From: Bdellovibrionales bacterium | GTDB taxonomy: Bacteria; Bdellovibrionota; Bdellovibrionia; Bdellovibrionales; UBA1609 | DNA: 58,644 nt | Assembly: GCA_013216195.1 (NCBI GenBank) | Contig: JABSOQ010000005.1 | Span: 1-58,644 of the forward strand | Reading direction: 5' to 3' | Shown: positions 1-58,644 of the stretch, in pieces | Numbering within the stretch: the first letter of the stretch is position 1 | How the letters are laid out: each line of letters opens with the position of its first letter | Notes under the pieces: generated by a model | Told to the model about the DNA's origin: nothing | Databases searched by the model: none | The model's input: the letters and a program-made list of their open reading frames with translations, nothing else | Position numbers and translations under genes: made by a program

Positions 1-417
1 CGCTCGAGGCACAAGAACATCCGCTCCTCGGCATTAAGAGCCTAGGGAAACCAGACCCGCAGATCTTAGCAATCACGGCTGTAGCGGCAATATAGGTGTT
101 AGAGCACACCAGTTCGGCAAATCAGTGTCTCATCAAGAACAATGGGCGTCTCAAGCAACGCAACTAAACTGTAAACCAGTTCGACACTGAAACTGCTGTA
201 ATCATTAAACTTATTTATGCAGCAAATAAATCGACCGCTGAAATGTCTTATTATGAACCCTTAGGTCTTAAAAAATTGAGAAACTCAATTTGTTTCATTA
301 TGATTGAATGCAGAGTTGGAAGAGTGGAATTAGGGAGCCACTTTGTCTAATAATTAGTTCGTTGCAAACACGCGGTCCGTATCCTCAGCAGGCACAACTC
401 GAATAGGGTGATGTAAA

Positions 418-2877
418 TTGAGGAGCGTTGCAGTGTTAGAACGGCACTTTTTACGGTTTGTACCGTTAGCTTTGGTTGTATTTTCGCAAAATTCTCTTTC
501 CCTCTTAGATCAAGATGGAAAGGGCTCTAAAGATGGCGTGGTTGCGCTTTATCTTTTCAATGAAAAGAGTGGCAAGACTGTTCGAGACCGCTCAGGCTTC
601 GGCACCCCACTTAATCTCGAAATTTCAAACACCAGCAATATCGAATGGACGGGCAAATCACTTATAATAAATAAGAACACCAGCCCTAGAGGTTTTAACC
701 GTATTCGCCCCAATAGCTGGAACAACTTTGACATCAAAAAAGACTCGGTATTCATCACTTCGACTCAGCCAGCTAACAAGATTCATGACCAATGCAACAA
801 AAACAAACAGATCACGCTTCAGACCTACTTCAGATCAAGCAACAGAGTTCAACAAGCCAATATATTCTCACTTGAGTTCCCGGCTGGTTTTTATCAAAAC
901 TTTTCGAAACCACAAAACCAATATGGAAGGCTCGCAGGATCGATTCTAAGATGGAGCCCGAACTTCATTCCTTACCGGGTTGAGCAGCAGTACCCGGGTG
1001 GCATTCCCAAGATTCGATTTCGCTACCGAGGTGAAAAAGGTGCTCGCATTCGAGGGCTGGGCATAGACCTTGAGTCAGATCTGCTAAAAATCGACAGAGA
1101 CTTGAGCGACAATAGTAAAATCCACGAGGTGATCTTTACACACAACTCGAATGGTCAAGTCGAAGTTTACCTCGATCGGTTTTTAGTTCATAGCTACTTG
1201 CCGACTCAGCAAGACACTTCTACCTACAACTTCAGCCCTGAATTCTTTCGCAAAAACTACAGCACTGCTTACATCGGCGGCAAAAACCGGCAGCTCCATG
1301 TGGCCATCGGCAACAAGGCCTTTCCGGGTGAAATCACAGATGCCGAAATCGACTATGTCATTAAGAAGTACAATGAGTTCTCAAAACTCTCTGTCGATCG
1401 AGACTCTGACGGCAAAAACGACAACGACTTTCCTAAGTACAAACTCGATACGAAAAACAGAGCCTCTGTTAAAAAGTACATTGAAAGGCAGCTCACTCAC
1501 GGCTTTGAGGGCGAGATTTTCATGGCTGCGGCCTATTGCAAGTACTTCACTCCGGCACAAGTATTAGATGGAGCTGAGCCTTATCAAACTCAGGTGGCAA
1601 GCCAGCAGGTTACCACTGCTAACCCTAGCGACCCATTCTTGAAATCAGCCAAAGTGATGCTTGAAAGAATCACCGGCATCAAACATAGCCTGTTTTCAAA
1701 AGATGTGAACGACATTGCTGACCTTCTAGCCCAAGGCTCTCAAGAGCAAGCAGTTGAACTTGCCATTAATCATCGAGAGTTTTTGAATACGACAGTAAAA
1801 AACATGGCGCAGAGCATGTCGAACCGAAGCGAGACCATCGACGAGAGCTTAAATGATTTTGTGGCCTCATTCATCGGTGTTGTTAGAGATGACATCGATG
1901 CCAGAGAACTGCTCACTGGTGACTTCATGTACATTGCAGACCCTGAAAAGGTCTCGGTACCTAGCGATGCCGGCCGTGACATACTGACTTCGAACCGTCA
2001 TTACGAAACACTAGAGAATCAAATGTATGATATCGGAGCTTCTCTTGTTCGAGTCGACAGCCGTAACCCAGTTGACGACCCCGTGGGAGAGACTCTTCTT
2101 GGCCAATCACTACTAACTGGTGAGAACAATAAAGTGGTACCTCTGAGGGACTCTGCAGGTGTTGTTACGAGTCGGGCTTTTATGGAAGAGCATGCTTCAG
2201 CTGGTACCAATAGAAGGCTTGTCGAATACACTTTTAGACAGTTTATGTGTGTGCCAATTGAGCAATGGGCAGATAGCTCAGCTTCAGATGCCCGTGTGGG
2301 TGGAGACATCACGCGATTTCCGAGTGGTGACCACAGAAAGTACCAAACCTCATGCAAAAGCTGTCACACCGTAATGGATGGCTTTAGAGGGGCATTCGCA
2401 TACTATGACTTTTCAGATGGGCGAGTTAAAAACTCATCTGTAAACCCAATCGATGCTCTGGGTATCGATCCATGGACTATCAACGCTGACTCATCTGGTG
2501 TGGCTACCAAAATCAACTGGAACCAGAGCATCTACCCGACGGGCTTTGCTACAACCGATAATTCCTTTGTGAACCAAGCCAATCGTGGCTCAAATGAGCG
2601 ACTTTTCGGCTGGGCCTCCGCTGGTGGCTCAAGAGGCCCTGCAAGTGTGTCTCAAAAGGCCTCTGAGGTCGGCTATGGAGCCAAAGGTTTGGGTCAACTT
2701 ATTGCGAATTCTCAGCGGTTTCCTGAGTGTATGGCAACAAGAAGCTACGAAGCTCTTTGCCTGCACTCACCGTCGAGTGTTGCGAAGCATGCGAGCGTCT
2801 TTATGCAATCAAACTACAACTTTAAAGAGCTCTTTAAGAGCATCGCAATGGATCCAAATTGCTGGAAGGATCAATAA
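418..2877 (+). CDS. Secreted LamG-like / DUF1588-like protein with one CxxCH motif
   Basis: 819-aa ORF with TTG start and hydrophobic N-terminus FLRFVPLALVVFSQ. The N-terminal segment VVALYLFNEKSGKTVRDRSGFGTPLNLEI...WTGKSL looks like a LamG/concanavalin-type lectin domain. The C-terminal CKSCHTVMDGFRGAFAYYDF resembles the CxxCHxxxDPxG signature of planctomycete-type DUF1588 proteins. Motif recognition only. Confidence 0.55.
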   Translation: MRSVAVLERHFLRFVPLALVVFSQNSLSLLDQDGKGSKDGVVALYLFNEKSGKTVRDRSGFGTPLNLEISNTSNIEWTGKSLIINKNTSPRGFNRIRPNSWNNFDIKKDSVFITSTQPANKIHDQCNKNKQITLQTYFRSSNRVQQANIFSLEFPAGFYQNFSKPQNQYGRLAGSILRWSPNFIPYRVEQQYPGGIPKIRFRYRGEKGARIRGLGIDLESDLLKIDRDLSDNSKIHEVIFTHNSNGQVEVYLDRFLVHSYLPTQQDTSTYNFSPEFFRKNYSTAYIGGKNRQLHVAIGNKAFPGEITDAEIDYVIKKYNEFSKLSVDRDSDGKNDNDFPKYKLDTKNRASVKKYIERQLTHGFEGEIFMAAAYCKYFTPAQVLDGAEPYQTQVASQQVTTANPSDPFLKSAKVMLERITGIKHSLFSKDVNDIADLLAQGSQEQAVELAINHREFLNTTVKNMAQSMSNRSETIDESLNDFVASFIGVVRDDIDARELLTGDFMYIADPEKVSVPSDAGRDILTSNRHYETLENQMYDIGASLVRVDSRNPVDDPVGETLLGQSLLTGENNKVVPLRDSAGVVTSRAFMEEHASAGTNRRLVEYTFRQFMCVPIEQWADSSASDARVGGDITRFPSGDHRKYQTSCKSCHTVMDGFRGAFAYYDFSDGRVKNSSVNPIDALGIDPWTINADSSGVATKINWNQSIYPTGFATTDNSFVNQANRGSNERLFGWASAGGSRGPASVSQKASEVGYGAKGLGQLIANSQRFPECMATRSYEALCLHSPSSVAKHASVFMQSNYNFKELFKSIAMDPNCWKDQ

Positions 2878-3542
2878 TGACTTTTTCAAATAGAATTTTA
2901 AAAGCACTCATCGTGACACTAACTTTGCCTTTGCTGCTCTCTGGCTTCACCTCATGTGATGCCCCACTGATACCGGGCTCAATGCGGGCAGTGAACTCAG
3001 ACCTCACTCCACAAGATGCTTTGAGCCCACTCTCCCCTTTGAACAAAGCCATCACAGAGACACCATCAAAACTCATGACATCGCGTCAGTATTTCATGTC
3101 ATTCATGTCGATCACCTCGTTGCAAAGACCAAATACCCGCCTTCTCGAGCGCTATGGCCTGGTGAAGTCAGTGCTTCCGACTCAAACTGACCTAAGCCTG
3201 TTAAACGCGCCCATAGCCATGGGTTTGACTAACCTTGCAGGTGTGACGTGTGAGCAGATGTATGATGATGAACTCAAAAAAGAGCCAATCGATCGCTTCT
3301 TTTTACAGAACAATGATTCAGAAGACTTCTCTAGCCTCGATGTTGGAGCATTCTCAGAGAGAATGGCACTCGCAGCTTGGGGCGAACAGCCCTCTGCCCA
3401 AGAGAGCGCACTGTTTGAGGAGTTTTATTCTGATTTCGGCTCACAGGCTGCGAACAACGACAGTACGAAAAAGAAAGCCAAAGGCTTTTTAGTGAGTGTG
3501 TGCACTGCAATCATGACCGCTCCAAAAAGCATTGTATTTTAA
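2877..3542 (+). CDS. Lipoprotein, unknown function
   Basis: ATG at 2877 shares a base with the upstream TAA stop (TAATG). The lipobox-like signal is ALIVTLTLPLLLSGFTSC. I shortened the track ORF 2859..3542 to this ATG. Confidence 0.6.
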   Translation: MTFSNRILKALIVTLTLPLLLSGFTSCDAPLIPGSMRAVNSDLTPQDALSPLSPLNKAITETPSKLMTSRQYFMSFMSITSLQRPNTRLLERYGLVKSVLPTQTDLSLLNAPIAMGLTNLAGVTCEQMYDDELKKEPIDRFFLQNNDSEDFSSLDVGAFSERMALAAWGEQPSAQESALFEEFYSDFGSQAANNDSTKKKAKGFLVSVCTAIMTAPKSIVF

Positions 3543-3573
3543 TTTGAGATTTCAAACTTAGGGTGACTGGACA

Positions 3574-4995
3574 ATGAAAAAGAAAAGTAAGAAAAAAGAC
3601 ATTAAGAACATTCCTCTTTGGGCAAGAACCGGTCACAGAAAGCCCGTGACCCGCCGAGAGTTTTTGGCCTCAGGCATTATCCCGTTTGCAGCTCAACTGG
3701 CCTTGCCAGGTGTTGCAAGCTTGCTTACCTCAGAGGTCGCAAAGGCCTGCGTAGGCTCATCAAGTGCTGTCGACACATCAATGTGCCCATTTGTGCATAT
3801 TCATCTTGCTGGTGGTGCAGGCCTTGGTTCGAACTATGTGCCGCTCGACAAGTCTGGCAACTTTTTGCCCTCATATAATAAGCTTGGGCTAGGCCGAGCA
3901 CCAGACACGGCTACGCTTTTTCAAGGAGCACCATTTCACACAAAAAGTGAGCTCTACAAATCACTCAAAGATGAGGTCACCGGAAGCGTTGAAAGAGCCA
4001 CGACCTTTTTGGCGATTCCTAATCAATCTCGTGATGACTTCTCTGAAAATGCTTTTGGCTTGGCTGGCCTAATCAACCGCTCTGGCATTGCAAAAGGTTC
4101 GCTGTTTGCCAACCTAGCCACGGTTAAATCACCCTCAGGCGGCTTTCACACTCCAGCTCTGTTTCCGCCACTTGCAGCTCCGTATGTGGTCTCAAAATTT
4201 GGAGATATCGTTGAGGCCATCTCCTACACAGACCACCTTAAAACCTTGTCTCAGGGGCAAAAACAAAAGCTATCAAAATTGATCTCAAACTTGTCATCAA
4301 CCCAACAAGCCTCATTCAATAGGCTGCCTGCGTCTCTGCAAGCAAGTGAGCTTTTTGGCTGCGTTAGCAAAGAAAATGAAGCTCTTATCGCAAGCGGTGG
4401 TGGTGACATTGATCCTTTCAAACGAAAAGATATGAGAGAGCTATGGCCAAGCCCTTCGGCGCAAGACCATCTTATTGCTGGCATGGTTTACAATGCCCTT
4501 CAGTATCAGTCTGGCGTGGTTGACATTCATTTAGGTGGCTATGACTACCATGATGGCACACGCTACACTATGCAAGACAAAGACTCGGCAGTTGGTAAGA
4601 TCCTAGGGCGAATTTTGAAAATGGCCGAGATGATGAACCAAGACCTGTTCATTTATGTCACCACTGATGGTGCTGTCGGCTCACCCATTTCAAACAGTGA
4701 CGAGGTTGAATTCACTCTCGATCGAGGCATCAGCTCAGTAGCCTATGCTTTAGCCTATAGCAGCTCGGGCACTCGCCACCCAACGAAGAACAATGCCTTT
4801 CAGCTGGGGTCTTTCAACAACGAGCAAGCTGTCGACACCAGCTTTGTTGCAAGCGCAAACCCGGCACAGTGTTCGATCTCCGTTTTTGCCAACTACTTGC
4901 TGTTCAACAAACAGCCTCACCTATTCGAGAAAGTCGCACGAGGCTCAATTTCTGACGGCGACGTGAAGGTCGTCTCTGTGTTTGAGGAGAGCTAA
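3574..4995 (+). CDS. Twin-arginine-signal protein, DUF1501-like (sulfatase-fold family)
   Basis: 473 aa. The Tat motif TRREFLASGIIPFAAQLALPG is near-consensus (S/T-R-R-x-F-L). The internal DIHLGGYDYHDG resembles the GGWDTH motif of DUF1501 proteins, which usually pair with haem-motif DUF1549/1553/1588 partners. Confidence 0.6.
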   Translation: MKKKSKKKDIKNIPLWARTGHRKPVTRREFLASGIIPFAAQLALPGVASLLTSEVAKACVGSSSAVDTSMCPFVHIHLAGGAGLGSNYVPLDKSGNFLPSYNKLGLGRAPDTATLFQGAPFHTKSELYKSLKDEVTGSVERATTFLAIPNQSRDDFSENAFGLAGLINRSGIAKGSLFANLATVKSPSGGFHTPALFPPLAAPYVVSKFGDIVEAISYTDHLKTLSQGQKQKLSKLISNLSSTQQASFNRLPASLQASELFGCVSKENEALIASGGGDIDPFKRKDMRELWPSPSAQDHLIAGMVYNALQYQSGVVDIHLGGYDYHDGTRYTMQDKDSAVGKILGRILKMAEMMNQDLFIYVTTDGAVGSPISNSDEVEFTLDRGISSVAYALAYSSSGTRHPTKNNAFQLGSFNNEQAVDTSFVASANPAQCSISVFANYLLFNKQPHLFEKVARGSISDGDVKVVSVFEES

Positions 4996-4999
4996 GATC

Positions 5000-6238
5000 A
5001 TGAATGCTGGGGGGCAGAGAAAAGTAGATCTTAAAAAAGTCATCTTAACTCAATTGTTTTGTGTCACGGTTTTGCTATTGACACAAAACTGCGGAATGAA
5101 AGCTGAACACAGTGCAAGCCTGTCTAGCAAAGCCTGTGGGTCTTCAGACTTGTTAAGTGAATGCGACCGCAAACAGCTCAAGGCTTTTGAGAAGAGCTTT
5201 TACCCCGTTCTTAAAAACAAATGTTCAACTTGTCATTCAAATGGCCCCGGCATCGGAAGGTTTGCAAATGACAACGCCATTATTGCCTGGAGCGACTTTT
5301 CATCTATCGGCAAATTCAAAATCATGGATCAAGCCCTAAACGAAAATCATCAGCCAGGTTACACTGGCCCCGCAAACGCTAGCGCCATTGCGAACGCAAA
5401 TGAAAGCTATTCAGCTGAAGAGGCCAGCTTTGAGCTCTGCAAACAAAACAGTGCGCTGAGCTGTGAACCTGGAGCAGCAAGATATGGTCTTAAAACAAAG
5501 TCAAAGGCCATGCGCTACAGTGAATCCTGGAACACGGTGACTTTCGAATACCCTGCTGATTTTCAAAAAACAGTGCCAGAGCTTGAAGGCAAGATCACAA
5601 CCTTCACTATGGAGTACCGGCTCTACCGATCTAACGACAACATTGTTGGCTATCAAATCAGAAAGCCAAACCTCACCAGTTCAGAAGATCTAAAAGTCGA
5701 AGGCTTAAGAATTGAATACAACTGGAACATTGACCCTTACTTGACCACCTACTTGAACATGAATGGTTATGTTTCAGAGGGTGAAAGCAACCTGATCGAA
5801 ACCGACAGTGAGACCTATGGCATTTTGTTCGACTCAGAAATTGAAAACTTAGATCTCAACTACATGGCTGTAATCTTTGATGGTGTCGAATTCAAAACCA
5901 AGACTGACGTTAGACCAATCGACGATGACGATGATGGCATTCCACCTGATGAGGTACCAGTTACCAATTACCAAGAGCTCACCTCTACAGGAGGCATCTT
6001 CAGAGAAAACTGCCAAGGTTGCCACAGTCCACAAGGTGGAAGGTCGCCTTACATAACAAGCTCGACACTGTCGAATCTAAAATCAGGTGGTTACATCAGA
6101 GATGGCAATAGTTTGGGTAGTGTGATTTATCAACGCATGACTGACCCGGTCAGCCCAATGCCACCATCAGGGGTATTACCGTCACTTCAGCGCAGAACGA
6201 TCAAAAAATGGATCGACGACGGAGCTGCTGCAAACTAG
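5000..6238 (+). CDS. Candidate di-haem c-type cytochrome lipoprotein
   Basis: Two CxxCH motifs: KCSTCHSNGPG near the N-terminus and NCQGCHSPQGG near the C-terminus. Lipobox-like LLLTQNCG. ATG at 5000 is preceded by GAGGAGAG; the track ORF starts at TTG 4982. Confidence 0.6.
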   Translation: MNAGGQRKVDLKKVILTQLFCVTVLLLTQNCGMKAEHSASLSSKACGSSDLLSECDRKQLKAFEKSFYPVLKNKCSTCHSNGPGIGRFANDNAIIAWSDFSSIGKFKIMDQALNENHQPGYTGPANASAIANANESYSAEEASFELCKQNSALSCEPGAARYGLKTKSKAMRYSESWNTVTFEYPADFQKTVPELEGKITTFTMEYRLYRSNDNIVGYQIRKPNLTSSEDLKVEGLRIEYNWNIDPYLTTYLNMNGYVSEGESNLIETDSETYGILFDSEIENLDLNYMAVIFDGVEFKTKTDVRPIDDDDDGIPPDEVPVTNYQELTSTGGIFRENCQGCHSPQGGRSPYITSSTLSNLKSGGYIRDGNSLGSVIYQRMTDPVSPMPPSGVLPSLQRRTIKKWIDDGAAAN

Positions 6239-6621
6239 CAGCTAGCTTCAAATTCTGAAATTTTCTCGTTTGGCCACAAACCAAAGCCACAGCCACGAAG
6301 GTTTTGCGAAAGTGAACGAGTGGCTGATCAAACCATTCACCAGACAGACAGGTCTACAGTTTGCTGGTTTGCCTTCGCCATTTTGAGACAGAAAGCCGCT
6401 AGTAATGTGCCGCAAAAAGCTAGCTCTGCCAGCGTCTCTCTCATACTGAGCCGATATTTGCTGACGACCAGTTCAAATCTGAGACAACAATGTTAAATCA
6501 TCTTAGCTTTGTGAAAAAGCCCCCATATCTCTAATTTACCAAACAAAATTAGTCGATAAACCTATGTAGTCAATGGGTTATTGCGAGCTCGAAAGTGGGC
6601 TCTTGGTACGAGGTGGTACGT

Positions 6622-9159
6622 ATGGGTAAAAGGGCAATCGAAATTCTTTGCTTAGGGGTATTGACGGCTTTCATTGTTTGCTGTGATCGCGACCTCGGCA
6701 ACCAGTCAAAGCTCAACTTCAACCTCTCTAGCCTCACTGGAGACAACAGCTCTTTGAACATCGAAAAAGAAATCAACTTTTTGGCGATCAATGTCACCGG
6801 CTCGGGAGGCAGAACGATTTGTAGTATTGATCCACCTAGAAATGGCAATAGCCAACCTCGCTGGAACGGCCCCTGTCGAGCCCTTAGCACTGAGCCTTTG
6901 ATTGTTGAGGTTGAAAACTTAAGAACCGGCAGTGGTCAAAGAGTTCAAATACTCGCAATTGTCAGAGAGAAAGATACAGTTGCTGGCACTGAGCAAGAGT
7001 ATTTCAATTACGGTGATGAAATTGCCAACATCGGCCCTGGTGATAATGTCGTAGACATTGTGATGTCACGGGCTCCGCAAGCGACCAACAAAGACTCAAA
7101 TGCCGTTGGTCGCTACCAAGAGGCCAACGGGAGCTACTACACCGGCAAGGTGGCGCTTCAGTTCACTCCACCTGCAAATGCCAAAGTGAGAGAGCCCATG
7201 ACCATCTTCAACCTCGAAATTTTTGACGGCTGGTTCAATGTTCCGCTTCTAGACAACGTCGACATTACCTACCTTAGAGAGCGCGATGGCAAGGTGCTCT
7301 TCAACCAGCCCGTGAACCTGGGCCTACCAGTGTTTCAGCCGAGCAACGGGAATGTTCTACGTCTCGACGCCCCCGAGACTTTCTACGATGACAACGGTGG
7401 TACTGAATCCGACGAGGCAAGATCTTACGTGATCGGCTTTTGGAACGACGGTCAAATCGACAACTCAAAAACCCTCTGCTACGACACTACAAGTTTCGAC
7501 GGCACAGAGTACATCTCTGACGGTTTGTCGATTCCGGTCAACTGGCCGTCAAACTTTACCATTGATGGTGGAACAACCAGCTGCGGTAATTATTTTGATG
7601 TGGGCGAACAAACAATCGCAGTTAACGGTGAATCTATGATTGACCCAGATGGCGGTGGAGCCCTGTTTTACGGGCCATACAGCAAGTTCTATACAACATT
7701 TAACAGTGAATACTCGATTTTCGATCTCACCATTGTCGGCGGTGCAGGCGGCGAGCCAGAGATCAGCTGGAAATACCTGCCCGGCGTGGTGGGCGCTGGT
7801 AAAATCACTGGCACGACTGTGTTTTATGCAACCGCAGGTTATCCAAGTGAGTTTGAGGGTCGAATCAATGACGGTGGCCCGCAAGAGTTTGATTGCAACC
7901 GATTGGCTGCAGCTGGCTTTCAAAGAGCAGTTGCTAACGGCACAACTCAAAAGGCCAGACTTACCGGGGTGACGGCCGATGTCTTCAATACTGGTAAGGT
8001 GGTGATGTGCCCAAGAATTTCTAGCAATCAGTACTTCACGTCTGTTGTTGATCTGTCTAGTAACGGTGATATCAGCGGCTGCACCAGTAACTGCGGAAGC
8101 GGCAATAGCCCAGCCACAAAACTTGTACTCTTTGATTTGCCTGATGGATCAAACCACCCTTATTACAATGCAAACGCCTGTACTCCCGTTAACATCGTCG
8201 CTCTTAATGATAGCAACGAGGAAGGGTCTCTACCTTCGTATCCCTACGGAGTCACACTGACAGCCTCTTCAGGTACATTTTATACCAATCAGAACTGCTC
8301 GATCCCTGTAAGCGGAAGTATCTCAATCAGCAATTCACATGCGCTAGTTTTCTTCAACTACAGCACCACGGGCAGCGTTAATGTCGCTGTATCGACCGAT
8401 GGCTTTGAAAGCGTAACACTTTCTGCCTCTACCAGAACAATCACTATGAATAACAATGCCGTCAGCTCGATAACTATTACCCCAGCCTTTCCCCGAATTT
8501 ACGACACCGAGTGCTCTGGGCATTACATTTACGCGGCAGACACCAATGGTGTACCTGCTAACAACACTCTCTCCGGAAATATTACGTTAAGCGCCCAAGG
8601 CCCGAGTGGCTCAGCAGGCCAATTTCACCTGGCGGGCAACTGTGGCGGCGCTACTATCTCTAGTGTTTTCCTTCCTGCAGCAGTTGAAGTCGCAGACATT
8701 GTAGAGTTTCTGCCTAATCCTGTTTCTACAGACACAACCATCACTATCAGTGGCTCCGATTCAATGGGTTGGGGTGATCTCAACTATATTGATACAGTCG
8801 TAGATGCTCAGGATGCCGAGTACGCAGTCATCGAAGGTGGTAGCCCATCTCAGTTCGTATGCAGTCAGTTCCGAATTGCTTCGTACTGGAGTGACTCTAG
8901 TGTCGGAGGCTACCCTGTTCGCGCAACACCAGCTAGCAATATTACGTTTAGCCTGAGCACCACGGGGCTCGGCGACTCGAACTTCTTTAGTGATGGCTCA
9001 TGCTCGGTCAGTGCCGGGTCTGTCACATTGCTAAATGGTAATACTGATACCTACTTCTGGTTCAGAACGAATGACAGCCCAAGCTCAAACTTCAACTTTG
9101 ACTTCACAGCATCGCCAGATAGTAGCTTTGACATTGATGATGGCAGACAGGTTCAGTAA
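6622..9159 (+). CDS. Large secreted lipoprotein, no recognisable domain
   Basis: ATG at 6622 follows AGGTGG. The signal is ILCLGVLTAFIVCCDRD. About 845 aa, rich in Ser/Thr/Gly/Asn, with no catalytic motif recognised. Confidence 0.6.
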   Translation: MGKRAIEILCLGVLTAFIVCCDRDLGNQSKLNFNLSSLTGDNSSLNIEKEINFLAINVTGSGGRTICSIDPPRNGNSQPRWNGPCRALSTEPLIVEVENLRTGSGQRVQILAIVREKDTVAGTEQEYFNYGDEIANIGPGDNVVDIVMSRAPQATNKDSNAVGRYQEANGSYYTGKVALQFTPPANAKVREPMTIFNLEIFDGWFNVPLLDNVDITYLRERDGKVLFNQPVNLGLPVFQPSNGNVLRLDAPETFYDDNGGTESDEARSYVIGFWNDGQIDNSKTLCYDTTSFDGTEYISDGLSIPVNWPSNFTIDGGTTSCGNYFDVGEQTIAVNGESMIDPDGGGALFYGPYSKFYTTFNSEYSIFDLTIVGGAGGEPEISWKYLPGVVGAGKITGTTVFYATAGYPSEFEGRINDGGPQEFDCNRLAAAGFQRAVANGTTQKARLTGVTADVFNTGKVVMCPRISSNQYFTSVVDLSSNGDISGCTSNCGSGNSPATKLVLFDLPDGSNHPYYNANACTPVNIVALNDSNEEGSLPSYPYGVTLTASSGTFYTNQNCSIPVSGSISISNSHALVFFNYSTTGSVNVAVSTDGFESVTLSASTRTITMNNNAVSSITITPAFPRIYDTECSGHYIYAADTNGVPANNTLSGNITLSAQGPSGSAGQFHLAGNCGGATISSVFLPAAVEVADIVEFLPNPVSTDTTITISGSDSMGWGDLNYIDTVVDAQDAEYAVIEGGSPSQFVCSQFRIASYWSDSSVGGYPVRATPASNITFSLSTTGLGDSNFFSDGSCSVSAGSVTLLNGNTDTYFWFRTNDSPSSNFNFDFTASPDSSFDIDDGRQVQ

Positions 9160-9248
9160 CGAGCAAGCCCTGCTGCCGATGCTGGCGTACGGGCTATGGT
9201 ATAAGCAACCTACCCTATAAGTGACAAAAGACGGGCTCTTGTAAGCAG

Positions 9249-9500
9249 CCCCTTTTATCAATGACGATAGGCCGGCTAACTCGCAAGCAAACCCTGTGAT
9301 CGATCAATAAGGCGAGTTAAATACCAAGTAAACCCTCCTGTCGATGATGGAGGCGGGTTGGCAAACTAATAAACTATGCTATCGATGACGACCGGCAGAT
9401 AGGTTTTTTGCGAACCCGATGGTTGAAGAAGGCATATTGATTCTATAGCTGGCAAATCCGAACACTGATGAATGCAGATCGGTTCAGCAGCAAAACCAAT
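9249..9500. repeat. Degenerate tandem array of about 41-bp units (5-7 copies)
   Basis: Head-to-tail units read by eye: CCCCTTTTATCAATGACGATAGGCCGGCTAACTCGCAAGCAA / ACCCTGTGATCGATCAATAAGGCGAGTTAAATACCAAGTAA / ACCCTCCTGTCGATGATGGAGGCGGGTTGGCAAACTAATAA / ACTATGCTATCGATGACGACCGGCAGATAGGTTTTTTGCGA / ACCCGATGGTTGAAGAAGGCATATTGATTCTATAGCTGGCAA, then weaker copies. Shared core is ACCCT-N4-TCGATGA-N4-GGCGG. Confidence 0.5.
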
Positions 9501-9600
9501 TTTCAAAGTCGGCATACAAGTTAAGTAGGCATTGAACTCGATTTTCGAAGTGAAAGTGGTTTAGTAAAACAGCTCTATTACGATGCTAAAAAACTAGTGC

Positions 9601-9645
9601 CCAAAAAGTAAAATGCCAGCTCATTTAGCTGGCATTTCTTATCGC
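9601..9645 (-). terminator. Rho-independent terminator after rplQ (possibly bidirectional)
   Basis: 10-bp stem AAATGCCAGC (9611-9620) / GCTGGCATTT (9628-9637) with a 7-nt loop. It has T-rich runs on both strands and lies about 47 nt downstream of the rplQ stop. Confidence 0.6.
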
Positions 9646-9683
9646 TTTTCCACAGCAAAAGTGGATAACTGATTTTTTTACAA

Positions 9684-10178
9684 TTAACGATTGATTCTTC
9701 TAGATTCGTTCGCCATCTTACGAACATTTTTCTTCTTAGCAGCTCTGCGCTTAGCAAGCATACGAGCTGTTGACTTGAAGTCCTCGTTACCTTCGACAGT
9801 AGTCTCTCCACTCTCTGGGTACTGGTAATCTACGAATTCGATAAAAGCCATTTCCGCAGCATCACCTGGTCGAGAACCCAACTTAATGATTCTAGTGTAA
9901 CCACCCGGGCGGTCTTTGAAACGAACCGCTAGATCATCAACAAGAGTCTTAACCGTTGATTGGTTAGGATATTTCGACAAAAGAACTCGTCTAGTTGAAA
10001 CATCACCTTTTTTACCAGCAGTGATCGCCTTCTCAACGTGACGTCTTAGCTCTTTAGCTTTGGTGACGGTAGTCTTGATTCGACCGCGCTCAACCAAAGA
10101 GTCTACAAGACCTCTGATCAGGGCTTTTCTCGGGCCAGATTTTCTACCAAATGAGTGTTTTCTAACTCTGTGTCTCAT
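9684..10178 (-). CDS. rplQ: 50S ribosomal protein L17
   Basis: N-terminus MRHRVRKHSFGRKSGPRKALIRGL. Last gene after rpoA. 164 aa, with a charged C-terminal extension of about 40-50 aa beyond ...AFIEFVD. Confidence 0.95.
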   Translation of the reverse strand: MRHRVRKHSFGRKSGPRKALIRGLVDSLVERGRIKTTVTKAKELRRHVEKAITAGKKGDVSTRRVLLSKYPNQSTVKTLVDDLAVRFKDRPGGYTRIIKLGSRPGDAAEMAFIEFVDYQYPESGETTVEGNEDFKSTARMLAKRRAAKKKNVRKMANESRRINR

Positions 10179-10194
10179 TACATAACTCCAATAT

Positions 10195-11274
10195 TTACTG
10201 GCGAACTGTTCCTGCAGGATCTTCCGCTACAGCAGTCTGTGTTGTAGGTCTTTGCGGATTGTTTGGATCCCATCCCGGAGGTGGCCATCCCTCGATTTTC
10301 ATTCCGAGTGAAAGACCCATGTTAACCAAGATCTCTTTAATTTCATTCAATGATTTTCTACCGAAGTTCTTCGTTTTTAGCATTTCGGCTTCAGAACGAG
10401 TCACCAACTCACCAATGTAGCGGATGTTAGCATTCTTCAAGCAGTTTGCTGAACGAACAGACAACTCAAGATCATCAACTGAACGGAACAAGTTCTCGTT
10501 CAACTGAGGAGTAGAGCGTTCTTCTTCAACCTCTTCAGGCTCGATTGTTTCGTCAAAAGTTAGGAAGATCTGCAACTGCTCTTTAATGATCTTAGAACCA
10601 AGAGCAACAGCCTCTTCAGGCTTCAATGAGCCGTCAGTCCAAACTTCAAAAGAAAGCGCATCGTAGTCAGTTCTTTGACCAACACGAGCGTTTGAAACGT
10701 TGTAGTTCACTCTGCGGATTGGTGAATGAAGAGCATCTACAGCAATGAAACCGACTGCCAAATCTTTAGACCGGCCTTCAGCCTCGATGTAGCCTCTGCC
10801 AAACTCGACAATGATTTCAGCGTCAAATTTAGCATCTTTACCCAATGTCGCGATGTGCGCGTCAGGATTCAAGACTTCAATGCCGTCGGTTAGCTGAATG
10901 TCAGCAGCAGTAACAGCACCAGGGCCTTGTTTTGAAACTCGAAGAGTCTTTGGCTCCGGATCGTACTGTTTAAAGCGAACCTCTTTAAGGTTCAAAATGA
11001 TGTCAGTCACATCTTCAAGAATATCTGGAATCGTGCTGAACTCATGTAGCACGCCCTCAAGCTTTACCGCAGATACGGCAGAGCCCATCATTGAGCTAAG
11101 CAGAACTCTTCTCAATGAGTTACCCAAAGTCACGCCGTAGCCTCTCTCAAGAGGACGAATCGTGAATTTACCATATGTGTCAGTAAGTGAGTCTCTGTCT
11201 ACTTCAAATCCGCGAGGCTTAATTAGGTCTCTCCAGAATTTGTAGTAGTGCGGCTGTAATTGCATGTCAGACAT
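10195..11274 (-). CDS. rpoA: DNA-directed RNA polymerase subunit alpha
   Basis: NTD motif [18 protein letters not shown] and CTD motif [23 protein letters not shown]. 359 aa, with an extra Pro-rich tail [15 protein letters not shown]. Confidence 0.97.
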
Positions 11275-11361
11275 CTATGTCTCCTAATTCGATCTTTTTA
11301 AAGTCTTTAAAATCCAATGTAAAAGTCTCTGCTAAAGACTTCTGCCTGCCAACCCCAAAAA

Positions 11362-11757
11362 TTAAATTCTACGTCTTTTTGGAGGACGGCAGCCATTGTG
11401 TGGGACAGGAGTCACATCTTTAAGCGAAGAAACTCTCAACCCAGCCGCTGCAAGTGCTCGAATAGCAGGCTCACGACCTGCACCAGGGCCCTTTAGAAAC
11501 ACATCAACTGATTTCATGCCTTGGTCCATAGCCTTCTTAGCAGCCTCTTCAGCAGCCATTTGAGCAGCGTAAGGTGTACCCTTTCTGCTGCCTTTAAAGC
11601 CCAGCTGACCAGCTGATGCCCAAGCCACTGCTCCACCCTGACCATCTGTCACAGTGATAATCGTGTTTCCAAAACCAGCAGAAACATAGCAGCGTCCTGA
11701 GGGGACATTCTTTTTGACTTTTTTCTTTGTAACCTTCTTTTTTCCAGCCATCGTCAA
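11362..11757 (-). CDS. rpsK: 30S ribosomal protein S11
   Basis: [21 protein letters not shown] ... [13 protein letters not shown], in the conserved position. Confidence 0.95.
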
Positions 11758-11764
11758 TTACCCC

Positions 11765-12139
11765 TTAAACAGCTTTTTTCTTGTTCGCGACAGTTTTCTT
11801 CGGACCTTTACGAGTTCTTGCGTTCTGCCGAGTACTCTGTCCTCTTACGGGCAATCCAGATCTGTGTCTGAGGCCTCTGTAGCAACCCAAATCCATCAAA
11901 CGCTTGATAGATAGGCCTACTTCTCTTCTCAAATCACCTTCAATTTTGAAGTTATCATCTAGAATAGATCTCAATTTTGCGATCTGCTCATCAGTTAGAT
12001 CGTCAGTTCTAAGCTTTGTATCGAAAGAACCGAGCTCCATAACTCTTTTAGCGTTAGCTCTACCGATTCCGTAGATGTATGTCAGAGCTACTTCTAGTCT
12101 TTTGTTTCTTGGCAAATCAACGCCACCAACTCTGGCCAT
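11765..12139 (-). CDS. rpsM: 30S ribosomal protein S13
   Basis: [26 protein letters not shown], with a basic C-terminus. Confidence 0.95.
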
Positions 12140-12142
12140 GGA

Positions 12143-12256
12143 TTACCCCTGTCTCTGTTTGTGCTTAGGGTTGATACAAATCACGCGAATCACACCTTTG
12201 CGCTTGATGATTTTGCAGTCTTTGCAGATCTTTTTGATCGATGCTCTTACTTTCAT
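12143..12256 (-). CDS. rpmJ: 50S ribosomal protein L36
   Basis: Too short for the ORF track. My minus-strand translation is [37 protein letters not shown] (37 aa plus stop). It ends 3 nt before the rpsM start. Confidence 0.9.
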
Positions 12257-12476
12257 TTTTCGCCTCTTTACGCATGCCTTTTATGGCAAAATTCTTAATA
12301 ATATCAAACACATAAACGCCAAAACACTCTCTAATTGACTCTGCAAAAATGATTTTCCCAAGTATTTTCGGTGGCTTACGCCATCATTTTGCTACAAAGC
12401 ACTTTTCGCGAAGGGAGACGCTAACACCCCTACTGCGCCAAGTAAAGCGTTTATCTATGTAATTCAAAACCAAAAA

Positions 12477-13118
12477 TTACGAGCCTAAAATCGCTTCGAT
12501 TCGACCGAAAACCTCTTCCGGCTCGCCTGTTCCATCAATGGATTTCAACACGCCTTTGCTCTCATAATAATCCTTGAGAGGCGCTGTACTTTTTTCATAA
12601 GCCTCGAGTCGATTCGAGATGACCTCTTCGCTGTCATCTTTTCTCTGGATCAACTCTTCTCCGGTTACATCACAAATGCCCTCTTGCTTAGGGGGATTAA
12701 ATGTAACGTGGTAAACGTGCTTTCCGTCTGCCGTCATTCTTCGACCACTTAGTCTTTCAACCAACATCTCAGAAGGCACCTCAACGAAAATTGCATGATC
12801 AATTTTAAGGCTCATTTTAGTCAAAAGCTCATCAAAAGCCTCTGCCTGAGGAACTGTTCTCGGAAAGCCATCAAAAATAACCGAGGCTCCCTTTAGAGAC
12901 TCTAGCTCAGACTCAACCATTCCGACGGTCACCGAATCTGGCACTAAATCGCCAGCATCCATGAAACTCTTGGCTTTAAGGCCAAGCTCAGTTTCATTCT
13001 TGATGTTCGCTCTAAAAAGGTTGCCGGTTGAGATATGGGCCATGCTGCGCTTTTCAATAAGAAAAGCTGATTGAGTGCCCTTACCTGCTCCGGGAGGTCC
13101 AAAAAGAAGTAAGATCAA
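12477..13118 (-). CDS. adk: Adenylate kinase
   Basis: P-loop LFGPPGAGKGTQ. 213 aa. Overlaps the secY stop by 4 nt. Confidence 0.95.
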   Translation of the reverse strand: MILLLFGPPGAGKGTQSAFLIEKRSMAHISTGNLFRANIKNETELGLKAKSFMDAGDLVPDSVTVGMVESELESLKGASVIFDGFPRTVPQAEAFDELLTKMSLKIDHAIFVEVPSEMLVERLSGRRMTADGKHVYHVTFNPPKQEGICDVTGEELIQRKDDSEEVISNRLEAYEKSTAPLKDYYESKGVLKSIDGTGEPEEVFGRIEAILGS

Positions 13119-14449
13119 AACTGCACCCTCGCTGCTCTCATCTTCTTACCACCTTTTTTGATCACACCTTCGTACTTGGCATTGATCATGTGAGACTGAA
13201 TCTGTTGGCTCGTATCAAGAGCCACACCTACCAAGATCAGTAGGCTTGTTCCACCAAAGTAAAACGGCACTTTGGCGAAATCGATAAGCAGAGTCGGAAA
13301 GATACAAACTGCACTCAAATAAACAGAACCCGAAACCGTCAGACGATCTAAAACTCTCTTCAGATACTCAGCTGTGCTTCGACCGGCTCTAATCCCTGGC
13401 ACAAAAGCTCCACCCTTTTTCAGGTTGTCAGCCACTTCGTTCGGGTTGAACACGATCTCTGTGTAGAAGAAACAAAAGAAAATGATCAAACCAACAAACA
13501 GCACATTGTAGATGGCACCAGCTGGAGTCAGAGACTGCTGAAGGTTCTGCATCCACGGCGTGTTAATAAACTGGGTCATAGTTGCAGGAAACATCAAAAG
13601 AGAAGATGCAAAAATCGGCGGAATCACACCAGAGAAGTTCACCTTGAGTGGCAAATGGCTCTGTGCTTTTTGAGCTTGCCCTTGCCCCTGAGCCTGCCTT
13701 TGAGCGTACTGAATGGTTATTCTTCTTTGCCCAACTTCAACAAAAATCACAGCGGCAACAACGGCCACCATTAGAAGAACCAGGCCCAAGGCAGCTACCA
13801 TCGACATTTCGCCGTTTTCAATCATTGAGAACATTTGCATTGTACCGGTTGGAATACCAGCAGCAATACCAGCAAAGATGATCAAACTTGCACCGTTACC
13901 AACTCCACGCTCAGTGATTTGCTCGCCTAACCACATGATGAAGCAAGTACCGGCAGTAAGCGTAATGATTGTGAAAACTTCGAAAGGCATAAAACCGAAG
14001 TAAGGCGTGTTTACCAAGGGGGCGCCTTGAGGGCTTGTAGAACCAGCTAGCCAACTCGACATCGCGTAACCTTGAATCACTGCCAAAACCACAGTTGCAT
14101 ACCGAGTGTACTGGTTGATCTTCTTGCGGCCTTGCTCGCCTTCTTTTTTCAACTGTTCTAGATAAGGAACCCCAGCCTGCAACAGCTGGAAAATGATCGA
14201 AGCCGAAATGTAGGGCATGATGCCTAAGGCGAAAATAGAGAAGCGCTCAAGTGCTCCTCCAGTAAATGTATTGAATAGCCCAAAAATTCCACCACTTTGC
14301 GCTTCGAAGAATGAAAGCACCGCAGCGCCATCAACTCCAGGAGTTGGAACGTGCACCCCAATTCGGTACACAGCCAACATAGCCAATGTGAATAGAATAC
14401 GACGTTTTAACTCAGCTGGAAGCGCTATCCCTGCCTGATTAGCTGCCAC
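13115..14449 (-). CDS. secY: Preprotein translocase subunit SecY
   Basis: 444-aa polytopic protein in the canonical position between rplO and adk, with ...IFALGIMPYISASIIFQLL... Confidence 0.97.
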   Translation of the reverse strand: MAANQAGIALPAELKRRILFTLAMLAVYRIGVHVPTPGVDGAAVLSFFEAQSGGIFGLFNTFTGGALERFSIFALGIMPYISASIIFQLLQAGVPYLEQLKKEGEQGRKKINQYTRYATVVLAVIQGYAMSSWLAGSTSPQGAPLVNTPYFGFMPFEVFTIITLTAGTCFIMWLGEQITERGVGNGASLIIFAGIAAGIPTGTMQMFSMIENGEMSMVAALGLVLLMVAVVAAVIFVEVGQRRITIQYAQRQAQGQGQAQKAQSHLPLKVNFSGVIPPIFASSLLMFPATMTQFINTPWMQNLQQSLTPAGAIYNVLFVGLIIFFCFFYTEIVFNPNEVADNLKKGGAFVPGIRAGRSTAEYLKRVLDRLTVSGSVYLSAVCIFPTLLIDFAKVPFYFGGTSLLILVGVALDTSQQIQSHMINAKYEGVIKKGGKKMRAARVQF

Positions 14450-14460
14450 AAAGACCTACC

Positions 14461-14943
14461 TTAATTTTGTTTTTCTGTTGCTGCTTCTGTCTTCTTTTTC
14501 TTAGCTGAAACTAACTCTAAGCTGCCACCGGCTTTTTCAATCGCTGCTTTAGCCGACTCGCTTGCTTTATGAGCTTTGACAGTCAGAGACTTACTCAATT
14601 CGCCTCTTCCCAAAATCTTAACGAGATCGTTTTTACCAACTCGGCCAGCGCTCACAAGAGTCTCAGGAGTCACTTCTCCGTCGTACTTCTCAAGGTCAGA
14701 CAAGTTGATAACTGCGTAACGAGTTCTGAACTTTGCGTTGGTGAAACCAAATTTCGGGTTTCTTCTAGCAAGTGGCATTTGACCACCCTCAAAACCCCAA
14801 CGAATCGAACCACCAGAACGAGCCTTTTGACCTTTGTGACCTTTTCCCGATGTGCCACCCAGGCCAGAACCGTCACCGCGACCCAAAGTCTTTCTTTTTT
14901 GTCGCGAACCTTTTTTAGGTTTTAATGTTGCCATCTTGCTCAT
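14461..14943 (-). CDS. rplO: 50S ribosomal protein L15
   Basis: [25 protein letters not shown]. 160 aa, with a Lys-rich tail. Confidence 0.93.
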
Positions 14944-14944
14944 T

Positions 14945-15130
14945 TTACTTCTCCGGAGTCACTTCGAGTAGGTGTTGAACCTTCATGATTTGCCCACGCA
15001 TTGCTGGGTTATCAGGAACAACATTCACTGAGTTTACTTTTCTTAGACCCAAACAACGAACAGTGTCCTTTTGCGTTTGAGTGCTACCAATCGTGCTTCT
15101 CTTTAATCTGACTTTGAAAGCTTTTGCCAT
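14945..15130 (-). CDS. rpmD: 50S ribosomal protein L30
   Basis: 61 aa, [26 protein letters not shown], between rpsE and rplO. Confidence 0.9.
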
Positions 15131-15151
15131 CTTCTACCTCAATCCGTTGTT

Positions 15152-15622
15152 CTAATCTGAAGAGCCGGCTTTCTCAGGCATTTTGCTCATCAACTGCTCT
15201 AGGCCATCAAATGTGGCGCGAACAGCGTTGTGAGGGTTACGAGTTCCCACACACTTGGTCAAAATGTCTTTGATACCAACAGTTTCCAATACCGCTCGAA
15301 CAGGGCCGCCGGCAATAACACCAGTACCTGCGGCAGCTGGAATCAAGATCACACGAGCAGCTCCAAAAGTACCAATCACTTCGTGAGGGATCGTGCGTCC
15401 TTCTTTAAGATTCATTTTCTTCAATGACTTCTTAGCAATGCGGCTTGCTTTCCCAATTGCCTCGGGAACTTCACCAGCTTTACCAGTACCAAAGCCAACA
15501 TCACCATCGCCTGAACCCGCTACTACGAGTGCTGAAAAAGAGAATCTACGTCCACCCTTTACAACCTTCGCAACTCGGTTAATCGCGACAACTCTTTCCT
15601 GAAAATCGCCTTGTACTTCCAC
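15152..15622 (-). CDS. rpsE: 30S ribosomal protein S5
   Basis: [39 protein letters not shown]. Confidence 0.95.
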
Positions 15623-15635
15623 TCAATACACTCCC

Positions 15636-16007
15636 TTAGAAATCGAGTCCCGCTTCACGGGCTCCATCAGCTACAGCTTTAACTCGTCCGTGGTAAACAT
15701 AACCACTTCTGTCAAAAACCACTTTCTTAATGTTTTTCTCTAATGCTTTCTTGGCCAAATCAGCACCCACGGCCTTTGAAGCATCGATGTTCTTCTTACC
15801 TTGAGCTGCTGACTTTGTTGAAGATGCGGCAAGAGTCTTACCAGTGACATCATCAATGATCTGAGCATAAGTGTGAGAAGTGCTTCTGAATACGCAAAGA
15901 CGAGGACGTTCTGCAGAACCCTCTACAGATTTGCGAATGCGAGCTCTATTCTTGAGTCTCTTTGTCACTTTCGGCTTTGCTGATTTTTTAAACTTAACCT
16001 TAATCAC
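15636..16007 (-). CDS. rplR: 50S ribosomal protein L18
   Basis: [20 protein letters not shown] ... [19 protein letters not shown]. Confidence 0.93.
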
Positions 16008-16017
16008 GTCTCACCTC

Positions 16018-16560
16018 TTACTTACCAGCCGACTTACCAGCTTTTCTACGGATGTACTCATCAGAGTAGCGAATCCCTTTACCCAAGAAAGGCTCCGGCG
16101 GACGGAAACCACGAATTTTCGCAGCAACCTGACCAACTAACTCTTTATCTGCACCCGTAATATTAACAGTCGTTTGCTTCTCAACTTTCACTTCAAGACC
16201 ATCTGGGATCGGAAACACAACTGGGTGAGAGTACCCAATATTGAGCTCCAAGTTTTTACCTGAAACAGCCGCTCTGTAACCAACACCGTTCAGGATCAAT
16301 GACTTTGACCAACCCTTCGAAACGCCAGTTACAGCATTCTGAATCAATGATCTGTAAAGACCATGAAACGAACGGTTCTTAGGCTCATCGTTCTCACGCT
16401 TCAAATGAACCTGACCATCCTCGAGCTTCGCAGATATTGAAGGCTGCATAGGAATGACCATCTCTTTGTTGCCAGACTTTATAGATACAACATTGTCGGC
16501 GCCAATTTTAACTTCCACTTTATCGGGAACTACAATTGGTGCTCTACCGATCCTAGACAT
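16018..16560 (-). CDS. rplF: 50S ribosomal protein L6
   Basis: MSRIGRAPIVVPDKVEV. 180 aa. Confidence 0.95.
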   Translation of the reverse strand: MSRIGRAPIVVPDKVEVKIGADNVVSIKSGNKEMVIPMQPSISAKLEDGQVHLKRENDEPKNRSFHGLYRSLIQNAVTGVSKGWSKSLILNGVGYRAAVSGKNLELNIGYSHPVVFPIPDGLEVKVEKQTTVNITGADKELVGQVAAKIRGFRPPEPFLGKGIRYSDEYIRRKAGKSAGK

Positions 16561-16570
16561 ATCTTACTCC

Positions 16571-16960
16571 CTACCAAATCTTACAAAGGATCTCGCCGCC
16601 AACTTTCTGCTCTTTAGCAGCGTCACCGCTCATGATTCCTTTGTTCGTGCTCATGATTGAAATACCAAAACCGTTTCGGATCGAAGGAATGCTATCTGAC
16701 TTCGTATAGATTCTTCGACTTGGACGGCTTACTCTTTGTACATTCGTGATAGCGGGAGTGCCCTTCTCGTTGTACTTCAAGTACACACGCATAACACCCT
16801 GTTTGCCATCTCTCGCAACCTTAAAACTACGAATATAGCCGTAATCCTGAAGGACTTGAGCAATACCTTTGCGAACATTAGAAGCTGGAATATCCACTTT
16901 CTCATGCTTCGCCATTCCTGCATTTCTTACTCTTGTGAGAAAATCTCCGATAGTATCCAT
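16571..16960 (-). CDS. rpsH: 30S ribosomal protein S8
   Basis: MDTIGDFLTRVRNAGMAKHEKV. 129 aa. Confidence 0.95.
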   Translation of the reverse strand: MDTIGDFLTRVRNAGMAKHEKVDIPASNVRKGIAQVLQDYGYIRSFKVARDGKQGVMRVYLKYNEKGTPAITNVQRVSRPSRRIYTKSDSIPSIRNGFGISIMSTNKGIMSGDAAKEQKVGGEILCKIW

Positions 16961-16975
16961 TTTTAGCTCAACTCC

Positions 16976-17518
16976 CTATTTCTTCCTGAAAGGCATGCCC
17001 ATTTGCTCTAGCAACGCCTTTCCTTCCGCATCCGTTTTTGCTGAAGTACAAATCGTAATGTTCATCCCTCTAATTGTGTCCACTTTATCGTAGTCAATCT
17101 CAGGGAAAATGATCTGCTCTTTGAGACCCATGTTGTAGTTACCACGGCCATCAAAACCCTTTGGAGATAGACCTCTAAAGTCACGAACCCGTGGCAATGA
17201 GATGTGGATCAATCTCTCGATAAACGCCCACATTTTGTCTCTTCTCAAAGTTACAGTTGCTCCCAAAGGCATGCCCTCTCTCAACTTAAAGTTTGAGATC
17301 GCTTTCTTAGCCTTTGTCTGAACTGCCTTTTGGCCAGTAATTGTCGTCAAATCTTCAACAACGTTGTTCAAAACCTTAGGGTTCTTAACAGCTTCGCTAA
17401 CGGCGGTGTTCAAGACAATCTTTGTGATTGTCGGGACATCCATTACGTTCTTGATACCAAGCTCTTTTTGCAAAGCAGGCATCATCTCTTTTTTGTATTG
17501 TTCCTGTATCTGAATCAC
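16976..17518 (-). CDS. rplE: 50S ribosomal protein L5
   Basis: GTG start at 17518 preceded by GGAGA. ...[11 protein letters not shown]...PEIDYDKVD... 180 aa. Confidence 0.95.
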
Positions 17519-17534
17519 ATCTATCTCCAGGTTC

Positions 17535-17903
17535 CTACAAAACTTCCGGAGCTAGAGAAACGATCTTTGTAAAAGACTTTCCTCGAAGCTCTCTGGCCAC
17601 TGGTCCGAAAATACGGGTACCAACAGGCTCTTTGTTTTGGTTAATCAATACGGCCGAATTCTCATCAAATCGAATGTAACTGCCATCTGGTCGTCTAAGC
17701 TTGTGAACAGTTCTCACGATCACAGCTTTGGCTTTGTCGCCCTTCTTCACCTTTGACTTAGGCATGGCCTCTTTCACAGAAACCATGATGATGTCTCCAA
17801 CTGAAGCAACACGACGTTTTGAACCACCCAAGACTTTGATACACTGAACTTCTTTGGCGCCTGAGTTATCAGCCACTTTCATTCTACTTTGCATCTGAAT
17901 CAT
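17535..17903 (-). CDS. rplN: 50S ribosomal protein L14
   Basis: [27 protein letters not shown]. 122 aa. Confidence 0.96.
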
Positions 17904-18205
17904 GACTTAGATACCTCCCTATCAACCAAGCCACCTTTTTCCATGACTTCGGCCAACTTCCAACGCTTCGTCTTACTCATTGGGCGAGTTTCGTGAATAC
18001 GCACTTTATCGCCAATCTTGGCTTCATTCTTTTCATCATGAGCCTTAAACACTGACGTCTTACGAATGTATTTGTTGTAGCGTGCGTGCTTCACCAAACG
18101 GTAAATCTTCACTGAAATTGTTTTGTCCATTTTGTCGCTGATCACTGTGCCAACGGCATCGTTGATACGACCTCTGGAGTTTTGCTGTACTTGTTCTGTT
18201 GTCAT
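17900..18205 (-). CDS. rpsQ: 30S ribosomal protein S17
   Basis: [40 protein letters not shown]. 4-nt overlaps at both ends. Confidence 0.93.
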
Positions 18206-18408
18206 TTTTGACCTCTTGAACTTTTCACTTTCGAACTTAAGGCTGTCTTCATTCTTGCAATCGACTTTCTCTTAAACGTAATTTCGCTAGGAGAAGCCAA
18301 TTGACCCAAAGAGTGCTTCATCTGCATGTCGAAGAGCTCTTCTCTTGCGTTGAGAACTCTTTTTCTCAACTCTGCCACTGTTAAATCTCTGATTTCTTCA
18401 AACTTCAT
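18202..18408 (-). CDS. rpmC: 50S ribosomal protein L29
   Basis: 68 aa, MKFEEIRDLTVAELRKRVLNAREELFDMQMK. Confidence 0.9.
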   Translation of the reverse strand: MKFEEIRDLTVAELRKRVLNAREELFDMQMKHSLGQLASPSEITFKRKSIARMKTALSSKVKSSRGQK

Positions 18409-18409
18409 C

Positions 18410-18817
18410 TTAATCCCTCACAATGATCTTTGTTTTGAGGGGCAACTTGTGTGAAGCCAATCGAAATGCCTCTTTGGCCTGCTCCAGAGTCACACCATTC
18501 ATTTCATAAATAATACGTCCCGGCTCGACTTTAGCTGCCCAGTACTCAGGACTTCCCTTACCTTTACCCATTCGAGTTTCAGCAGGCTTCTTTGTTACTG
18601 GAGTCTGAGGAAACACTCTGATCCAGAGCTTTCCGCCCCTTTTCACTGAACGAGAAATCGAAATACGACCAGCCTCTAATTGGCGAGCGGTCAATCGACC
18701 AGCTTCAGTAACCATCAAGGCATAATCACCAAAAGACAGTGAGTTTCCACGAGTAGCGAATCCCGCGTAGTGACCTCTATGCTGTCTTCTCCACTTGACT
18801 CTCTTAGGACTTAACAC
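18410..18817 (-). CDS. rplP: 50S ribosomal protein L16
   Basis: Canonical N-terminus (M)[14 protein letters not shown] from GTG at 18817, 6 nt after GAGGAGG. The track ORF extends to 18832. Overlaps the rpsC end by 14 nt. Confidence 0.95.
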
Positions 18818-19469
18818 GACCTGCCTCCTCAACTTCTTTCGCAGTCATCACGTCGCCACGGTAAATCCATACCTTCAGGCCGATGATTCCGTATGTTGTC
18901 AATGCTTCTGCTGTTCCATAATCAATGTCAGCTCTCAAAGTGTGAAGAGGTACAGACTTCTCGTTGTACCACTCTTCTCTAGCGATCTCAGCACCATCAA
19001 GTCGACCTGCGACCTTGATTTTAATACCGCGAACACCACTTCTTACTGCCGCTGCCATCGCTTTCTTGAGTGCACGCCTCCAAGAGATACGCTTTTCAAG
19101 CTTGAGAGCGATGTCTTCAGCTACAAGCTGAGCATCCAAGTCAGGCTTTCTAACCTCTTGAATGTTCACATAGACTTCGTTCTTAGTCTGCGACTGGATG
19201 TCAGCCAAAAGCTGATCACGGCTTGAGCCTTTTTTACCAATCACAACACCAGGGCGAGAAGTGTGGATGATCACTTTGATTTTGTTCGCAGCTCGCTCCA
19301 TCTCGATCTTAGAAACACCTGCGTGCTTCAATTTTTTCTTGATGTACTTGCGAAGGCGAAGGTCTTCATGAAGGTTCTCAATGTAGTTTTCACCACGAGC
19401 GTACCAACGCGAATCCCATGTTCTGATCACTCCGACTCTTAAACCAATTGGATTAACTTTTTGTCCCAC
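18804..19469 (-). CDS. rpsC: 30S ribosomal protein S3
   Basis: [24 protein letters not shown]. 221 aa. Confidence 0.96.
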
Positions 19470-19487
19470 TAAACTACCCTTTTCCTA

Positions 19488-19820
19488 TTACTTTTCGTCC
19501 AAAATGAGGTTGATATGGCTCAGCTTCTTTCTCACAGGAAAGGCGCGACCTTGTGCTCTTGGTCTAAAACGCTTCATATCAGGCCCTTTATCTACAGAAA
19601 TATGCTTCACATAAAGGTTATCGAGATCGATAACTTTTTTCTGCTCAGCATTTGCAACTGCAGACTCAACAAGTTTCTTAACCATTTCAGCACTCTTCTC
19701 TTTACGAAAAGTGAGTGTGCGGATGGCATCGTTCACATCCATTCCACGAACAAGATCGGCAACCAATCTTGCCTTCTGTGCTCCAACACGTGCGTATCTA
19801 AGCTTTGCTTTCACTTCCAT
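19488..19820 (-). CDS. rplV: 50S ribosomal protein L22
   Basis: MEVKAKLRYARVGAQKARLVADLVRG. Confidence 0.94.
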   Translation of the reverse strand: MEVKAKLRYARVGAQKARLVADLVRGMDVNDAIRTLTFRKEKSAEMVKKLVESAVANAEQKKVIDLDNLYVKHISVDKGPDMKRFRPRAQGRAFPVRKKLSHINLILDEK

Positions 19821-19833
19821 GACTCAAACCACC

Positions 19834-20103
19834 TTACTTCTTCTTCTTATCGCCGTGACCGGAGTAAGCTCTAGTTGGAGCGAACTCACCCAGCTTGTGA
19901 CCGATCATATTCTCAGAGACAAATACCGGCATAAATTTACGACCGTTATGAACAGCGAAAGTTAGCCCAACAGCATCTGGGCTAATCACAGAACGTCGCG
20001 ACCACGTTTTAATCACTTTCTTATCACCAGTCTCTTTAGCCTTATCAATTTTGGCTAGAAGATGATGATCAATGAATGGACCTTTTTTAATAGACCTTGC
20101 CAC
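19834..20103 (-). CDS. rpsS: 30S ribosomal protein S19
   Basis: [16 protein letters not shown] ... [11 protein letters not shown]. Confidence 0.95.
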
Positions 20104-20114
20104 AACTGCTCCTC

Positions 20115-20951
20115 TTACTTTCTACTCTTACGTTTAGGACGACGACGAACGATCATAGAATCTGTTCTTTTGCTATTTCTTGTTTTGTGCCCTTTGCACG
20201 GCTTACCCCAAGGAGTTGTCGGATGGTTACCCTTACCAACACCTTCACCACCACCCATTGGGTGATCGATTGGGTTCATAGCCATACCGCGAACTGTTGG
20301 ACGTCGACCCTTCCAACGAGTTTTACCAGCTTTACCAATGCGAATGTTTTCGTGATCTGTGTTACCAACTTGGCCAATTGTGGCTCTGCAGTTAGCTAGG
20401 ATCTTTCTGTTTTCACCTGAAGGAAGCTTTACCTGACAGTACTGACCAAGCTTCGCAACCAAAGTGGCTTCAGCACCAGCTCCGCGAGCAATCTGACCAC
20501 CTTTGCCAGGGCGCATTTCAATATTGTGAATGCTAGTGCCCACCGGAATCTTGTTGAGAGGCAGACTGTTGCCCGGCTTGATATCTGCTGTGTCTGACGA
20601 GATGACCTGATCACCAACATTCAGCCCTACTGGGGCGATGATGTAAGCCTTCTCACCGTCTGTGTAATGCAAAAGCGCAATACGGCAAGATCTGTTTGGA
20701 TCATATTCAATTGCCGCAACTTTAGCGGGCATATCAAACTTGAATCGCTTGAAGTCGATCACACGATACTTACGCTTGTGACCACCACCATGGTGACGAA
20801 TTGTAATTCGACCGTGGTTACCGCGAGCCGCTTTCTTTTTAAGGGGCTCTACAAGAGATCTCTCTGGGGTTGTCTTGGTGATTTCCTTGAAATCAAAACC
20901 AGTCATTTTACGACGGCCAGGACTTCTCGGCTTGAATATCTTAATGCCCAT
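20115..20951 (-). CDS. rplB: 50S ribosomal protein L2
   Basis: [17 protein letters not shown] ... [13 protein letters not shown]. 278 aa. Confidence 0.97.
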
Positions 20952-20953
20952 GC

Positions 20954-21232
20954 TTACGCTCCCTCAAAAAGGCTGATCTTTTCGCCCTCTTTTAGTTTCA
21001 CCATAGCTTTTTTCCAGTACTTAACTCGGCCAACTCCCAAGCGTGTACGCTTAGCTCGGCCCCTGCAAATGCTAGTGCGAACTGAATCAACTTTAACTCG
21101 AAAGTACTTTTCAACACTTGATTTGATCTCGGTCTTTGTAGCGGCTTTATCCACTTCAAAAACATAGACGCCGTCTTCGGCCATCATGCTATTTTTCTCA
21201 GTAATTAGAGGTTTCTTTAAAGTGTAGAACAT
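20954..21232 (-). CDS. rplW: 50S ribosomal protein L23
   Basis: Canonical start [15 protein letters not shown] at ATG 21232, 1 nt after the rplD stop. The track ORF extends to 21271. Confidence 0.9.
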
Positions 21233-21233
21233 C

Positions 21234-21863
21234 TTAGTTACCCTCTCCGCATCTCTTAACAATGCCTTCAATCGAATCTTTAGTGATCACGGCTTTGTCG
21301 TACTTCAAAAGATCAAACACGTTCAAACCATCAATTGAATAGTAGCGAACCTTGTTGATGTTTTGACTTGCTCTTTCAAATAGCTTGTCGCTTTGAGCGT
21401 CTATCAGAACAGCCTTTTCAGCACCTAAAGACTTCAAACGACCGGCAAGCTCTTTTGTTTTGCCGTCAGCTGATTTCATATCTTCAACAACTACTAGTTT
21501 TGATTCAGCAACCAAGTAAGAAAGAGCAGACCTTAGGCCCATCTTTTTCACTTTCTTCGGAATCTTAAATGAGTAGTCACGAGGAGTAGGACCAAAAATC
21601 ACTGCACCTGACTCCATCAAAGGTGAACGAGATGAACCCTGACGAGCGTTACCAGTACCTTTTTGCTTAAATGGCTTCTTACCACCACCGCTCACTTCGC
21701 CGCGAGTCTTCACTTTATGAGTACCCGCACGAGCAGATGCTCTCTGCCAGCGAACCATCTGATGAAGAATATCATCACGAACTGGAGCTTCGAAAACAGC
21801 TGGATCTAGATCAACAGAACCAACTTTCTTATTTTTCCAATCTACTACATCTACAGTCGCCAT
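21234..21863 (-). CDS. rplD: 50S ribosomal protein L4
   Basis: GGGKKPFKQKGTGNARQGS. 209 aa. Confidence 0.94.
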   Translation of the reverse strand: MATVDVVDWKNKKVGSVDLDPAVFEAPVRDDILHQMVRWQRASARAGTHKVKTRGEVSGGGKKPFKQKGTGNARQGSSRSPLMESGAVIFGPTPRDYSFKIPKKVKKMGLRSALSYLVAESKLVVVEDMKSADGKTKELAGRLKSLGAEKAVLIDAQSDKLFERASQNINKVRYYSIDGLNVFDLLKYDKAVITKDSIEGIVKRCGEGN

Positions 21864-21865
21864 AA

Positions 21866-22597
21866 CTACGCCTTCATCAATCTAACGATAGAGTTTCGTG
21901 AACCAGGCACAGGACCCTTCACCAAAACCACGTTTTCTTCTGGAATCACATCAACGATTTTCACGTTTTTAACTGTGGTTGTTTCGTTACCAAACTGACC
22001 ACCCATTTTTCGGCCCTTCATGACTCGACCAGGGAAAGTACAGTTACCAATAGAACCAGGAGCTCTGTGAGTCGCTTTACCACCATGAGAGGCTCGACCA
22101 CCACCGAAGTTCCATCTTTTGATTACACTTGAGAAACCGCGACCTTTTGATTTCGCAGTCATTTTGACAGTGTCACCTTTCGCAAGGCTGTCGATCTCAA
22201 CCTTTTGGCCAACAACGATACCCTCTGGAAGTGACTGACGAATTTCTCTAACAAACTTAGCCCCATGTTCGAAGCTAGTGTTTTTGAGGTGCCCTTTTTG
22301 GGCAGCAGAAGTTCTAGCTGGCTTTTTAGGATCACAAGCCACTTGAACCGCTTCATAGCCGTCTTTGTCTTTAGTCTTCAGCTGAGACACCACCCAGGGC
22401 TTATACTGAAGAACAGTTACAGGAACCGAAGCTCCTTTTTCATCGAATACTGAAGACATACCGACTTTGAACGCATACAGACCATCTAACTTTACAGAGT
22501 TTTGGTCTTTTGCAGGTGCTTCAGCTTGTTGCTGATCTTCTGCAGTCTCTGCGCTTTCGGCACCTTCGCCTTGTGCTTGAACTTCTTCTTCGCTCAT
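21866..22597 (-). CDS. rplC: 50S ribosomal protein L3 with acidic N-terminal extension
   Basis: The L3 core starts around LDGLYAFKVGMSSVFDEKG, with FPGRVMKGRKMGGQFGNE further in. It is preceded by about 37 aa, MSEEEVQAQGEGAESAETAEDQQQAEAPAKDQNS. ATG at 22597 has GAGAGG 9 nt upstream, and there is no ATG/GTG/TTG near the core start. Confidence 0.93.
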   Translation of the reverse strand: MSEEEVQAQGEGAESAETAEDQQQAEAPAKDQNSVKLDGLYAFKVGMSSVFDEKGASVPVTVLQYKPWVVSQLKTKDKDGYEAVQVACDPKKPARTSAAQKGHLKNTSFEHGAKFVREIRQSLPEGIVVGQKVEIDSLAKGDTVKMTAKSKGRGFSSVIKRWNFGGGRASHGGKATHRAPGSIGNCTFPGRVMKGRKMGGQFGNETTTVKNVKIVDVIPEENVVLVKGPVPGSRNSIVRLMKA

Positions 22598-22612
22598 TAC
22601 TTAAAACCTCTC

Positions 22613-22930
22613 TTATTCAGCAGAAAGCTTAATTTCAACATCAACGCCCGCAGAAAGGTCCAACTTCATAAGTTGGTCGATTGTCTGCTGAGTGGGCTCT
22701 AAAATATCTAGTAGTCTTTTGTGAGTTCGAACTTCGAACTGCTCTCTAGACTTTTTATCAACGTGAGGAGAACGCAAAATCGTGTACTTGTTGATTCTAG
22801 TTGGCAAAGGAATCGGACCCGCAATGTTTGCGCCTGTACGTCTTGCCGTTTCGACGATTTCTTTGGTCGATTGATCAAGAAGTTTATGATCAAACGCTCG
22901 CAATCGAATTCTAATTTTTTGGCTTTGCAT
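22613..22930 (-). CDS. rpsJ: 30S ribosomal protein S10
   Basis: [21 protein letters not shown]. First gene of the S10 operon. Confidence 0.96.
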
Positions 22931-23133
22931 GCTCTTCTCGCTTATCTGTCTTCATTCGTTTTTTACTTTGCTGCTTTGATTTTCTCTTGTCTTTTCAGCA
23001 CCTTACAGCCCCTCGAGAAGACAATAGACCACCGTTCTTAAAAGTCATTACCAGCTAGTTTCACCTGTCATTTCAATACTTTAGGCGACTTTTCTGCTTA
23101 AGACTTAAGATCACACAGCGTTACAAGGCGCTG

Positions 23134-23163
23134 AGTATGCACAAACGTGATCTGCTTTGTCAA
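23134..23163 (-). promoter_or_regulatory. Candidate sigma70-type promoter of the S10 operon
   Basis: The minus strand reads TTGACA (23163-23158), an 18-nt spacer, then CATACT (23139-23134). This would give a leader of about 195 nt before rpsJ. By-eye match only. Confidence 0.3.
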
Positions 23164-23381
23164 ACCGGAAAGAAAAGAATATCCGAATTGGCCGAACTTC
23201 GTCTGAATCTATAGTTCGCCAACCCCATTGGGTTTTAGAGAAGCCTCATCGACCCGCAAACTCGAAGTGCATCTTATATATAGATGCAGCAAAGGTCATG
23301 TTTTGTCCCTTAGCTGTAATCTCTTCAGAGCTTCAAGAGGTCCGGGTCCGTTGATTTTTGTCTCGCAGATCTCTAAGCTGA

Positions 23382-24206
23382 TTGAGAGGGCTTGTGGAGA
23401 AAATTGTGAGAGATTCTGAACACATAAAGACTGTCGCCGATACCTGGCAAGAGCACTGGAAGAATTCAGACATGGCACCAGACTCCAGCCGGCAGGGCAG
23501 GTTTCTTCGCTGGTATATCTCGAAATTTGGGGGCTTTGCCATAAACCGACTGGTTTTGACTGTGCTCGAGAAGCAACTCGGCTCACCTAAAGGCAAATCG
23601 ATCTTAGATGCTGGCTGTGGCACTGGGCTCAACTCACTCCCCTTAGCAGCCCGAGGCGCTGAGGTCACTCTACTCGATATTGCTCCTGAGGCTCTGAACA
23701 TTGCCGAGACCTACTACCAAGAGCTCGAGTTAAAGGCCAACTATGTCTCTGGCTCAATCTTTGAGATGCCCTTTGAAGATGGCGAGTTCGACCTCGTCTG
23801 GAACACTGGGGTCATCGAACATTTTGAGCCTCGAGAAAGAAAGCAAGCGGTCAGTGAGATGCTTCGGGTGATGAAGCCAGGTGGCTTTATGATCACATTC
23901 AATCCGAACGCCTCTGCCCCAGTTTACCAAAGAGCCAAGGCCAAAGCTGAAGCCAGAGGCACCTGGGATGTTGGCTTTGAACTCCCCATTGAGACCTTGA
24001 GCGCAGATGTGAGCCCCGATGAGTACGAAGTCACAGAGTGGTCTCTTGGTTGGTTCTTTCAGTATCAGTTTTATAAGTATTTGATTCCATCAGCACTTAA
24101 AATACCTTTCGTGGCGACCCATGAAGTGACCCAAAGCCTACTGCCTTTTCTGAATCGGCCAGAAGGCTACTTTTTGGTCTCTCTGATTCGCAAAAAGCAG
24201 AAATAA
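23382..24206 (+). CDS. Class I SAM-dependent methyltransferase
   Basis: Motif I ILDAGCGTGLNSLPLAARGAEVTLLDI, then FDLVWNTGVIEHF and MKPGGFMI. The start is uncertain: TTG at 23382, or GTG at 23406 which follows GGAGA. Confidence 0.8.
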   Translation: MRGLVEKIVRDSEHIKTVADTWQEHWKNSDMAPDSSRQGRFLRWYISKFGGFAINRLVLTVLEKQLGSPKGKSILDAGCGTGLNSLPLAARGAEVTLLDIAPEALNIAETYYQELELKANYVSGSIFEMPFEDGEFDLVWNTGVIEHFEPRERKQAVSEMLRVMKPGGFMITFNPNASAPVYQRAKAKAEARGTWDVGFELPIETLSADVSPDEYEVTEWSLGWFFQYQFYKYLIPSALKIPFVATHEVTQSLLPFLNRPEGYFLVSLIRKKQK

Positions 24207-24294
24207 AGGGCTTATGGAAGAAAAGTATCTCATAGGGCCAAATGGCTCGTTTTGGTTATTCGATAAGTGTTTCAGGGAGTGAGACCAAGAACTG

Positions 24295-25332
24295 ATGGCA
24301 AATGACATCACAATGCAGATTCCAATCTACCATTCACCTCAGTCTGTGGCGCCGCTGCTAGATTCGCTGAAGAGCTCAGGCCTAGCCGATCACTTGAGCA
24401 AGATACTATTTGTTAACGATGCCTCTACCGACAACACACTTGAAGTGTTGCAAGATCAGAAATCAACTCATGCACTCGCTGAAAAGATCGAGATTATCAA
24501 TTTGCCCAACAATATGGGCCGCTACTACGTTAACGTTGAGGGTGTAAAGGCTTTTGATACTCAACACTTGATCCTGACAAACTGCCGCGCGCAGTTTCAA
24601 CCCGGGTTTGAAAAAGTCATTGCAGAGATCACTCTGCGGCCAGGACTATACAGCGGAAGCTTATTCATAGACACCAACCAAAGCATCTACAATCTGCATT
24701 GGGAAAGGCTTCACCGGCTGATTTACAAGCACATTTTTGAGGCCTATGAAAATGGCCCGTTTCAAATCACCGAAAACAACATGGCAAGCTACTTAATCGG
24801 GGCAACCGTTTACCTCTGCCCCACTGAGGCGTACCGAAAGACAACCAAGCTGATGCCACCAGGCGATGTCAAAGGCGACGACACAACCTTCTTGAAAAAT
24901 ATGATGCAAGTTTGCCCAGTCTTTCTAGATGGCCGCTTGGCCATCAAATGGGAGCCGAGACAATCGCTTTGGTCTTACGTTTATCATTTCTATGAGCGCA
25001 GCCCCAACTTCGTCGAGTATCATGTGCTCACCAAGAGAACATTTCTTTTTGGGCCCTTCTTGCTCGGACTAATTGTTAGCCTCACCACTCTAGCAGCATT
25101 AGCTCTTTCACCGAAGCTTGGGGCACTCATTATAGCAACTGAGGTCGTAGCCATTGCAGCCTCAACTCTACTTATCGCAAAATCTCCAATTGAATTTGTG
25201 AAAATGGTTTGGCTACACACAGCCTGCATTCTGTTTTTTGGGTTCGGAGTTTTGATCGCCTTCACCACCCAGTCGGCAACTCGGCTGTTCACAACCGCCC
25301 CCTCTCACACAAAAGAGGAGCCCCATGAGTAA
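24295..25332 (+). CDS. Family 2 glycosyltransferase with C-terminal membrane helices
   Basis: IPIYHSPQSV...ILFVNDASTDNTLEVL matches the GT2 N-terminal pattern (IPxYN ... DDGSTD). Hydrophobic C-terminus FLLGLIVSLTTLAALAL... Confidence 0.7.
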   Translation: MANDITMQIPIYHSPQSVAPLLDSLKSSGLADHLSKILFVNDASTDNTLEVLQDQKSTHALAEKIEIINLPNNMGRYYVNVEGVKAFDTQHLILTNCRAQFQPGFEKVIAEITLRPGLYSGSLFIDTNQSIYNLHWERLHRLIYKHIFEAYENGPFQITENNMASYLIGATVYLCPTEAYRKTTKLMPPGDVKGDDTTFLKNMMQVCPVFLDGRLAIKWEPRQSLWSYVYHFYERSPNFVEYHVLTKRTFLFGPFLLGLIVSLTTLAALALSPKLGALIIATEVVAIAASTLLIAKSPIEFVKMVWLHTACILFFGFGVLIAFTTQSATRLFTTAPSHTKEEPHE

Positions 25333-26347
25333 ATTGAACAACCTCGGTGAAAACCTAATCTTTATTTTCGGCATACCTAGGTCAGGCACCACGCTGTTGC
25401 AGCTGATGCTTTCGGCACACAGCCGAGTCTCGACGCTACCAGAGCACTCGCTCACTCTACCGATTAAATATCTCGGGTACTACGCGACACCCGTTCAGGC
25501 CCATTACCCTATCTCAATTACCTCACTTGGCATTCAAGAACTAGTTAAACAGTTACCTCAGGGCGAGGAGGATTACCTTGAAGCTCTTAGAGCTTACTGC
25601 AACACGCTTTACGAAAAAAGCCTGTCTCGTGACGAGAAAGCCGACCTCTTGCTTGATAAGACTTTTTACTTTCACTGGAGGTTTCTAACGAAACTCTACC
25701 CGAAAGCAAAGTATATCGTTTTGTCTCGAAACCCACTTGCCATACTCGACTCTATCTCCAGCTCGTTTTTTGCCGGCAGCTACAAAGAGACCGTTCGTAC
25801 CGGTAAAGACATTCAAAATGACTTGCCTATTCTAGCCGACTTTTTGAATCAAAACGATGTGGCCTCTCTTCACGTGAGATACGAAGACCTTGTCACAAGC
25901 CCTGAGGCCGAGGCCTCTCGCATATTGAAGTTTGCGGGAATCGATTTCGAGAATGGCGTTGTGAATTACGGAGACAGCGTAGAGAAAGAGTTTCGCCTAG
26001 GTGACCCCATTCAAGCCTTTAAGGCTAAGGCTCCAAATACCGAGTCTTTAGATCGCTGGAAAAATGAACTGACAGCGAACCCACAAAAGGTCATTTACGC
26101 AAACGAGCTCTTAAGCGAGCTCTCAAAAGAAGACGTGAAAACCTTTGGGTACGACCTCTCTGAGCTAAAACAAGAGCTCTCGGCAATCAAAGGTGCTCGC
26201 AGTTGGTTTCGCTTCGAAAGCCGACTTCTTCGTGTTCGGCCCTGGGTGTGGATAGTTCTTTTGAAACTCATGAAACTCTCGAGCTTTAAGTCACTCATTA
26301 AAGCCATGCGCTACTACTCGACACTGTTGCTCGAGAAAGACATTTAA
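25325..26347 (+). CDS. Sulfotransferase family protein
   Basis: PAPS 5-prime phosphosulfate-binding loop IFGIPRSGTTLLQLML. 3-prime phosphate-binding-like segment YIVLSRNPLAILDS. Overlaps the GT2 gene by 8 nt. Confidence 0.7.
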   Translation: MSKLNNLGENLIFIFGIPRSGTTLLQLMLSAHSRVSTLPEHSLTLPIKYLGYYATPVQAHYPISITSLGIQELVKQLPQGEEDYLEALRAYCNTLYEKSLSRDEKADLLLDKTFYFHWRFLTKLYPKAKYIVLSRNPLAILDSISSSFFAGSYKETVRTGKDIQNDLPILADFLNQNDVASLHVRYEDLVTSPEAEASRILKFAGIDFENGVVNYGDSVEKEFRLGDPIQAFKAKAPNTESLDRWKNELTANPQKVIYANELLSELSKEDVKTFGYDLSELKQELSAIKGARSWFRFESRLLRVRPWVWIVLLKLMKLSSFKSLIKAMRYYSTLLLEKDI

Positions 26348-26372
26348 CAACCCGAATTAAAAATGAAAACTG

Positions 26373-27233
26373 TCAGATCTTGCAGGTCGCGTAGAGCTCA
26401 GCACAGTTTTCGCCAAACTGATCTGACAACTTGAAATACCCCTCGAGAACCTCTTCATCAAACTCGAGCATTTGCGAGTTAGATAAAGGCTTAACGAATG
26501 AGCCCGAGAGGTGGTTCAACTTCAACCCAGAGTCTTGAATGTGATCTTTGAGCATGTCCTGGTCGTAGACTCTTAGGTGGCCAACATTTTGATCCCGTTC
26601 GGTCAATTCATCAGCCACAGCAATCATCCCCATAGCCACTCCGAGCAATCGATGCAAAGACTTGGCATTGGGAACAACAATATGCACCACTCCATCTGGC
26701 TTTAACCAATTCACACACGATTTCAGTAATGCCACTGGCTCTTGCATGTGCTCAAGGACCCTAGCCAAAATGATGTTGTCAAACTTAGTCTCAGTTTCGA
26801 AGTTCTCAAAAAGACAGCCGTGACAGGTCACGTTTGAGAATTTACCTTCAATGAGGTCGAGATTTTTTTGATTGCCTTCAACAACTGTAACCGAATCAAA
26901 AAAACTGGCCAGTTGTTCGGTCATCAAACCCTCTGAACTACCAAGCTCTAGACAAGTGCCTTTATTCGACTTTTCTTGAATTCGGCGCCAGCTGTATTCA
27001 ATTAGGTAGCGATCGAAGTCTTGTCTACTGTCATAAAACTCAGCAGCTTTATCGACTCTGCCTTGTATATCTGTTGAATCTCCCACCCCAACTACCTCTC
27101 TGGTGCTACCTGTATCATAGTACAGGTAGCCAAAACTCACATGCAAAACCTCAAACAATGACTCGCCTTTGGTCAACTTTTCGGCAGATAGATAACAGGT
27201 CCAGCAAGCTGTTTGTCGAAAACTCCTTAACAC
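26373..27233 (-). CDS. Class I SAM-dependent methyltransferase
   Basis: CLELGSSEGLMTEQLA...VTVVEGN (motif I-like) and LKPDGVVHIVVPN. The start may instead be GTG at 27086 (GAGAGG 9 nt upstream), giving 237 aa. The track maximum is 27233. Confidence 0.7.
   Translation of the reverse strand: MLRSFRQTACWTCYLSAEKLTKGESLFEVLHVSFGYLYYDTGSTREVVGVGDSTDIQGRVDKAAEFYDSRQDFDRYLIEYSWRRIQEKSNKGTCLELGSSEGLMTEQLASFFDSVTVVEGNQKNLDLIEGKFSNVTCHGCLFENFETETKFDNIILARVLEHMQEPVALLKSCVNWLKPDGVVHIVVPNAKSLHRLLGVAMGMIAVADELTERDQNVGHLRVYDQDMLKDHIQDSGLKLNHLSGSFVKPLSNSQMLEFDEEVLEGYFKLSDQFGENCAELYATCKI
27105..27130. promoter_or_regulatory. Perfect 10-bp inverted repeat in the divergent region between the methyltransferase and dehydrogenase genes
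   Basis: GCTACCTGTA tcatag TACAGGTAGC. It lies 19 nt upstream of the alternative GTG start (27086) of the minus-strand methyltransferase. It could be an operator or a 5-prime UTR stem-loop. Confidence 0.3.
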
Positions 27234-27324
27234 TAGCCCTGGGTAAGCAGCATTTCTCGTCTTAGACTGATAAACTAAAAAGGTGAGCTCGAGCTTAATT
27301 CGGGGCTTTTCAGGGAGTGAACAG

Positions 27325-28371
27325 ATGGTAAAGATGGGTTTGATTGGCTACGGTTATTGGGGCAAAAACTTGCTACGTAACATGATGTCGAGTCAAAAGA
27401 TTGAGGTCGTAGGAGTTATCGATAACGACCCCAACCATCGAAGCCTAGCTCAGCACACTTACCCTGGCTTGAAAACTTACAACTCTGTCGAAGAATTAAC
27501 ACAGGCAGAGGAGCTAGAAGCCATGGTAATCGCCACCCCTCCCGCCTCACATAAACACGTCGCTGTAGAATGCTTAGAGAAGGGCTTGCATGTTCTCGTC
27601 GAAAAACCCCTAGCACTGTCTACTGAGGAGTGTGTCGAGATTTTGCAAACAGCTGAAAAGGTCGGCAAAAACGTAATGGTCGACCACACTTTTGTTTACA
27701 ACTCCCCGGTGATTCACTTGCAAGAGCAGATCAACAAAGGGGAACTTGGCGATTTGTTGTATTACGATTCTGTACGAGTCAATTTAGGTGGCTTTCAACC
27801 TCAAGTGAATGTGCTCTGGGATCTTGCACCTCACGATCTCAGTATTGTGCATTTTTGGTCTGGTGGCAAAATGCCAGAAATGGTTCAAGCAACGGGCATA
27901 AAACACTTCGGCTCGTCGACAGAAAACATGTGCTACGTGAATATGAAGTACAATGACAGCTTCAACGCTCACCTGCACCTCAATTGGGCAGCGCCATTCA
28001 AGAGCCGTCAAGTTATCATAGCTGGCGACAAAAAGATGGCTGTCTATGATGACACCCAACCCATGGAAAAAATCAAAATCTACGACAAAACCGTGCAACT
28101 GGATCAAGCAGACGACACTGACTTTCGCGTCAACTACCGAGTCGGCTCAATGTTTGCGCCTGCAATAAAAAACAAAGAGGCCCTACTCGCAATGGTCGAG
28201 GAGTTCGCAGCTAGTATAACTGAGAAAAGACAACCACTCACCGACGGCATAGCTGGTGCTCAGGTGGTGCAGATACTAGAGGCGCTGTCAAAGAGCTTGG
28301 CAAATGATGGTAGACCTGTCGACATTCAAAACCGCTTTGACACCCAAAATTGGGTCGCAAAAACAGCCTAG
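27325..28371 (+). CDS. Gfo/Idh/MocA-family NAD-dependent sugar dehydrogenase (WbpB/GnnA-like)
   Basis: Rossmann motif KMGLIGYGYWGKNLL and the family-typical EKPLALSTEE. ATG at 27325 follows AGGGAG. Confidence 0.8.
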   Translation: MVKMGLIGYGYWGKNLLRNMMSSQKIEVVGVIDNDPNHRSLAQHTYPGLKTYNSVEELTQAEELEAMVIATPPASHKHVAVECLEKGLHVLVEKPLALSTEECVEILQTAEKVGKNVMVDHTFVYNSPVIHLQEQINKGELGDLLYYDSVRVNLGGFQPQVNVLWDLAPHDLSIVHFWSGGKMPEMVQATGIKHFGSSTENMCYVNMKYNDSFNAHLHLNWAAPFKSRQVIIAGDKKMAVYDDTQPMEKIKIYDKTVQLDQADDTDFRVNYRVGSMFAPAIKNKEALLAMVEEFAASITEKRQPLTDGIAGAQVVQILEALSKSLANDGRPVDIQNRFDTQNWVAKTA

Positions 28372-28392
28372 CACCAGGGTTACAAACAATAG

Positions 28393-29499
28393 CTAGAAGA
28401 ACTTCTTGATTGAATCAGCTACGTGCTGTTGCTGCTCTTCTGTGATTTCTGGAAACATTGGCAAAGAGAGAATTTGATGACTCAATTTCTCGGTCAGAGG
28501 GTAGGCTCCCTCTGAATAGCCTAGATTATTGTAGGCACCCTGAAGATGCCATGGCGTCGGATAGTGAATACCTGCCCCGACCCCGCACTCCTGCAAGTGT
28601 TTCTGAAGCTCATCTCGCTTCTCTGTTCGAATCACATAGAGATGAAACACATGCTGATTATCACCTGGAATATTCGGCAGTTGAATGCCCTCAATCCCCT
28701 CTAACAATTTGTGATATCTCTCAGCGGCTGCCTGCCGCCCCTCACTGAAAGCTTTGAGATTGCGCAACTTAATACGCAAGATCGCCGCTTGCATTGAATC
28801 CATACGAGAGTTGAAGCCTAAAATAGGATGGTGATACTTTTTTGGAGACCCATAGTTTCTGATCGACATAATTTTGTCTTTAAGCTCTTCATTATCAGTA
28901 ACCATCACACCAGCGTCTCCGAACGCCCCCAAGTTCTTACCTGGAAACAAACTGTAGCAGCCAATATCTCCAAAAGTACCGGTGCATTTACCGTTCCAGT
29001 GAGAGCCATGGCTCTGTGATGCATCTTCAATCACGATCAAGTTGTGCTTTTTCGCTAGTGACATCACCTCTTCCATGTTTTCGCTTCGGCCGTAGAGGTG
29101 AACTGGGCAGATTGCACGTGTCTTTGATGTGATGGCACTCTCGACTTTGTTGAGGTCCATCAAAAACGTGCTCTCATCAACTTCAACTGGCACAGGCACT
29201 CCACCAGCCATGGTCACACCAATCGGAGTCGCCACAAAAGTATGAGCTGGCACGATCACCTCTTCACCGGGCTTCAGATCAATAGCCCTGTAAGCGATAT
29301 GCAAAGCATCTGTACCGCTGCCTACTCCAACGCCATATTTGGCACCGACAAACTCTGCAAATTCTGACTCAAAAGCGCTAACAGCGGGGCCCAGCACAAA
29401 CTGGCAACTGTCTACGATAGACTCTACGGCTTGCATGATCTCAGTCTTCATTTTTTGCGTCTGATTAGGAAGATCTACGAATGGCACTTTCATGGGCAA
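28393..29499 (-). CDS. DegT/DnrJ/EryC1/StrS-family PLP-dependent sugar aminotransferase
   Basis: GSGTDALHIAYRA and YSLFPGKNLGAFGDAGVMVT (PLP lysine context). 368 aa. RBS GGAGG. Confidence 0.9.
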   Translation of the reverse strand: MPMKVPFVDLPNQTQKMKTEIMQAVESIVDSCQFVLGPAVSAFESEFAEFVGAKYGVGVGSGTDALHIAYRAIDLKPGEEVIVPAHTFVATPIGVTMAGGVPVPVEVDESTFLMDLNKVESAITSKTRAICPVHLYGRSENMEEVMSLAKKHNLIVIEDASQSHGSHWNGKCTGTFGDIGCYSLFPGKNLGAFGDAGVMVTDNEELKDKIMSIRNYGSPKKYHHPILGFNSRMDSMQAAILRIKLRNLKAFSEGRQAAAERYHKLLEGIEGIQLPNIPGDNQHVFHLYVIRTEKRDELQKHLQECGVGAGIHYPTPWHLQGAYNNLGYSEGAYPLTEKLSHQILSLPMFPEITEEQQQHVADSIKKFF

Positions 29500-29634
29500 C
29501 CTCCGGCTTATTTAGTTTAGGAAGCCCCCTACTACTCGTCTATGATTATTGGGGTACCACCCTAAACCCCGACAATTGTCTGATAGATTCCTGCAACAGC
29601 CTGATATAACATAGAATTTATCGAGAGGATCTGG

Positions 29635-30675
29635 ATGAGTCGACCCTTCCATGTGCTGATCACTGGCTCTGGCACCGTAACTTGTCAAAGCGTGATTAAG
29701 GCACTGAAAAATCAAAATCAAATCGATGTGCAAATCACAACTGTAGATATGAATGAGGATGCTGCTGGCAAGTTCTTAAGCGACTCTTTTCATATCGTGC
29801 CTGCTGCCAAAGACCCTAATTTTATTGTGAGAATGCTTGAGATTTGCTCTGCAGAAAAAGTTGATCTCGTTATACCTATAGTGGACTACGAGTTTACAGC
29901 CTTTGCTAAGCATCGTGAAGAGTTTGAAGAACAAGGCACCAAAGTGGCTATTTCGAGCCTAGAGACCATTGAGAACTGTAACGACAAATGGAAAACCAAC
30001 CAGTTCTTCAAAAGAATCGGAGTCGAGACTCCACAAAGCTATTTGCCAGAGTCATTACCATCGCAGCCTAGCTTTCCATTGTTTATCAAGCCGCAAGTTA
30101 TGGGCCGCTCCTCCATCGACTCTTTTAGGGTTAATAACGAAAACGAACTCTCGTTCTACCTTGAAAAGGTCGACAGACCCATCATTCAAGAGTGCTTTGA
30201 GGCTGAAGAGTTCACCGTGGATGTGCTCTGTGATTTCGACAGCAAAGCAGTAAATGCTGTACCAAGGCTTCGCATTGAAACCAAATCTGGAGTCTCTTAC
30301 AAAGGCAAAACGGTTCGAGATCAGTTACTCATTGAGCAGGCAGCTCAGATCGCAGAAGAGTTAAAGATCGTAGGCCCCTGCAACATTCAGTGCTTTCGCC
30401 TTAAAGACAAAGCGGTATTTTTTGAGGTGAATCCTAGATACTCGGGCACTCTTGCTCTCACTGTGGCCGCTGGCTTTAATAGCCCGGTTAAACTTTGCCA
30501 ACTCGCGCGCGGCGATAAAGTTGACATTAGCCTCGGCGACTTTCAGGACGGCGTCTTAATGCTCCGGTACTGGCAAGAGGTGTTCTCAAGCTCGACTCAT
30601 AATGAAGGCTACACAATGCTGTCAGGAATCGAACAAAGGCCACGACCAGAGGCTTTGAACTCAAAACCCAAATAA
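29635..30675 (+). CDS. ATP-grasp enzyme
   Basis: FPLFIKPQVMGRSS, IIQECFEAEEFTVDVLCD and FFEVNPRYSGTLAL match the ATP-grasp layout (E-x-N-P-R). RBS GAGAGGA. Confidence 0.7.
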   Translation: MSRPFHVLITGSGTVTCQSVIKALKNQNQIDVQITTVDMNEDAAGKFLSDSFHIVPAAKDPNFIVRMLEICSAEKVDLVIPIVDYEFTAFAKHREEFEEQGTKVAISSLETIENCNDKWKTNQFFKRIGVETPQSYLPESLPSQPSFPLFIKPQVMGRSSIDSFRVNNENELSFYLEKVDRPIIQECFEAEEFTVDVLCDFDSKAVNAVPRLRIETKSGVSYKGKTVRDQLLIEQAAQIAEELKIVGPCNIQCFRLKDKAVFFEVNPRYSGTLALTVAAGFNSPVKLCQLARGDKVDISLGDFQDGVLMLRYWQEVFSSSTHNEGYTMLSGIEQRPRPEALNSKPK

Positions 30676-30697
30676 GGGGCATCATCAGGAGAAGGTC

Positions 30698-31699
30698 ATG
30701 TCATTTGCTGGAAAAAAAATATTTGTTACTGGTGGTGCTGGGTTTATCGGCAGCCACATTGTCGAATCGCTAGTGAAAGCCGGGGCGACTGTGAAGGTCT
30801 ACGACAATTTCTCAAGCGGAAAGCGTGAGAACCTAGCCCCGTTCAAAGATGACATCGAGATTGTTGAGGGTGACATTCTAAACAAAGACCAACTCTCGGC
30901 CGCTATGAAAGGCTGCGACTGGGTTTCTCATCAGGCGGCACAGCTCGAGATCACGACTTGTGTCGAAGACCCTCTTTTTGATCTCAGGGTAAACACTGAA
31001 GGAACCTTGAATGTGTTCGACTCTGCACTAGAAAACAACGTGTCTCGAGTTGTGAGTGCTTCTTCAGCATGCGTATACGGCCAAGCTCGGTACGTACCTG
31101 AAGACGAAGACCACCCTCAGGTACCTAACTGGGCTTATGGCGTCAGCAAGCTTGCCGCAGAGAGATACGGTCTTGTTTACTCGAACACACACGATCTCCC
31201 TATATATAGCCTTCGCTACGCTATCGTGTACGGAGAAAGAGAATGGTACGGCAGAGTTCTCACCATCTTTTTGAAAAGGCTCCTCAAAGGTGAGCCTCCC
31301 GTTGTGTTTGGCGAAGGTGCTCAAGAGCGTGACTTCACCTATGTTGGAGACGCAGTCTCTTTGCACAATTCGTGCTTCGAAACAGAAGCTGCACCCACCT
31401 CCTTCAATGTTTCAACTGGCATTGGCACTTCGATCAAACAGCTCGCCCAGGAAATCATGCAAGTGCAAGATCTCGGAAAAGACATTCTGTTTGAAGATGT
31501 CAAGGTTGGTGAACACTCTCAACTGGTAGAGCAAAATAGGCAGCGACTACCTGAAGAGCTCGAGAAAATGATACTCTCAAACGAGAAAGCCCAGAAGCTT
31601 CTCAACTGGTCTCCAAAAATGAACCTCGCTGATGGGCTCAAGAGAGAGTTTGCTTGGCTGCAGCAAAACCCTAACTTTTGGGATAAAATGAGCTACTAA
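30698..31699 (+). CDS. NAD-dependent epimerase/dehydratase (extended SDR)
   Basis: KIFVTGGAGFIGSHIV and catalytic YGVSKLAAE (YxxxK). Confidence 0.85.
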   Translation: MSFAGKKIFVTGGAGFIGSHIVESLVKAGATVKVYDNFSSGKRENLAPFKDDIEIVEGDILNKDQLSAAMKGCDWVSHQAAQLEITTCVEDPLFDLRVNTEGTLNVFDSALENNVSRVVSASSACVYGQARYVPEDEDHPQVPNWAYGVSKLAAERYGLVYSNTHDLPIYSLRYAIVYGEREWYGRVLTIFLKRLLKGEPPVVFGEGAQERDFTYVGDAVSLHNSCFETEAAPTSFNVSTGIGTSIKQLAQEIMQVQDLGKDILFEDVKVGEHSQLVEQNRQRLPEELEKMILSNEKAQKLLNWSPKMNLADGLKREFAWLQQNPNFWDKMSY

Positions 31700-32322
31700 T
31701 GCAAGTGTTCTTCGACTTCGACGGCCCCATTCTTGATTGCTCTGTGAAGTATCACAACCTCTATTCAGAACTTATGAAAGATGAAGGACTCGATGTCTTA
31801 TCTTTGGAAGAGTACTGGGAGAAAAAGCGTGATCGCTGGAGTGAGCAATCAATCGTTGAACTTACTGCCCCTCACGGTTTTTTCGAAAGCTATCAGAAGA
31901 AACGCATTTCACTAATAGAGGACGTTTCACGAGTCGGAGATGACATCATGTGGCCACATGTCCCGACTATGCTCAAGCAAATCAGTCAGAATCACCAGCT
32001 TTTTCTTGTCACACTAAGGAACCGGCGCGAGACCTTGATGAAGCAGCTTGAGTCGCTTGGTATAAAAGAGCACTTTCTGCAAGTTCTAAACAAAGATAAC
32101 AACGAAGGCACATACAGAACAAAGGTTGAGCTTATCAAGCCTCATCTCTCTCAGCCTAGCTTAATTATTGGCGACACCGAAGTCGACGTTAAGGCAGGCC
32201 AGCAACTCGGTATGAAAACACTCGCGGTCAGCTGCGGAATTCGTAACGAAAAACATCTTTCAGAACTACAACCTGACGCCATTCTTTCATCTTCTTCTCA
32301 GATCTTTGACCACATCGACTAG
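31699..32322 (+). CDS. HAD-superfamily hydrolase/phosphatase
   Basis: Motif I VFFDFDGPILD and motif IV IIGDTEVDVKAG. The start shares one base with the upstream stop (TAATG). Confidence 0.75.
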   Translation: MQVFFDFDGPILDCSVKYHNLYSELMKDEGLDVLSLEEYWEKKRDRWSEQSIVELTAPHGFFESYQKKRISLIEDVSRVGDDIMWPHVPTMLKQISQNHQLFLVTLRNRRETLMKQLESLGIKEHFLQVLNKDNNEGTYRTKVELIKPHLSQPSLIIGDTEVDVKAGQQLGMKTLAVSCGIRNEKHLSELQPDAILSSSSQIFDHID

Positions 32323-32365
32323 GAGCCTTTTAGCTAAAACGCGCTCACTAATGGAAGGCGAGCAG

Positions 32366-34231
32366 CTACCCTCCCTGTAAGCAGAGCATAGGGTCTTTAT
32401 AGCTTTTAGGCGCTCCAAGCTTTCCTTTACAGAAGTTCTGAGACTCCATCTCCCAACCCAACTGAGAGCACAGTTTGTTTTGCCATTGCACAGGTACCTG
32501 CGGGTCAAAGTAGACCCAGTTGGCCTGTGCACACTTTAAAAAGTTCACCGTAAAGGCACGATAAGCTTCATTATCAGTTTGTATGCGTTTGACTACCTCT
32601 GGATGAAAGGCGAATGCCCTCATGAGGTTTTGAGTCAAAGGCTGCATACGAGACCCCACCATTATTTGACAGTCTGTCCGCCTCAGCTTTTGTGCGAGCT
32701 GATAATAACGCAGCAACTGTGAAAAACCCGTAGCTAGCGGTATGGGCAAACCTTGACCGCAATTGTCAATGCGGCTCGGTGGCGCACCGGCAACAGCTGG
32801 TTGAATTGCAGCGATCGGCATTTGGTTCATGAAAGGAGGGAAGTCTGCAATCATCACCAACGGAAAGGCAATGGGCACTGCCTTCAGCCACTTGGGAGCC
32901 TTCCCTAGCTTTGCTTTCTGTTTGCCCTTTTTACCTTTTCTCGGCTGCAGCTTGTACTGTTGAAGCCAAAAGTTGAGAAACATACAAGCCACAATGATTG
33001 TAGCGAAATGCACCCCCACCCCAGCACGGCTCGAAACCCTAAACTGAGAGAGAACCGAATAGATCAATGTGGCGAGTCCATAATCAGAGCCCAGTGAGAC
33101 CCAAAAACAAAAAACTGCAAACACCACAAAAAATATCATGGTCGGAGCCAAGCCTTCGTCGATCAAGTCTCTCCGCTTTATTGCATCTATCAACCACCAA
33201 ACAGCCGCAAAGAACAAAAACAGAATGACCCAACGTATACTGTTGGCCCGCTCATGAGGGTTGCTGTTTTTCATATTTTTAAACAGAGAACTCGTTATAG
33301 CCCCTCGGATAGGGTTCCAGTCGCCCTCTCCTAAGCCCGTGTCACCGGCAATGTAGTCGATGGGGTGAGCTGCGAATTGTGACAGAAAAGGATGAATCTC
33401 TCCCTTCTTAGTTTCACCAGTGACCGGCATAACGTTGGCGCCGCCTTTAACGAAATCAGAAGGTGCCGGTCTTGCAAAGCTCCAGCCCAGAAGCATGACG
33501 GCCGGCAAGACAGCAACAAGCAGGCGAAGCGTTGCGGGCTTCCAGTTCTGTCTTACGCTTTCGGGAAGATAATAAAAGCCAATAAAAAAAGGACTCAAAA
33601 ACACAGCCAACACAACATGGTAGTGAGCGGTCATTGAAGCTATCAAAAACAGCACAGCTGCTAGTGCTACACTTTTTTTCTTGTCTGATCGCTGCAATAT
33701 GACGAGGCCTAGAAAGATTAGCGGCAAGTGGTACAAACCAGCTAGACCCATATGAACCTTGGCTCGGGCTCGAGTGAAAGCATTAAATGCCCAGGCTATG
33801 CCCGCTGCTGCCGCCAACCAGCGCGGCCACTTCATGGCACGGCCTAAAAAGAACATCCCCATGGCATTCAACACCAACAAAGTCCAACCTATGGCGACCG
33901 ATCGCTGCTCAGCTATAACAAAAGGAGAGTAGACTACAGACAAGATCTTTCTCATCCAACCAATCCAAAGAGCGTTACCGTAGGGAGCATTGTACTGCCT
34001 GTTAGGTACGGCTCCATACATCAAATGCCCAGGGTGTTCTGAGGCCACATTGTCAATAATTGAAAAATGAAAAGGCAGCGAGGTCGGATCAGTGCCATCA
34101 CTCAAAACCTTCGTGTGATCTGAGTTCATGAGATACTGTGCCCCTGGCGAGAGGTACATATAGCCCAGAACTACGATACAAACCAAATAGAGAAGAGAAT
34201 AGGTCAGCTCATTCTTGTTTTCTTTTGTCAT
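32366..34231 (-). CDS. Large polytopic membrane protein (GT-C / YfhO-like candidate)
   Basis: 621 aa with many hydrophobic helices in the N-terminal two-thirds and a soluble C-terminal region. Lies within the glycan block. Function is inferred from context only. Confidence 0.5.
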   Translation of the reverse strand: MTKENKNELTYSLLYLVCIVVLGYMYLSPGAQYLMNSDHTKVLSDGTDPTSLPFHFSIIDNVASEHPGHLMYGAVPNRQYNAPYGNALWIGWMRKILSVVYSPFVIAEQRSVAIGWTLLVLNAMGMFFLGRAMKWPRWLAAAAGIAWAFNAFTRARAKVHMGLAGLYHLPLIFLGLVILQRSDKKKSVALAAVLFLIASMTAHYHVVLAVFLSPFFIGFYYLPESVRQNWKPATLRLLVAVLPAVMLLGWSFARPAPSDFVKGGANVMPVTGETKKGEIHPFLSQFAAHPIDYIAGDTGLGEGDWNPIRGAITSSLFKNMKNSNPHERANSIRWVILFLFFAAVWWLIDAIKRRDLIDEGLAPTMIFFVVFAVFCFWVSLGSDYGLATLIYSVLSQFRVSSRAGVGVHFATIIVACMFLNFWLQQYKLQPRKGKKGKQKAKLGKAPKWLKAVPIAFPLVMIADFPPFMNQMPIAAIQPAVAGAPPSRIDNCGQGLPIPLATGFSQLLRYYQLAQKLRRTDCQIMVGSRMQPLTQNLMRAFAFHPEVVKRIQTDNEAYRAFTVNFLKCAQANWVYFDPQVPVQWQNKLCSQLGWEMESQNFCKGKLGAPKSYKDPMLCLQGG

Positions 34232-35445
34232 GAATCTCCTACGACAGATTCTGGCACTTGTGGCCGTCTGCCCTCTAGATGAGGAAGCAAGTAAAACAGG
34301 CCAATATTGATCACAGACATAATCGCCAAGTAAGTTGTCACTTCAATACGAACAAGTGAAAAGATCACTAGCTCTGCCAGTAACACCAGGCTAGCTATTG
34401 CTACAGGCCGAATGTGAACGCCGGCACAGTATTGCTGAACCAAAACAAACATTCCTAAGCGTCCCATAATTGTTACGCAAGATAAGAATATCCAAACGCG
34501 GTACTGAGTGAGATCAAACCCAAGCATCCACTCCAATACCGGAGGAGCCGTAACACTTGCAACACCGGCTAAAGCAAAGCCACTTAACAAAAAGAGAGAG
34601 CGAAACCGAAGACCAGTGAAGAAGCTAAAAGTCCCCTGCCCTTCGCGAGCTGCGCGAATCTGAAAAGGTAGCAGCCAAGAAGCACCAATACTAAGGCCGA
34701 AGAAAAGAGCTTTAAAAATTAAACTCACTCTTGAAAATTGGCCTAGAGTCTCTGGATCTTGAGTCCAGTTCACTACAAGAATATCAAGCTGCGGTGTGAT
34801 CACTGAGCAAAACGACAGCAGCATCGCCGCAACTGCTAGTCTCCACAGGGGCTCACTTGATTTTTTATCTGTGACTTTAGTTTCGTCCGATTTCTTGAAC
34901 TGAAATATCACAACTAAAATTGAGAAAAAAGCTGCTGGGAGGAGGCAAACTGTAAAGGCCCACGCGTAGAGATCTAAAGAAGATGAGAACAAAGAATCAA
35001 ATCTCGGAATCACAAGTTTACTAGAGGCTTTGAGCACCAAGCTAGTACCCAATGCATAAAACAGCAATCGCCTCTGGATTTGACCATCAACCCATGAGAA
35101 CACAAGCCGCAACATGATGGCAACAAAACCAGCAAATAGGAGTGGCATCGAGAGCTCTGACAGCACCGCTACTGAAAAGCTAAGCCCCCCGAGCCCAAGA
35201 GCAATCAAACACAAGCCAATGACTTTCTTGCTGCCGAGATCTATAAAGTTTGAAAAGTAATTAAAAAACATCGCCAAAGACATCAGAGTCGAGACCTTCG
35301 CCAGCCACGAGGTGAAGTCACCGAACTCTATGAGAGTCAAACCGCGACTCGCATCAAGCTGAAACAGATAATTACCCACACCTGCCAAAACGTTGCAGGC
35401 AGCAAAATAGAGCCCCTGCTTCTTTGACATCGTTGTGGGTTTCAT
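34228..35445 (-). CDS. Polytopic membrane protein, Wzx-type flippase candidate
   Basis: 405 aa, roughly 10-12 predicted helices. Its stop codon overlaps the start of the downstream 32366..34231 gene (ATGA). The call is weak and context-based. Confidence 0.45.
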   Translation of the reverse strand: MKPTTMSKKQGLYFAACNVLAGVGNYLFQLDASRGLTLIEFGDFTSWLAKVSTLMSLAMFFNYFSNFIDLGSKKVIGLCLIALGLGGLSFSVAVLSELSMPLLFAGFVAIMLRLVFSWVDGQIQRRLLFYALGTSLVLKASSKLVIPRFDSLFSSSLDLYAWAFTVCLLPAAFFSILVVIFQFKKSDETKVTDKKSSEPLWRLAVAAMLLSFCSVITPQLDILVVNWTQDPETLGQFSRVSLIFKALFFGLSIGASWLLPFQIRAAREGQGTFSFFTGLRFRSLFLLSGFALAGVASVTAPPVLEWMLGFDLTQYRVWIFLSCVTIMGRLGMFVLVQQYCAGVHIRPVAIASLVLLAELVIFSLVRIEVTTYLAIMSVINIGLFYLLPHLEGRRPQVPESVVGDS

Positions 35446-35585
35446 CAGCTGATCCTAGCAGAGTGAAGCAACAGAATTGCGTTAAAGTACTAAAACCACA
35501 TTATATTTTTCAAAAACAGTGATGAAAATGCCTATCCCGACATCTTGACCTTTGACTAGAGCTTCAGTAGCTTGCGAGAAGTAAA

Positions 35586-36728
35586 TCAATGATCTAGCTG
35601 AGTTGGTTGCTGGGTCTCTGGCACAATCTGACTAGGCATAGAGTTAACAATTTGTCTTGACCAATCTGAAGGCTGAAGTGAGTTCACATAAGAGATGAAC
35701 CGCGCAACTGGGCGATCCATAGGCTGCAGAGCTGCCGAGTTAAATCTGATATTTTCATACACTTTGCCGTCTTCACCTTGCAAAAAATGAAAGCCCCATT
35801 TTGCACTGTTAAGAAGAAGCCAACTCAATGCTTTGCCCAAAAAACCTTTTCTTCTTTTAGTCACAAAAATTGGAGTCACCTTAGATTTACCGAGTTCGAC
35901 TTGGGAGTAAGCAAAAATAGTATGCACTGCAGGCAAGCGGTACTTACCGAAAGCCTTCACATCTTTCAAAGTTGTAAGCAAACCGACTGTGGCATCAACA
36001 TATTTCATACCATAACTGTAGCTATCTCCTATGCACCTCGCCATCAGCCGACCCACAAAGCTATCTTGAGGTATCTTACCCGTTAAAACGATATGCAAAG
36101 AGGTAGGCTCAGTTTGGTCCATATTCACATTCATATCCATATGAATGTTATGAACTGTCGAGAGATGCTGCGGATCGATGCCGTTGATCATCGTCACGTG
36201 ATAGTGACAACTTCTCTGGTAAGAAAGGCCAGCCTTTGAATCAACCTCAGAGCCTTCAAGCTCAGGTAGTTCAGGCACCGGATATGGAGCTTTAGACTCA
36301 GGCCAAACCCAAATGAAGCCGTACCTCTCTTCAACGGCATAGCCTCTTAGGTAGAGCTGCCTGGGCTCTGGCTGACCACTTGGTATATGTTGGCACTTCC
36401 CCTTGCCGTCGAATTGCCAATGATGAAAAAAACATCGTATGTTCTCACCGCAAACCTTGCCCAACCCCAAATCAACACCCATGTGTGGGCAGAAACCATC
36501 GGTGCAATAAACTTCTCCAGACTGGCCCCTAAAAAGCACAACCCTTTGGCCGCAAAGGTCCATCGAATGCGGAGCCTTTTTTAAAGCGGCACTTGGCATT
36601 GCGAGATACCAGCCCTTTGTTACGACCTCCCAATTATTAAAGACTGGGTGAGAACGAAATGGCTGTGTCTTTTGGTTTTTCTCTCTGTTCAAGCTGATCC
36701 TCTTCTTCACCTTTGCAAAGCTCTTCAA
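35586..36728 (-). CDS. Rieske [2Fe-2S] non-haem iron oxygenase, paralog 1
   Basis: Rieske CPHMGVDLGLGKVCGENIRCFFHHWQF (CxH...CxxH). Mononuclear iron motif NGIDPQHLSTVH (DxxHxxxxH). Confidence 0.8.
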   Translation of the reverse strand: MKSFAKVKKRISLNREKNQKTQPFRSHPVFNNWEVVTKGWYLAMPSAALKKAPHSMDLCGQRVVLFRGQSGEVYCTDGFCPHMGVDLGLGKVCGENIRCFFHHWQFDGKGKCQHIPSGQPEPRQLYLRGYAVEERYGFIWVWPESKAPYPVPELPELEGSEVDSKAGLSYQRSCHYHVTMINGIDPQHLSTVHNIHMDMNVNMDQTEPTSLHIVLTGKIPQDSFVGRLMARCIGDSYSYGMKYVDATVGLLTTLKDVKAFGKYRLPAVHTIFAYSQVELGKSKVTPIFVTKRRKGFLGKALSWLLLNSAKWGFHFLQGEDGKVYENIRFNSAALQPMDRPVARFISYVNSLQPSDWSRQIVNSMPSQIVPETQQPTQLDH

Positions 36729-37479
36729 ACAATTCTTTATCTTTTCCGGTCAATATCGCCTCTAAACTCGAGATGGCCTTAACACAATCAATCGCGAGAA
36801 ACGCGGTGTGGTTGTAGCCAACTCCGAGTCGCAACACTTTTGCTCCGTTTGCTTTTTCAGACAAGCTGATGGCTCCGATAGATATCGCCGTCGGCCCCAT
36901 AGGAGCTACCAACATCCCCTTGTCGATCCACTCTTGCCCAAACAAACAACTAACAGAGATTCCGCCAGCCTTTTTAGCAAACAAGTGAGGCATTCGGTAA
37001 GCTGCAAAACAAACAACCTTTAGCAACATTCTGTTCAGAAAGTGGTTTGAATGATCGGCACAGAACTTCGCAATGGGATACCTCTCGGCTTCGCCCTTAG
37101 CTGCAAGACCCATCTCACGACTTAAGCCTTCAACTGTTTTGTTCTGGGCTTGCTCGATCACGGTCGCTGTCAGGTGAGTTTCACCATTTCTCTTCATCAA
37201 CAAAGGCAGGTTGACTCTAGGCTCAGAGAACTCAATGAGCCGAGGACCCAATAGAGTAGACAGAACGACCCTGTGAGACTGTGGCTGACGCCTATGCAAA
37301 AGTGCAGCGGCCTTAACTAAAATGGCCGTTAAGGGTATCTTGTCCCACCCACCAAAACGTCTTGAAAGGGCTGAAATGTCTACGTCAATTTGCCCGGGGT
37401 TGAAAAACTGAGTTTTCCCAATCTTGAGAAGTTGATACCTAAGAAACCACTCTGACAGAGTTAGCTTGCGAACTACCAC
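36637..37479 (-). CDS. CAT/E2-like acyltransferase-fold protein (2-oxoacid dehydrogenase acyltransferase catalytic-domain family), divergent active site
   Basis: The order of segments matches the E2 catalytic-domain layout: DVDISAL, IPLTAILVKAAALLHRRQP, GGISVSCLFG, LRLGVGYNHTAFLAIDCVKAISSLEAIL. The usual DHRxxDG reads YNHTAFLAID. Confidence 0.45.
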   Translation of the reverse strand: MVVRKLTLSEWFLRYQLLKIGKTQFFNPGQIDVDISALSRRFGGWDKIPLTAILVKAAALLHRRQPQSHRVVLSTLLGPRLIEFSEPRVNLPLLMKRNGETHLTATVIEQAQNKTVEGLSREMGLAAKGEAERYPIAKFCADHSNHFLNRMLLKVVCFAAYRMPHLFAKKAGGISVSCLFGQEWIDKGMLVAPMGPTAISIGAISLSEKANGAKVLRLGVGYNHTAFLAIDCVKAISSLEAILTGKDKELFEELCKGEEEDQLEQREKPKDTAISFSPSL

Positions 37480-38555
37480 GTCCCCTCCTCGAGCCCTTCA
37501 ATTTGCTTTATGAATTCAACACTGGCGCGGTCTTTGTCTACAAAAACCTGGGGATTAAACTTCATGTGAGGATAAGCCTTCACATCATCATCTTTTAAAG
37601 CCAATAGCACAGCATAAGAGAAAACCTTGTAAAGCAGTCTCTTCAATGGTGCAAAGAAGCCGCGAAGATTCGGGTACAACACAAAAAAGTCGGTATCGCT
37701 AACGCCTTTCTCATTTGCAAATGACGACCATGCAATTTGAACACTTGGAATCTTCCAAGCATTGCTTTTGCCAAACAGTCTTGCCCCAACTCCGTATTCA
37801 ATTTTTACCAAATTGCCACCAAAGAACTCGACTTCGTATTGAAACTTTCCGCCAAGTAGCCAATGAGCCATCTTGGTCAAAACGTTTTCCTTAGGTATCT
37901 CACCAGAAATCTGCCAAAGGTAATGCGACTCAGATAACTCGCGGGTTTCGAATTTAAAATCAATATCGAGATTGTGAACCGAAAAGAAGTGATGAAGATC
38001 AACAGCACTCATCATCAAAGCATGGTGATGTACAAACAACTTTGTTCGACCAAGCCGCTGCCCAGCCAAGCCCACAAAGGGAAAAGGCAACACCTTTTTA
38101 GAGTCTGAGTGCACCCATATCATTCCCCACTTTTCGACTACTGAGTAGGTACTCAACTTAGCACAATTCGGCAGACGATCAGTTGAGGGCACATGCTCTA
38201 GGTTGCCCTGATCACCAGAAAACTCCCACTGGTGGAAGTAGCACTGTATGTTCTCGCCTTTAACTTTTCCGTTGCCCAGATCAGCACCAAAATGAGGGCA
38301 AAAAGCATCGATCGCATAAACGCGGCCAGACTCACCACGAAAAAGTGTAACCCTCTGCTTACCCAATGTGACAGATCTCGCTTGTAGACCTGCAAGCGCA
38401 GCCGAAGGTAAAACCGAATACCATGACCTGGTCAAAAATCCTGGCTGGTTGAGCACACGAAAATGTCTAGCTGGTTGAGTTTGCTCATTCAACCATCGAG
38501 AGGCTCCATCTTTAGGCTGGTTTCTCCAGTGCTGGGTGTCCTGCATGCTCCACAT
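37473..38555 (-). CDS. Rieske [2Fe-2S] non-haem iron oxygenase, paralog 2
   Basis: CPHFGADLGNGKVKGENIQCYFHQWEF and SAVDLHHFFSVH. Confidence 0.8.
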   Translation of the reverse strand: MWSMQDTQHWRNQPKDGASRWLNEQTQPARHFRVLNQPGFLTRSWYSVLPSAALAGLQARSVTLGKQRVTLFRGESGRVYAIDAFCPHFGADLGNGKVKGENIQCYFHQWEFSGDQGNLEHVPSTDRLPNCAKLSTYSVVEKWGMIWVHSDSKKVLPFPFVGLAGQRLGRTKLFVHHHALMMSAVDLHHFFSVHNLDIDFKFETRELSESHYLWQISGEIPKENVLTKMAHWLLGGKFQYEVEFFGGNLVKIEYGVGARLFGKSNAWKIPSVQIAWSSFANEKGVSDTDFFVLYPNLRGFFAPLKRLLYKVFSYAVLLALKDDDVKAYPHMKFNPQVFVDKDRASVEFIKQIEGLEEGTW

Positions 38556-38663
38556 CAGAGCAAATCTTCAGGAGTTGGTCGAGCCAAAAAATAGTCATTG
38601 CGGCTCGCAATACGTGCGTTTAGCCTAATTGGGTCTCAATTTACTTCTCTAGAAAGGATTCTT

Positions 38664-40259
38664 ATGAGGTCATTACTTATTATTCTTCTATCATGCGTTG
38701 TTTGCATGCCCGCCTTGGCAAAAAAAGTAAATAAAAGAACACAAATCAAAGTCCCAAAGATTCGTAAAAGAACCTTTAACGACAACTACTTCAAAACTAT
38801 CGACAAAAAGCTCGAGGCGCAGAGAAAGAAGCTACAAAAAGACGGTAAAAAGAGAAAGATCGCGCAAGAGAGAGAGTACAGCCAAAACGATGTGGCTCAA
38901 GATGTTCAAGAACTTGGCCGTCAGTGGCAAAACCAGCTAACTCCTGAGGGCCTACACAGAGTCATGACTGCTGCTATAGCAAGAGCCAACAGCCCTTCTA
39001 ACGAAGTCAGCAATGCCTACAAATTGCTAGCTGGTACTTTTGAAGTCTCTATCCGAATGAGAGGTATGATCTGGAAGCTTCGCCCAATGGTTGAAGACAA
39101 CGGCAACAAGATGACTCATATTGCTGCTATTCAAATCATTCGAGGTATTTCAAACAGCATTGCAGATTTACTGCCAAACCAGCAGTTCACCACTTACAAG
39201 CAATACATTCACAAACCAGCTCCTGAATTTACTGAAGCTGACAGATTCAGATCAGTCTCTGAACTTCAAGCCTACCTTGTAAGCGGCTTGAACGGACAAC
39301 CAGGATTAATTGAGACCTTGAAAGTCGTAACCACCAAACTTGAGGCTCTAACACAGGCTCGGCCCAATGAAATCTATGTCTACGACAACAAGTGGGCTTG
39401 GGGTAAGAACGAGTTCCCTCGTGGCCGAGATGTGGTTGAATTTTCACCTATTGGCTACGGTGAGAAAAACCTTATCATCAGCTCTTTGTACGAGGCACAA
39501 AGAGACATTCTTGTGTTTGCTGCCTACAACCATGACCGCATGATCAATCTAGCCGGTGAACTCAGTACAGGCGTGGGCATCGATGCTTTCGGTCTTGATC
39601 GTGTTCTTACAAGTGACGAATGGGGTATGTCTGATCGCGAGAAGTTTGGCATCATCCGTGATGAAGTTCGAAAAGATCGCAATAGAAGCTACATGTCACT
39701 CAAAGGCGGCAAAGACGGTCTTGGTCAAGATTTGATGGTTCAGGCACACAACGCTATGGTCACCTCTATCTCTCACTTTGTTACTGCCTACAATCACTTC
39801 AACGACCCATCTACTGGTGGCGCAGACAACAGACCAGAAGAAGTTCGTAAATACTCAGATAAGGGTATCGAAAACCTTTTGGAAATCGCTAACTCAACTG
39901 GCTCAATGACTGTCCGAGAGCCTCTTACTGGGAAGACGGCTTCAATAAACGCTTATGCCTTCTATCACGACTCTCCCCTACATCTCGATGATCTCTTCGC
40001 CACTACTTTTTATGGTGACCCAGGCTCAAGAGCAGAAGAGAGAGTCAGAGAGTACACAGTAAAAGGAGCTGAGGGCGATCTTAAGTGGAGAAACTATGAC
40101 CTCGGTAGATCGAAAGGCTGGAGCAAATCGGCCTGGATCAAATACGTGCCTTCGTTTGCTGGTCAAGACGCTGGTTATATGATGGAAGCAAAAAGAATCA
40201 TCTCTTCAAGCCAAGGTACAGCTTTTGCCTTCGGTCTAACTAACGTTTTCGTACACTAA
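38664..40259 (+). CDS. Secreted protein of unknown function
   Basis: ATG at 38664 follows AAAGGA. The signal MRSLLIILLSCVVCMPALA is followed by a Lys/Arg-rich segment. No motif recognised. Confidence 0.6.
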   Translation: MRSLLIILLSCVVCMPALAKKVNKRTQIKVPKIRKRTFNDNYFKTIDKKLEAQRKKLQKDGKKRKIAQEREYSQNDVAQDVQELGRQWQNQLTPEGLHRVMTAAIARANSPSNEVSNAYKLLAGTFEVSIRMRGMIWKLRPMVEDNGNKMTHIAAIQIIRGISNSIADLLPNQQFTTYKQYIHKPAPEFTEADRFRSVSELQAYLVSGLNGQPGLIETLKVVTTKLEALTQARPNEIYVYDNKWAWGKNEFPRGRDVVEFSPIGYGEKNLIISSLYEAQRDILVFAAYNHDRMINLAGELSTGVGIDAFGLDRVLTSDEWGMSDREKFGIIRDEVRKDRNRSYMSLKGGKDGLGQDLMVQAHNAMVTSISHFVTAYNHFNDPSTGGADNRPEEVRKYSDKGIENLLEIANSTGSMTVREPLTGKTASINAYAFYHDSPLHLDDLFATTFYGDPGSRAEERVREYTVKGAEGDLKWRNYDLGRSKGWSKSAWIKYVPSFAGQDAGYMMEAKRIISSSQGTAFAFGLTNVFVH

Positions 40260-40269
40260 AAAAGATTTT

Positions 40270-40296
40270 GGTACCAACCCACCTCGGGTTGGTACC
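40270..40296. terminator. Bidirectional stem-loop between convergent genes
   Basis: 11-bp perfect stem GGTACCAACCC (40270-40280) / GGGTTGGTACC (40286-40296) with a 5-nt loop. It lies 10 nt after the plus-gene stop and 2 nt after the minus-gene stop. Confidence 0.55.
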
Positions 40297-40298
40297 CT

Positions 40299-42389
40299 TC
40301 ATCTCTTAGCATCACCGCTTACTCCAGCTTTCAAGACCAGATAATCTCCGAAAAAGTTCACTGCAAAACCAATTACAAACAGCAGACCCAAGAGCTTCAG
40401 CGGAACCAATGAGTAAAAAAGAAATACACAACTGATCAGCACCAAGCAGATCGCTGTAAGAGCGCTGGCTTCTGCTTTACTTTCGATACCTTGTGCTAGT
40501 TCTAGGTAGGGTGTAACGAAATACTGAATGAAGTTGTCGCCGGTGATTCCTACAAGTGCTGCAAAAAACAGACATGTGACAATGTTTACGGGCACAGAGA
40601 ACAAGGCCAGAACAAGAACCATCACAAGTGGTCCAAAGAAAATCGAGTAGAGTATCAAAGCTATCTGACGAATTGGTCTCTTTCGACAGAGCCACAAAAT
40701 CACAAGGCCCACTAGACTCAAACTCAGCCAAAAAGTTGAAATTAATGACTTGGCAACGAACTGGCTTGACTCAGCATACACGGCTGCCGGCCCTGACAAA
40801 AGACATGAGCTGCATACTCTTTCAACCAGGTTGCGCAGATTCAAGATAACATCGGTCGAGTACTCTTTTAAGAACAGCACCCACTGCTCGTTACCTTTCA
40901 GAGTTTTGAGATGCTTGAGAGCTCCAGTCATTCTGAATTCTCGTTCAACAAAGGCTCTATCAGCAGCTGACAGTGAGTGAAAGTCTTGGCTCCAAACTCG
41001 GTCGTAATTCAAGATATCTGAGACCTCGGCTCGACTATTAAGTTGATTGAACAAATCTACACGTTCAGGCTCTTCTGCTGTTGCAGGAACAAACATTCGC
41101 ACTGTTGTTTTGGCCCTGGTTTTATTTAGCTGGCTGTTAATGCCCCGACTCAGCTCATGCTCCGCAGGAAAGTTCTGCAAGGGCTCATCCATATAGGTCA
41201 AAAACGGAAAGGCAAGGATTCCAAGAACACAAGGTGCAATCAATACCCTTCCAAATACTGGCGGCAATGAGACTCTCAAAATGAACCCAGTTATCCATTT
41301 CATAAATCTGGGCGGCTGCCGAACTGACAACAGGCCAGGTGCCAACACCAAAAGGTTGGGAAGCACCAAGAAGCACAGGCACCATTGAACGATGGCACCA
41401 ATGGCTGCTTGGGTACCAAAATCGCGAATCAAAGAAAAATCTGACACATTCAATGACAAAAAGCCAATGACCGTAGTCATGCTAGTAAGCCCTGATGGCC
41501 TGCTCAAAGACTCAAAGACTTGTATTGCGTGCGAGTTCTCTCTCAACCCCATACAGATAAATACAAAATCACTCAGTGACGAAATAATGAGAATCAAGAA
41601 CATACCGTTTACCAGAAAGCTCATAGGCAAACCTAGTGCTGCCGAAGCACCTAAAACCCAAACAAAAGATAAACCCAATAAGGAGGCAAAAACCAAGGAG
41701 GCCGACAAGCTTCCAAAATAAAGGCCTAGTAGAGTCAATAGCAGCAGCCCACCAACAATTGATGCCCAAGAGTCTTCTAGCACAGACAAAAAAAGGTGAT
41801 ACCGATAAGAGCTTGGCCCCAAAACCATGAACTCCAAGTCGGGCAGCTTTGACCTCAATTCAAGTTCAAGAGGTTTTAGGTGGGCTGACATGAGCAGAGC
41901 AGGGTTTGTGTTCTCAGGTACTGAGAAGTGAACAGTAGACTTGATGGCATTATCAGACTTCCAATCATCTAGCTCAGCTAACAGTGGTCGCACCTTGAGC
42001 CCATGAGGGGTTTTGTCACAAGGGTCTGGGTAAAGACTCAAGAATATCAACCTCTCCTGTTCAAAGAAAAAACCAGGGACCTTCCATGGGTGCATAATGT
42101 ACCTGACATAAGACGAAGAGTTTTGCATCTCCTGCAATGTCTTAGAGATCTCGCATTGCTGCTCGACAGATAGAGCAGATTCAGTTTGCACAATTAAGCT
42201 CACCGTTTCAGCACGACCAAACTGCATTTTGATTTCATCGAGGTCCTTAGCCGACTGAATACCAAGATCTCTATGGCTTGAAATGTCCATGTGAAGTTCG
42301 AGTGCCGGCAAAAAGCTAGATACCACCACCGTAAGTATCAAAAATGACGTGAGGGCGATCCATGGTTGGCTGAGCAGATTCTTGTACAT
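40299..42389 (-). CDS. MMPL/RND-superfamily exporter
   Basis: 696 aa with RND topology: TM1, a soluble loop of about 170 aa, a 5-helix bundle, TM7, a second soluble loop, then a second 5-helix bundle. Confidence 0.65.
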   Translation of the reverse strand: MYKNLLSQPWIALTSFLILTVVVSSFLPALELHMDISSHRDLGIQSAKDLDEIKMQFGRAETVSLIVQTESALSVEQQCEISKTLQEMQNSSSYVRYIMHPWKVPGFFFEQERLIFLSLYPDPCDKTPHGLKVRPLLAELDDWKSDNAIKSTVHFSVPENTNPALLMSAHLKPLELELRSKLPDLEFMVLGPSSYRYHLFLSVLEDSWASIVGGLLLLTLLGLYFGSLSASLVFASLLGLSFVWVLGASAALGLPMSFLVNGMFLILIISSLSDFVFICMGLRENSHAIQVFESLSRPSGLTSMTTVIGFLSLNVSDFSLIRDFGTQAAIGAIVQWCLCFLVLPNLLVLAPGLLSVRQPPRFMKWITGFILRVSLPPVFGRVLIAPCVLGILAFPFLTYMDEPLQNFPAEHELSRGINSQLNKTRAKTTVRMFVPATAEEPERVDLFNQLNSRAEVSDILNYDRVWSQDFHSLSAADRAFVEREFRMTGALKHLKTLKGNEQWVLFLKEYSTDVILNLRNLVERVCSSCLLSGPAAVYAESSQFVAKSLISTFWLSLSLVGLVILWLCRKRPIRQIALILYSIFFGPLVMVLVLALFSVPVNIVTCLFFAALVGITGDNFIQYFVTPYLELAQGIESKAEASALTAICLVLISCVFLFYSLVPLKLLGLLFVIGFAVNFFGDYLVLKAGVSGDAKR

Positions 42390-42616
42390 GCTTTAAAGGC
42401 TAACCACTTTCGATGGGTTAAGGAAGCTCATATTGAATGTAAGAGCTTAGGGACAACCCCGATCACAAAGACGTTCCACTGACCCAAAATACCATTGCGA
42501 CGCAAGAGGTTATCACGAGACAAGCCCCCTCTCTCAAAGGATAATTTTTTAACGAAATCGCCCATGGTGGCAGGCTTCAAGGTAGAAGCCCCAAAAAAGC
42601 AAATTGAGGTTCAAGG

Positions 42617-43669
42617 ATGAATTTTCACGACACTCTCGCAAATTTTGGTAATTCGGAGTTTGTACCAGACGGATGGTACTGGCTTGCCGATAGCCGTGAA
42701 CTCAAAAAGAAAACTGCAAAAGCTGCAGAGATCGCCGGTAAAAAACTTGTTATCTACCGGAGCGAAAGTGGTGCCGTATACGGTCTAGATGCTCACTGCC
42801 CACACATGGGTGCCCATTTGTGCGATGGCAAGGTCGAGGGAGAGGCCATTCGTTGCCCTTTTCATTTTTGGAAGTTCGACAACAACGGAGCTTGCACTGA
42901 CATCCCTGTAGGAGCTGACCACACTGCTATTGAGCGATTGAATTCTTATAAAATTCGAGAACACCTCGGACTCATTTGGGTGTGGACAGGTGACCCAACT
43001 GAAGAGGTCCCCCTACCGCTTCCTGAAGAGCTCGAAGATGGTTTGGTCAGCACTCGCCTCGGCACTCCGTTCGAGAAGGCCTGTCATCCTAACGTAGTCA
43101 TGGTCAACGCCATCGATGCGCATCACTTCACTTCAGTTCATCAATTGGTCGTTGAGCTCAACATGAAACCCGAGGAGCGAGATGCTTACTCTATAACCTT
43201 TGACAACACCACTCCTTGCCCTCCGGATCATTGGCTTTTTAGCCCACTTCGCAGGTTCTACAAAAAAGCACTGACCTACAACCTCAAATACTGGTGGGGG
43301 CACACTGGTGCTGTGACTTTGGGCCCTGACTTTCTACACTTTCATATCATCTTCGCCCTCAGACCTGGGATGAATGGCTCAACTCAAGGTCAAACTATCT
43401 TGTTAACCAAAAACAGAAAAGGCATGCTTGGCAAAGCCATCAATGCTTGTCTCCTTGAAATCACTCGCTGGGTAGGTAACTACTTTGCAAAGGGTGATAC
43501 GGTCATCTTTCAGAATATCGACTTCGCTTTTAAAAACCCAATCAAGGCAGACAAACCCATTGTGCACTTTGTCCGTCACTATGAAAAAATGCGATCAAGT
43601 TTTTTCAAACAGAAATCTATGCCCAGCGAGGAGATCAAATGGAGTCGACAGCCCGAAATTCAGGCCTAG
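42617..43669 (+). CDS. Rieske [2Fe-2S] non-haem iron oxygenase, paralog 3
   Basis: CPHMGAHLCDGKVEGEAIRCPFHFWKF and NAIDAHHFTSVH. Confidence 0.85.
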   Translation: MNFHDTLANFGNSEFVPDGWYWLADSRELKKKTAKAAEIAGKKLVIYRSESGAVYGLDAHCPHMGAHLCDGKVEGEAIRCPFHFWKFDNNGACTDIPVGADHTAIERLNSYKIREHLGLIWVWTGDPTEEVPLPLPEELEDGLVSTRLGTPFEKACHPNVVMVNAIDAHHFTSVHQLVVELNMKPEERDAYSITFDNTTPCPPDHWLFSPLRRFYKKALTYNLKYWWGHTGAVTLGPDFLHFHIIFALRPGMNGSTQGQTILLTKNRKGMLGKAINACLLEITRWVGNYFAKGDTVIFQNIDFAFKNPIKADKPIVHFVRHYEKMRSSFFKQKSMPSEEIKWSRQPEIQA

Positions 43670-44007
43670 ATGACTGGAGCATTTTTGTTCTGAGACATAC
43701 AAATTTGTGGAACGTCAGAATTCATTTGTTTTCGGCACTTTGCTTTTGGCTCAGCCCTGTGCTGGCCTATTTTGTGAGCCCCTGGTTTCTGCTTGGTTTT
43801 TTCGCCTCTGGGCTTATCGGTGCCTTTGGCCATTACGTCACTAAAGACAGTGGAGTCAACTTTGTAGAAACGACGCACGATCCTCAGGTCGTTCGATTTT
43901 CAACAAAGATGGCATGGATGTTTCTTAAAGGGCAATACAACGACGAAATCGAAAGGGTGAAAGAGCTGTGGAGACAACAGTCGAGAGAAAAAGTCAGTTC
44001 AAACTAG
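43639..44007 (+). CDS. Mpo1/DUF962-like small membrane protein
   Basis: RHTNLWNVRIH aligns in register with the yeast Mpo1 motif HHNPKNVLIH (H-x-N-x-x-N-V-x-I-H). There is a later FGHYV (GH motif), and hydrophobic helices lie between them. The start is uncertain; as drawn it overlaps the upstream gene by 31 nt. Confidence 0.5.
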   Translation: MESTARNSGLDDWSIFVLRHTNLWNVRIHLFSALCFWLSPVLAYFVSPWFLLGFFASGLIGAFGHYVTKDSGVNFVETTHDPQVVRFSTKMAWMFLKGQYNDEIERVKELWRQQSREKVSSN

Positions 44008-45167
44008 ATAGACCTGCTCAAAAAGCTCCGTCTTGGAAACGACGGGTCGAATTTGCGCTTAAAAAAAGCAAAGAGCTCGACCAAACCGCGAATATCGATT
44101 TAGCCAGTGAGCAGTTTCGGTATGAAGACTGTGCCAATCAGTACTGGAACCCCGAACAGTACTCATTTATGTGGGGCACTCAACTCTGGCAAGAGGCAAC
44201 AGCTTCAGAAAAAAGAATTCTCAACCAAATCTATTGGGTTGCATACTACTCACAGATCATATCGGCTGAGATCGCTACGATTTATTTTAATCAAGCTAGC
44301 GCAGCTTCACTTTTCTCAGTGCCCGACTTTCGAAGCGTTTGTGACACACTTGACCTCGAAAGCAGTCAAGAACGAGCTCACATCTCAGCATTTACCAAAG
44401 TTGGTCGCCAGACAGAAAAAGTCTTGTTTGGTGGTCCAATCTTTTGCTACCCACTTCGAACTCCTTTTGAAAAGACAATGGTCCACTCAGATCTTGGCTC
44501 AATTCGGCAATGGATTCGAAAGTGGCAACTGAAGGTCTACCCCGTATTGTCGTCGGACTCACCTTACATCGGAGCTCAGTACTTTACGATCAGAGCACTA
44601 AGAACTCTCAACGGTAAAATCGTACAAGACCGGTTGTCTCGTATGTCTCGAGAGACTGAAACCTCGGCAGCTCCCTCTAAGATTTCAGAGTACCACTTCC
44701 TCGATGAGAGCTTTCATTTCAATACCTCGATGCTTTTGTCAAAAGACATAATGCAAAGCATTCCTAAACCGACTCGATTCGAAAAGTTGATCAGCAATAT
44801 TGCGATAAGTGGTTGCCAAAAAGACCACTACCACTATTCGACTGCACTTAATGGAATTTTTTGGTACGACCCAGCCTTATTTAACAAGGTTTACCAGGTT
44901 CTGACTTCAAGAGTCTTAAACCTTTCAAGGGCTGATGCTCTACAAATGATGGAAAAGTGCTTTTGTGAAGATTCAGAAGGCATGCAAAAAGCTAGAGAGA
45001 CACACACAATCGCAATCGAAAGCTACCAGAATTACCTAAGCGACGTCGAACACTTGTGGGCCTCAAACTATAATTTACAGCTCATGAAGAAAAACTCGAT
45101 CGAAAAAACTCTGAAGAGAAACAAGCTTCAATTCAAAAAATTCAAGCAAAGGGTGATACATGCCTGA
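43968..45167 (+). CDS. Di-iron carboxylate oxygenase candidate (AurF-like family)
   Basis: Candidate ligand series IISAEIAT, SQERAH, SEYH and LDESFH (E...ExxH...E...ExxH spacing). 399 aa. Confidence 0.45.
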   Translation: METTVERKSQFKLDRPAQKAPSWKRRVEFALKKSKELDQTANIDLASEQFRYEDCANQYWNPEQYSFMWGTQLWQEATASEKRILNQIYWVAYYSQIISAEIATIYFNQASAASLFSVPDFRSVCDTLDLESSQERAHISAFTKVGRQTEKVLFGGPIFCYPLRTPFEKTMVHSDLGSIRQWIRKWQLKVYPVLSSDSPYIGAQYFTIRALRTLNGKIVQDRLSRMSRETETSAAPSKISEYHFLDESFHFNTSMLLSKDIMQSIPKPTRFEKLISNIAISGCQKDHYHYSTALNGIFWYDPALFNKVYQVLTSRVLNLSRADALQMMEKCFCEDSEGMQKARETHTIAIESYQNYLSDVEHLWASNYNLQLMKKNSIEKTLKRNKLQFKKFKQRVIHA

Positions 45168-45468
45168 TTCTATAGCGATTAAGTTCGTTAACCAGTCCTC
45201 ATCAGGGTTTGACTCGCTAGATATTGAAAAGGGATCAGCATTGGTCGATAAACTCGATGCCACCAACTCGCCTATATTATTTGGTTGCCGTACTGGCATA
45301 TGTGGCACTTGTGCCATTCGAGTGCACAATCCTGAAAACTGTCGTCCGCAAACTCAAGTAGAGAGAGACTTTTTTGAATCCGTTGGTCTCGAGCAAGAAA
45401 CCGACCTGAGGCTAAGTTGTCAGCTTTCCGCTGAACACGACTTAAGCGTAGAGAAAGTGAGAGTTTGA
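45160..45468 (+). CDS. Plant-type [2Fe-2S] ferredoxin
   Basis: GCRTGICGTCAIRV ... LSCQL gives the CxxxxCxxC...C pattern. 102 aa. Overlaps both neighbours, by 8 nt and 4 nt. Confidence 0.8.
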   Translation: MPDSIAIKFVNQSSSGFDSLDIEKGSALVDKLDATNSPILFGCRTGICGTCAIRVHNPENCRPQTQVERDFFESVGLEQETDLRLSCQLSAEHDLSVEKVRV

Positions 45469-46487
45469 TGAGCCTCGACAAAAACCTCGATCTATTTTGG
45501 TGGGTGGCCGCTGAAAGTCATGAGCTCCAAAATAAACCTTTAGCAAGAAAAATCTTAGACAAAGACATTGTCTTGTTTCGAGGTGAGGACGGTCACCCGG
45601 TAGCCCTCAAAGATCAATGCATTCATCGGGGGGCGGCACTATCCTCCGGCACTATCCAAAAAGGTCAACTCACCTGCCCTTACCATGGCTGGAGATACAA
45701 TCAGTCAGGAGATGTGACCTGGATCCCTTCTGAAGGACGGGCACCAAAAGGCCGACGATGCCAACGGGAGTATCAAGCTATAGAGCAAGATGGATTTGTC
45801 TACGTTCGGTTTTCACAGAAAAAGACAAACGCTCAACCCTTTCCAATGCCCCACTACAAAGACAAAGGTTACAGCTCCATTCGGCTACAAAACTTGTTCG
45901 AAGCCGAATTGTTGAATTGCGTAGAAAACTTTATCGACATACCCCACACGACATTTGTGCATCCCAATATCTTTCGAAACGAGTCTGGCTGTGAGACTAA
46001 AACAAAAATAACAAAGAGAACAGGCCATGTTCACATTGAATACTTCAATGAGAATTCTGATTTCGGATGGTTCTCCTGGTTTCTAAACCCTAAGAAAATT
46101 CCAGTGGTGCACACTGACGAGTACTTTGGCCCAAATATCACAACTGTTAACTACTACGTCGAAAAAGGCCACTTCATAATCACTTCACAAAGTGTACCTA
46201 TCGACGAGGACCATACACTCGTTTACACCGACCTTACCTACAACTACGGTATTTGGAATTACTTTTGTCGTCCAATTGTTAGATCTCAAAGCCAAAAGGT
46301 GATTGACCAAGATGTTATCATTCTAAAAAACCAACATCAGACTCTCAAAAGAAACCCTATGCGCTTTCAGAACTCAGATTGTGATCTGATACACCTCGCT
46401 GTTGATCAAACCTACCACGAGCTTGTTGACCCAAAAAATGCACCAACAAATGAAGAGAAAGTGACGGAATGCAGTTTTTGGATCTAG
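45465..46487 (+). CDS. Rieske [2Fe-2S] non-haem iron oxygenase, canonical-type (paralog 4)
   Basis: CIHRGAALSSGTIQKGQLTCPYHGWRY and NFIDIPHTTFVH. Confidence 0.85.
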   Translation: MMSLDKNLDLFWWVAAESHELQNKPLARKILDKDIVLFRGEDGHPVALKDQCIHRGAALSSGTIQKGQLTCPYHGWRYNQSGDVTWIPSEGRAPKGRRCQREYQAIEQDGFVYVRFSQKKTNAQPFPMPHYKDKGYSSIRLQNLFEAELLNCVENFIDIPHTTFVHPNIFRNESGCETKTKITKRTGHVHIEYFNENSDFGWFSWFLNPKKIPVVHTDEYFGPNITTVNYYVEKGHFIITSQSVPIDEDHTLVYTDLTYNYGIWNYFCRPIVRSQSQKVIDQDVIILKNQHQTLKRNPMRFQNSDCDLIHLAVDQTYHELVDPKNAPTNEEKVTECSFWI

Positions 46488-47266
46488 CAAGCGCTCCAGA
46501 TGTCGCCATCACCTTTTTAGGGTTCTGGTCTCTGATGATTCTGAGCGCGTCTAAGATCAAGATGGCCTCGAGCCTTCGAAATCGATGGGATTGGATCATC
46601 GACAGCTTTGGCCTTCTGGCTCAAGGCCTGCTCGTGCCACTGTTTGCCTCTATGGCGCTACAACCTGTTATCAAAATGCTAGCACCCAACACGATTGGTG
46701 CCCTGAATTGGGGTTCTTGGGCTTGTTTTTTTCTACCCCTAACCCTAGTTGATTACCTCTACTACTGGAACCATCGCATTCTTCACAGGCCAAAGCTTTG
46801 GCCAATTCACAGGCTGCACCACTCAGCAAGAAGTATGGACATTCTGATCACTTCGCGCAACTCACTCTTCACACCCTTGTTCATTGTGTACATTTGGGTA
46901 CACCCTGTTTTCTTGGTTGCCCTCGAAAACTGGCATGCCTATCTACTGGGAGTAGCTGCCTCATCTGTTCTTGATCTTTGGCGCCACTCAGCTCTTTCAA
47001 CACCTGATTTTCTTAAAAATCTCAATTGGCTGATTGTATTACCTGAAGACCACAGCTTTCATCACAGTAGTGAAAGCGAGGGCTTCAACTATGGTGCAAA
47101 TCTGAGCCTATGGGACCGCATCCACAGCACCTACAAGCCTCGGCAATTTCATCCAAAAGAAATCGGAGAACAGTTGCAAAGCGAAGAGCTAAAACACCTG
47201 TTCTTCTCTCCTTGGAAACCACGACCACCTATGCCTTCAACACCTAGAGCTACGGAGCCATCATGA
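46469..47266 (+). CDS. Fatty acid hydroxylase / sterol desaturase superfamily membrane di-iron enzyme
   Basis: Histidine boxes WNHRILH, HRLHH and HSFHH within a polytopic protein. Confidence 0.75.
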   Translation: MQFLDLASAPDVAITFLGFWSLMILSASKIKMASSLRNRWDWIIDSFGLLAQGLLVPLFASMALQPVIKMLAPNTIGALNWGSWACFFLPLTLVDYLYYWNHRILHRPKLWPIHRLHHSARSMDILITSRNSLFTPLFIVYIWVHPVFLVALENWHAYLLGVAASSVLDLWRHSALSTPDFLKNLNWLIVLPEDHSFHHSSESEGFNYGANLSLWDRIHSTYKPRQFHPKEIGEQLQSEELKHLFFSPWKPRPPMPSTPRATEPS

Positions 47267-47874
47267 CATTAGCTGGTAGGCTTATCTCTTTGTTTCCAGC
47301 GTTGTACCTTGTAATTGAGTTAGCTCTTTTAGCCTTTGGAATTCACTATGAAAGGCCCGTACTACTTGTAGCAGGGCTCTTACACCTTTACCTCACTCCC
47401 CTAGCCCTATTTAAGATCCATGAGATTTTGTTTCCACTAAGTGATGGAGACTATGATCTCTCAGCCAAAAGCTACAACCCTTGGTGGACCTCCTACATGT
47501 TGCAATATCCCTTTATTGCCCTACCAGGGCTCGAGGCCTTACTAAGATTTGTGCCTGGCCTTTTCACTCTTTGGATTCGAGCCTGGGGTGGGAAGATCGG
47601 CAAAAATGTACTGTGGACGCCTCGGGTAGAGATTGTTGACCGTTCGATGATCGAAATAGGAGATCATGTGGTGATCGGTCATATGTCTATATTTTGTAGC
47701 CACGCGATCACTTCAATCAACGGCAAGCCCATCCTTAGACTAAAAACAATTCGAGTGGGAGAGAGAAGCCTGATCGGGGGAGACAGCCAACTGGGGCCAG
47801 GGTCATTAGTAGAGGCCGGAACAATGTTGCCCGCTAAGACTCGATTGTACTGGAACGGAGTGCTGCCGACATGA
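47263..47874 (+). CDS. Membrane-anchored left-handed beta-helix (hexapeptide) acyltransferase-like protein
   Basis: Hydrophobic N-terminal half. The C-terminal half has hexapeptide-like IEIGDHVVIGHMSIF ... VGERSLIGGDSQLGPGSLVEAG. Confidence 0.5.
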   Translation: MTLAGRLISLFPALYLVIELALLAFGIHYERPVLLVAGLLHLYLTPLALFKIHEILFPLSDGDYDLSAKSYNPWWTSYMLQYPFIALPGLEALLRFVPGLFTLWIRAWGGKIGKNVLWTPRVEIVDRSMIEIGDHVVIGHMSIFCSHAITSINGKPILRLKTIRVGERSLIGGDSQLGPGSLVEAGTMLPAKTRLYWNGVLPT

Positions 47875-49304
47875 GCTTGCTGTTTCAAGCTGCAAAGTGG
47901 TCTATGCGAGCCGCCTCTAGAAGCCGATACAACAGGTTTTTAGAAAGCCTGAACGAGCCCAAGCAAGCCCAACAAGAAACTCTTAAAAGTATTCTAGCTC
48001 TCACGAAACAGCAAAAACTACCTAGCTCTCTGACCGTTTATTCAGACTACCCTTCGGGCACCTCATGGAACCTTGAAACAGTTCAACACTTCGAGCCAAC
48101 ATCTGGCTCAAGTGGCAAGGGTAAAAAGTGGATCCCCTACACTCAGTCTTTGCTGAATTCGTTTCAGTCGATGTTCAAAATTTGGAGCTACGATGTCTTA
48201 AGTTCTGGCATAGAGCTAAAATCAGGCAAGACCTTTATTTCGATCTCACCTCCTCAAAAGAATCAATCGAATGACGACACTGAGTATCTGGGCTCTACAC
48301 TCCGCTACATCACGGGTAGGTTCTTAGTTGCACAAGACTTAGTAGGTACGGACTCACACGACTTCTTCAACCAAGTTGCAAGACAGCTCGCCCAAGCTGA
48401 AGACCTTGAGATCATTTCAGTCTGGAGCCCATCTTACCTGAGCTCTCTCATGAAAACTATCGCATCTGAATGCGATGCCTACTCAATGACAAGAGTTCGA
48501 AGACAACTTGCTCGGTCTCGGAACTGGTCAGCACTCTGGCCATCTCTGAAGTTCGTCTCAGCTTGGGGGTCAGCAAATTCAAAAACACCATTTGAACAAA
48601 TAGCAGCTCTATTCCCACAAGTTCATTTTCAAAAAAAAGGGCTGTTAAGCACAGAAGCACCCGTTACGGTTCCTCTCTTTCAATCAGACACTGGAGCTCT
48701 CCCTCTCTGGTTAGATGTCTACCTAGAAGTTCTAGATCAACACGGAGACATCAGGCCCCTATACAGCATAAAGGAAGGCGAAAAGGCTGAGGTCCTTATC
48801 ACGAGCTTTGGTGGACTCAAAAGATACCAACTGGGTGATCAGGTCGTTTGCACAACAAGACTTGGCAATTCGCCAGTGGTTGAGTTTATTGGGAGAAAAG
48901 CTGAAATCTCCGACCTGGTTGGAGAAAAGATTGAAAGCACTTGGCTCACCGAAGAACTCTCACATCTTCATGGAGACTGGCTGGTGCTGCCAATTCAAAG
49001 CCGTAACCAGAACCCCTCTTACTATCAGCTACTTCACTCTGAAAAATCGGGCACAGACTTTGAGTCTGCATTGAAAGGTAGCTATCACTATCAACTTGCT
49101 AGGGATCAAAATCAACTCTCATCTGCAAAGCAGTTGAGAGTTCCTAATCTGATAGAACTTAAGCAAAGCTTTTTTGAAAGACATGGAATCAGCAGGGGTG
49201 ATATCAAAGACTCGCGTCTGCTGACGGACCCTGTTTTGGCAAATGAATTTGTTCAGTACCTAGACTTACCAAATTTGCCATTTCAGACTCAGCTAAAACC
49301 TTAA
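47871..49304 (+). CDS. GH3-family adenylate-forming (acyl acid amido synthetase-like) enzyme
   Basis: FEPTSGSSGKGKKWIPYT resembles the GH3 P-loop-like (S/T)SGTT..K.IP. The N-terminal RFLESLNEPKQAQQETLKSIL fits the family N-terminus. 477 aa. Confidence 0.55.
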   Translation: MSLLFQAAKWSMRAASRSRYNRFLESLNEPKQAQQETLKSILALTKQQKLPSSLTVYSDYPSGTSWNLETVQHFEPTSGSSGKGKKWIPYTQSLLNSFQSMFKIWSYDVLSSGIELKSGKTFISISPPQKNQSNDDTEYLGSTLRYITGRFLVAQDLVGTDSHDFFNQVARQLAQAEDLEIISVWSPSYLSSLMKTIASECDAYSMTRVRRQLARSRNWSALWPSLKFVSAWGSANSKTPFEQIAALFPQVHFQKKGLLSTEAPVTVPLFQSDTGALPLWLDVYLEVLDQHGDIRPLYSIKEGEKAEVLITSFGGLKRYQLGDQVVCTTRLGNSPVVEFIGRKAEISDLVGEKIESTWLTEELSHLHGDWLVLPIQSRNQNPSYYQLLHSEKSGTDFESALKGSYHYQLARDQNQLSSAKQLRVPNLIELKQSFFERHGISRGDIKDSRLLTDPVLANEFVQYLDLPNLPFQTQLKP

Positions 49305-50160
49305 ACATACCTTCTCGCTGCCAAGCCTCAACAACACTAGGTTGAACCACTTTAGACACCAATCTCTTGAACACATTCATTTTGAATTCGGCTCTTTCCA
49401 CGGCTTCAACCTCTCTTAAAAACTTTTGAAGCTCAGCACGCCCCAACTGAGAGTCTGCCGAAAATACGGTTTGGGCCAACTGCAGCGGGCCAATCGCTAT
49501 AGACTGAGCCATTGTCGTCAGTGTTTGGTACACGAAGCTCGATTCAAAGAGATCGCGATCAGTTAGCTTGTCTTTTTCAATCATGGCCAAGCCACCAGAA
49601 TGGTGCTTGGCCTCGTCTTTAAGAATCTCAACAAATACTTTCTTGAGTGCTTCGTGATTGCAGTTTTTTTGAAGCTCCTGATAGTAATGAAGGCCCCAAC
49701 CCTCAAGTGTGGTCTGCACAAGAATTAAACCTTCAAAGAAGTTTGCCTTCTTTACGATCCCTGAGACGAACTGAGAGAACTCAGACTCAAGCTGTCCGTC
49801 AATTTCAGATACAAATGGGCAGATCATCTCAAAGTGCCTAGATTCTTGAGAGGCGAACTCGCAAAACACCTGGCGCTGATCAATGTTTTGACTCAGCAAC
49901 CCCATCTTATTGGCGTAGGCCATTCCGGCCATTTCGATATGCAAGGTCTCTTTTAGCAAGCCCTCTGACAACTCTGCATGAATGCGGCCTCTGACATCTT
50001 GAGAAAGTCCGTTCCACACTTCAGAGTTTGCGATACCAAAAAACTCCTCAGAAAACAGAGTTTCACCATCGGGCGATTTCCTTTCCGGGTAGCCCTTAAG
50101 CTTTTGTAGTGTCTCGTGAGATAGGCTATCTTTTTCTGGCAATACCACATTGTATTTCAT
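49204..50160 (-). CDS. Ferritin-like di-iron carboxylate protein
   Basis: Ordered ligand set HIEMAG, SQESRH, TLEGWG and KDEAKH (E, ExxH, E, ExxH). Confidence 0.6.
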   Translation of the reverse strand: MKYNVVLPEKDSLSHETLQKLKGYPERKSPDGETLFSEEFFGIANSEVWNGLSQDVRGRIHAELSEGLLKETLHIEMAGMAYANKMGLLSQNIDQRQVFCEFASQESRHFEMICPFVSEIDGQLESEFSQFVSGIVKKANFFEGLILVQTTLEGWGLHYYQELQKNCNHEALKKVFVEILKDEAKHHSGGLAMIEKDKLTDRDLFESSFVYQTLTTMAQSIAIGPLQLAQTVFSADSQLGRAELQKFLREVEAVERAEFKMNVFKRLVSKVVQPSVVEAWQREGMFKVLAESEMANLVSLGTEQIHLPKQGPSADASL

Positions 50161-51008
50161 ACTGACGAGCCCTCAACTGCAGACATCATATTACTTGCAG
50201 TTTTCTGCATGAGAGAGTCGTAAACTGCTTCTGGCAAAAAGCGCTTTAAAAACCAACCCAAACGAGCATCTTTACCTACAGTAACTGACTTTCTCCTATT
50301 GCCCTCGATGAGCTGAACAATCTTGTGCACGACCTCCATCTTGTCTGGTGGGTTCGGCCTGCTACTGAGCTTCTTTTGAAACTGCTTTAGGCCGCGTACT
50401 TGCTGGAGATATACGTCTTCTTTCAACCCCTCTTCAAAAATCGCATTTTCCAAAAAATTAGTACGGTAGCCTCCCGGTCGCACCGAAAAAACATCGACAC
50501 CATGAGGCTTTAACTCAAGAGCAAGCGATTGAGTGAAGCCTTCAACAGCAAACTTCGAAGCGCAATAAACTGATGTCAATGGAAAGCCCATAAAACCAAA
50601 TGCACTCGACACATTCACGATCTTGCCTTTCGATGTTCTCAAGGCTGGCAACAGCTCCCTTGTCAGCTTCATCAAACCCACTAGATTGGTGTTGATAAGT
50701 CTCTCCATCGCCTCATCTGTCACTTCTTCTAAAGGGCCAAAGTGCCCAAGCCCAGCATTGTTAACTAAGCAATCGAGTGTCTTGTGTTCGAAGAATTCTT
50801 TAACTTGGGCGATTTGAGAGGGCTCATTCACATCGAGATCTATTAACTGGAGCCGCGCCCTCAGATCTTCAGAGATCGAAGCAAAGATCTTGCTTCGAGA
50901 ACAAATACTCCTGCCTGTTGCTACCACCTCGTAGTCTTTTTGCAAAAGCTCCTCAACTAAAGAGAGGCCAAACCCAGAGGTCGCACCAGTAATTAAAACT
51001 GTCTTCAT
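50157..51008 (-). CDS. Short-chain dehydrogenase/reductase
   Basis: VLITGATSGFGLS, NNAG and YCASKFAVEG. The MKTV start ATG at 51008 overlaps the upstream stop as ATGA. The track ORF extends to 51095. Confidence 0.85.
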   Translation of the reverse strand: MKTVLITGATSGFGLSLVEELLQKDYEVVATGRSICSRSKIFASISEDLRARLQLIDLDVNEPSQIAQVKEFFEHKTLDCLVNNAGLGHFGPLEEVTDEAMERLINTNLVGLMKLTRELLPALRTSKGKIVNVSSAFGFMGFPLTSVYCASKFAVEGFTQSLALELKPHGVDVFSVRPGGYRTNFLENAIFEEGLKEDVYLQQVRGLKQFQKKLSSRPNPPDKMEVVHKIVQLIEGNRRKSVTVGKDARLGWFLKRFLPEAVYDSLMQKTASNMMSAVEGSSV

Positions 51009-51829
51009 TTTTCTACTTTCTTTTTCAGCAGACTTTTCAAAAGCTTTTTCATTGAATATTTCAGAGGCATAAACAGAGTCATTTTCGCGATACAACAGAG
51101 CTCCTGCCCGTCTTGCCAGTTCGGGTTGCTCTGTTGAAAGAAGGCGATACGAGGGTTCTTTAAAAACTTCTCTTTTACGCAGGCGACGTCCGGCTTCAGT
51201 TGGCAGCTCAGACCCTTGGGCACAATTCTCATCGACTCATGATCAAAAGTCTCTTTGAACCTTTGGCTGTAAAACTCATGCATCAACTGCTGATGAAAAA
51301 GGTCTGTAGGCTTCTCATAACGAGGAAAATGAGTATCGAAATTATTTGCCATCAAAAGGTAGGTTTTGTAGCCCTTTGAAATCAAAAACCAGTAAAGTGG
51401 CTGAAATGGCCTCTTGATCTTGAGCTTCCAGAGGTGCTGCAGAAAGGCGATACCCAGCTGCGGTGAGCCCCAATATTGCTCACTCAGAACAGTGTCACCA
51501 CTGTAAACCCCGGTGTAACTCACGCCATCGTTTTCACTCTCAATCTCGAGAATAGTTGAAAAGCCCTGAAGAGTTTTGTGCTTTTTCTCCATCAAGAGAA
51601 TCACTTTGGTCTTTTCAAATAGATCTTTTATAAATTGATCTCGCGGATGATTGTCGTAGTATTCAGCAAACAGCTGAAACATTCTCTCAACCTGTAGAGA
51701 TGTTAAGTCTTCCACATCAACGACTTGCGAGAACAAACTTTCACGTCTGAGCTTTTTTCGAGGCTTTGATTGTACCCGAGGCTCTGCTCGAACATCCCTT
51801 GCTGCTTTTTGGTTTGGGACCACTTCCAT
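51005..51829 (-). CDS. Hypothetical protein (possible GNAT-like acyltransferase)
   Basis: 274 aa with a strong RBS (GAGGGGG). No firm motif. It is the first gene downstream of fusA on the same strand. Confidence 0.45.
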   Translation of the reverse strand: MEVVPNQKAARDVRAEPRVQSKPRKKLRRESLFSQVVDVEDLTSLQVERMFQLFAEYYDNHPRDQFIKDLFEKTKVILLMEKKHKTLQGFSTILEIESENDGVSYTGVYSGDTVLSEQYWGSPQLGIAFLQHLWKLKIKRPFQPLYWFLISKGYKTYLLMANNFDTHFPRYEKPTDLFHQQLMHEFYSQRFKETFDHESMRIVPKGLSCQLKPDVACVKEKFLKNPRIAFFQQSNPNWQDGQELCCIAKMTLFMPLKYSMKKLLKSLLKKKVEK

Positions 51830-51928
51830 GTCACCCCCTCTTCAGTTACTCAGTTTCCGAGTTCACCCAAAGAGAGGCAAGTCTGATTTTCATTAACAAA
51901 GCAGTGCATTCCAGACCTTGGTCTAATG

Positions 51929-54016
51929 CTACCTGCCTAAGTGGTGAAGGATCTCGCTCTCAACCTTTGAAGGCACGAGCTGATAGTCTTTAAACTCCAT
52001 TGAGAAGCTTGCACGGCCCTGAGAAACCGAACGCAGATCTGTGGCATAACCAAACATAGTCATCAATGGCACCTCAGCATCAACGATCTGCTGGTCGCCT
52101 TTAGGGTTCATCGAGTGAACTTTACCTCTTCGGCCATTCAAATCACCAATCACATTGCCCATAAACTCTTCAGGCACCACAACTTCAACCTTGAACACAG
52201 GCTCAAGCAACTGAACGTTTGCTGATTTTAGAGCCTCTCTGACGGCATTTCCTGCTGCCACTCGGCTTGCCATTGGGGTTGCCTGATCAGGCCTAAGATC
52301 GACAGACTCAAGAGTGATTTTCATGTCGATAAGCGAATAACCACCTTTCGGCCCAACTTCCGCAGCCTCTCTAGCACCAGCCTCGAATGCCCGCTTAAGC
52401 TCATCGTTAAGTAGGTCATGCGAAGATTTATTATCGACCAGAATACCTTCACCTCTTTCGAGAGGCTCAATTTTCACTGAACACTTTGCATAGTGCTCCT
52501 GGCCACCTAACTCTTTTTCGAACACTGAAGAACCTGAAGCCGACGATTCAATGCTTTCTCGGTAAGAAACCTGAGGCTTACCCACATTCGCTTGAACCTT
52601 ATGCTCACGAAACAGGCGGTCAACAAGAATCTCGAGATGCAATTCACCCATCCCGCTCAGTAGCATCTGACCCGTTTCAGGATCTTGCCTAATCGCACAG
52701 CTTGGGTCTTCAACAAGCAAACGATCTAAGGCTTTCTCCATTTTACTCTGATCAGAAGAAGATTTGGCTTCAATAGCAACCGAGATAACCGGGTCAGGAA
52801 AAGTGATCGATTCTAAAACCACTAATCTTTTTGAATCACAAAGAGTGTCGCCAGTGGCCGTCAACTTAAGGCCAACTACAGCTCCGATGTCACCAGCCTT
52901 TAACTCTTGAATTTCTTCTCTTGAGTTAGCGTGCATTCGAACAATTTTCTGCAACCTCTCACGTTTGGCCAATCGTGGGTTCATTAAAGTCTCGCCCGAC
53001 TTCACCACACCTGAATAGACTCTGATGTAGGTCAATGAACCTGCAAATGGGTCAGAAGCAATTTTAAATGCAAGAGCCACCGCTGGTGAGTCAAATTCGG
53101 TTGGACATTCAATTTTTTTAGACTCATCGTTAACATTGCTACCAACAATTGCCTCTACATCTAGTGGGCTCGGCAAAAAATCGACCACGGCATCAAGCAG
53201 GGGCTGCACCCCTTTGTTTTTAAAAGAGGCTCCGCAAAGAACTGGCATCAACTGCAAACTCAATGTGCCAGCGCGAATTGCAGACTTCACTTCTTCTTCA
53301 GTTAAATCTCCCTCTTCGAGATACTTCTCCATGATCGCATCATCAAACTCAGCCACGGCTTCGAGCATTTGCTCTCGGTAGGTATTAGCATCTTCTTGCA
53401 AGCTTGTGGGGATCTCGACCTCATTGAAGTCGGCACCGATATCATCGCTCTCCCAGATCAACGCTTTCATCTTAACCAAATCGATCACGCCTTCGAATTT
53501 GTCTTCAGCACCAATAGGCAATTGAATAGGTACCGCATTCGCCTTCAAACGTTCTCTGATGGTGCCAACTGACATGTGAAAGTCAGCACCAATACGGTCC
53601 ATTTTGTTAACGAAGCACATTCTAGGCACATTGTACTTGTTGGCTTGGCGCCATACCGTTTCACTTTGTGGCTCGACACCATTCACACCATCAAACACAG
53701 CAATAGCACCATCGAGAACCCTTAGAGCCCGCTCAACCTCGATGGTGAAGTCAACGTGGCCAGGAGTATCGATGATATTGATTCGGTGATCACTCCAAGA
53801 GGTGGTAGTGGCAGCAGAGGTAATTGTAATTCCTCGTTCTTGCTCTTGCTCCATCCAGTCCATGGTGGCATCGCCCTCATGCACCTCGCCGATTTTATGA
53901 CTCTTACCTGAGTAATAGAGAATTCTCTCGGTAGTGGTGGTTTTACCAGCATCGATATGAGCCATGATCCCGATGTTTCGGGTCCACTTGAGATCTTCGA
54001 TTTTCTTGGGGTTCAT
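51929..54016 (-). CDS. fusA: Elongation factor G
   Basis: [22 protein letters not shown] and DTPGHVDF. Canonical start [16 protein letters not shown] at ATG 54016. The track ORF extends to 54070. Confidence 0.97.
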
Positions 54017-54130
54017 GGCTTTTGACACGTTGGGGCCTCTTTCAATTGTGACTGCAAAACACGCCGACAATATACAAAAAAAGCACTCTCAAGTGGAGTG
54101 CTTTCTTTGATTCTAGATTGTCTAGTCTGA

Positions 54131-54604
54131 CTACCAGTTGTAGTGCGAGAAAGCCTTGTTGGCTTCTGCCATGCGGTGGACGTCTTCCTTCTTTTTGATT
54201 GCGTTACCACGGTTGTTGTAAGCATCGGCAAGCTCTGAAGCGAGACGAGTCGCAAACGACTTCTCGCCTCGCGAACGAGCGTAGCTCACCAACCAACGCA
54301 TAGAAAGTGTCAGTCTTCTTGATGGTCTTACATCAACAGGTACCTGATAAGTTGCACCACCAACTCGGCGTGAGCGAACTTCTAGGTTTGGCTTGCAGTT
54401 TTCGATAGCTTTCTTAAAAGTCGTCAATGGCTCTTCACCAGGAACTTTCTCTCGCAATTGATCAAGAGCTGAATAAACAGACTGTTGAGCAACTGTCTTT
54501 TTGCCATCGAGCATGACCTTGTTCACGAACTTCGCGAGGGTCACATCGTTATATACAGGATCTGGTAGGATCTCTCTTTTATAATTCGTTCTTCTACGTG
54601 ACAT
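54131..54604 (-). CDS. rpsG: 30S ribosomal protein S7
   Basis: [20 protein letters not shown]. 157 aa. Confidence 0.96.
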
Positions 54605-54617
54605 GACTTAATACCTC

Positions 54618-54992
54618 TTATGATTTTGGTCGCTTAGTACCGTACTTCGAGCGACCATGTTTTCGATCGTTCACACCTTGAGTGTCGAGAACACCTCGGA
54701 CGATGTGATAACGAACACCTGGAAGATCCTTCACCCTTCCACCACGAATCACAACCACACTGTGCTCTTGCAAGTTGTGCCCGATTCCAGGGATGTATGA
54801 GTTCACTTCAAATCCATTACTAAGTCTTACACGAGCCACTTTTCTAAGGGCTGAATTCGGCTTTTTCGGAGTCGTAGTAAAGACTCGCGTACATACTCCT
54901 CGGCGCTGTGGGCACGAGGTCAAAGCCGGTGATTTAGACTTTTCCTTCTGTAGCTTCCGCTGTCTGCGGATTAATTGATTAATAGTCGGCAT
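54618..54992 (-). CDS. rpsL: 30S ribosomal protein S12
   Basis: [13 protein letters not shown] ... [16 protein letters not shown]. Confidence 0.97.
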
Positions 54993-55037
54993 GTAATTCC
55001 TCTTCTTCTCGAAAAAACCGATTAAATTGAAAGGAGG

Positions 55038-55066
55038 AAACTACGGAATTTGACCAGATTCGTCAA
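55038..55066 (-). promoter_or_regulatory. Weak candidate promoter for the str operon
   Basis: The minus strand reads TTGACG, 17 nt, then TAGTTT. The -10 is poor. By-eye only. Confidence 0.2.
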
Positions 55067-55250
55067 CTGCAAAAGGGCCTATTTCACAGGCTTTTCTACT
55101 ACTTAAAGCTGTGGCTTCAAGCCGGCCTTACAGCTTCAGCCAGCCAATAACGGCACCCAAAACCGAACCTCAGACGCAAAGTATTGAATAAATTACAACT
55201 AATCTGATTGATTTTAGCCTCAGGCCATTGAAGCAGCTCGTCAATATCCT

Positions 55251-56273
55251 CTAGAATTCAACCCTTTGCACCTTGTAGCCCAGGTCCTGTAGCAGACGAT
55301 TAAGGCCTTGTTCTCCGTAGATGTGCAAGGCCCCAACGATAACCAGTGAGTATCCCTCAGGCTCGCTTATCAGTTGCTCAAGCTTTACAAGCCAGTTCTG
55401 ATTTCGGTCGTACAGCATGGCATCTCGATATCGTTCATTCATTTGCAATATCATTCGCTCAAAAGCTTCATCATGGCCTTGATGATAATTTCTGGCCATT
55501 TGCTGGTGGTTTTGTAACATCCATTCAAACACATTGTCTGACTCTGCTAAAAATTCAGTAATGGCCTCAGCAGTATGGCTTTCGTAATAGTCTTGAAAAT
55601 AACGACCATGCGGGGGCTCGAGATAACCCTTAAAAGCGCCAGCGGCCTCCGCGACTCTTGCGATCTGATCGTCGATTTGAATCGGTTGGGCGCGAAGCTC
55701 ACTTGTTACGATCTCCGAGATTTTAGAGACTTCCATAAAGAAACCGTAAGGGGTCAGGTACTCAAATAACGCCTGCCACTTTGGCGTGTACAACTCAGGC
55801 ACCTTCTCAAAAAGGCTTTGTTTAAAATTCGTGAACGAATCTAGGTCAGACTGAATTCTTTCGAGTTCATTAGGCTTAAGCAATTGAGCCAAACTGTTCG
55901 GATGATGAGGCTCAGCTCTCTGAGCTCTGCGATCATCATCACCACCCACTCGGCTAGAATGTTCGGTGTAGACCCGCCTCGCACCCTCAAAAACAGGTAT
56001 CACTTTCTCTGGAAAATGCCTGAGACTCATGTACCTATGCATGGTACCGACCAAGACAACTTTGATTTGACCAGACCGATCAGAGACTGCCCACAAAGGG
56101 GGGCGCTCCATAATCAATGGTTCTCCTGCAGGAGTGTAAAGCTGGCTGTCAATGGTATAGCTTTGCAACAACTCTGGAAGCGAGAGCTCATCACTGCAGC
56201 TCAGGGTGGCGTAAGCATCACAATGAGCCCACAAAACCAACAGAGATAGAAAAAATCTTATTGCGTAATCCAA
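55251..56273 (-). CDS. TraB/GumN-family protein, secreted
   Basis: Signal FFLSLLVLWAHCDAYA. Family-like VVLVGTMHR near the N-terminus and LVIVGALHIYGEQGL near the C-terminus. Confidence 0.6.
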   Translation of the reverse strand: MDYAIRFFLSLLVLWAHCDAYATLSCSDELSLPELLQSYTIDSQLYTPAGEPLIMERPPLWAVSDRSGQIKVVLVGTMHRYMSLRHFPEKVIPVFEGARRVYTEHSSRVGGDDDRRAQRAEPHHPNSLAQLLKPNELERIQSDLDSFTNFKQSLFEKVPELYTPKWQALFEYLTPYGFFMEVSKISEIVTSELRAQPIQIDDQIARVAEAAGAFKGYLEPPHGRYFQDYYESHTAEAITEFLAESDNVFEWMLQNHQQMARNYHQGHDEAFERMILQMNERYRDAMLYDRNQNWLVKLEQLISEPEGYSLVIVGALHIYGEQGLNRLLQDLGYKVQRVEF

Positions 56274-58644
56274 TTTCTAATCCTCTGCTTGTCTTCGTGC
56301 CCTAGCTGATCAATGACTTGCTGACTATCAGAGCTGTAGACTCCAGCTAGCACGTCTAAAAACTCATTCATTAATCTTGCTTTGTCATTCTCCGACCAGC
56401 CTTCAGATATAGAACTCATGGCAAATCGATAAAACAATTTCATCGGGTTCTCAAGGCTACTTCCTGAATCTTTGTACTTTTCTTGCTTCAATGACTTAAT
56501 TAGAGCCCTTGTAACCGTGGCACCTGATTGCCCAGTTTTTTCGGCTTCAATCTTAATTCGAGTTAGCGCGTCTTTGAAGTTGATAAAAGCTTTGTTCGGC
56601 AAGTCTGCCTCTGAAGCTGCATCATAGTTTACAGCCTCGGCCTCCAACAAGGTCAGGTAGCTTTGTACATCCATCAGTCGGTTGAGATCTTCGTAGGGAA
56701 TGTGCTGATGAGAGACTTTCCCGATGTCGCCCTCAGAGTCGATGGCGTACTTTTCTATCATCTTACTGACATCCTCGTTCCAATCACCGATCGTCACCGC
56801 ATTCAGCGCAAGATCAACACTGGGGTCTACTTTCGACCTGGCCTGCTCGACCTTTGCAAACTGAATGTTGGCAATCGCATCAGTTAGCAGCAAAATATTG
56901 GCTCGCTCAAGCTCACCACCATTTTCTTGATGTTCTGCGATCAATTCAAAAGCCTTAATCATCCCTTCGCTAATACTATCGTCTCCACCCGCCCCTAGTG
57001 GGTTCGCTCTCATGTTGTCAAAAAAGCCCTGGGCCATTTTCATGTCAGCCAACCGCTCAGGCTCGTGTGGTCTAGCATCGAAAGGAATCATATAGAGCAC
57101 ATGAGTGCCTTCTTCTCTAGCGACCTCGAGCTGGCTTTTGTCTACAAAACTGTTGATGATCGCGTTTCTAGCTACAAATTTGTTGTTACTGCTCATCGAA
57201 CCACTAATGTCGTACAAGACGATTGTGACTTTGTTCGACAGTGGCTTCTTCGGGTTAGTGACATCTTCAGGAGCTCGGTAAGCTTGCTTAAGAGAATCGC
57301 CAGACAGAATTCTCATAATCTCAACAGGGATCGGGTATCCATCTTTAATCATATCTTGAACCTCTTCAAAATCTGTCACCGATTCGACATTGAAATCAAA
57401 TTCGTTAATTGGCTCAAAATCGCCAATGGGCTTTGCCACATTATGCGGCTTAAAAACCTCATTGACCAGAATGTCAACGAAGGGCGCCATTCTGCTAAAC
57501 AAGAGGAGGTCATTGAGCTTACCGCCACGAATGTCGCGAGCGAGGTTCTCCCAGTCCATGGTATCTTTTGGGCTTCTACTCGGGTAATCGCGAGACAAGG
57601 CTGAGCGTGACAAAGGCCCTTGCATGAGGTTGTAGAAAGCCTCGCCGATATCTTTTTCACTCACAACACTATCTCTCTCGAACAACGAAAGGGCTTTGTC
57701 TACGAAAGTCTTAAGTCTGCTCTCGGCTGGTGTAAAACTTCGGTGCTCGTCGATTTCTTTCAGGACTCGTGCAACATATTTGAGTTTTCGGTACATGCCT
57801 ACGCTCTGTGCTTTCGAAGTCTTGATTACCGATAGCCCTAAGTCTTCATAGTCTTTATGTTCGATCTCGTAGATCTGTAGCTCTTCAAGATAGCTCGCCG
57901 CCCTTTGAGCGTATTGCTGAAGAAAGTTTAAACCCTGCATTCTCTGATGAAGCTCATTGGCGATAGACATGTACTCAGTAATGGCTTTTCTATACTGGTT
58001 CGAATTTTGATAATTCGAAATTGTTTTCTCCCAAGCCATATCCATAAACTTTTTGACCAGATCGTTCAGCTGCTCTTGGCTAAGATCAGTAAACTCATCA
58101 CGCCGTGACTCATCTTCGAACGCCGGTTGATTGGGTGTTGGTGATTCTTCATTCAAGGAGTCGTTGAAAGACTCATCTTGTCTGGCCACTGCCTCATCGT
58201 GTTCTTGTTTAACTTTGTCTAGGTCGAGCTTAGAGAAATCTTTATCTGCTGCCACATCTTTTGCTGGGTCAAACAAATCGCTAGATTCGCTCGAGCTCTG
58301 CTCGGATTGCTTGCCCTCAAGTAAGTCTTTTAAAGCATCACGGATCATTTGTCCCAGATGCCCGCCACCTTCTTGCAAGCCATCTTGGCCATCTTGCTGA
58401 TCGCTACCTTCTTTCGTTTCTTGAACGCCTCCCGTTGGCTGACCGCTATTCTCACCTAAGACGTCACCATCACCGCCGCCGCCTTCAGCTTCGCCGGCCT
58501 GACTCTCGCCACCTGACTCGCTTCCCGATTCACTGCCTGACTCGCTTCCAGATTCACTTCCAGATTCACTTCCAGATTCACTTCCAGATTCGCTTCCTGA
58601 TTCACTTCCAGATTCGCTTCCAGATTCACTACCAGATTCACTAC
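56258..58644 (-). CDS. von Willebrand factor A domain protein, N-terminally truncated by the window edge
   Basis: MIDAS motif VTIVLYDISGSMSS (DxSxS). My translation of the same frame upstream of the track start (TTG 58378) stays open to 58642. It reads ...SESGSESG(n)...GGESQAGEAEGGGGDGDVLGENSGQPTGGVQETKEGSDQQDGQDG-LQEGGGHLGQ. The 3-prime end overlaps the TraB/GumN gene by 16 nt. Confidence 0.7.
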   Translation of the reverse strand, partial: SESGSESGSESGSESGSESGSESGSESGSESGSESGSESGSESGGESQAGEAEGGGGDGDVLGENSGQPTGGVQETKEGSDQQDGQDGLQEGGGHLGQMIRDALKDLLEGKQSEQSSSESSDLFDPAKDVAADKDFSKLDLDKVKQEHDEAVARQDESFNDSLNEESPTPNQPAFEDESRRDEFTDLSQEQLNDLVKKFMDMAWEKTISNYQNSNQYRKAITEYMSIANELHQRMQGLNFLQQYAQRAASYLEELQIYEIEHKDYEDLGLSVIKTSKAQSVGMYRKLKYVARVLKEIDEHRSFTPAESRLKTFVDKALSLFERDSVVSEKDIGEAFYNLMQGPLSRSALSRDYPSRSPKDTMDWENLARDIRGGKLNDLLLFSRMAPFVDILVNEVFKPHNVAKPIGDFEPINEFDFNVESVTDFEEVQDMIKDGYPIPVEIMRILSGDSLKQAYRAPEDVTNPKKPLSNKVTIVLYDISGSMSSNNKFVARNAIINSFVDKSQLEVAREEGTHVLYMIPFDARPHEPERLADMKMAQGFFDNMRANPLGAGGDDSISEGMIKAFELIAEHQENGGELERANILLLTDAIANIQFAKVEQARSKVDPSVDLALNAVTIGDWNEDVSKMIEKYAIDSEGDIGKVSHQHIPYEDLNRLMDVQSYLTLLEAEAVNYDAASEADLPNKAFINFKDALTRIKIEAEKTGQSGATVTRALIKSLKQEKYKDSGSSLENPMKLFYRFAMSSISEGWSENDKARLMNEFLDVLAGVYSSDSQQVIDQLGHEDKQRIRNWITQ
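58515..58644. repeat. 12-nt tandem repeat, at least 10.8 units, coding (SESG)n on the minus strand
   Basis: Plus-strand units: GACTCGCTTCCC, GATTCACTGCCT, GACTCGCTTCCA, GATTCACTTCCA x3, GATTCGCTTCCT, GATTCACTTCCA, GATTCGCTTCCA, GATTCACTACCA, GATTCACTAC(cut). Confidence 0.9.

Follow-up and report, generated by a model that had tools for sequence, protein, structure and literature searches.

The window (the whole stretch of 58,644 nucleotides analysed here) belongs to an uncultured Bdellovibrionota lineage and has ~29 kb of non-ribosomal DNA between its str and S10 operons. This very likely reflects an old, lineage-fixed insertion at the fusA-rpsJ site, made in an ancestral gene order without tuf and carrying a cargo of two modules. 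On the minus strand, fusA ends at 51929 and rpsJ starts at 22930, as the first-pass annotation had reported and as the Pfam EF-G and Ribosomal_S10 calls confirm. It had also counted 28 CDS between them; both strands are indeed used, but we find 27 ORFs of at least 100 aa, which tile 23382-51829, and none is ribosomal. The flanks and the edges of the insert are as follows.

22613-22930, minus: rpsJ (S10), from the ORF list and the Ribosomal_S10 annotation of exactly the same protein
22931-23200, minus: retained ancestral fusA-rpsJ spacer, which aligns with the spacers of L090, L092, and L007
23201-23381, no strand: non-conserved spacer at the rpsJ-side insert edge, with no alignment to the relatives' spacers
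51830-51928, minus: fusA-to-unk274 spacer, 99 nt, with no intrinsic-terminator-like site on this strand in the terminator scan
51929-54016, minus: fusA (EF-G), with all EF-G Pfam domains
54075-54109, minus: terminator- or attenuator-like 14-bp hairpin with a U-run, between rpsG and fusA (terminator scan)
54131-54604, minus: rpsG, from ORF and translation; S7 Pfam calls are syntenic in relatives
54618-54992, minus: rpsL, from ORF and translation; S12 Pfam calls are syntenic in relatives
55251-58378, minus: TraB/GumN-family protein (Pfam TraB_PrgY_gumN) and 706-aa VWA-like protein (faint VWA_2 match)

rpsJ is the first gene of the S10-spc-alpha block, which extends to 9684, and the Ribosomal_S10 call was made on seven metagenome contigs for a protein identical to the window ORF. 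The fusA ORF spans 51929-54070, with the likely true ATG at 54016, and its closest matches among named organisms belong to Bdellovibrionota, with 64-68% identity. Upstream of rpsL, the TraB/GumN and VWA-like genes occupy the place of rpoBC, a second break in the supercluster; rpoC lies upstream of the rpsL-rpsG block in relatives with fusA 64-77% identical. The order and orientation of rpsL-rpsG-fusA are those of the canonical str operon, rpsL-rpsG-fusA-tuf. However, tuf is absent from the window and eight relatives, and rpsG and fusA have the terminator-like hairpin between them. L087, L089, and L090 also have a hairpin at this position, though with other stem sequences.

Four Bdellovibrionota relatives have an intact junction, with the order rpsL-rpsG-fusA, a spacer of ~210-270 nt, and rpsJ. 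These are L090, L092, and L094, with fusA 70%, 68%, and 64% identical to that of the window, and L007; L094 is a B. bacteriovorus-type locus and L007 belongs to Pseudobdellovibrionaceae. In all four, rpsJ follows fusA directly, without tuf. Since this holds for every intact relative, the absence of tuf would be older than the insertion, and, judging from these gene orders, tuf was apparently never at the fusA-rpsJ site in the window's lineage. All four relatives in the 74-93% range of fusA identity (L087, L088, P0005, and L089) have a broken junction, and non-ribosomal DNA stands immediately after fusA. A neighbour-joining tree of fusA places the window and all split relatives in one monophyletic group (200/200 bootstraps), with the intact relatives outside. 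The split thus appears confined to one clade, whose members share at least 74% fusA identity with the window. The first-pass annotation had suggested that an insertion or rearrangement, possibly old or lineage-fixed and different from a classical mobile island, had split the two operons. Synteny with the relatives bears out the insertion, with both operons keeping their order and orientation, and the split in 4/4 clade members and the bootstrap value bear out its age.

The relative with 74% fusA identity (L089/L095, a single contig of 40.5 kb) has fusA ending at 3449 and rpsJ starting at 19203, in the same orientation. Its fully sequenced insert at the junction is 15.7 kb long and differs from that of the window. 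This is the one complete insert among the relatives; the contigs of L087, L088, and P0005 end before rpsJ, and their splits may be translocations instead of insertions.

Where does the insert lie relative to the S10 transcription unit? The retained spacer contains a promoter-like site, TTGACA-18-CATACT at 23163-23134, with a leader of ~200 nt, and the same site is present in L090 and L092. The spacer alignment of the window, L090, L092, and L007 shows no variation in the -35, the -10, or the CTTGTAAC that follows. In the intact-junction relatives, 46-68 nt separate the fusA stop from the predicted promoter. A further relative, L097, has nucleotide homology to the window that extends to 23178 on the rpsJ side, and at the place of 23201-23381 it has ~1.1 kb with two small ORFs. 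The insert is thus located upstream of a conserved, putative S10 promoter, predicted from sequence by its match to the consensus.

The 29 kb had been treated as one unit, but we find two modules with different histories. The module on the rpsJ side, at 23.4-35.4 kb, contains the following genes.

23382-24206, plus: SAM methyltransferase (Pfam Methyltransf_25/11; L097 83% identical); start probably 23406, called as 266 aa on L001 and L002
24295-25332, plus: family-2 glycosyltransferase with a C-terminal membrane region (Pfam Glycos_transf_2); 66% identical in L097, 28% in L089/L095
25325-26347, plus: sulfotransferase (Pfam Sulfotransfer_3; weak NoeE-like match); two split ORFs in L097
26373-27233, minus: NodS-like SAM methyltransferase (Pfam Methyltransf_23/NodS; L097 70% identical)
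27283-28371, plus: Gfo/Idh/MocA sugar-nucleotide 3-dehydrogenase-like oxidoreductase (Pfam; L097 87% identical); best NCBIfam match UDP-GlcNAc 3-dehydrogenase, below cutoff
28393-29499, minus: DegT/PseC-type sugar aminotransferase (Pfam DegT_DnrJ_EryC1, E 1.7e-116; L097 82% identical); NCBIfam PseC-like, below cutoff
29635-30675, plus: ATP-grasp ligase, PRK12767 carbamoyl-phosphate-synthase-like (Pfam ATP-grasp_3/PylC-like_N; NCBIfam NF009402, 220 bits vs cutoff 218)
30698-31699, plus: NAD-dependent sugar epimerase or 4,6-dehydratase (Pfam Epimerase; L097 88% identical); LegB-like, below cutoff
31699-32322, plus: HAD phosphatase (Pfam HAD_2), found in L097 too
32366-34231, minus: 621-aa polytopic membrane protein, with a faint YfhO/DUF6077 resemblance and no family at E ≤ 0.001 in Pfam or NCBIfam
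34228-35445, minus: 405-aa polytopic membrane protein, with a 35% tblastn match in L095 and no family match in Pfam or NCBIfam

These gene types suggest a surface-glycan or modified amino-sugar module. The 621-aa protein is 36% identical over 613 aa to a 633-aa protein adjoining the family-2 glycosyltransferase in L089/L095, and is possibly a GT-C-type transferase or polymerase; the 405-aa protein may be flippase-like. As far as the HAD gene, which the comparison covers, the module is collinear in L097, with 70-74% nucleotide identity vs 85% in the ribosomal operon. Beside L097, the comparison counted 23 more contigs as similar places. Variable surface-polysaccharide loci, such as those for O-antigen and capsule, sit between conserved housekeeping genes. 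By analogy with these, the window module has a fixed chromosomal site, and the gene sets of relatives are divergent yet functionally alike. The shared gene types are the sugar aminotransferase, dehydrogenase, epimerase, family-2 glycosyltransferase, methyltransferases, and polytopic membrane proteins. Unlike those loci, the window insert has no recognisable Wzx, Wzy, Wzz, or initiating transferase and one identified glycosyltransferase, and its flanks are ribosomal operons.

The module on the fusA side, at 35.6-51.8 kb, is made up as follows.

35586-36728, minus: Rieske oxygenase 1, with a KshA/SdmA-like Rieske domain (Pfam Rieske; NCBIfam SdmA match on the Rieske domain only, 70 bits vs cutoff 600)
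36637-37479, minus: 280-aa conserved cluster member, whose 31% homologs adjoin Rieske oxygenase 2 in L102 and L106; no family match (Pfam, NCBIfam, PHROG)
37473-38555, minus: Rieske oxygenase 2 (Pfam Rieske; homologs in L102 and L106)
38598-40259, plus: 553-aa protein, probably exported, whose N-terminus has a hydrophobic segment; L098, L101, L105, and L106 have ~30% homologs in the corresponding place; no family match (Pfam, NCBIfam, PHROG)
40299-42389, minus: 696-aa RND/HAE3-type (HpnN-like) membrane transporter (weak NCBIfam HpnN/HAE3; homologs in L106 and L108)
42617-43669, plus: Rieske oxygenase 3 (Pfam Rieske; best PDB matches KshA, SxtT/SxtDIOX, and DdmC); 49-58% homologs in the closest collinear loci
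43639-44007, plus: 122-aa membrane protein (Pfam Mpo1-like, E 0.0033, below cutoff; homologs in L100, L106, and L108)
43968-45167, plus: CylC-family dimetal-carboxylate (AurF-like) protein, unk399, the signature gene of the cluster, assigned from its homologs' Pfam families
45160-45468, plus: 2Fe-2S ferredoxin (Pfam Fer2)
45465-46487, plus: Rieske oxygenase 4, with a VanA_C-type catalytic domain (Pfam Rieske and VanA_C)
46469-47266, plus: fatty-acid hydroxylase/sterol-desaturase family membrane di-iron enzyme (Pfam FA_hydroxylase; weak OlsE-like match)
47263-47874, plus: hexapeptide-repeat acyltransferase with an N-terminal hydrophobic region (Pfam Hexapep below cutoff; weak NCBIfam WcaF/HpsU-like)
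47871-49304, plus: GH3-family acyl-acid amido synthetase-like adenylating enzyme (Pfam GH3 and GH3_M; PDB JAR1 and GH3.x)
49204-50160, minus: ferritin/rubrerythrin-like di-iron protein (Pfam Rubrerythrin, 25.8 bits vs cutoff 22.8)
50157-51095, minus: short-chain dehydrogenase, SDR (Pfam adh_short; NCBIfam SDR subfamily matches); likely start 51008, overlapping the upstream stop
51005-51829, minus: unk274, a conserved cluster member of 274 aa adjoining fusA downstream on the same strand; no Pfam, NCBIfam, PDB, or PHROG match

PF28091 is present in homologs of unk399, some of which have PF11583 (AurF) as well; in Bdellovibrionota MAGs and Nostocales these homologs bear the name AurF. The homolog in Nostoc sp. 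CENA543 (406 aa, 51% identical) agrees in organism and length with a cylC homolog given in the supplementary tables of PMC8406957. Foldseek matches to the AF2 model of unk399 (pLDDT 81.6) are weak and for the most part ferritin-like dimetal proteins, AurF (2jcd) among them. Rieske-containing CylC-homolog clusters are known from cyanobacteria as orphans with no known product (PMC8406957); that survey covers cyanobacteria and notes homologs outside them in passing. [quoted passage not shown] Unlike it, the window cluster has a Bdellovibrionota host, adjoins fusA, and has Rieske oxygenase 1 relocated: in L098, L100, L105, and L106, the homologs of this gene occupy the cluster's far end. It adds the GH3-type enzyme, the RND/HpnN-like transporter, and several family-less proteins. 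It is an orphan Rieske-containing CylC-homolog cluster, and we suggest a role in lipid tailoring; halogenase activity of its CylC homolog is putative.

The Rieske cluster is collinear in many metagenome loci, at 25-58% amino-acid identity; unk274 homologs lie inside it at 31-54% identity, and at 46-54% in the closest collinear loci. Neither fusA nor rpsJ was present in the fetched flanks of any other locus fetched. Furthermore, the cluster is absent from the complete insert of L089/L095, and the protein database has no unk399 homolog more than 59% identical. These two observations point to a later arrival, and the cluster was most likely acquired separately from the glycan module, in the window's own lineage.

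Did the insertion displace tuf, as was first proposed? tufA follows fusA in many bacteria, including E. coli, and the interval is indeed free of EF-Tu, with no such domain in any insert ORF by Pfam. However, a six-frame tblastn of the window with E. coli TufA matched only the G domain of fusA, leaving no tuf remnant at E ≤ 10. No EF-Tu was found in any of the 11 relative loci searched, and the 4/4 intact outgroups have, in place of tuf, a spacer containing the predicted S10 promoter. Such a displacement is scarcely credible. It is also very unlikely that the entire 29 kb is a single, recent, horizontally acquired genomic island. A large accessory-gene block on both strands would fit an island, and the Rieske/CylC cluster, found in distant phyla (Nostocales, Bdellovibrionota) at a similar ~50-58% identity, fits horizontal spread of that module. 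However, the window has no tRNA (ARAGORN) and no integrase, transposase, or phage match (Pfam, NCBIfam, PHROG), and there is no direct repeat with one copy at each junction, in agreement with the first-pass annotation. The GC content of the insert matches the host, tetranucleotide frequencies correlate with the non-ribosomal flank at r = 0.90-0.92, and codon usage correlates with the host at RSCU r = 0.82-0.85; composition and codon usage are indistinguishable from the non-ribosomal flanks. In addition, the glycan half is collinear in L097, already diverged in its ribosomal genes, and L089/L095 has a different insert at the same junction.

A chimeric contig, joining a ribosomal region to unrelated DNA, is highly improbable, although the sequence is metagenome derived and the exact fusA-unk274 junction is present only in the window. 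In L087, the closest relative (fusA 93% identical), the sequence directly after the fusA stop is unrelated to the window, so that the fusA-side content is very labile or, less likely, the window end is mis-joined. The 82% nucleotide identity of L087 over rpsL-fusA ends at 51944, ~15 nt before the stop, as expected at a real gene boundary. Furthermore, L001 and L002, independent metagenome contigs from other samples, share the rpsJ-side junction with 99.7-99.9% nucleotide identity, a like split is present in four relatives and L097, and composition is uniform across both junctions. A functional hotspot, where str-operon read-through or ribosomal proximity would tie the glycan and lipid clusters to growth rate in their expression, is unlikely. 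The unk274, SDR, and ferritin-like genes, with overlapping stops and starts, follow fusA on its own strand after 99 nt; the spacer folds into a hairpin over the RBS without a U-run, and read-through from fusA into these three genes is possible. Envelope-related genes also occur at the site repeatedly within the clade. However, the majority of cargo genes either use the opposite strand or have a divergent spacer in front of them, the gene adjoining fusA is convergent in L088, P0005, and L089, and a neutral permissive site suffices as an explanation (PMC6735719).

The history that we favour, an old insertion with two-module cargo, would begin from rpoBC-rpsL-rpsG-fusA, a ~210-270 nt spacer, and rpsJ with the rest of S10-spc-alpha. 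In the ancestor of the sub-clade, non-ribosomal genes would have entered between the fusA stop and the S10 operon's own promoter; parsimony argues for one ancestral insertion. Because an insertion there would leave both transcription units working, it could be fixed without mobile-element machinery. Afterwards, the site would have gathered and exchanged cargo, with the glycan module on the rpsJ side common to the clade though divergent, and the 16 kb Rieske/CylC cluster on the fusA side particular to the window's own lineage.

Non-ribosomal insertions of this kind between ribosomal operons have been described (PMC6735719), and that of the window is of the kind already known from E. coli. The first-pass claim of an insertion at this junction stands, while its claim of unusual synteny is weakened. 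E. coli K-12 has 17 accessory genes in 16.9 kb between tufA and rpsJ, in the order tufA-[chiA bfd bfr gspO-C gspAB]-rpsJ, which is comparable in size to the 27 genes in 29 kb here; Salmonella has bfd-bfr-hopD. In both the window and E. coli, rpsJ is separated from the last str gene by non-ribosomal genes with operon order and orientation kept, there are no mobility genes, the insert is upstream of the S10 promoter, and the neighbours upstream of rpsL are non-ancestral (tusBCD in E. coli). The window differs in its phylum, in a str operon that ends with fusA and not tuf, and in its cargo, a glycan module and CylC/Rieske cluster vs a T2SS, chitinase, and bacterioferritin. Furthermore, unlike in E. 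coli, the insert content turns over within the window's clade.

The str and S10 operons of the window keep their ancestral order and orientation and are apart only by non-ribosomal genes. The genes facing each other across the interval, with rpsG and rpsL preceding fusA, are the following.

54618-54992, minus strand: rpsL
54131-54604, minus strand: rpsG
51929-54070, minus strand: fusA (EF-G) ORF, probable start ATG at 54016, all EF-G domains present (Pfam)
22613-22930, minus strand: rpsJ (S10), exact protein annotated Ribosomal_S10 on 7 metagenome contigs

The S10-spc-alpha block headed by rpsJ is unbroken down to 9684, and 22931-51928 holds 27 non-ribosomal ORFs of at least 100 aa, on both strands and with short gaps only. 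The first-pass annotation had described about 29 kb of accessory genes without EF-Tu between fusA and rpsJ, and both points hold. Pfam found no EF-Tu domain among the 27 ORFs, and a six-frame tblastn search of the window, with an E. coli TufA sequence as the query, gave no tuf or tuf remnant, matching only the G domain of fusA. The exact fusA protein, with either start codon, had 0 matching contigs in exact-protein look-ups, so the exact fusA-side junction is seen in the window only.

The closest named relatives of this EF-G are from Bdellovibrionota (Pseudobdellovibrionaceae and Bdellovibrio), at 64-68% identity. Most matches of a contig scan with fusA belong to other phyla (53-57% identity), and the scan yielded one useful relative, L007, a Pseudobdellovibrionaceae MAG. 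The fusA-rpsJ junction is intact in L007 and in three more relatives, L090 (fusA 70% identical), L092 (68%), and L094 (64%), the last of which encodes the same EF-G protein as an entry named B. bacteriovorus. In these genomes rpoB-rpoC-rpsL-rpsG-fusA is followed by a spacer of about 210-270 nt and then by rpsJ-rplC onward. EF-Tu was absent from all relative loci searched. In the canonical str operon, rpsL-rpsG-fusA-tuf, the EF-Tu gene directly follows fusA, whereas the window has none there by tblastn and Pfam. Since the intact relatives go from fusA to rpsJ without tuf, tuf is not expected at the junction in the window's lineage and, judging from these gene orders, its absence is older than the insertion. 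The earlier proposal that the insertion had displaced tuf is thereby refuted. The annotation expectation is corrected as well: tuf lies outside the str operon in Bdellovibrionota, so that a missing tuf in the window says nothing about rearrangement.

Non-ribosomal DNA directly follows fusA in all four available relatives with fusA 74-93% identical to that of the window (L087, 93%; L088, 77%; P0005, 74%; L089, 74%). In L089, a single contig of 40.5 kb spans the junction: the end of fusA is at 3449 and the start of rpsJ at 19203, both genes point the same way, and the insert measures 15.7 kb. An EF-G neighbour-joining tree places the window and all split relatives in one clade in 200/200 bootstraps, with the intact relatives outside. 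By parsimony, there was one ancestral insertion, followed by content change. The rpsJ side is seen in L097, a 2.08 Mb contig with rpsJ 98% identical to that of the window and 85% nucleotide identity over the ribosomal operon; upstream of rpsJ it has the window's gene order from the first methyltransferase through the HAD gene, at 70-74% nucleotide identity. Another 23 contigs were reported as similar places. This synteny comparison with related genomes bears out the view that an insertion separates str from S10, the operons being contiguous in the outgroups, and that it is old or lineage-fixed, the split being present in every available relative in the 74-93% range. What lies at the str-S10 boundary is a composite insertion, old and fixed in the lineage.

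The position of the insertion can be read from the spacers. About 270 nt upstream of the window's rpsJ align with the uninterrupted fusA-rpsJ spacers found in the outgroups, and the alignment is invariant at TTGACA, an 18-nt gap, CATACT, and then CTTGTAAC. The promoter scan gave the following sites.

23163-23134 (minus strand) in the window: S10 promoter-like site, TTGACA-18-CATACT
46 nt after the fusA stop in L090: S10 promoter-like site
68 nt after the fusA stop in L092: S10 promoter-like site

Because this promoter-like site is conserved beside rpsJ and matches the consensus, the S10 operon is predicted to have its own promoter. The insertion point is the short stretch from the fusA stop to this site, which is retained. 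The leader from the site to the rpsJ ATG, at 22931-23133 on the minus strand, is about 200 nt long and has the blocks CTTGTAAC, TCTTAAGTCTTAA, and AAGTCGC in common with the relatives. At gathering thresholds, Rfam gave no match in the window, including none to an S10 or other ribosomal-protein leader, and RNAalifold returned no consensus structure from a poor alignment of 7 rpsJ leaders. The segment could be a candidate for an undescribed ribosomal-protein leader.

On the other side of the interval, the nucleotide similarity between the window and L087, 82% over rpsL-fusA, breaks off some 15 nt short of the fusA stop. The 75-aa ORF that follows fusA in L087 was considered as a homolog of unk274, the family-less protein next to fusA in the window, and was ruled out by BLASTP (E = 23) and tblastx. 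Since the similarity ends at fusA and the next ORF is unrelated, the fusA-proximal cargo is the labile side. The 99-nt spacer from fusA to unk274 has no terminator-like site, and the genes for unk274, an SDR, and a ferritin-like protein lie on the fusA strand with overlapping stops and starts; transcriptional read-through from fusA into these three genes would be possible with this arrangement. A 14-bp hairpin with a U-run, resembling an intrinsic terminator, lies at 54075-54109 on the minus strand, between rpsG (stop 54131) and fusA (ATG 54016). A hairpin and T-run are found at the same position in L087 (GCACTC/GAGTGC), L089 (CCCACTC/GAGTGGG), and L090 (GGCCA/TGGCC), with stem sequences that differ, which suggests conservation by compensatory change. 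The rpsG-fusA gap is just 9-34 nt in L092, L094, and L007. An attenuator is one possible role for the hairpin; another is that it sets fusA apart as its own transcription unit.

A classical genomic island or integrative element was considered for the interval and rejected. No product of the 27 ORFs matched an integrase, recombinase, transposase, or phage family, ARAGORN found 0 tRNA or tmRNA genes in the window, and a check for att-like direct repeats found no repeat family with copies at both junctions. The GC content of the insert is 0.454-0.469 vs 0.449-0.470 in the flanks, and its correlations with the non-ribosomal flank are r = 0.90-0.92 for tetranucleotides and r = 0.82-0.85 for RSCU, so that by GC, tetranucleotides, and codon usage it matches the non-ribosomal flanks of the window. 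The ribosomal genes differ from these flanks more than the insert does, as expected because they are highly expressed. The statement in the first-pass annotation that this is not a classical mobile island thus stands.

Small insertions of several genes, none of them for mobility, interrupt the ribosomal supercluster in various lineages; in Salmonella, for example, bfd-bfr-hopD separates str from S10. Insertions can be neutral in the zone between the stop codon of one concatenated operon and the promoter of the next (Brandis et al., PMC6735719). The window matches this type of str-S10 insertion in gene order, contiguous outgroups, a retained predicted promoter, and the absence of mobility genes (PMC6735719). 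It adds a non-proteobacterial case of an insertion that is free of mobility genes and is positioned immediately ahead of the following operon's promoter. E. coli K-12 carries 16.9 kb of DNA between tufA and rpsJ, with 17 genes (gspB, gspA, gspC-O, bfr, bfd, and chiA), and has tusBCD in place of rpoC upstream of rpsL. The window is likewise broken there: instead of rpoBC, 55251-58378 on the minus strand encodes a 340-aa member of the TraB/PrgY/GumN family and a protein of 706 aa with faint VWA similarity. The order rpoB-rpoC-rpsL is still present in relatives with fusA 70-77% identical. By this comparison of gene orders, the break upstream of rpsL is a second, younger one in the supercluster.

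The insert consists of two modules, both of known types, and current understanding is not overturned by either. Module A, at 23.4-35.4 kb, encodes two SAM methyltransferases, one family-2 glycosyltransferase, one sulfotransferase, one HAD phosphatase, a Gfo/Idh/MocA dehydrogenase (best NCBIfam name UDP-GlcNAc 3-dehydrogenase, below cutoff), a DegT/PseC-type aminotransferase, an ATP-grasp ligase, and an epimerase/4,6-dehydratase. Two polytopic membrane proteins of 621 and 405 aa have no significant family match and only a faint YfhO/DUF6077 resemblance. We read module A as predicted to make a modified amino sugar and transfer it to an envelope acceptor, with the single steps inferred. For the Gfo/Idh/MocA and DegT pair, a GnnA/GnnB role (lipid A GlcN3N) was considered as a candidate. 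In L097, the sulfotransferase at 6015-7048 is in two ORFs (170 and 174 aa) and the other module genes are intact; this is probably a frameshift or a pseudogene.

A sugar module, too, makes up the 15.7 kb insert of the 74% relative L089; its genes encode SIS, GHMP kinase, NTP-transferase, epimerase, GT2, and methyltransferase proteins. Only four of its products have homologs in the window, 28-36% identical, among them the 621-aa membrane protein beside the GT2. Variable polysaccharide loci change their content at fixed chromosomal sites, and by analogy module A resembles such a locus. Like an O-antigen or capsule-type locus, it has nucleotide-sugar-modifying enzymes together with a glycosyltransferase, and content varies at one site, the window having the order of L097 and the 74% relative a different set. 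As to the flippase/polymerase (Wzx/Wzy) or ABC export system of such loci, the two polytopic membrane proteins of module A gave only the faint YfhO/DUF6077 resemblance.

Module B, at 35.6-51.8 kb, contains the following genes.

35586-36728: Rieske oxygenase (Pfam)
37473-38555: Rieske oxygenase (Pfam)
42617-43669: Rieske oxygenase (Pfam)
43968-45167: unk399, CylC-family protein, 399 aa, with AurF-named homologs
45465-46487: Rieske oxygenase (Pfam); PDB neighbours of the four are KshA, SxtT, and DdmC
46469-47266: fatty-acid hydroxylase/sterol desaturase family protein (Pfam FA_hydroxylase, E 1.5e-24)

Also present are a 2Fe-2S ferredoxin, a hexapeptide acyltransferase, a GH3-type adenylating enzyme, a ferritin-like protein, an SDR, an RND/HpnN-like transporter, and several proteins without a family match. 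unk399 has >1,100 homologs; all those listed carry PF28091 and some also PF11583 (AurF), and they are named AurF in Bdellovibrionota/Bacteriovoracia MAGs and in Nostocales. It is 49-54% identical to the AurF-named Nostocales proteins, including a 406-aa protein of Nostoc sp. CENA543 (51%) that corresponds, by organism and length, to the cylC homolog CP023278.1:c1270872-1269652 (PMC8406957 supplementary tables). By way of these homologs, not by alignment to CylC itself, unk399 is assigned as a putative CylC-family dimetal-carboxylate protein. No PDB relative was found by phmmer for unk399 or unk274, or for unk399 with a profile of 24 homologs. The AlphaFold (AF2) model of unk399 has a pLDDT of 81.6, and its Foldseek matches, which are weak (best E = 0.03, TM 0.3-0.57), are mostly ferritin-like dimetal-carboxylate proteins, including AurF and CmlI. 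The model is consistent with an AurF-like fold and is not decisive.

Rieske-containing BGCs are defined by one CylC homolog, 2-4 Rieske proteins, and a member of the sterol desaturase family, with a carrier protein absent; they are orphans with no known product, and non-cyanobacterial homologs have been noted in the same contexts (Eusebio et al. 2021, PMC8406957). Pfam gave no PP-binding or AMP-binding match, as for a carrier protein or FAAL, in the interval, which has the GH3-type adenylating enzyme instead. By its predicted gene content, module B fits the Rieske-containing CylC-homolog BGC in every sequence-level respect (PMC8406957). A sterol or hopanoid role, taken from the best NCBIfam names, was rejected, the scores of 70 for SdmA (cutoff 600) and 30 for HpnN (cutoff 752) reflecting generic domains only. 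A literature search found nothing on this gene combination in Bdellovibrio. An orphan cluster so far described for cyanobacteria is thus placed in lineages related to predatory bacteria, a setting that may help searches for its product.

A metagenome scan with unk399 gave 48 loci, and the longest of these follow the gene order of the window, with amino-acid identities of 25-58%. The shared order is unk553, transporter, Rieske3, unk122, CylC homolog, ferredoxin, and Rieske4, followed by the hydroxylase, acyltransferase, GH3, ferritin-like, SDR, unk274, and Rieske1 (unk553 and unk122 are proteins with weak or no family matches). Neither fusA nor rpsJ was found within the fetched flanks of the collinear loci, the complete 15.7 kb insert of L089 does not contain the cluster, and a collection of 5.8 billion proteins held no unk399 homolog above 59% identity besides the window's own. 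Module B most likely came to the site separately from module A, within the lineage of the window itself. Of all steps in this account, this one is the weakest, and the L097 sequence, which bears on the timing, covers module A as far as the HAD gene. The cluster is also rearranged in the window, where Rieske1 adjoins unk280, a further protein of this kind, and fusA takes the place after unk274. In the metagenome loci L098, L100, L105, and L106, the Rieske1 homolog stands after unk274, at the cluster end, and in L106 Rieske2-unk280 is in the opposite orientation. Among the matches listed, identity to unk399 is 49-54% in Nostocales cyanobacteria and 53-59% in other Bdellovibrionota, nearly equal for the two groups. 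These sequence comparisons suggest transfer of the Rieske/CylC cluster between phyla.

A broader reading of the locus, which we consider improbable, is that the fusA-rpsJ spacer is a long-lived cargo bay in which envelope clusters are repeatedly exchanged, with read-through from fusA and a hairpin-bounded transcription unit. The clusters would be the glycan modules and a predicted CylC-type, possibly halogenating, lipid-tailoring cluster. If this were true, read-through would tie part of the orphan CylC/Rieske pathway to translation-factor expression, and the terminator-like hairpin between rpsG and fusA would bound a new unit of fusA plus cargo.

Two other regions of the window were noted. 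Beyond the alpha operon, 418-9159 on the plus strand holds five consecutive ORFs (819, 227, 473, 418, and 854 aa) with no NCBIfam match above noise, the 418-aa ORF having faint CXXCH/cytochrome c signals. The rplC product (L3; 21866-22597, minus strand) has an acidic, Gln/Ala/Glu-rich N-terminal extension of about 35 aa; L3 is 243 aa long in the window and 250 aa in L097, vs 220-234 aa in L090, L092, L094, and L095.

Follow-up and report, generated by a model that had tools for sequence, protein, structure and literature searches.

What the region between positions 35586 and 51829 of our window (a 58,644-nt stretch of contig JABSOQ010000005.1) encodes, and on which kind of molecule its products would act, is the question that this locus raises. 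The region is tiled by 16 open reading frames, here named A to P, which form a real and strongly conserved gene cluster of a Bdellovibrio-like bacterium, the ribosomal proteins of the window clustering at at least 90% identity with Bdellovibrionales proteins. From gene families and motifs, we infer that it represents the Bdellovibrionota version of a Rieske-containing CylC-homolog cluster, oxidising, conjugating and exporting a lipid or lipoamino acid. We hold this reading, taken as a whole, to be probable though by no means assured.

Both strands carry genes, which fall into five separate transcription units and have overlapping ends throughout. The operon running from F, its first gene, to M shows start/stop overlaps of 4-40 nt at every junction. 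Where D and E converge, a 12-bp G+C-rich hairpin (40270-40296) is a candidate bidirectional terminator and the top-scoring terminator-like site of the region, by pattern match only. In a synteny survey of 83 fetched loci from at least two phyla, we found a near-collinear 11-gene core common to cyanobacteria and Bdellovibrionota, consisting of the Rieske genes A, F and J together with P, N, H, I, K, G, L and M. In Cyanobacteria, Bdellovibrionota and Myxococcota, these genes keep their order in 57-83 of the 83 loci (G was detected in 44, a lower bound since the gene is short), and gene A is placed differently here than in related loci. The Bdellovibrionota additions, namely O, C with B, E and D, recur jointly in six Bdellovibrionota loci (L005, L013, L016, L018, L019 and L084), and the full gene set is present in the cultured strain Bacteriovorax sp. 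PP10. Since its genes recur, mostly in the same order, in 83 loci, the cluster goes beyond chance.

The signature gene of the cluster is H (43968-45167, plus strand), whose 399-aa product is related to the chlorinating enzyme CylC and belongs to the CylC-like dimetal-carboxylate (di-iron) halogenase family (Pfam PF28091, precomputed). A relative of H is encoded in 363 species genomes, and in the tree of H the window protein falls in the Bdellovibrionota branch. Eusebio et al. (2021, PMC8406957) described "Rieske-containing BGCs" as the commonest context of CylC homologs in cyanobacteria, accounting for 36 of 95 classified cyanobacterial BGCs. The class, which includes a few deltaproteobacterial homologs, combines one CylC homolog and a protein of the sterol-desaturase family with two to four Rieske proteins; these authors suggested that it uses no carrier protein and acts on fatty-acid intermediates of central metabolism or on their derivatives. 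The window cluster has the same composition and likewise lacks a carrier protein, whereas the characterised CylC-type systems all have an ACP or a FAAL. Profile searches of the 16 proteins against Pfam and NCBIfam gave no match to PKS, NRPS, ACP, terpene cyclase or ferredoxin-reductase families. The cluster type was hence already catalogued in 2021, in cyanobacteria, and it is a class without a product: neither that survey nor the later literature we found reports a product, substrate or activity for any member. An earlier sequence-only reading of this DNA had implied that the gene combination was undescribed, which the published class contradicts; the same reading had named a match to a characterised cluster as fatal to its view, and the class we matched is a catalogued one with no known product.

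Does H halogenate? Its motifs ESSQERAH (131-138) and HFLDESFH (243-250) fit the family patterns ExxQExxH and HxxDExxH, and in QExxH a Gln, regarded as halogenase-typical, stands where the N-oxygenase AurF has an Asp. In an alignment that included homologs from FAAL-ACP-PKS and P450/sulfotransferase contexts, the candidate ligands E101, E135, H138, E231, H243, H250 and E272, as well as Q134 and D246, do not vary, and the ligand positions are the same in both clades. These features argue against a reading with the same cluster logic in which H is a di-iron hydroxylase or desaturase and the product is oxygenated and acylated, but never halogenated, even transiently. We nevertheless consider that reading a possibility to be taken seriously, if tentatively. 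H belongs to a Rieske/PriA clade that is sister to all homologs tied to halogenated products, and the authors of the survey allow that some CylC homologs may catalyse other oxidations (Eusebio et al. 2021, PMC8406957). Moreover, H shares only 26-29% identity with the canonical-context homologs, does not have the insert of about 60 residues that they carry, displays a clade-specific CQxDH / NGIFWYDP region, and is surrounded by six other oxygenases.

Four of these are Rieske non-heme iron oxygenases, all of which match Pfam Rieske (E = 3e-19 to 3e-24) and carry both CxH-x17-CxxH and DxxHxxxxH. The core protein A (35586-36728, minus strand, 380 aa, E = 4e-21, with CPH...CFFH and DPQHLSTVH) is a full-length paralog of C and F at 31-33% identity and was assigned in 67 of the 83 loci; its maximal reading frame overlaps B by 92 nt, and its true start probably lies downstream. 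The fourth oxygenase, C (37473-38555, minus strand, 360 aa, E = 3e-19), also has the motifs and is a Bdellovibrionota accessory present in five loci. The core proteins F (42617-43669, plus strand, 350 aa, E = 3e-22) and J (45465-46487, plus strand, 340 aa, E = 3e-24, with a VanA_C catalytic domain at E = 2e-11) occur in 80 and 75 loci, respectively. In PDB searches the closest solved relatives were KshA (the top match), SxtDIOX and SxtT for F, and SxtDIOX, DdmC, SxtT and NdmA for J. Immediately 3' of H, or with only A between, 81 of the 83 loci encode the plant-type 2Fe-2S ferredoxin I (45160-45468, plus strand, 102 aa, Fer2 33.5 bits, Cx4Cx2C...C), whose gene here shares 8 nt with the 3' end of H.

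Further redox functions are encoded by N, K and O. The core gene N (49204-50160, minus strand) specifies a 318-aa ferritin-like di-iron carboxylate protein (Pfam Rubrerythrin 25.8 bits, cutoff 22.8) in which E76, E106, H109, E153, E183 and H186 are invariant among 25 orthologs. It gives remote profile matches to aldehyde-deformylating oxygenase, MiaE and symerythrin and is present in 79 of the 83 loci, the window copy being very divergent. The core protein K (46469-47266, plus strand, 265 aa) is an integral-membrane protein of the FA_hydroxylase/sterol-desaturase family (87 bits) with three hydrophobic segments and the His boxes HRILH, HRLHH and HSFHH; its sole NCBIfam match, far under the cutoff, is the ornithine-lipid hydroxylase OlsE. 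A classical SDR oxidoreductase, O (50157-51095, minus strand, 312 aa, adh_short E = 4e-51, TGxxxGxG and YxxxK), was found in 21 loci belonging to Bdellovibrionota and some other non-cyanobacterial lineages. The small core membrane protein G (43639-44007, plus strand, 122 aa), which overlaps both F and H, is Mpo1/DUF962-like at E = 0.0033, under the gathering score; its Nostoc ortholog reaches 36 bits, above that score.

The cluster also encodes a ligase and several transferases. The core protein M (47871-49304, plus strand, 477 aa) is a GH3-family adenylating amide synthetase whose N-terminal GH3 (45.7 bits) and GH3_M (37 bits) matches both exceed the gathering score. Its sequence contains TSGSSGKGKK and YQLGD, its PDB matches (JAR1, GH3.5/6/12) cover the middle region only, and its 3' end overlaps that of N by 101 nt. 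Upstream lies L (47263-47874, plus strand, 203 aa, present in 65 of the 83 loci), a core hexapeptide-repeat (left-handed beta-helix) acyl/acetyl-transferase anchored by two N-terminal transmembrane segments, with a Hexapep match under the gathering score (E = 5e-5) and NCBIfam matches to the Pls/PosA terminal domain (E = 5e-8) and WcaF. The 274-aa core protein P (51005-51829, minus strand), encoded by the first gene after fusA and present in 75 loci, found no match in Pfam, NCBIfam or PDB sequence searches. Its AlphaFold2 model (pLDDT 88) is that of a GNAT-fold acyltransferase with a C-terminal extension, with Foldseek matches to AAC(2'), NatD and N-myristoyltransferase (E ~1e-6), and its PP10 ortholog is named GNAT in UniRef. 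The Bdellovibrionota accessory B (36637-37479, minus strand, 280 aa), found in five loci and adjoining C every time, has no Pfam match of its own; we regard it as a CAT/2-oxoacid-dehydrogenase-E2-like acyltransferase candidate through its PP10 ortholog (PF00198, 2-oxoacid_dh, 27.5 bits against a gathering score of 23).

The remaining two accessory genes converge. E (40299-42389, minus strand) encodes a 696-aa RND/MMPL-type, HpnN/HAE3-like membrane transporter (NCBIfam HpnN E = 1e-7) that scores 25-30 bits on two HpnN models with cutoffs of 752 and 1100, and its sole PDB match is the HpnN structure. Its L005 ortholog, with 35 bits, passes the gathering score of Pfam MMPL. A simple hydropathy scan of E gave nine peaks and two large loops (~24-209 and 401-548), a predicted layout compatible with RND/MMPL topology. 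D (38598-40259, plus strand, 553 aa) is an orphan secreted or lipoprotein-like protein with one N-terminal hydrophobic segment, likely starting at the second Met (38664). It has 180 representative homologs, yet a profile built from 37 sequences still gave no match in Pfam or the PDB; it occurs in 12 of the 83 loci, all of Bdellovibrionota type.

By and large, the sequence-only reading had the parts right: the Rieske proteins with both motifs, the ferredoxin, the His-box hydroxylase, the GH3, SDR, hexapeptide, Mpo1-like and CAT/E2-like proteins, the exporter, the secreted orphan and the missing scaffold and reductase families all came back, those with weak matches in the window through orthologs or other models. 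Of its two di-iron candidates, N held up as rubrerythrin/ferritin-like and H had to be recast as specifically CylC-like; P, left unassigned, acquired a fold. Its proposal that a pre-existing lipid is oxidised, conjugated and exported agrees with that of Eusebio et al. (2021) and is still the best, if conjectural, reading; it overlooked chlorination.

Weak and indirect matches suggest that the substrate is most likely a lipid or lipoamino acid. The hydropathy scan marks K, L, G and E as membrane proteins. In 34 Nostocales loci the cluster has an Amidohydro_3 gene beside it, and in one locus (L031) an Amidohydro_3 domain is fused to the G ortholog. Together with the predicted GNAT fold of P and the OlsE match of K, these observations hint at a substrate that is membrane-bound and amide-linked. 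In the mechanism we propose, a housekeeping reductase would reduce the dedicated ferredoxin I, which would supply electrons to the Rieske proteins, three or four in number, and to both soluble di-iron enzymes; K would likewise need reducing equivalents from some donor. Together these enzymes would hydroxylate or desaturate a hydrophobic substrate that is drawn from primary metabolism, most likely as a fatty acyl chain or lipoamino acid, and is bound to no carrier protein; H would probably chlorinate one of the substrate's unactivated carbons. M may then adenylate a carboxylate to form an amide, P, L and B may attach N- or O-acyl groups, and O may interconvert alcohol and ketone. In Bdellovibrionota, E and its partner D would carry the product to the envelope or outside. 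Several findings speak against this reading: the closest solved Rieske relatives have steroids, alkaloids and aromatics as substrates rather than acyl chains, the window exporter falls under its family thresholds, the ACP or FAAL of the characterised CylC-type systems is missing, and H has the sister-clade position, the missing insert and the motifs of its own described above.

Another idea is that the substrate is no acyl lipid but a polycyclic triterpenoid of hopanoid or sterol-like type, which Rieske oxygenases and an SDR would oxidise or demethylate in the manner of SdmA/SdmB, the sterol-desaturase-family enzyme K would desaturate or hydroxylate, and an HpnN-like pump would export. SdmA is indeed the best NCBIfam model for all four Rieske proteins (E = 1e-16 to 6e-22), and the KshA and HpnN matches of F and E point the same way. 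However, the SdmA scores (60-78 bits, cutoff 600) and those of HpnN fall well short of threshold, neither the window nor the set of recurrent neighbours includes a cyclase, squalene or hopanoid gene, and the cyanobacterial core has no exporter. GH3, GNAT and hexapeptide transferases and a homolog of fatty-acyl-type halogenases would also be unexpected for such tailoring, which we consider unlikely.

We give slightly less credit still to a catabolic or detoxifying cluster whose Rieske mono-oxygenases or demethylases, di-iron enzymes and SDR, joined in cyanobacteria by the amidohydrolase, would break down an environmental or prey-derived compound that the transporter imports or exports. KshA, DdmC, NdmA and the phthalate and carbazole oxygenases, the closest solved Rieske relatives, are catabolic, J has a VanA_C domain, and Amidohydro_3 is a conserved Nostocales neighbour; yet SxtT and SxtDIOX, equally close, are biosynthetic. 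In addition, the cluster is found in hundreds of photoautotrophic cyanobacteria, its core combines one ATP-dependent ligase with two acyltransferases, which speaks of building rather than degrading, and ring-cleavage, beta-oxidation and thiolase genes are not recurrent nearby. Finally, the view that unrelated redox genes have come to lie side by side by chance, forming no functional unit, would suit the five transcription units and the relocated A, but is contradicted by the conserved order in three phyla, the joint recurrence of the accessory genes and the overlapping gene ends, and is extremely improbable.

Our preferred reading is that of a cluster that probably modifies and exports a lipid or lipoamino acid, to whose plausible chemistry the halogenase-family identity of H adds chlorination, possibly cryptic.

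The stretch from 35586 to 51829 is tiled by 16 ORFs, designated A to P from left to right. Four of them encode Rieske oxygenases, namely A (35586-36728) and C (37473-38555) on the minus strand and F (42617-43669) and J (45465-46487) on the plus strand. All four matched Pfam Rieske (E-values of 3e-19 to 3e-24), and motif inspection found both CxH-x17-CxxH and the mononuclear-iron motif DxxHxxxxH in each. A, C and F form a paralogous group (29-33% identity), in which A can be aligned with C and with F along its entire length, while J is a distinct Rieske type that also matched VanA_C, its catalytic domain. I is a ferredoxin (Cx4Cx2C...C); no reductase was found in the cluster or among its recurrent neighbours, so that the reductase must come from elsewhere. 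K matched FA_hydroxylase (PF04116) at 87 bits and has three His boxes, L is a hexapeptide-repeat protein with two membrane helices at its N-terminus, and O is a classical SDR according to the family search. The membrane-located proteins are K, L, G and E.

We found that M scored above the gathering scores of two GH3 models, PF03321 (N-terminal, 45.7 bits) and PF23571 (middle, 37 bits). It contains TSGSSGKGKK and YQLGD, which we take to be the adenylation motifs of ANL/GH3 enzymes. M is 477 aa long and gave no GH3_C match, and its PDB matches span residues 291-359 only; plant GH3 enzymes have 575-620 aa, including a C-terminal domain. For several other proteins the assignment was helped by orthologs. 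G is Mpo1-like and B is 2-oxoacid_dh/CAT-like, both weakly in the window, and the orthologs from Nostoc (G, 36 bits) and Bacteriovorax PP10 (B, 27.5 bits) exceed the Pfam gathering scores. The transporter candidate E has no Pfam match in the window, and its ortholog in the Bdellovibrionota locus L005 passes Pfam MMPL at 35 bits. Against the HpnN/HAE3 models, E reached an E-value of 1e-7 and 25-30 bits, the HpnN cutoffs being 752 and 1100, and HpnN was its sole match among PDB sequences (E-value 0.88). A simple hydropathy scan of E gave nine peaks and two large loops (about 24-209 and 401-548), which can be reconciled with an RND layout, for which twelve helices and two large periplasmic loops are expected. 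D has a hydrophobic segment at its N-terminus and belongs to a small orphan family (180 representatives in an exhaustive search); a 37-sequence profile of this family gave no credible match in Pfam or the PDB. PDB sequence searches with P, K and the H family returned no match.

The AlphaFold2 model of P (274 aa; pLDDT 88.4) had 200 matches in the PDB at E <= 1e-3, and the top of this list consisted entirely of GNATs. AAC(2'), NatD and N-myristoyltransferase were matched at E-values of about 1e-6 with TM-scores of 0.35-0.43, which are modest because the GNAT core makes up half of the protein. On the basis of this model, P is a predicted GNAT-fold acyltransferase. N, the ferritin-like di-iron candidate, scored 25.8 bits with the Rubrerythrin model (cutoff 22.8), and all of 25 orthologs conserve its residues E76, E106, H109, E153, E183 and H186; remote profile matches were to aldehyde-deformylating oxygenase, MiaE and symerythrin. 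Identity between the window protein and its orthologs is only 21-29%, as compared to 45-58% for H, P and the others, and to judge from these identities N is unusually fast-evolving here. The same low identity explains why a word-indexed homolog search with N recovered no relative besides N itself. A single-sequence AlphaFold model of N reached a pLDDT of 35, and its putative assignment draws on motif conservation and weak profile matches.

H (399 aa, 43968-45167) is the sole PF28091 protein of the cluster. H and its homologs have a precomputed match to PF28091.1 ("CylC-like"); our hmmscan search, whose Pfam set did not contain that model, detected no more than a weak AurF match for H. PF28091 comprises dimetal-carboxylate halogenases, with CylC of cylindrocyclophane biosynthesis as the founder. 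H carries ExxQExxH (ESSQERAH, 131-138) and HxxDExxH (HFLDESFH, 243-250), which a 2026 preprint and the 2025 NocO study (PMC12101540) use as family-recognition motifs. We compared H with three homologs from other contexts, all on cyanobacterial plasmids: that of Gloeothece PCC 7822 (locus L086), which lies in the order FAAL-ACP-homolog-PKS, that of Stanieria NIES-3757, in the order homolog-sulfotransferase-P450, and that of Nostoc UHCC 0926, an unannotated match with a 1583-aa ORF directly downstream. H is only 26-29% identical to these three and 47-58% identical to homologs from Rieske-type loci, and E101, E131, Q134, E135, H138, E231, H243, D246, H250 and E272 are invariant in the alignment of both groups. 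The Rieske-associated group has its own CQxDH / NGIFWYDP region and lacks an insert, which is why H is about 60 residues shorter than the homologs from the FAAL-ACP-PKS and P450/sulfotransferase contexts. The identities place H in the Rieske/PriA clade and not in the PKS/resorcinol clade, as far as sequence comparison can tell, and an NJ distance tree (no bootstrap) agrees with this placement. Rieske-type and PriA-type CylC homologs have been described as one clade, sister to all others (PMC8406957).

Like CylC, NocO and BrtJ, H thus combines PF28091 membership with both signature motifs and the candidate ligand residues. CylC-type enzymes are found in cylindrocyclophane-type, bartoloside and FAAL-ACP-PKS pathways, and those characterised chlorinate ACP-bound acyl chains (PMC12101540 for NocO); the 2025 study identified the cofactor as di-iron and determined which residues are essential, for an ACP-dependent enzyme only (PMC12101540). 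Unlike these enzymes, H has no ACP, FAAL or PKS neighbours and is followed directly by its own ferredoxin, I. ACP and FAAL genes were absent from the window and from all 83 related loci compared, whereas the Gloeothece locus has both. It is plausible that H is an oxygenase instead of a halogenase, given that its clade is distinct from the CylC-type enzymes assayed so far. On the other hand, H keeps the halogenase-typical Gln and all candidate ligands, and these speak for a halogenase.

The sequence-only reading had described the cluster as an orphan, redox-rich set of lipid-tailoring genes, and almost every item of its gene list was borne out by family searches and direct motif inspection. Its remark that no PKS, NRPS, ACP, terpene cyclase or ferredoxin reductase was present agrees with our searches, which gave no match to any of these among the 16 proteins. 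Both of its di-iron candidates do belong to di-iron families, but the CylC-like identity of H had escaped it, and the 274-aa protein that it had left unassigned has gained a GNAT fold through the AlphaFold2 model and its PDB matches.

A class with this content has already been catalogued. Eusebio et al. (BMC Genomics 22:633, 2021; PMC8406957) classified 95 cyanobacterial CylC-homolog clusters, of which the largest class, "Rieske-containing" (n=36), encodes one CylC homolog, between two and four Rieske proteins and, as a rule, a protein of the sterol-desaturase family. It is the commonest CylC-type genomic context in cyanobacteria and has no known product (PMC8406957). The authors proposed that it acts on central fatty-acid intermediates or derivatives and that some homologs perhaps do not halogenate, and the matching SSN cluster includes "a few" deltaproteobacterial sequences (PMC8406957). 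The cluster studied here shares with this class a single CylC homolog, four Rieske proteins, an FA-hydroxylase/sterol-desaturase protein, a ferredoxin and acyltransferases, and a carrier protein, FAAL and PKS are likewise absent from the 16 proteins and the flanking genes. Its core gene order matches that of Rieske-type loci in Nostoc, Calothrix and Planktothrix. It departs from the class as defined in that the host is Bdellovibrionales-like and not cyanobacterial, in its additional genes (those for an SDR, a fourth Rieske protein and the CAT-like acyltransferase that goes with it, a candidate pump of RND/MMPL type and a secreted orphan), and in lacking the Amidohydro_3 gene common in Nostocales loci. 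The literature beyond the 2021 survey yielded general CylC papers only, with no product or activity assigned to the Rieske-type cluster. We conclude that the cluster is a lineage-modified member of a catalogued, functionally uncharacterised class and not a categorically new system. The earlier statement that the gene combination was not recognised as any described pathway is therefore superseded, its suggested neighbourhood check has shown that the families recur together across 83 loci, and its reading as lipid oxidation, conjugation and export is reasonable but unproven.

By analogy, the logic of the cluster resembles that of ornithine-lipid and aminolipid pathways. Ornithine lipids are built by the N-acyltransferase OlsB and the O-acyltransferase OlsA and modified by the hydroxylases OlsC/D/E; aminolipid pathways begin with an N-acyltransferase that forms an amide lipid out of primary metabolites and continue with a second acyltransferase and then hydroxylases, including one of the FA_hydroxylase family. 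The sole NCBIfam match of K was OlsE, at 57.6 bits against a cutoff of 475. P, L and B show no detectable relation to OlsB or OlsA, and we know of no aminolipid pathway with Rieske, CylC-like or GH3 enzymes. The cluster also resembles the tailoring set of saxitoxin. The sxt cluster combines the alpha-only cyanobacterial Rieske mono-oxygenases SxtT/SxtH/GxtA with the ferredoxin SxtW and the sterol-desaturase-like SxtD, and F and J have the SxtT / SxtH / GxtA(SxtDIOX) type among their nearest relatives of solved structure (E-values of about 1e-20, mostly over the Rieske domain). Both sets pair Rieske enzymes with a small ferredoxin and an FA_hydroxylase-family protein, but scaffold genes of the SxtA or SxtG type are absent here and the substrate class is another. 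We dropped the readings as a saxitoxin-like, a chlorophyll-catabolic (PAO/CAO) or a quinone cluster, as scaffold genes are lacking and the cluster occurs in non-phototrophs.

A third resemblance is to the SdmA/SdmB and HpnN systems of bacterial sterol demethylation and hopanoid transport, which share with the cluster a Rieske mono-oxygenase, an NAD(P) oxidoreductase and an RND lipid pump. The products would then be tailored triterpenoids (sterols or hopanoids), and SdmA, KshA and HpnN were indeed among the best matches: SdmA was the top NCBIfam match of all four Rieske proteins (60-78 bits) and HpnN that of E. We give this explanation less weight, since the scores lie about ten-fold or more below the cutoffs (600 for SdmA) and neither a cyclase nor any other context of triterpenoid synthesis accompanies the genes.

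A word-indexed protein search with H returned 1111 relatives, and such a relative is encoded by 363 species genomes. The enzymes to which the Rieske proteins are related would suit a catabolic cluster; such a role nonetheless fits poorly with the ligase, the several acyltransferases and the hundreds of photoautotrophic hosts. In the 83 loci fetched around H relatives, ORFs were assigned to the window genes by BLASTP. Besides H itself (83 loci), I was found in 81, F in 80, N in 79, P and J in 75 each, A and K in 67 each, L in 65 and M in 57, and the short gene G in at least 44. O (21 loci), D (12), E (7), C (5) and B (5) occurred in non-cyanobacterial loci only, except for two O assignments in cyanobacterial-labelled MAGs. 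The cyanobacterial order is (G) A P F N H I J K L M, and that of Bdellovibrionota is (C B) D E F G H I J K L M / N O P A. Such synteny excludes a chance juxtaposition of the genes.

The window has the Bdellovibrionota arrangement, but with A after B and not after P. In all other Bdellovibrionota loci (L005, L013, L016, L018, L019) A follows P, while here it lies at the far end (35586-36728), behind C-B; A has thus moved, and the cluster shows a permuted version of the common gene order. From F to M, neighbouring genes share 4-40 nt at their ends, and overlaps also occur within C-B-A and P-O-N; this suggests five transcription units, and translational coupling within each of the three that comprise several genes. 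The convergent genes M and N overlap at their 3' ends by 101 nt in the window (49204-49304), and by 86 nt (15092-15177) and 37 nt (12494-12530) in the Bdellovibrionota loci L002 and L084, respectively. Of the best 80 genome loci, 21 are from Bdellovibrionota, as are most of the top metagenomic matches, and the full gene set is present in the cultured strain Bacteriovorax sp. PP10, whose assembly is GCA_035013165.1.

The only other recurrent neighbour is an Amidohydro_3 protein in 34 Nostocales loci, where the cluster begins with it and the Mpo1-like protein as two adjacent but distinct proteins. In a MAG labelled Heliobacteriaceae (locus L031, 697-2832), a 711-aa fusion joins Amidohydro_3 to an Mpo1-like membrane domain. 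This fusion points to a possible membrane-bound amide-hydrolysis step in the cyanobacterial version. A Polyangiales MAG (locus L028, 1557-5157) holds a partial, rearranged cluster with F, P, N, H and an SDR, in which J is encoded on the other strand. Next to it lie genes for a GMC oxidoreductase of 790 aa and for another SDR of greater length, which may represent lineage-specific extra oxidation steps.

The ribosomal proteins of the window fall into 90%-identity clusters with proteins of Bdellovibrionales or Pseudobdellovibrionaceae bacteria. In the NJ tree of H (no bootstrap) the window forms a long branch on the Bdellovibrionota side, and Cyanobacteria with a few Myxococcota/Polyangiales loci make up the other side. 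The G+C content of the cluster (0.445-0.464) matches that of its flanks, so that a recent transfer is not apparent; we found recent horizontal acquisition unsupported by both this composition and the H tree, which splits broadly by phylum.

Directly to the left of the cluster, 23382-35445 is a separate island of surface-glycan type. It encodes two SAM methyltransferases, a GT2 glycosyltransferase, a sulfotransferase, a Gfo/Idh/MocA oxidoreductase, a DegT aminotransferase, an ATP-grasp ligase, an NAD epimerase/dehydratase, a HAD hydrolase and two multi-pass membrane proteins with no family match; none of its genes recurs beside the cluster in the other loci. The island and the cluster together fill a gap of about 29 kb between the S10-spc-alpha operon (about 10195-22930) and the str operon genes rpsL, rpsG and fusA (51929-54992). 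The gene tuf usually comes after fusA; P-O-N lies directly downstream of fusA on the same strand, and no EF-Tu-sized gene is present in the gap. Elsewhere in the window, three large ORFs at 418-2877, 6595-9159 and 56258-58378 (819, 854 and 706 aa) had no Pfam match at E <= 1e-3, and tRNA and Rfam scans of the whole window were empty.

Considering all the above results, we propose that ferredoxin I, reduced by a housekeeping reductase, would supply electrons both to the Rieske oxygenases and to the pair of soluble di-iron enzymes, and that the His-box membrane enzyme K would need reducing equivalents as well. Together, these enzymes would oxidise several positions of a hydrophobic substrate from primary metabolism. 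H is predicted to put chlorine on an unactivated carbon, probably; in characterised CylC-type pathways such chlorination can be cryptic and serve later bond formation (PMC8406957). The GH3 enzyme M may adenylate a carboxylate and form an amide, the GNAT protein P, the membrane beta-helix transferase L and the CAT-like B may attach acyl groups, and O may carry out an alcohol/ketone step. In Bdellovibrionota, E and D would export the product. The OlsE match of K, far below its cutoff, the presence of GNAT and GH3 proteins and the amidohydrolase of the cyanobacterial version hint weakly at an amide-linked lipid as the substrate. As a speculative extension, which we regard as rather unlikely in its entirety, the H clade could be a carrier-independent di-iron halogenase acting on a free or membrane lipid. 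Together with three or four Rieske oxygenases, a second di-iron enzyme and a His-box hydroxylase, it would yield a poly-oxygenated amide lipid in which the chlorine either persists or, after cryptic chlorination, gives way to cyclisation or substitution. Such a lipid would represent a new class, produced in hundreds of cyanobacteria and also in predatory Bdellovibrionota, where a dedicated RND export module would accompany it and it might serve as an envelope or signalling molecule.

A C-H halogenase or oxidase with no need for an ACP would, if true, be a valuable biocatalyst. We believe that follow-up is worthwhile because the cluster is widespread, may encode such a carrier-independent halogenase and is present in a cultured heterotrophic host; Bdellovibrionota, and PP10 in particular, offer heterotrophic hosts for experiments besides the slow-growing cyanobacteria. 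Altogether, the action of seven oxidative enzymes on a single scaffold points to an uncommon metabolite rich in functional groups, made by a cluster that is also widespread in Bdellovibrionota, where it has gained a putative export module.
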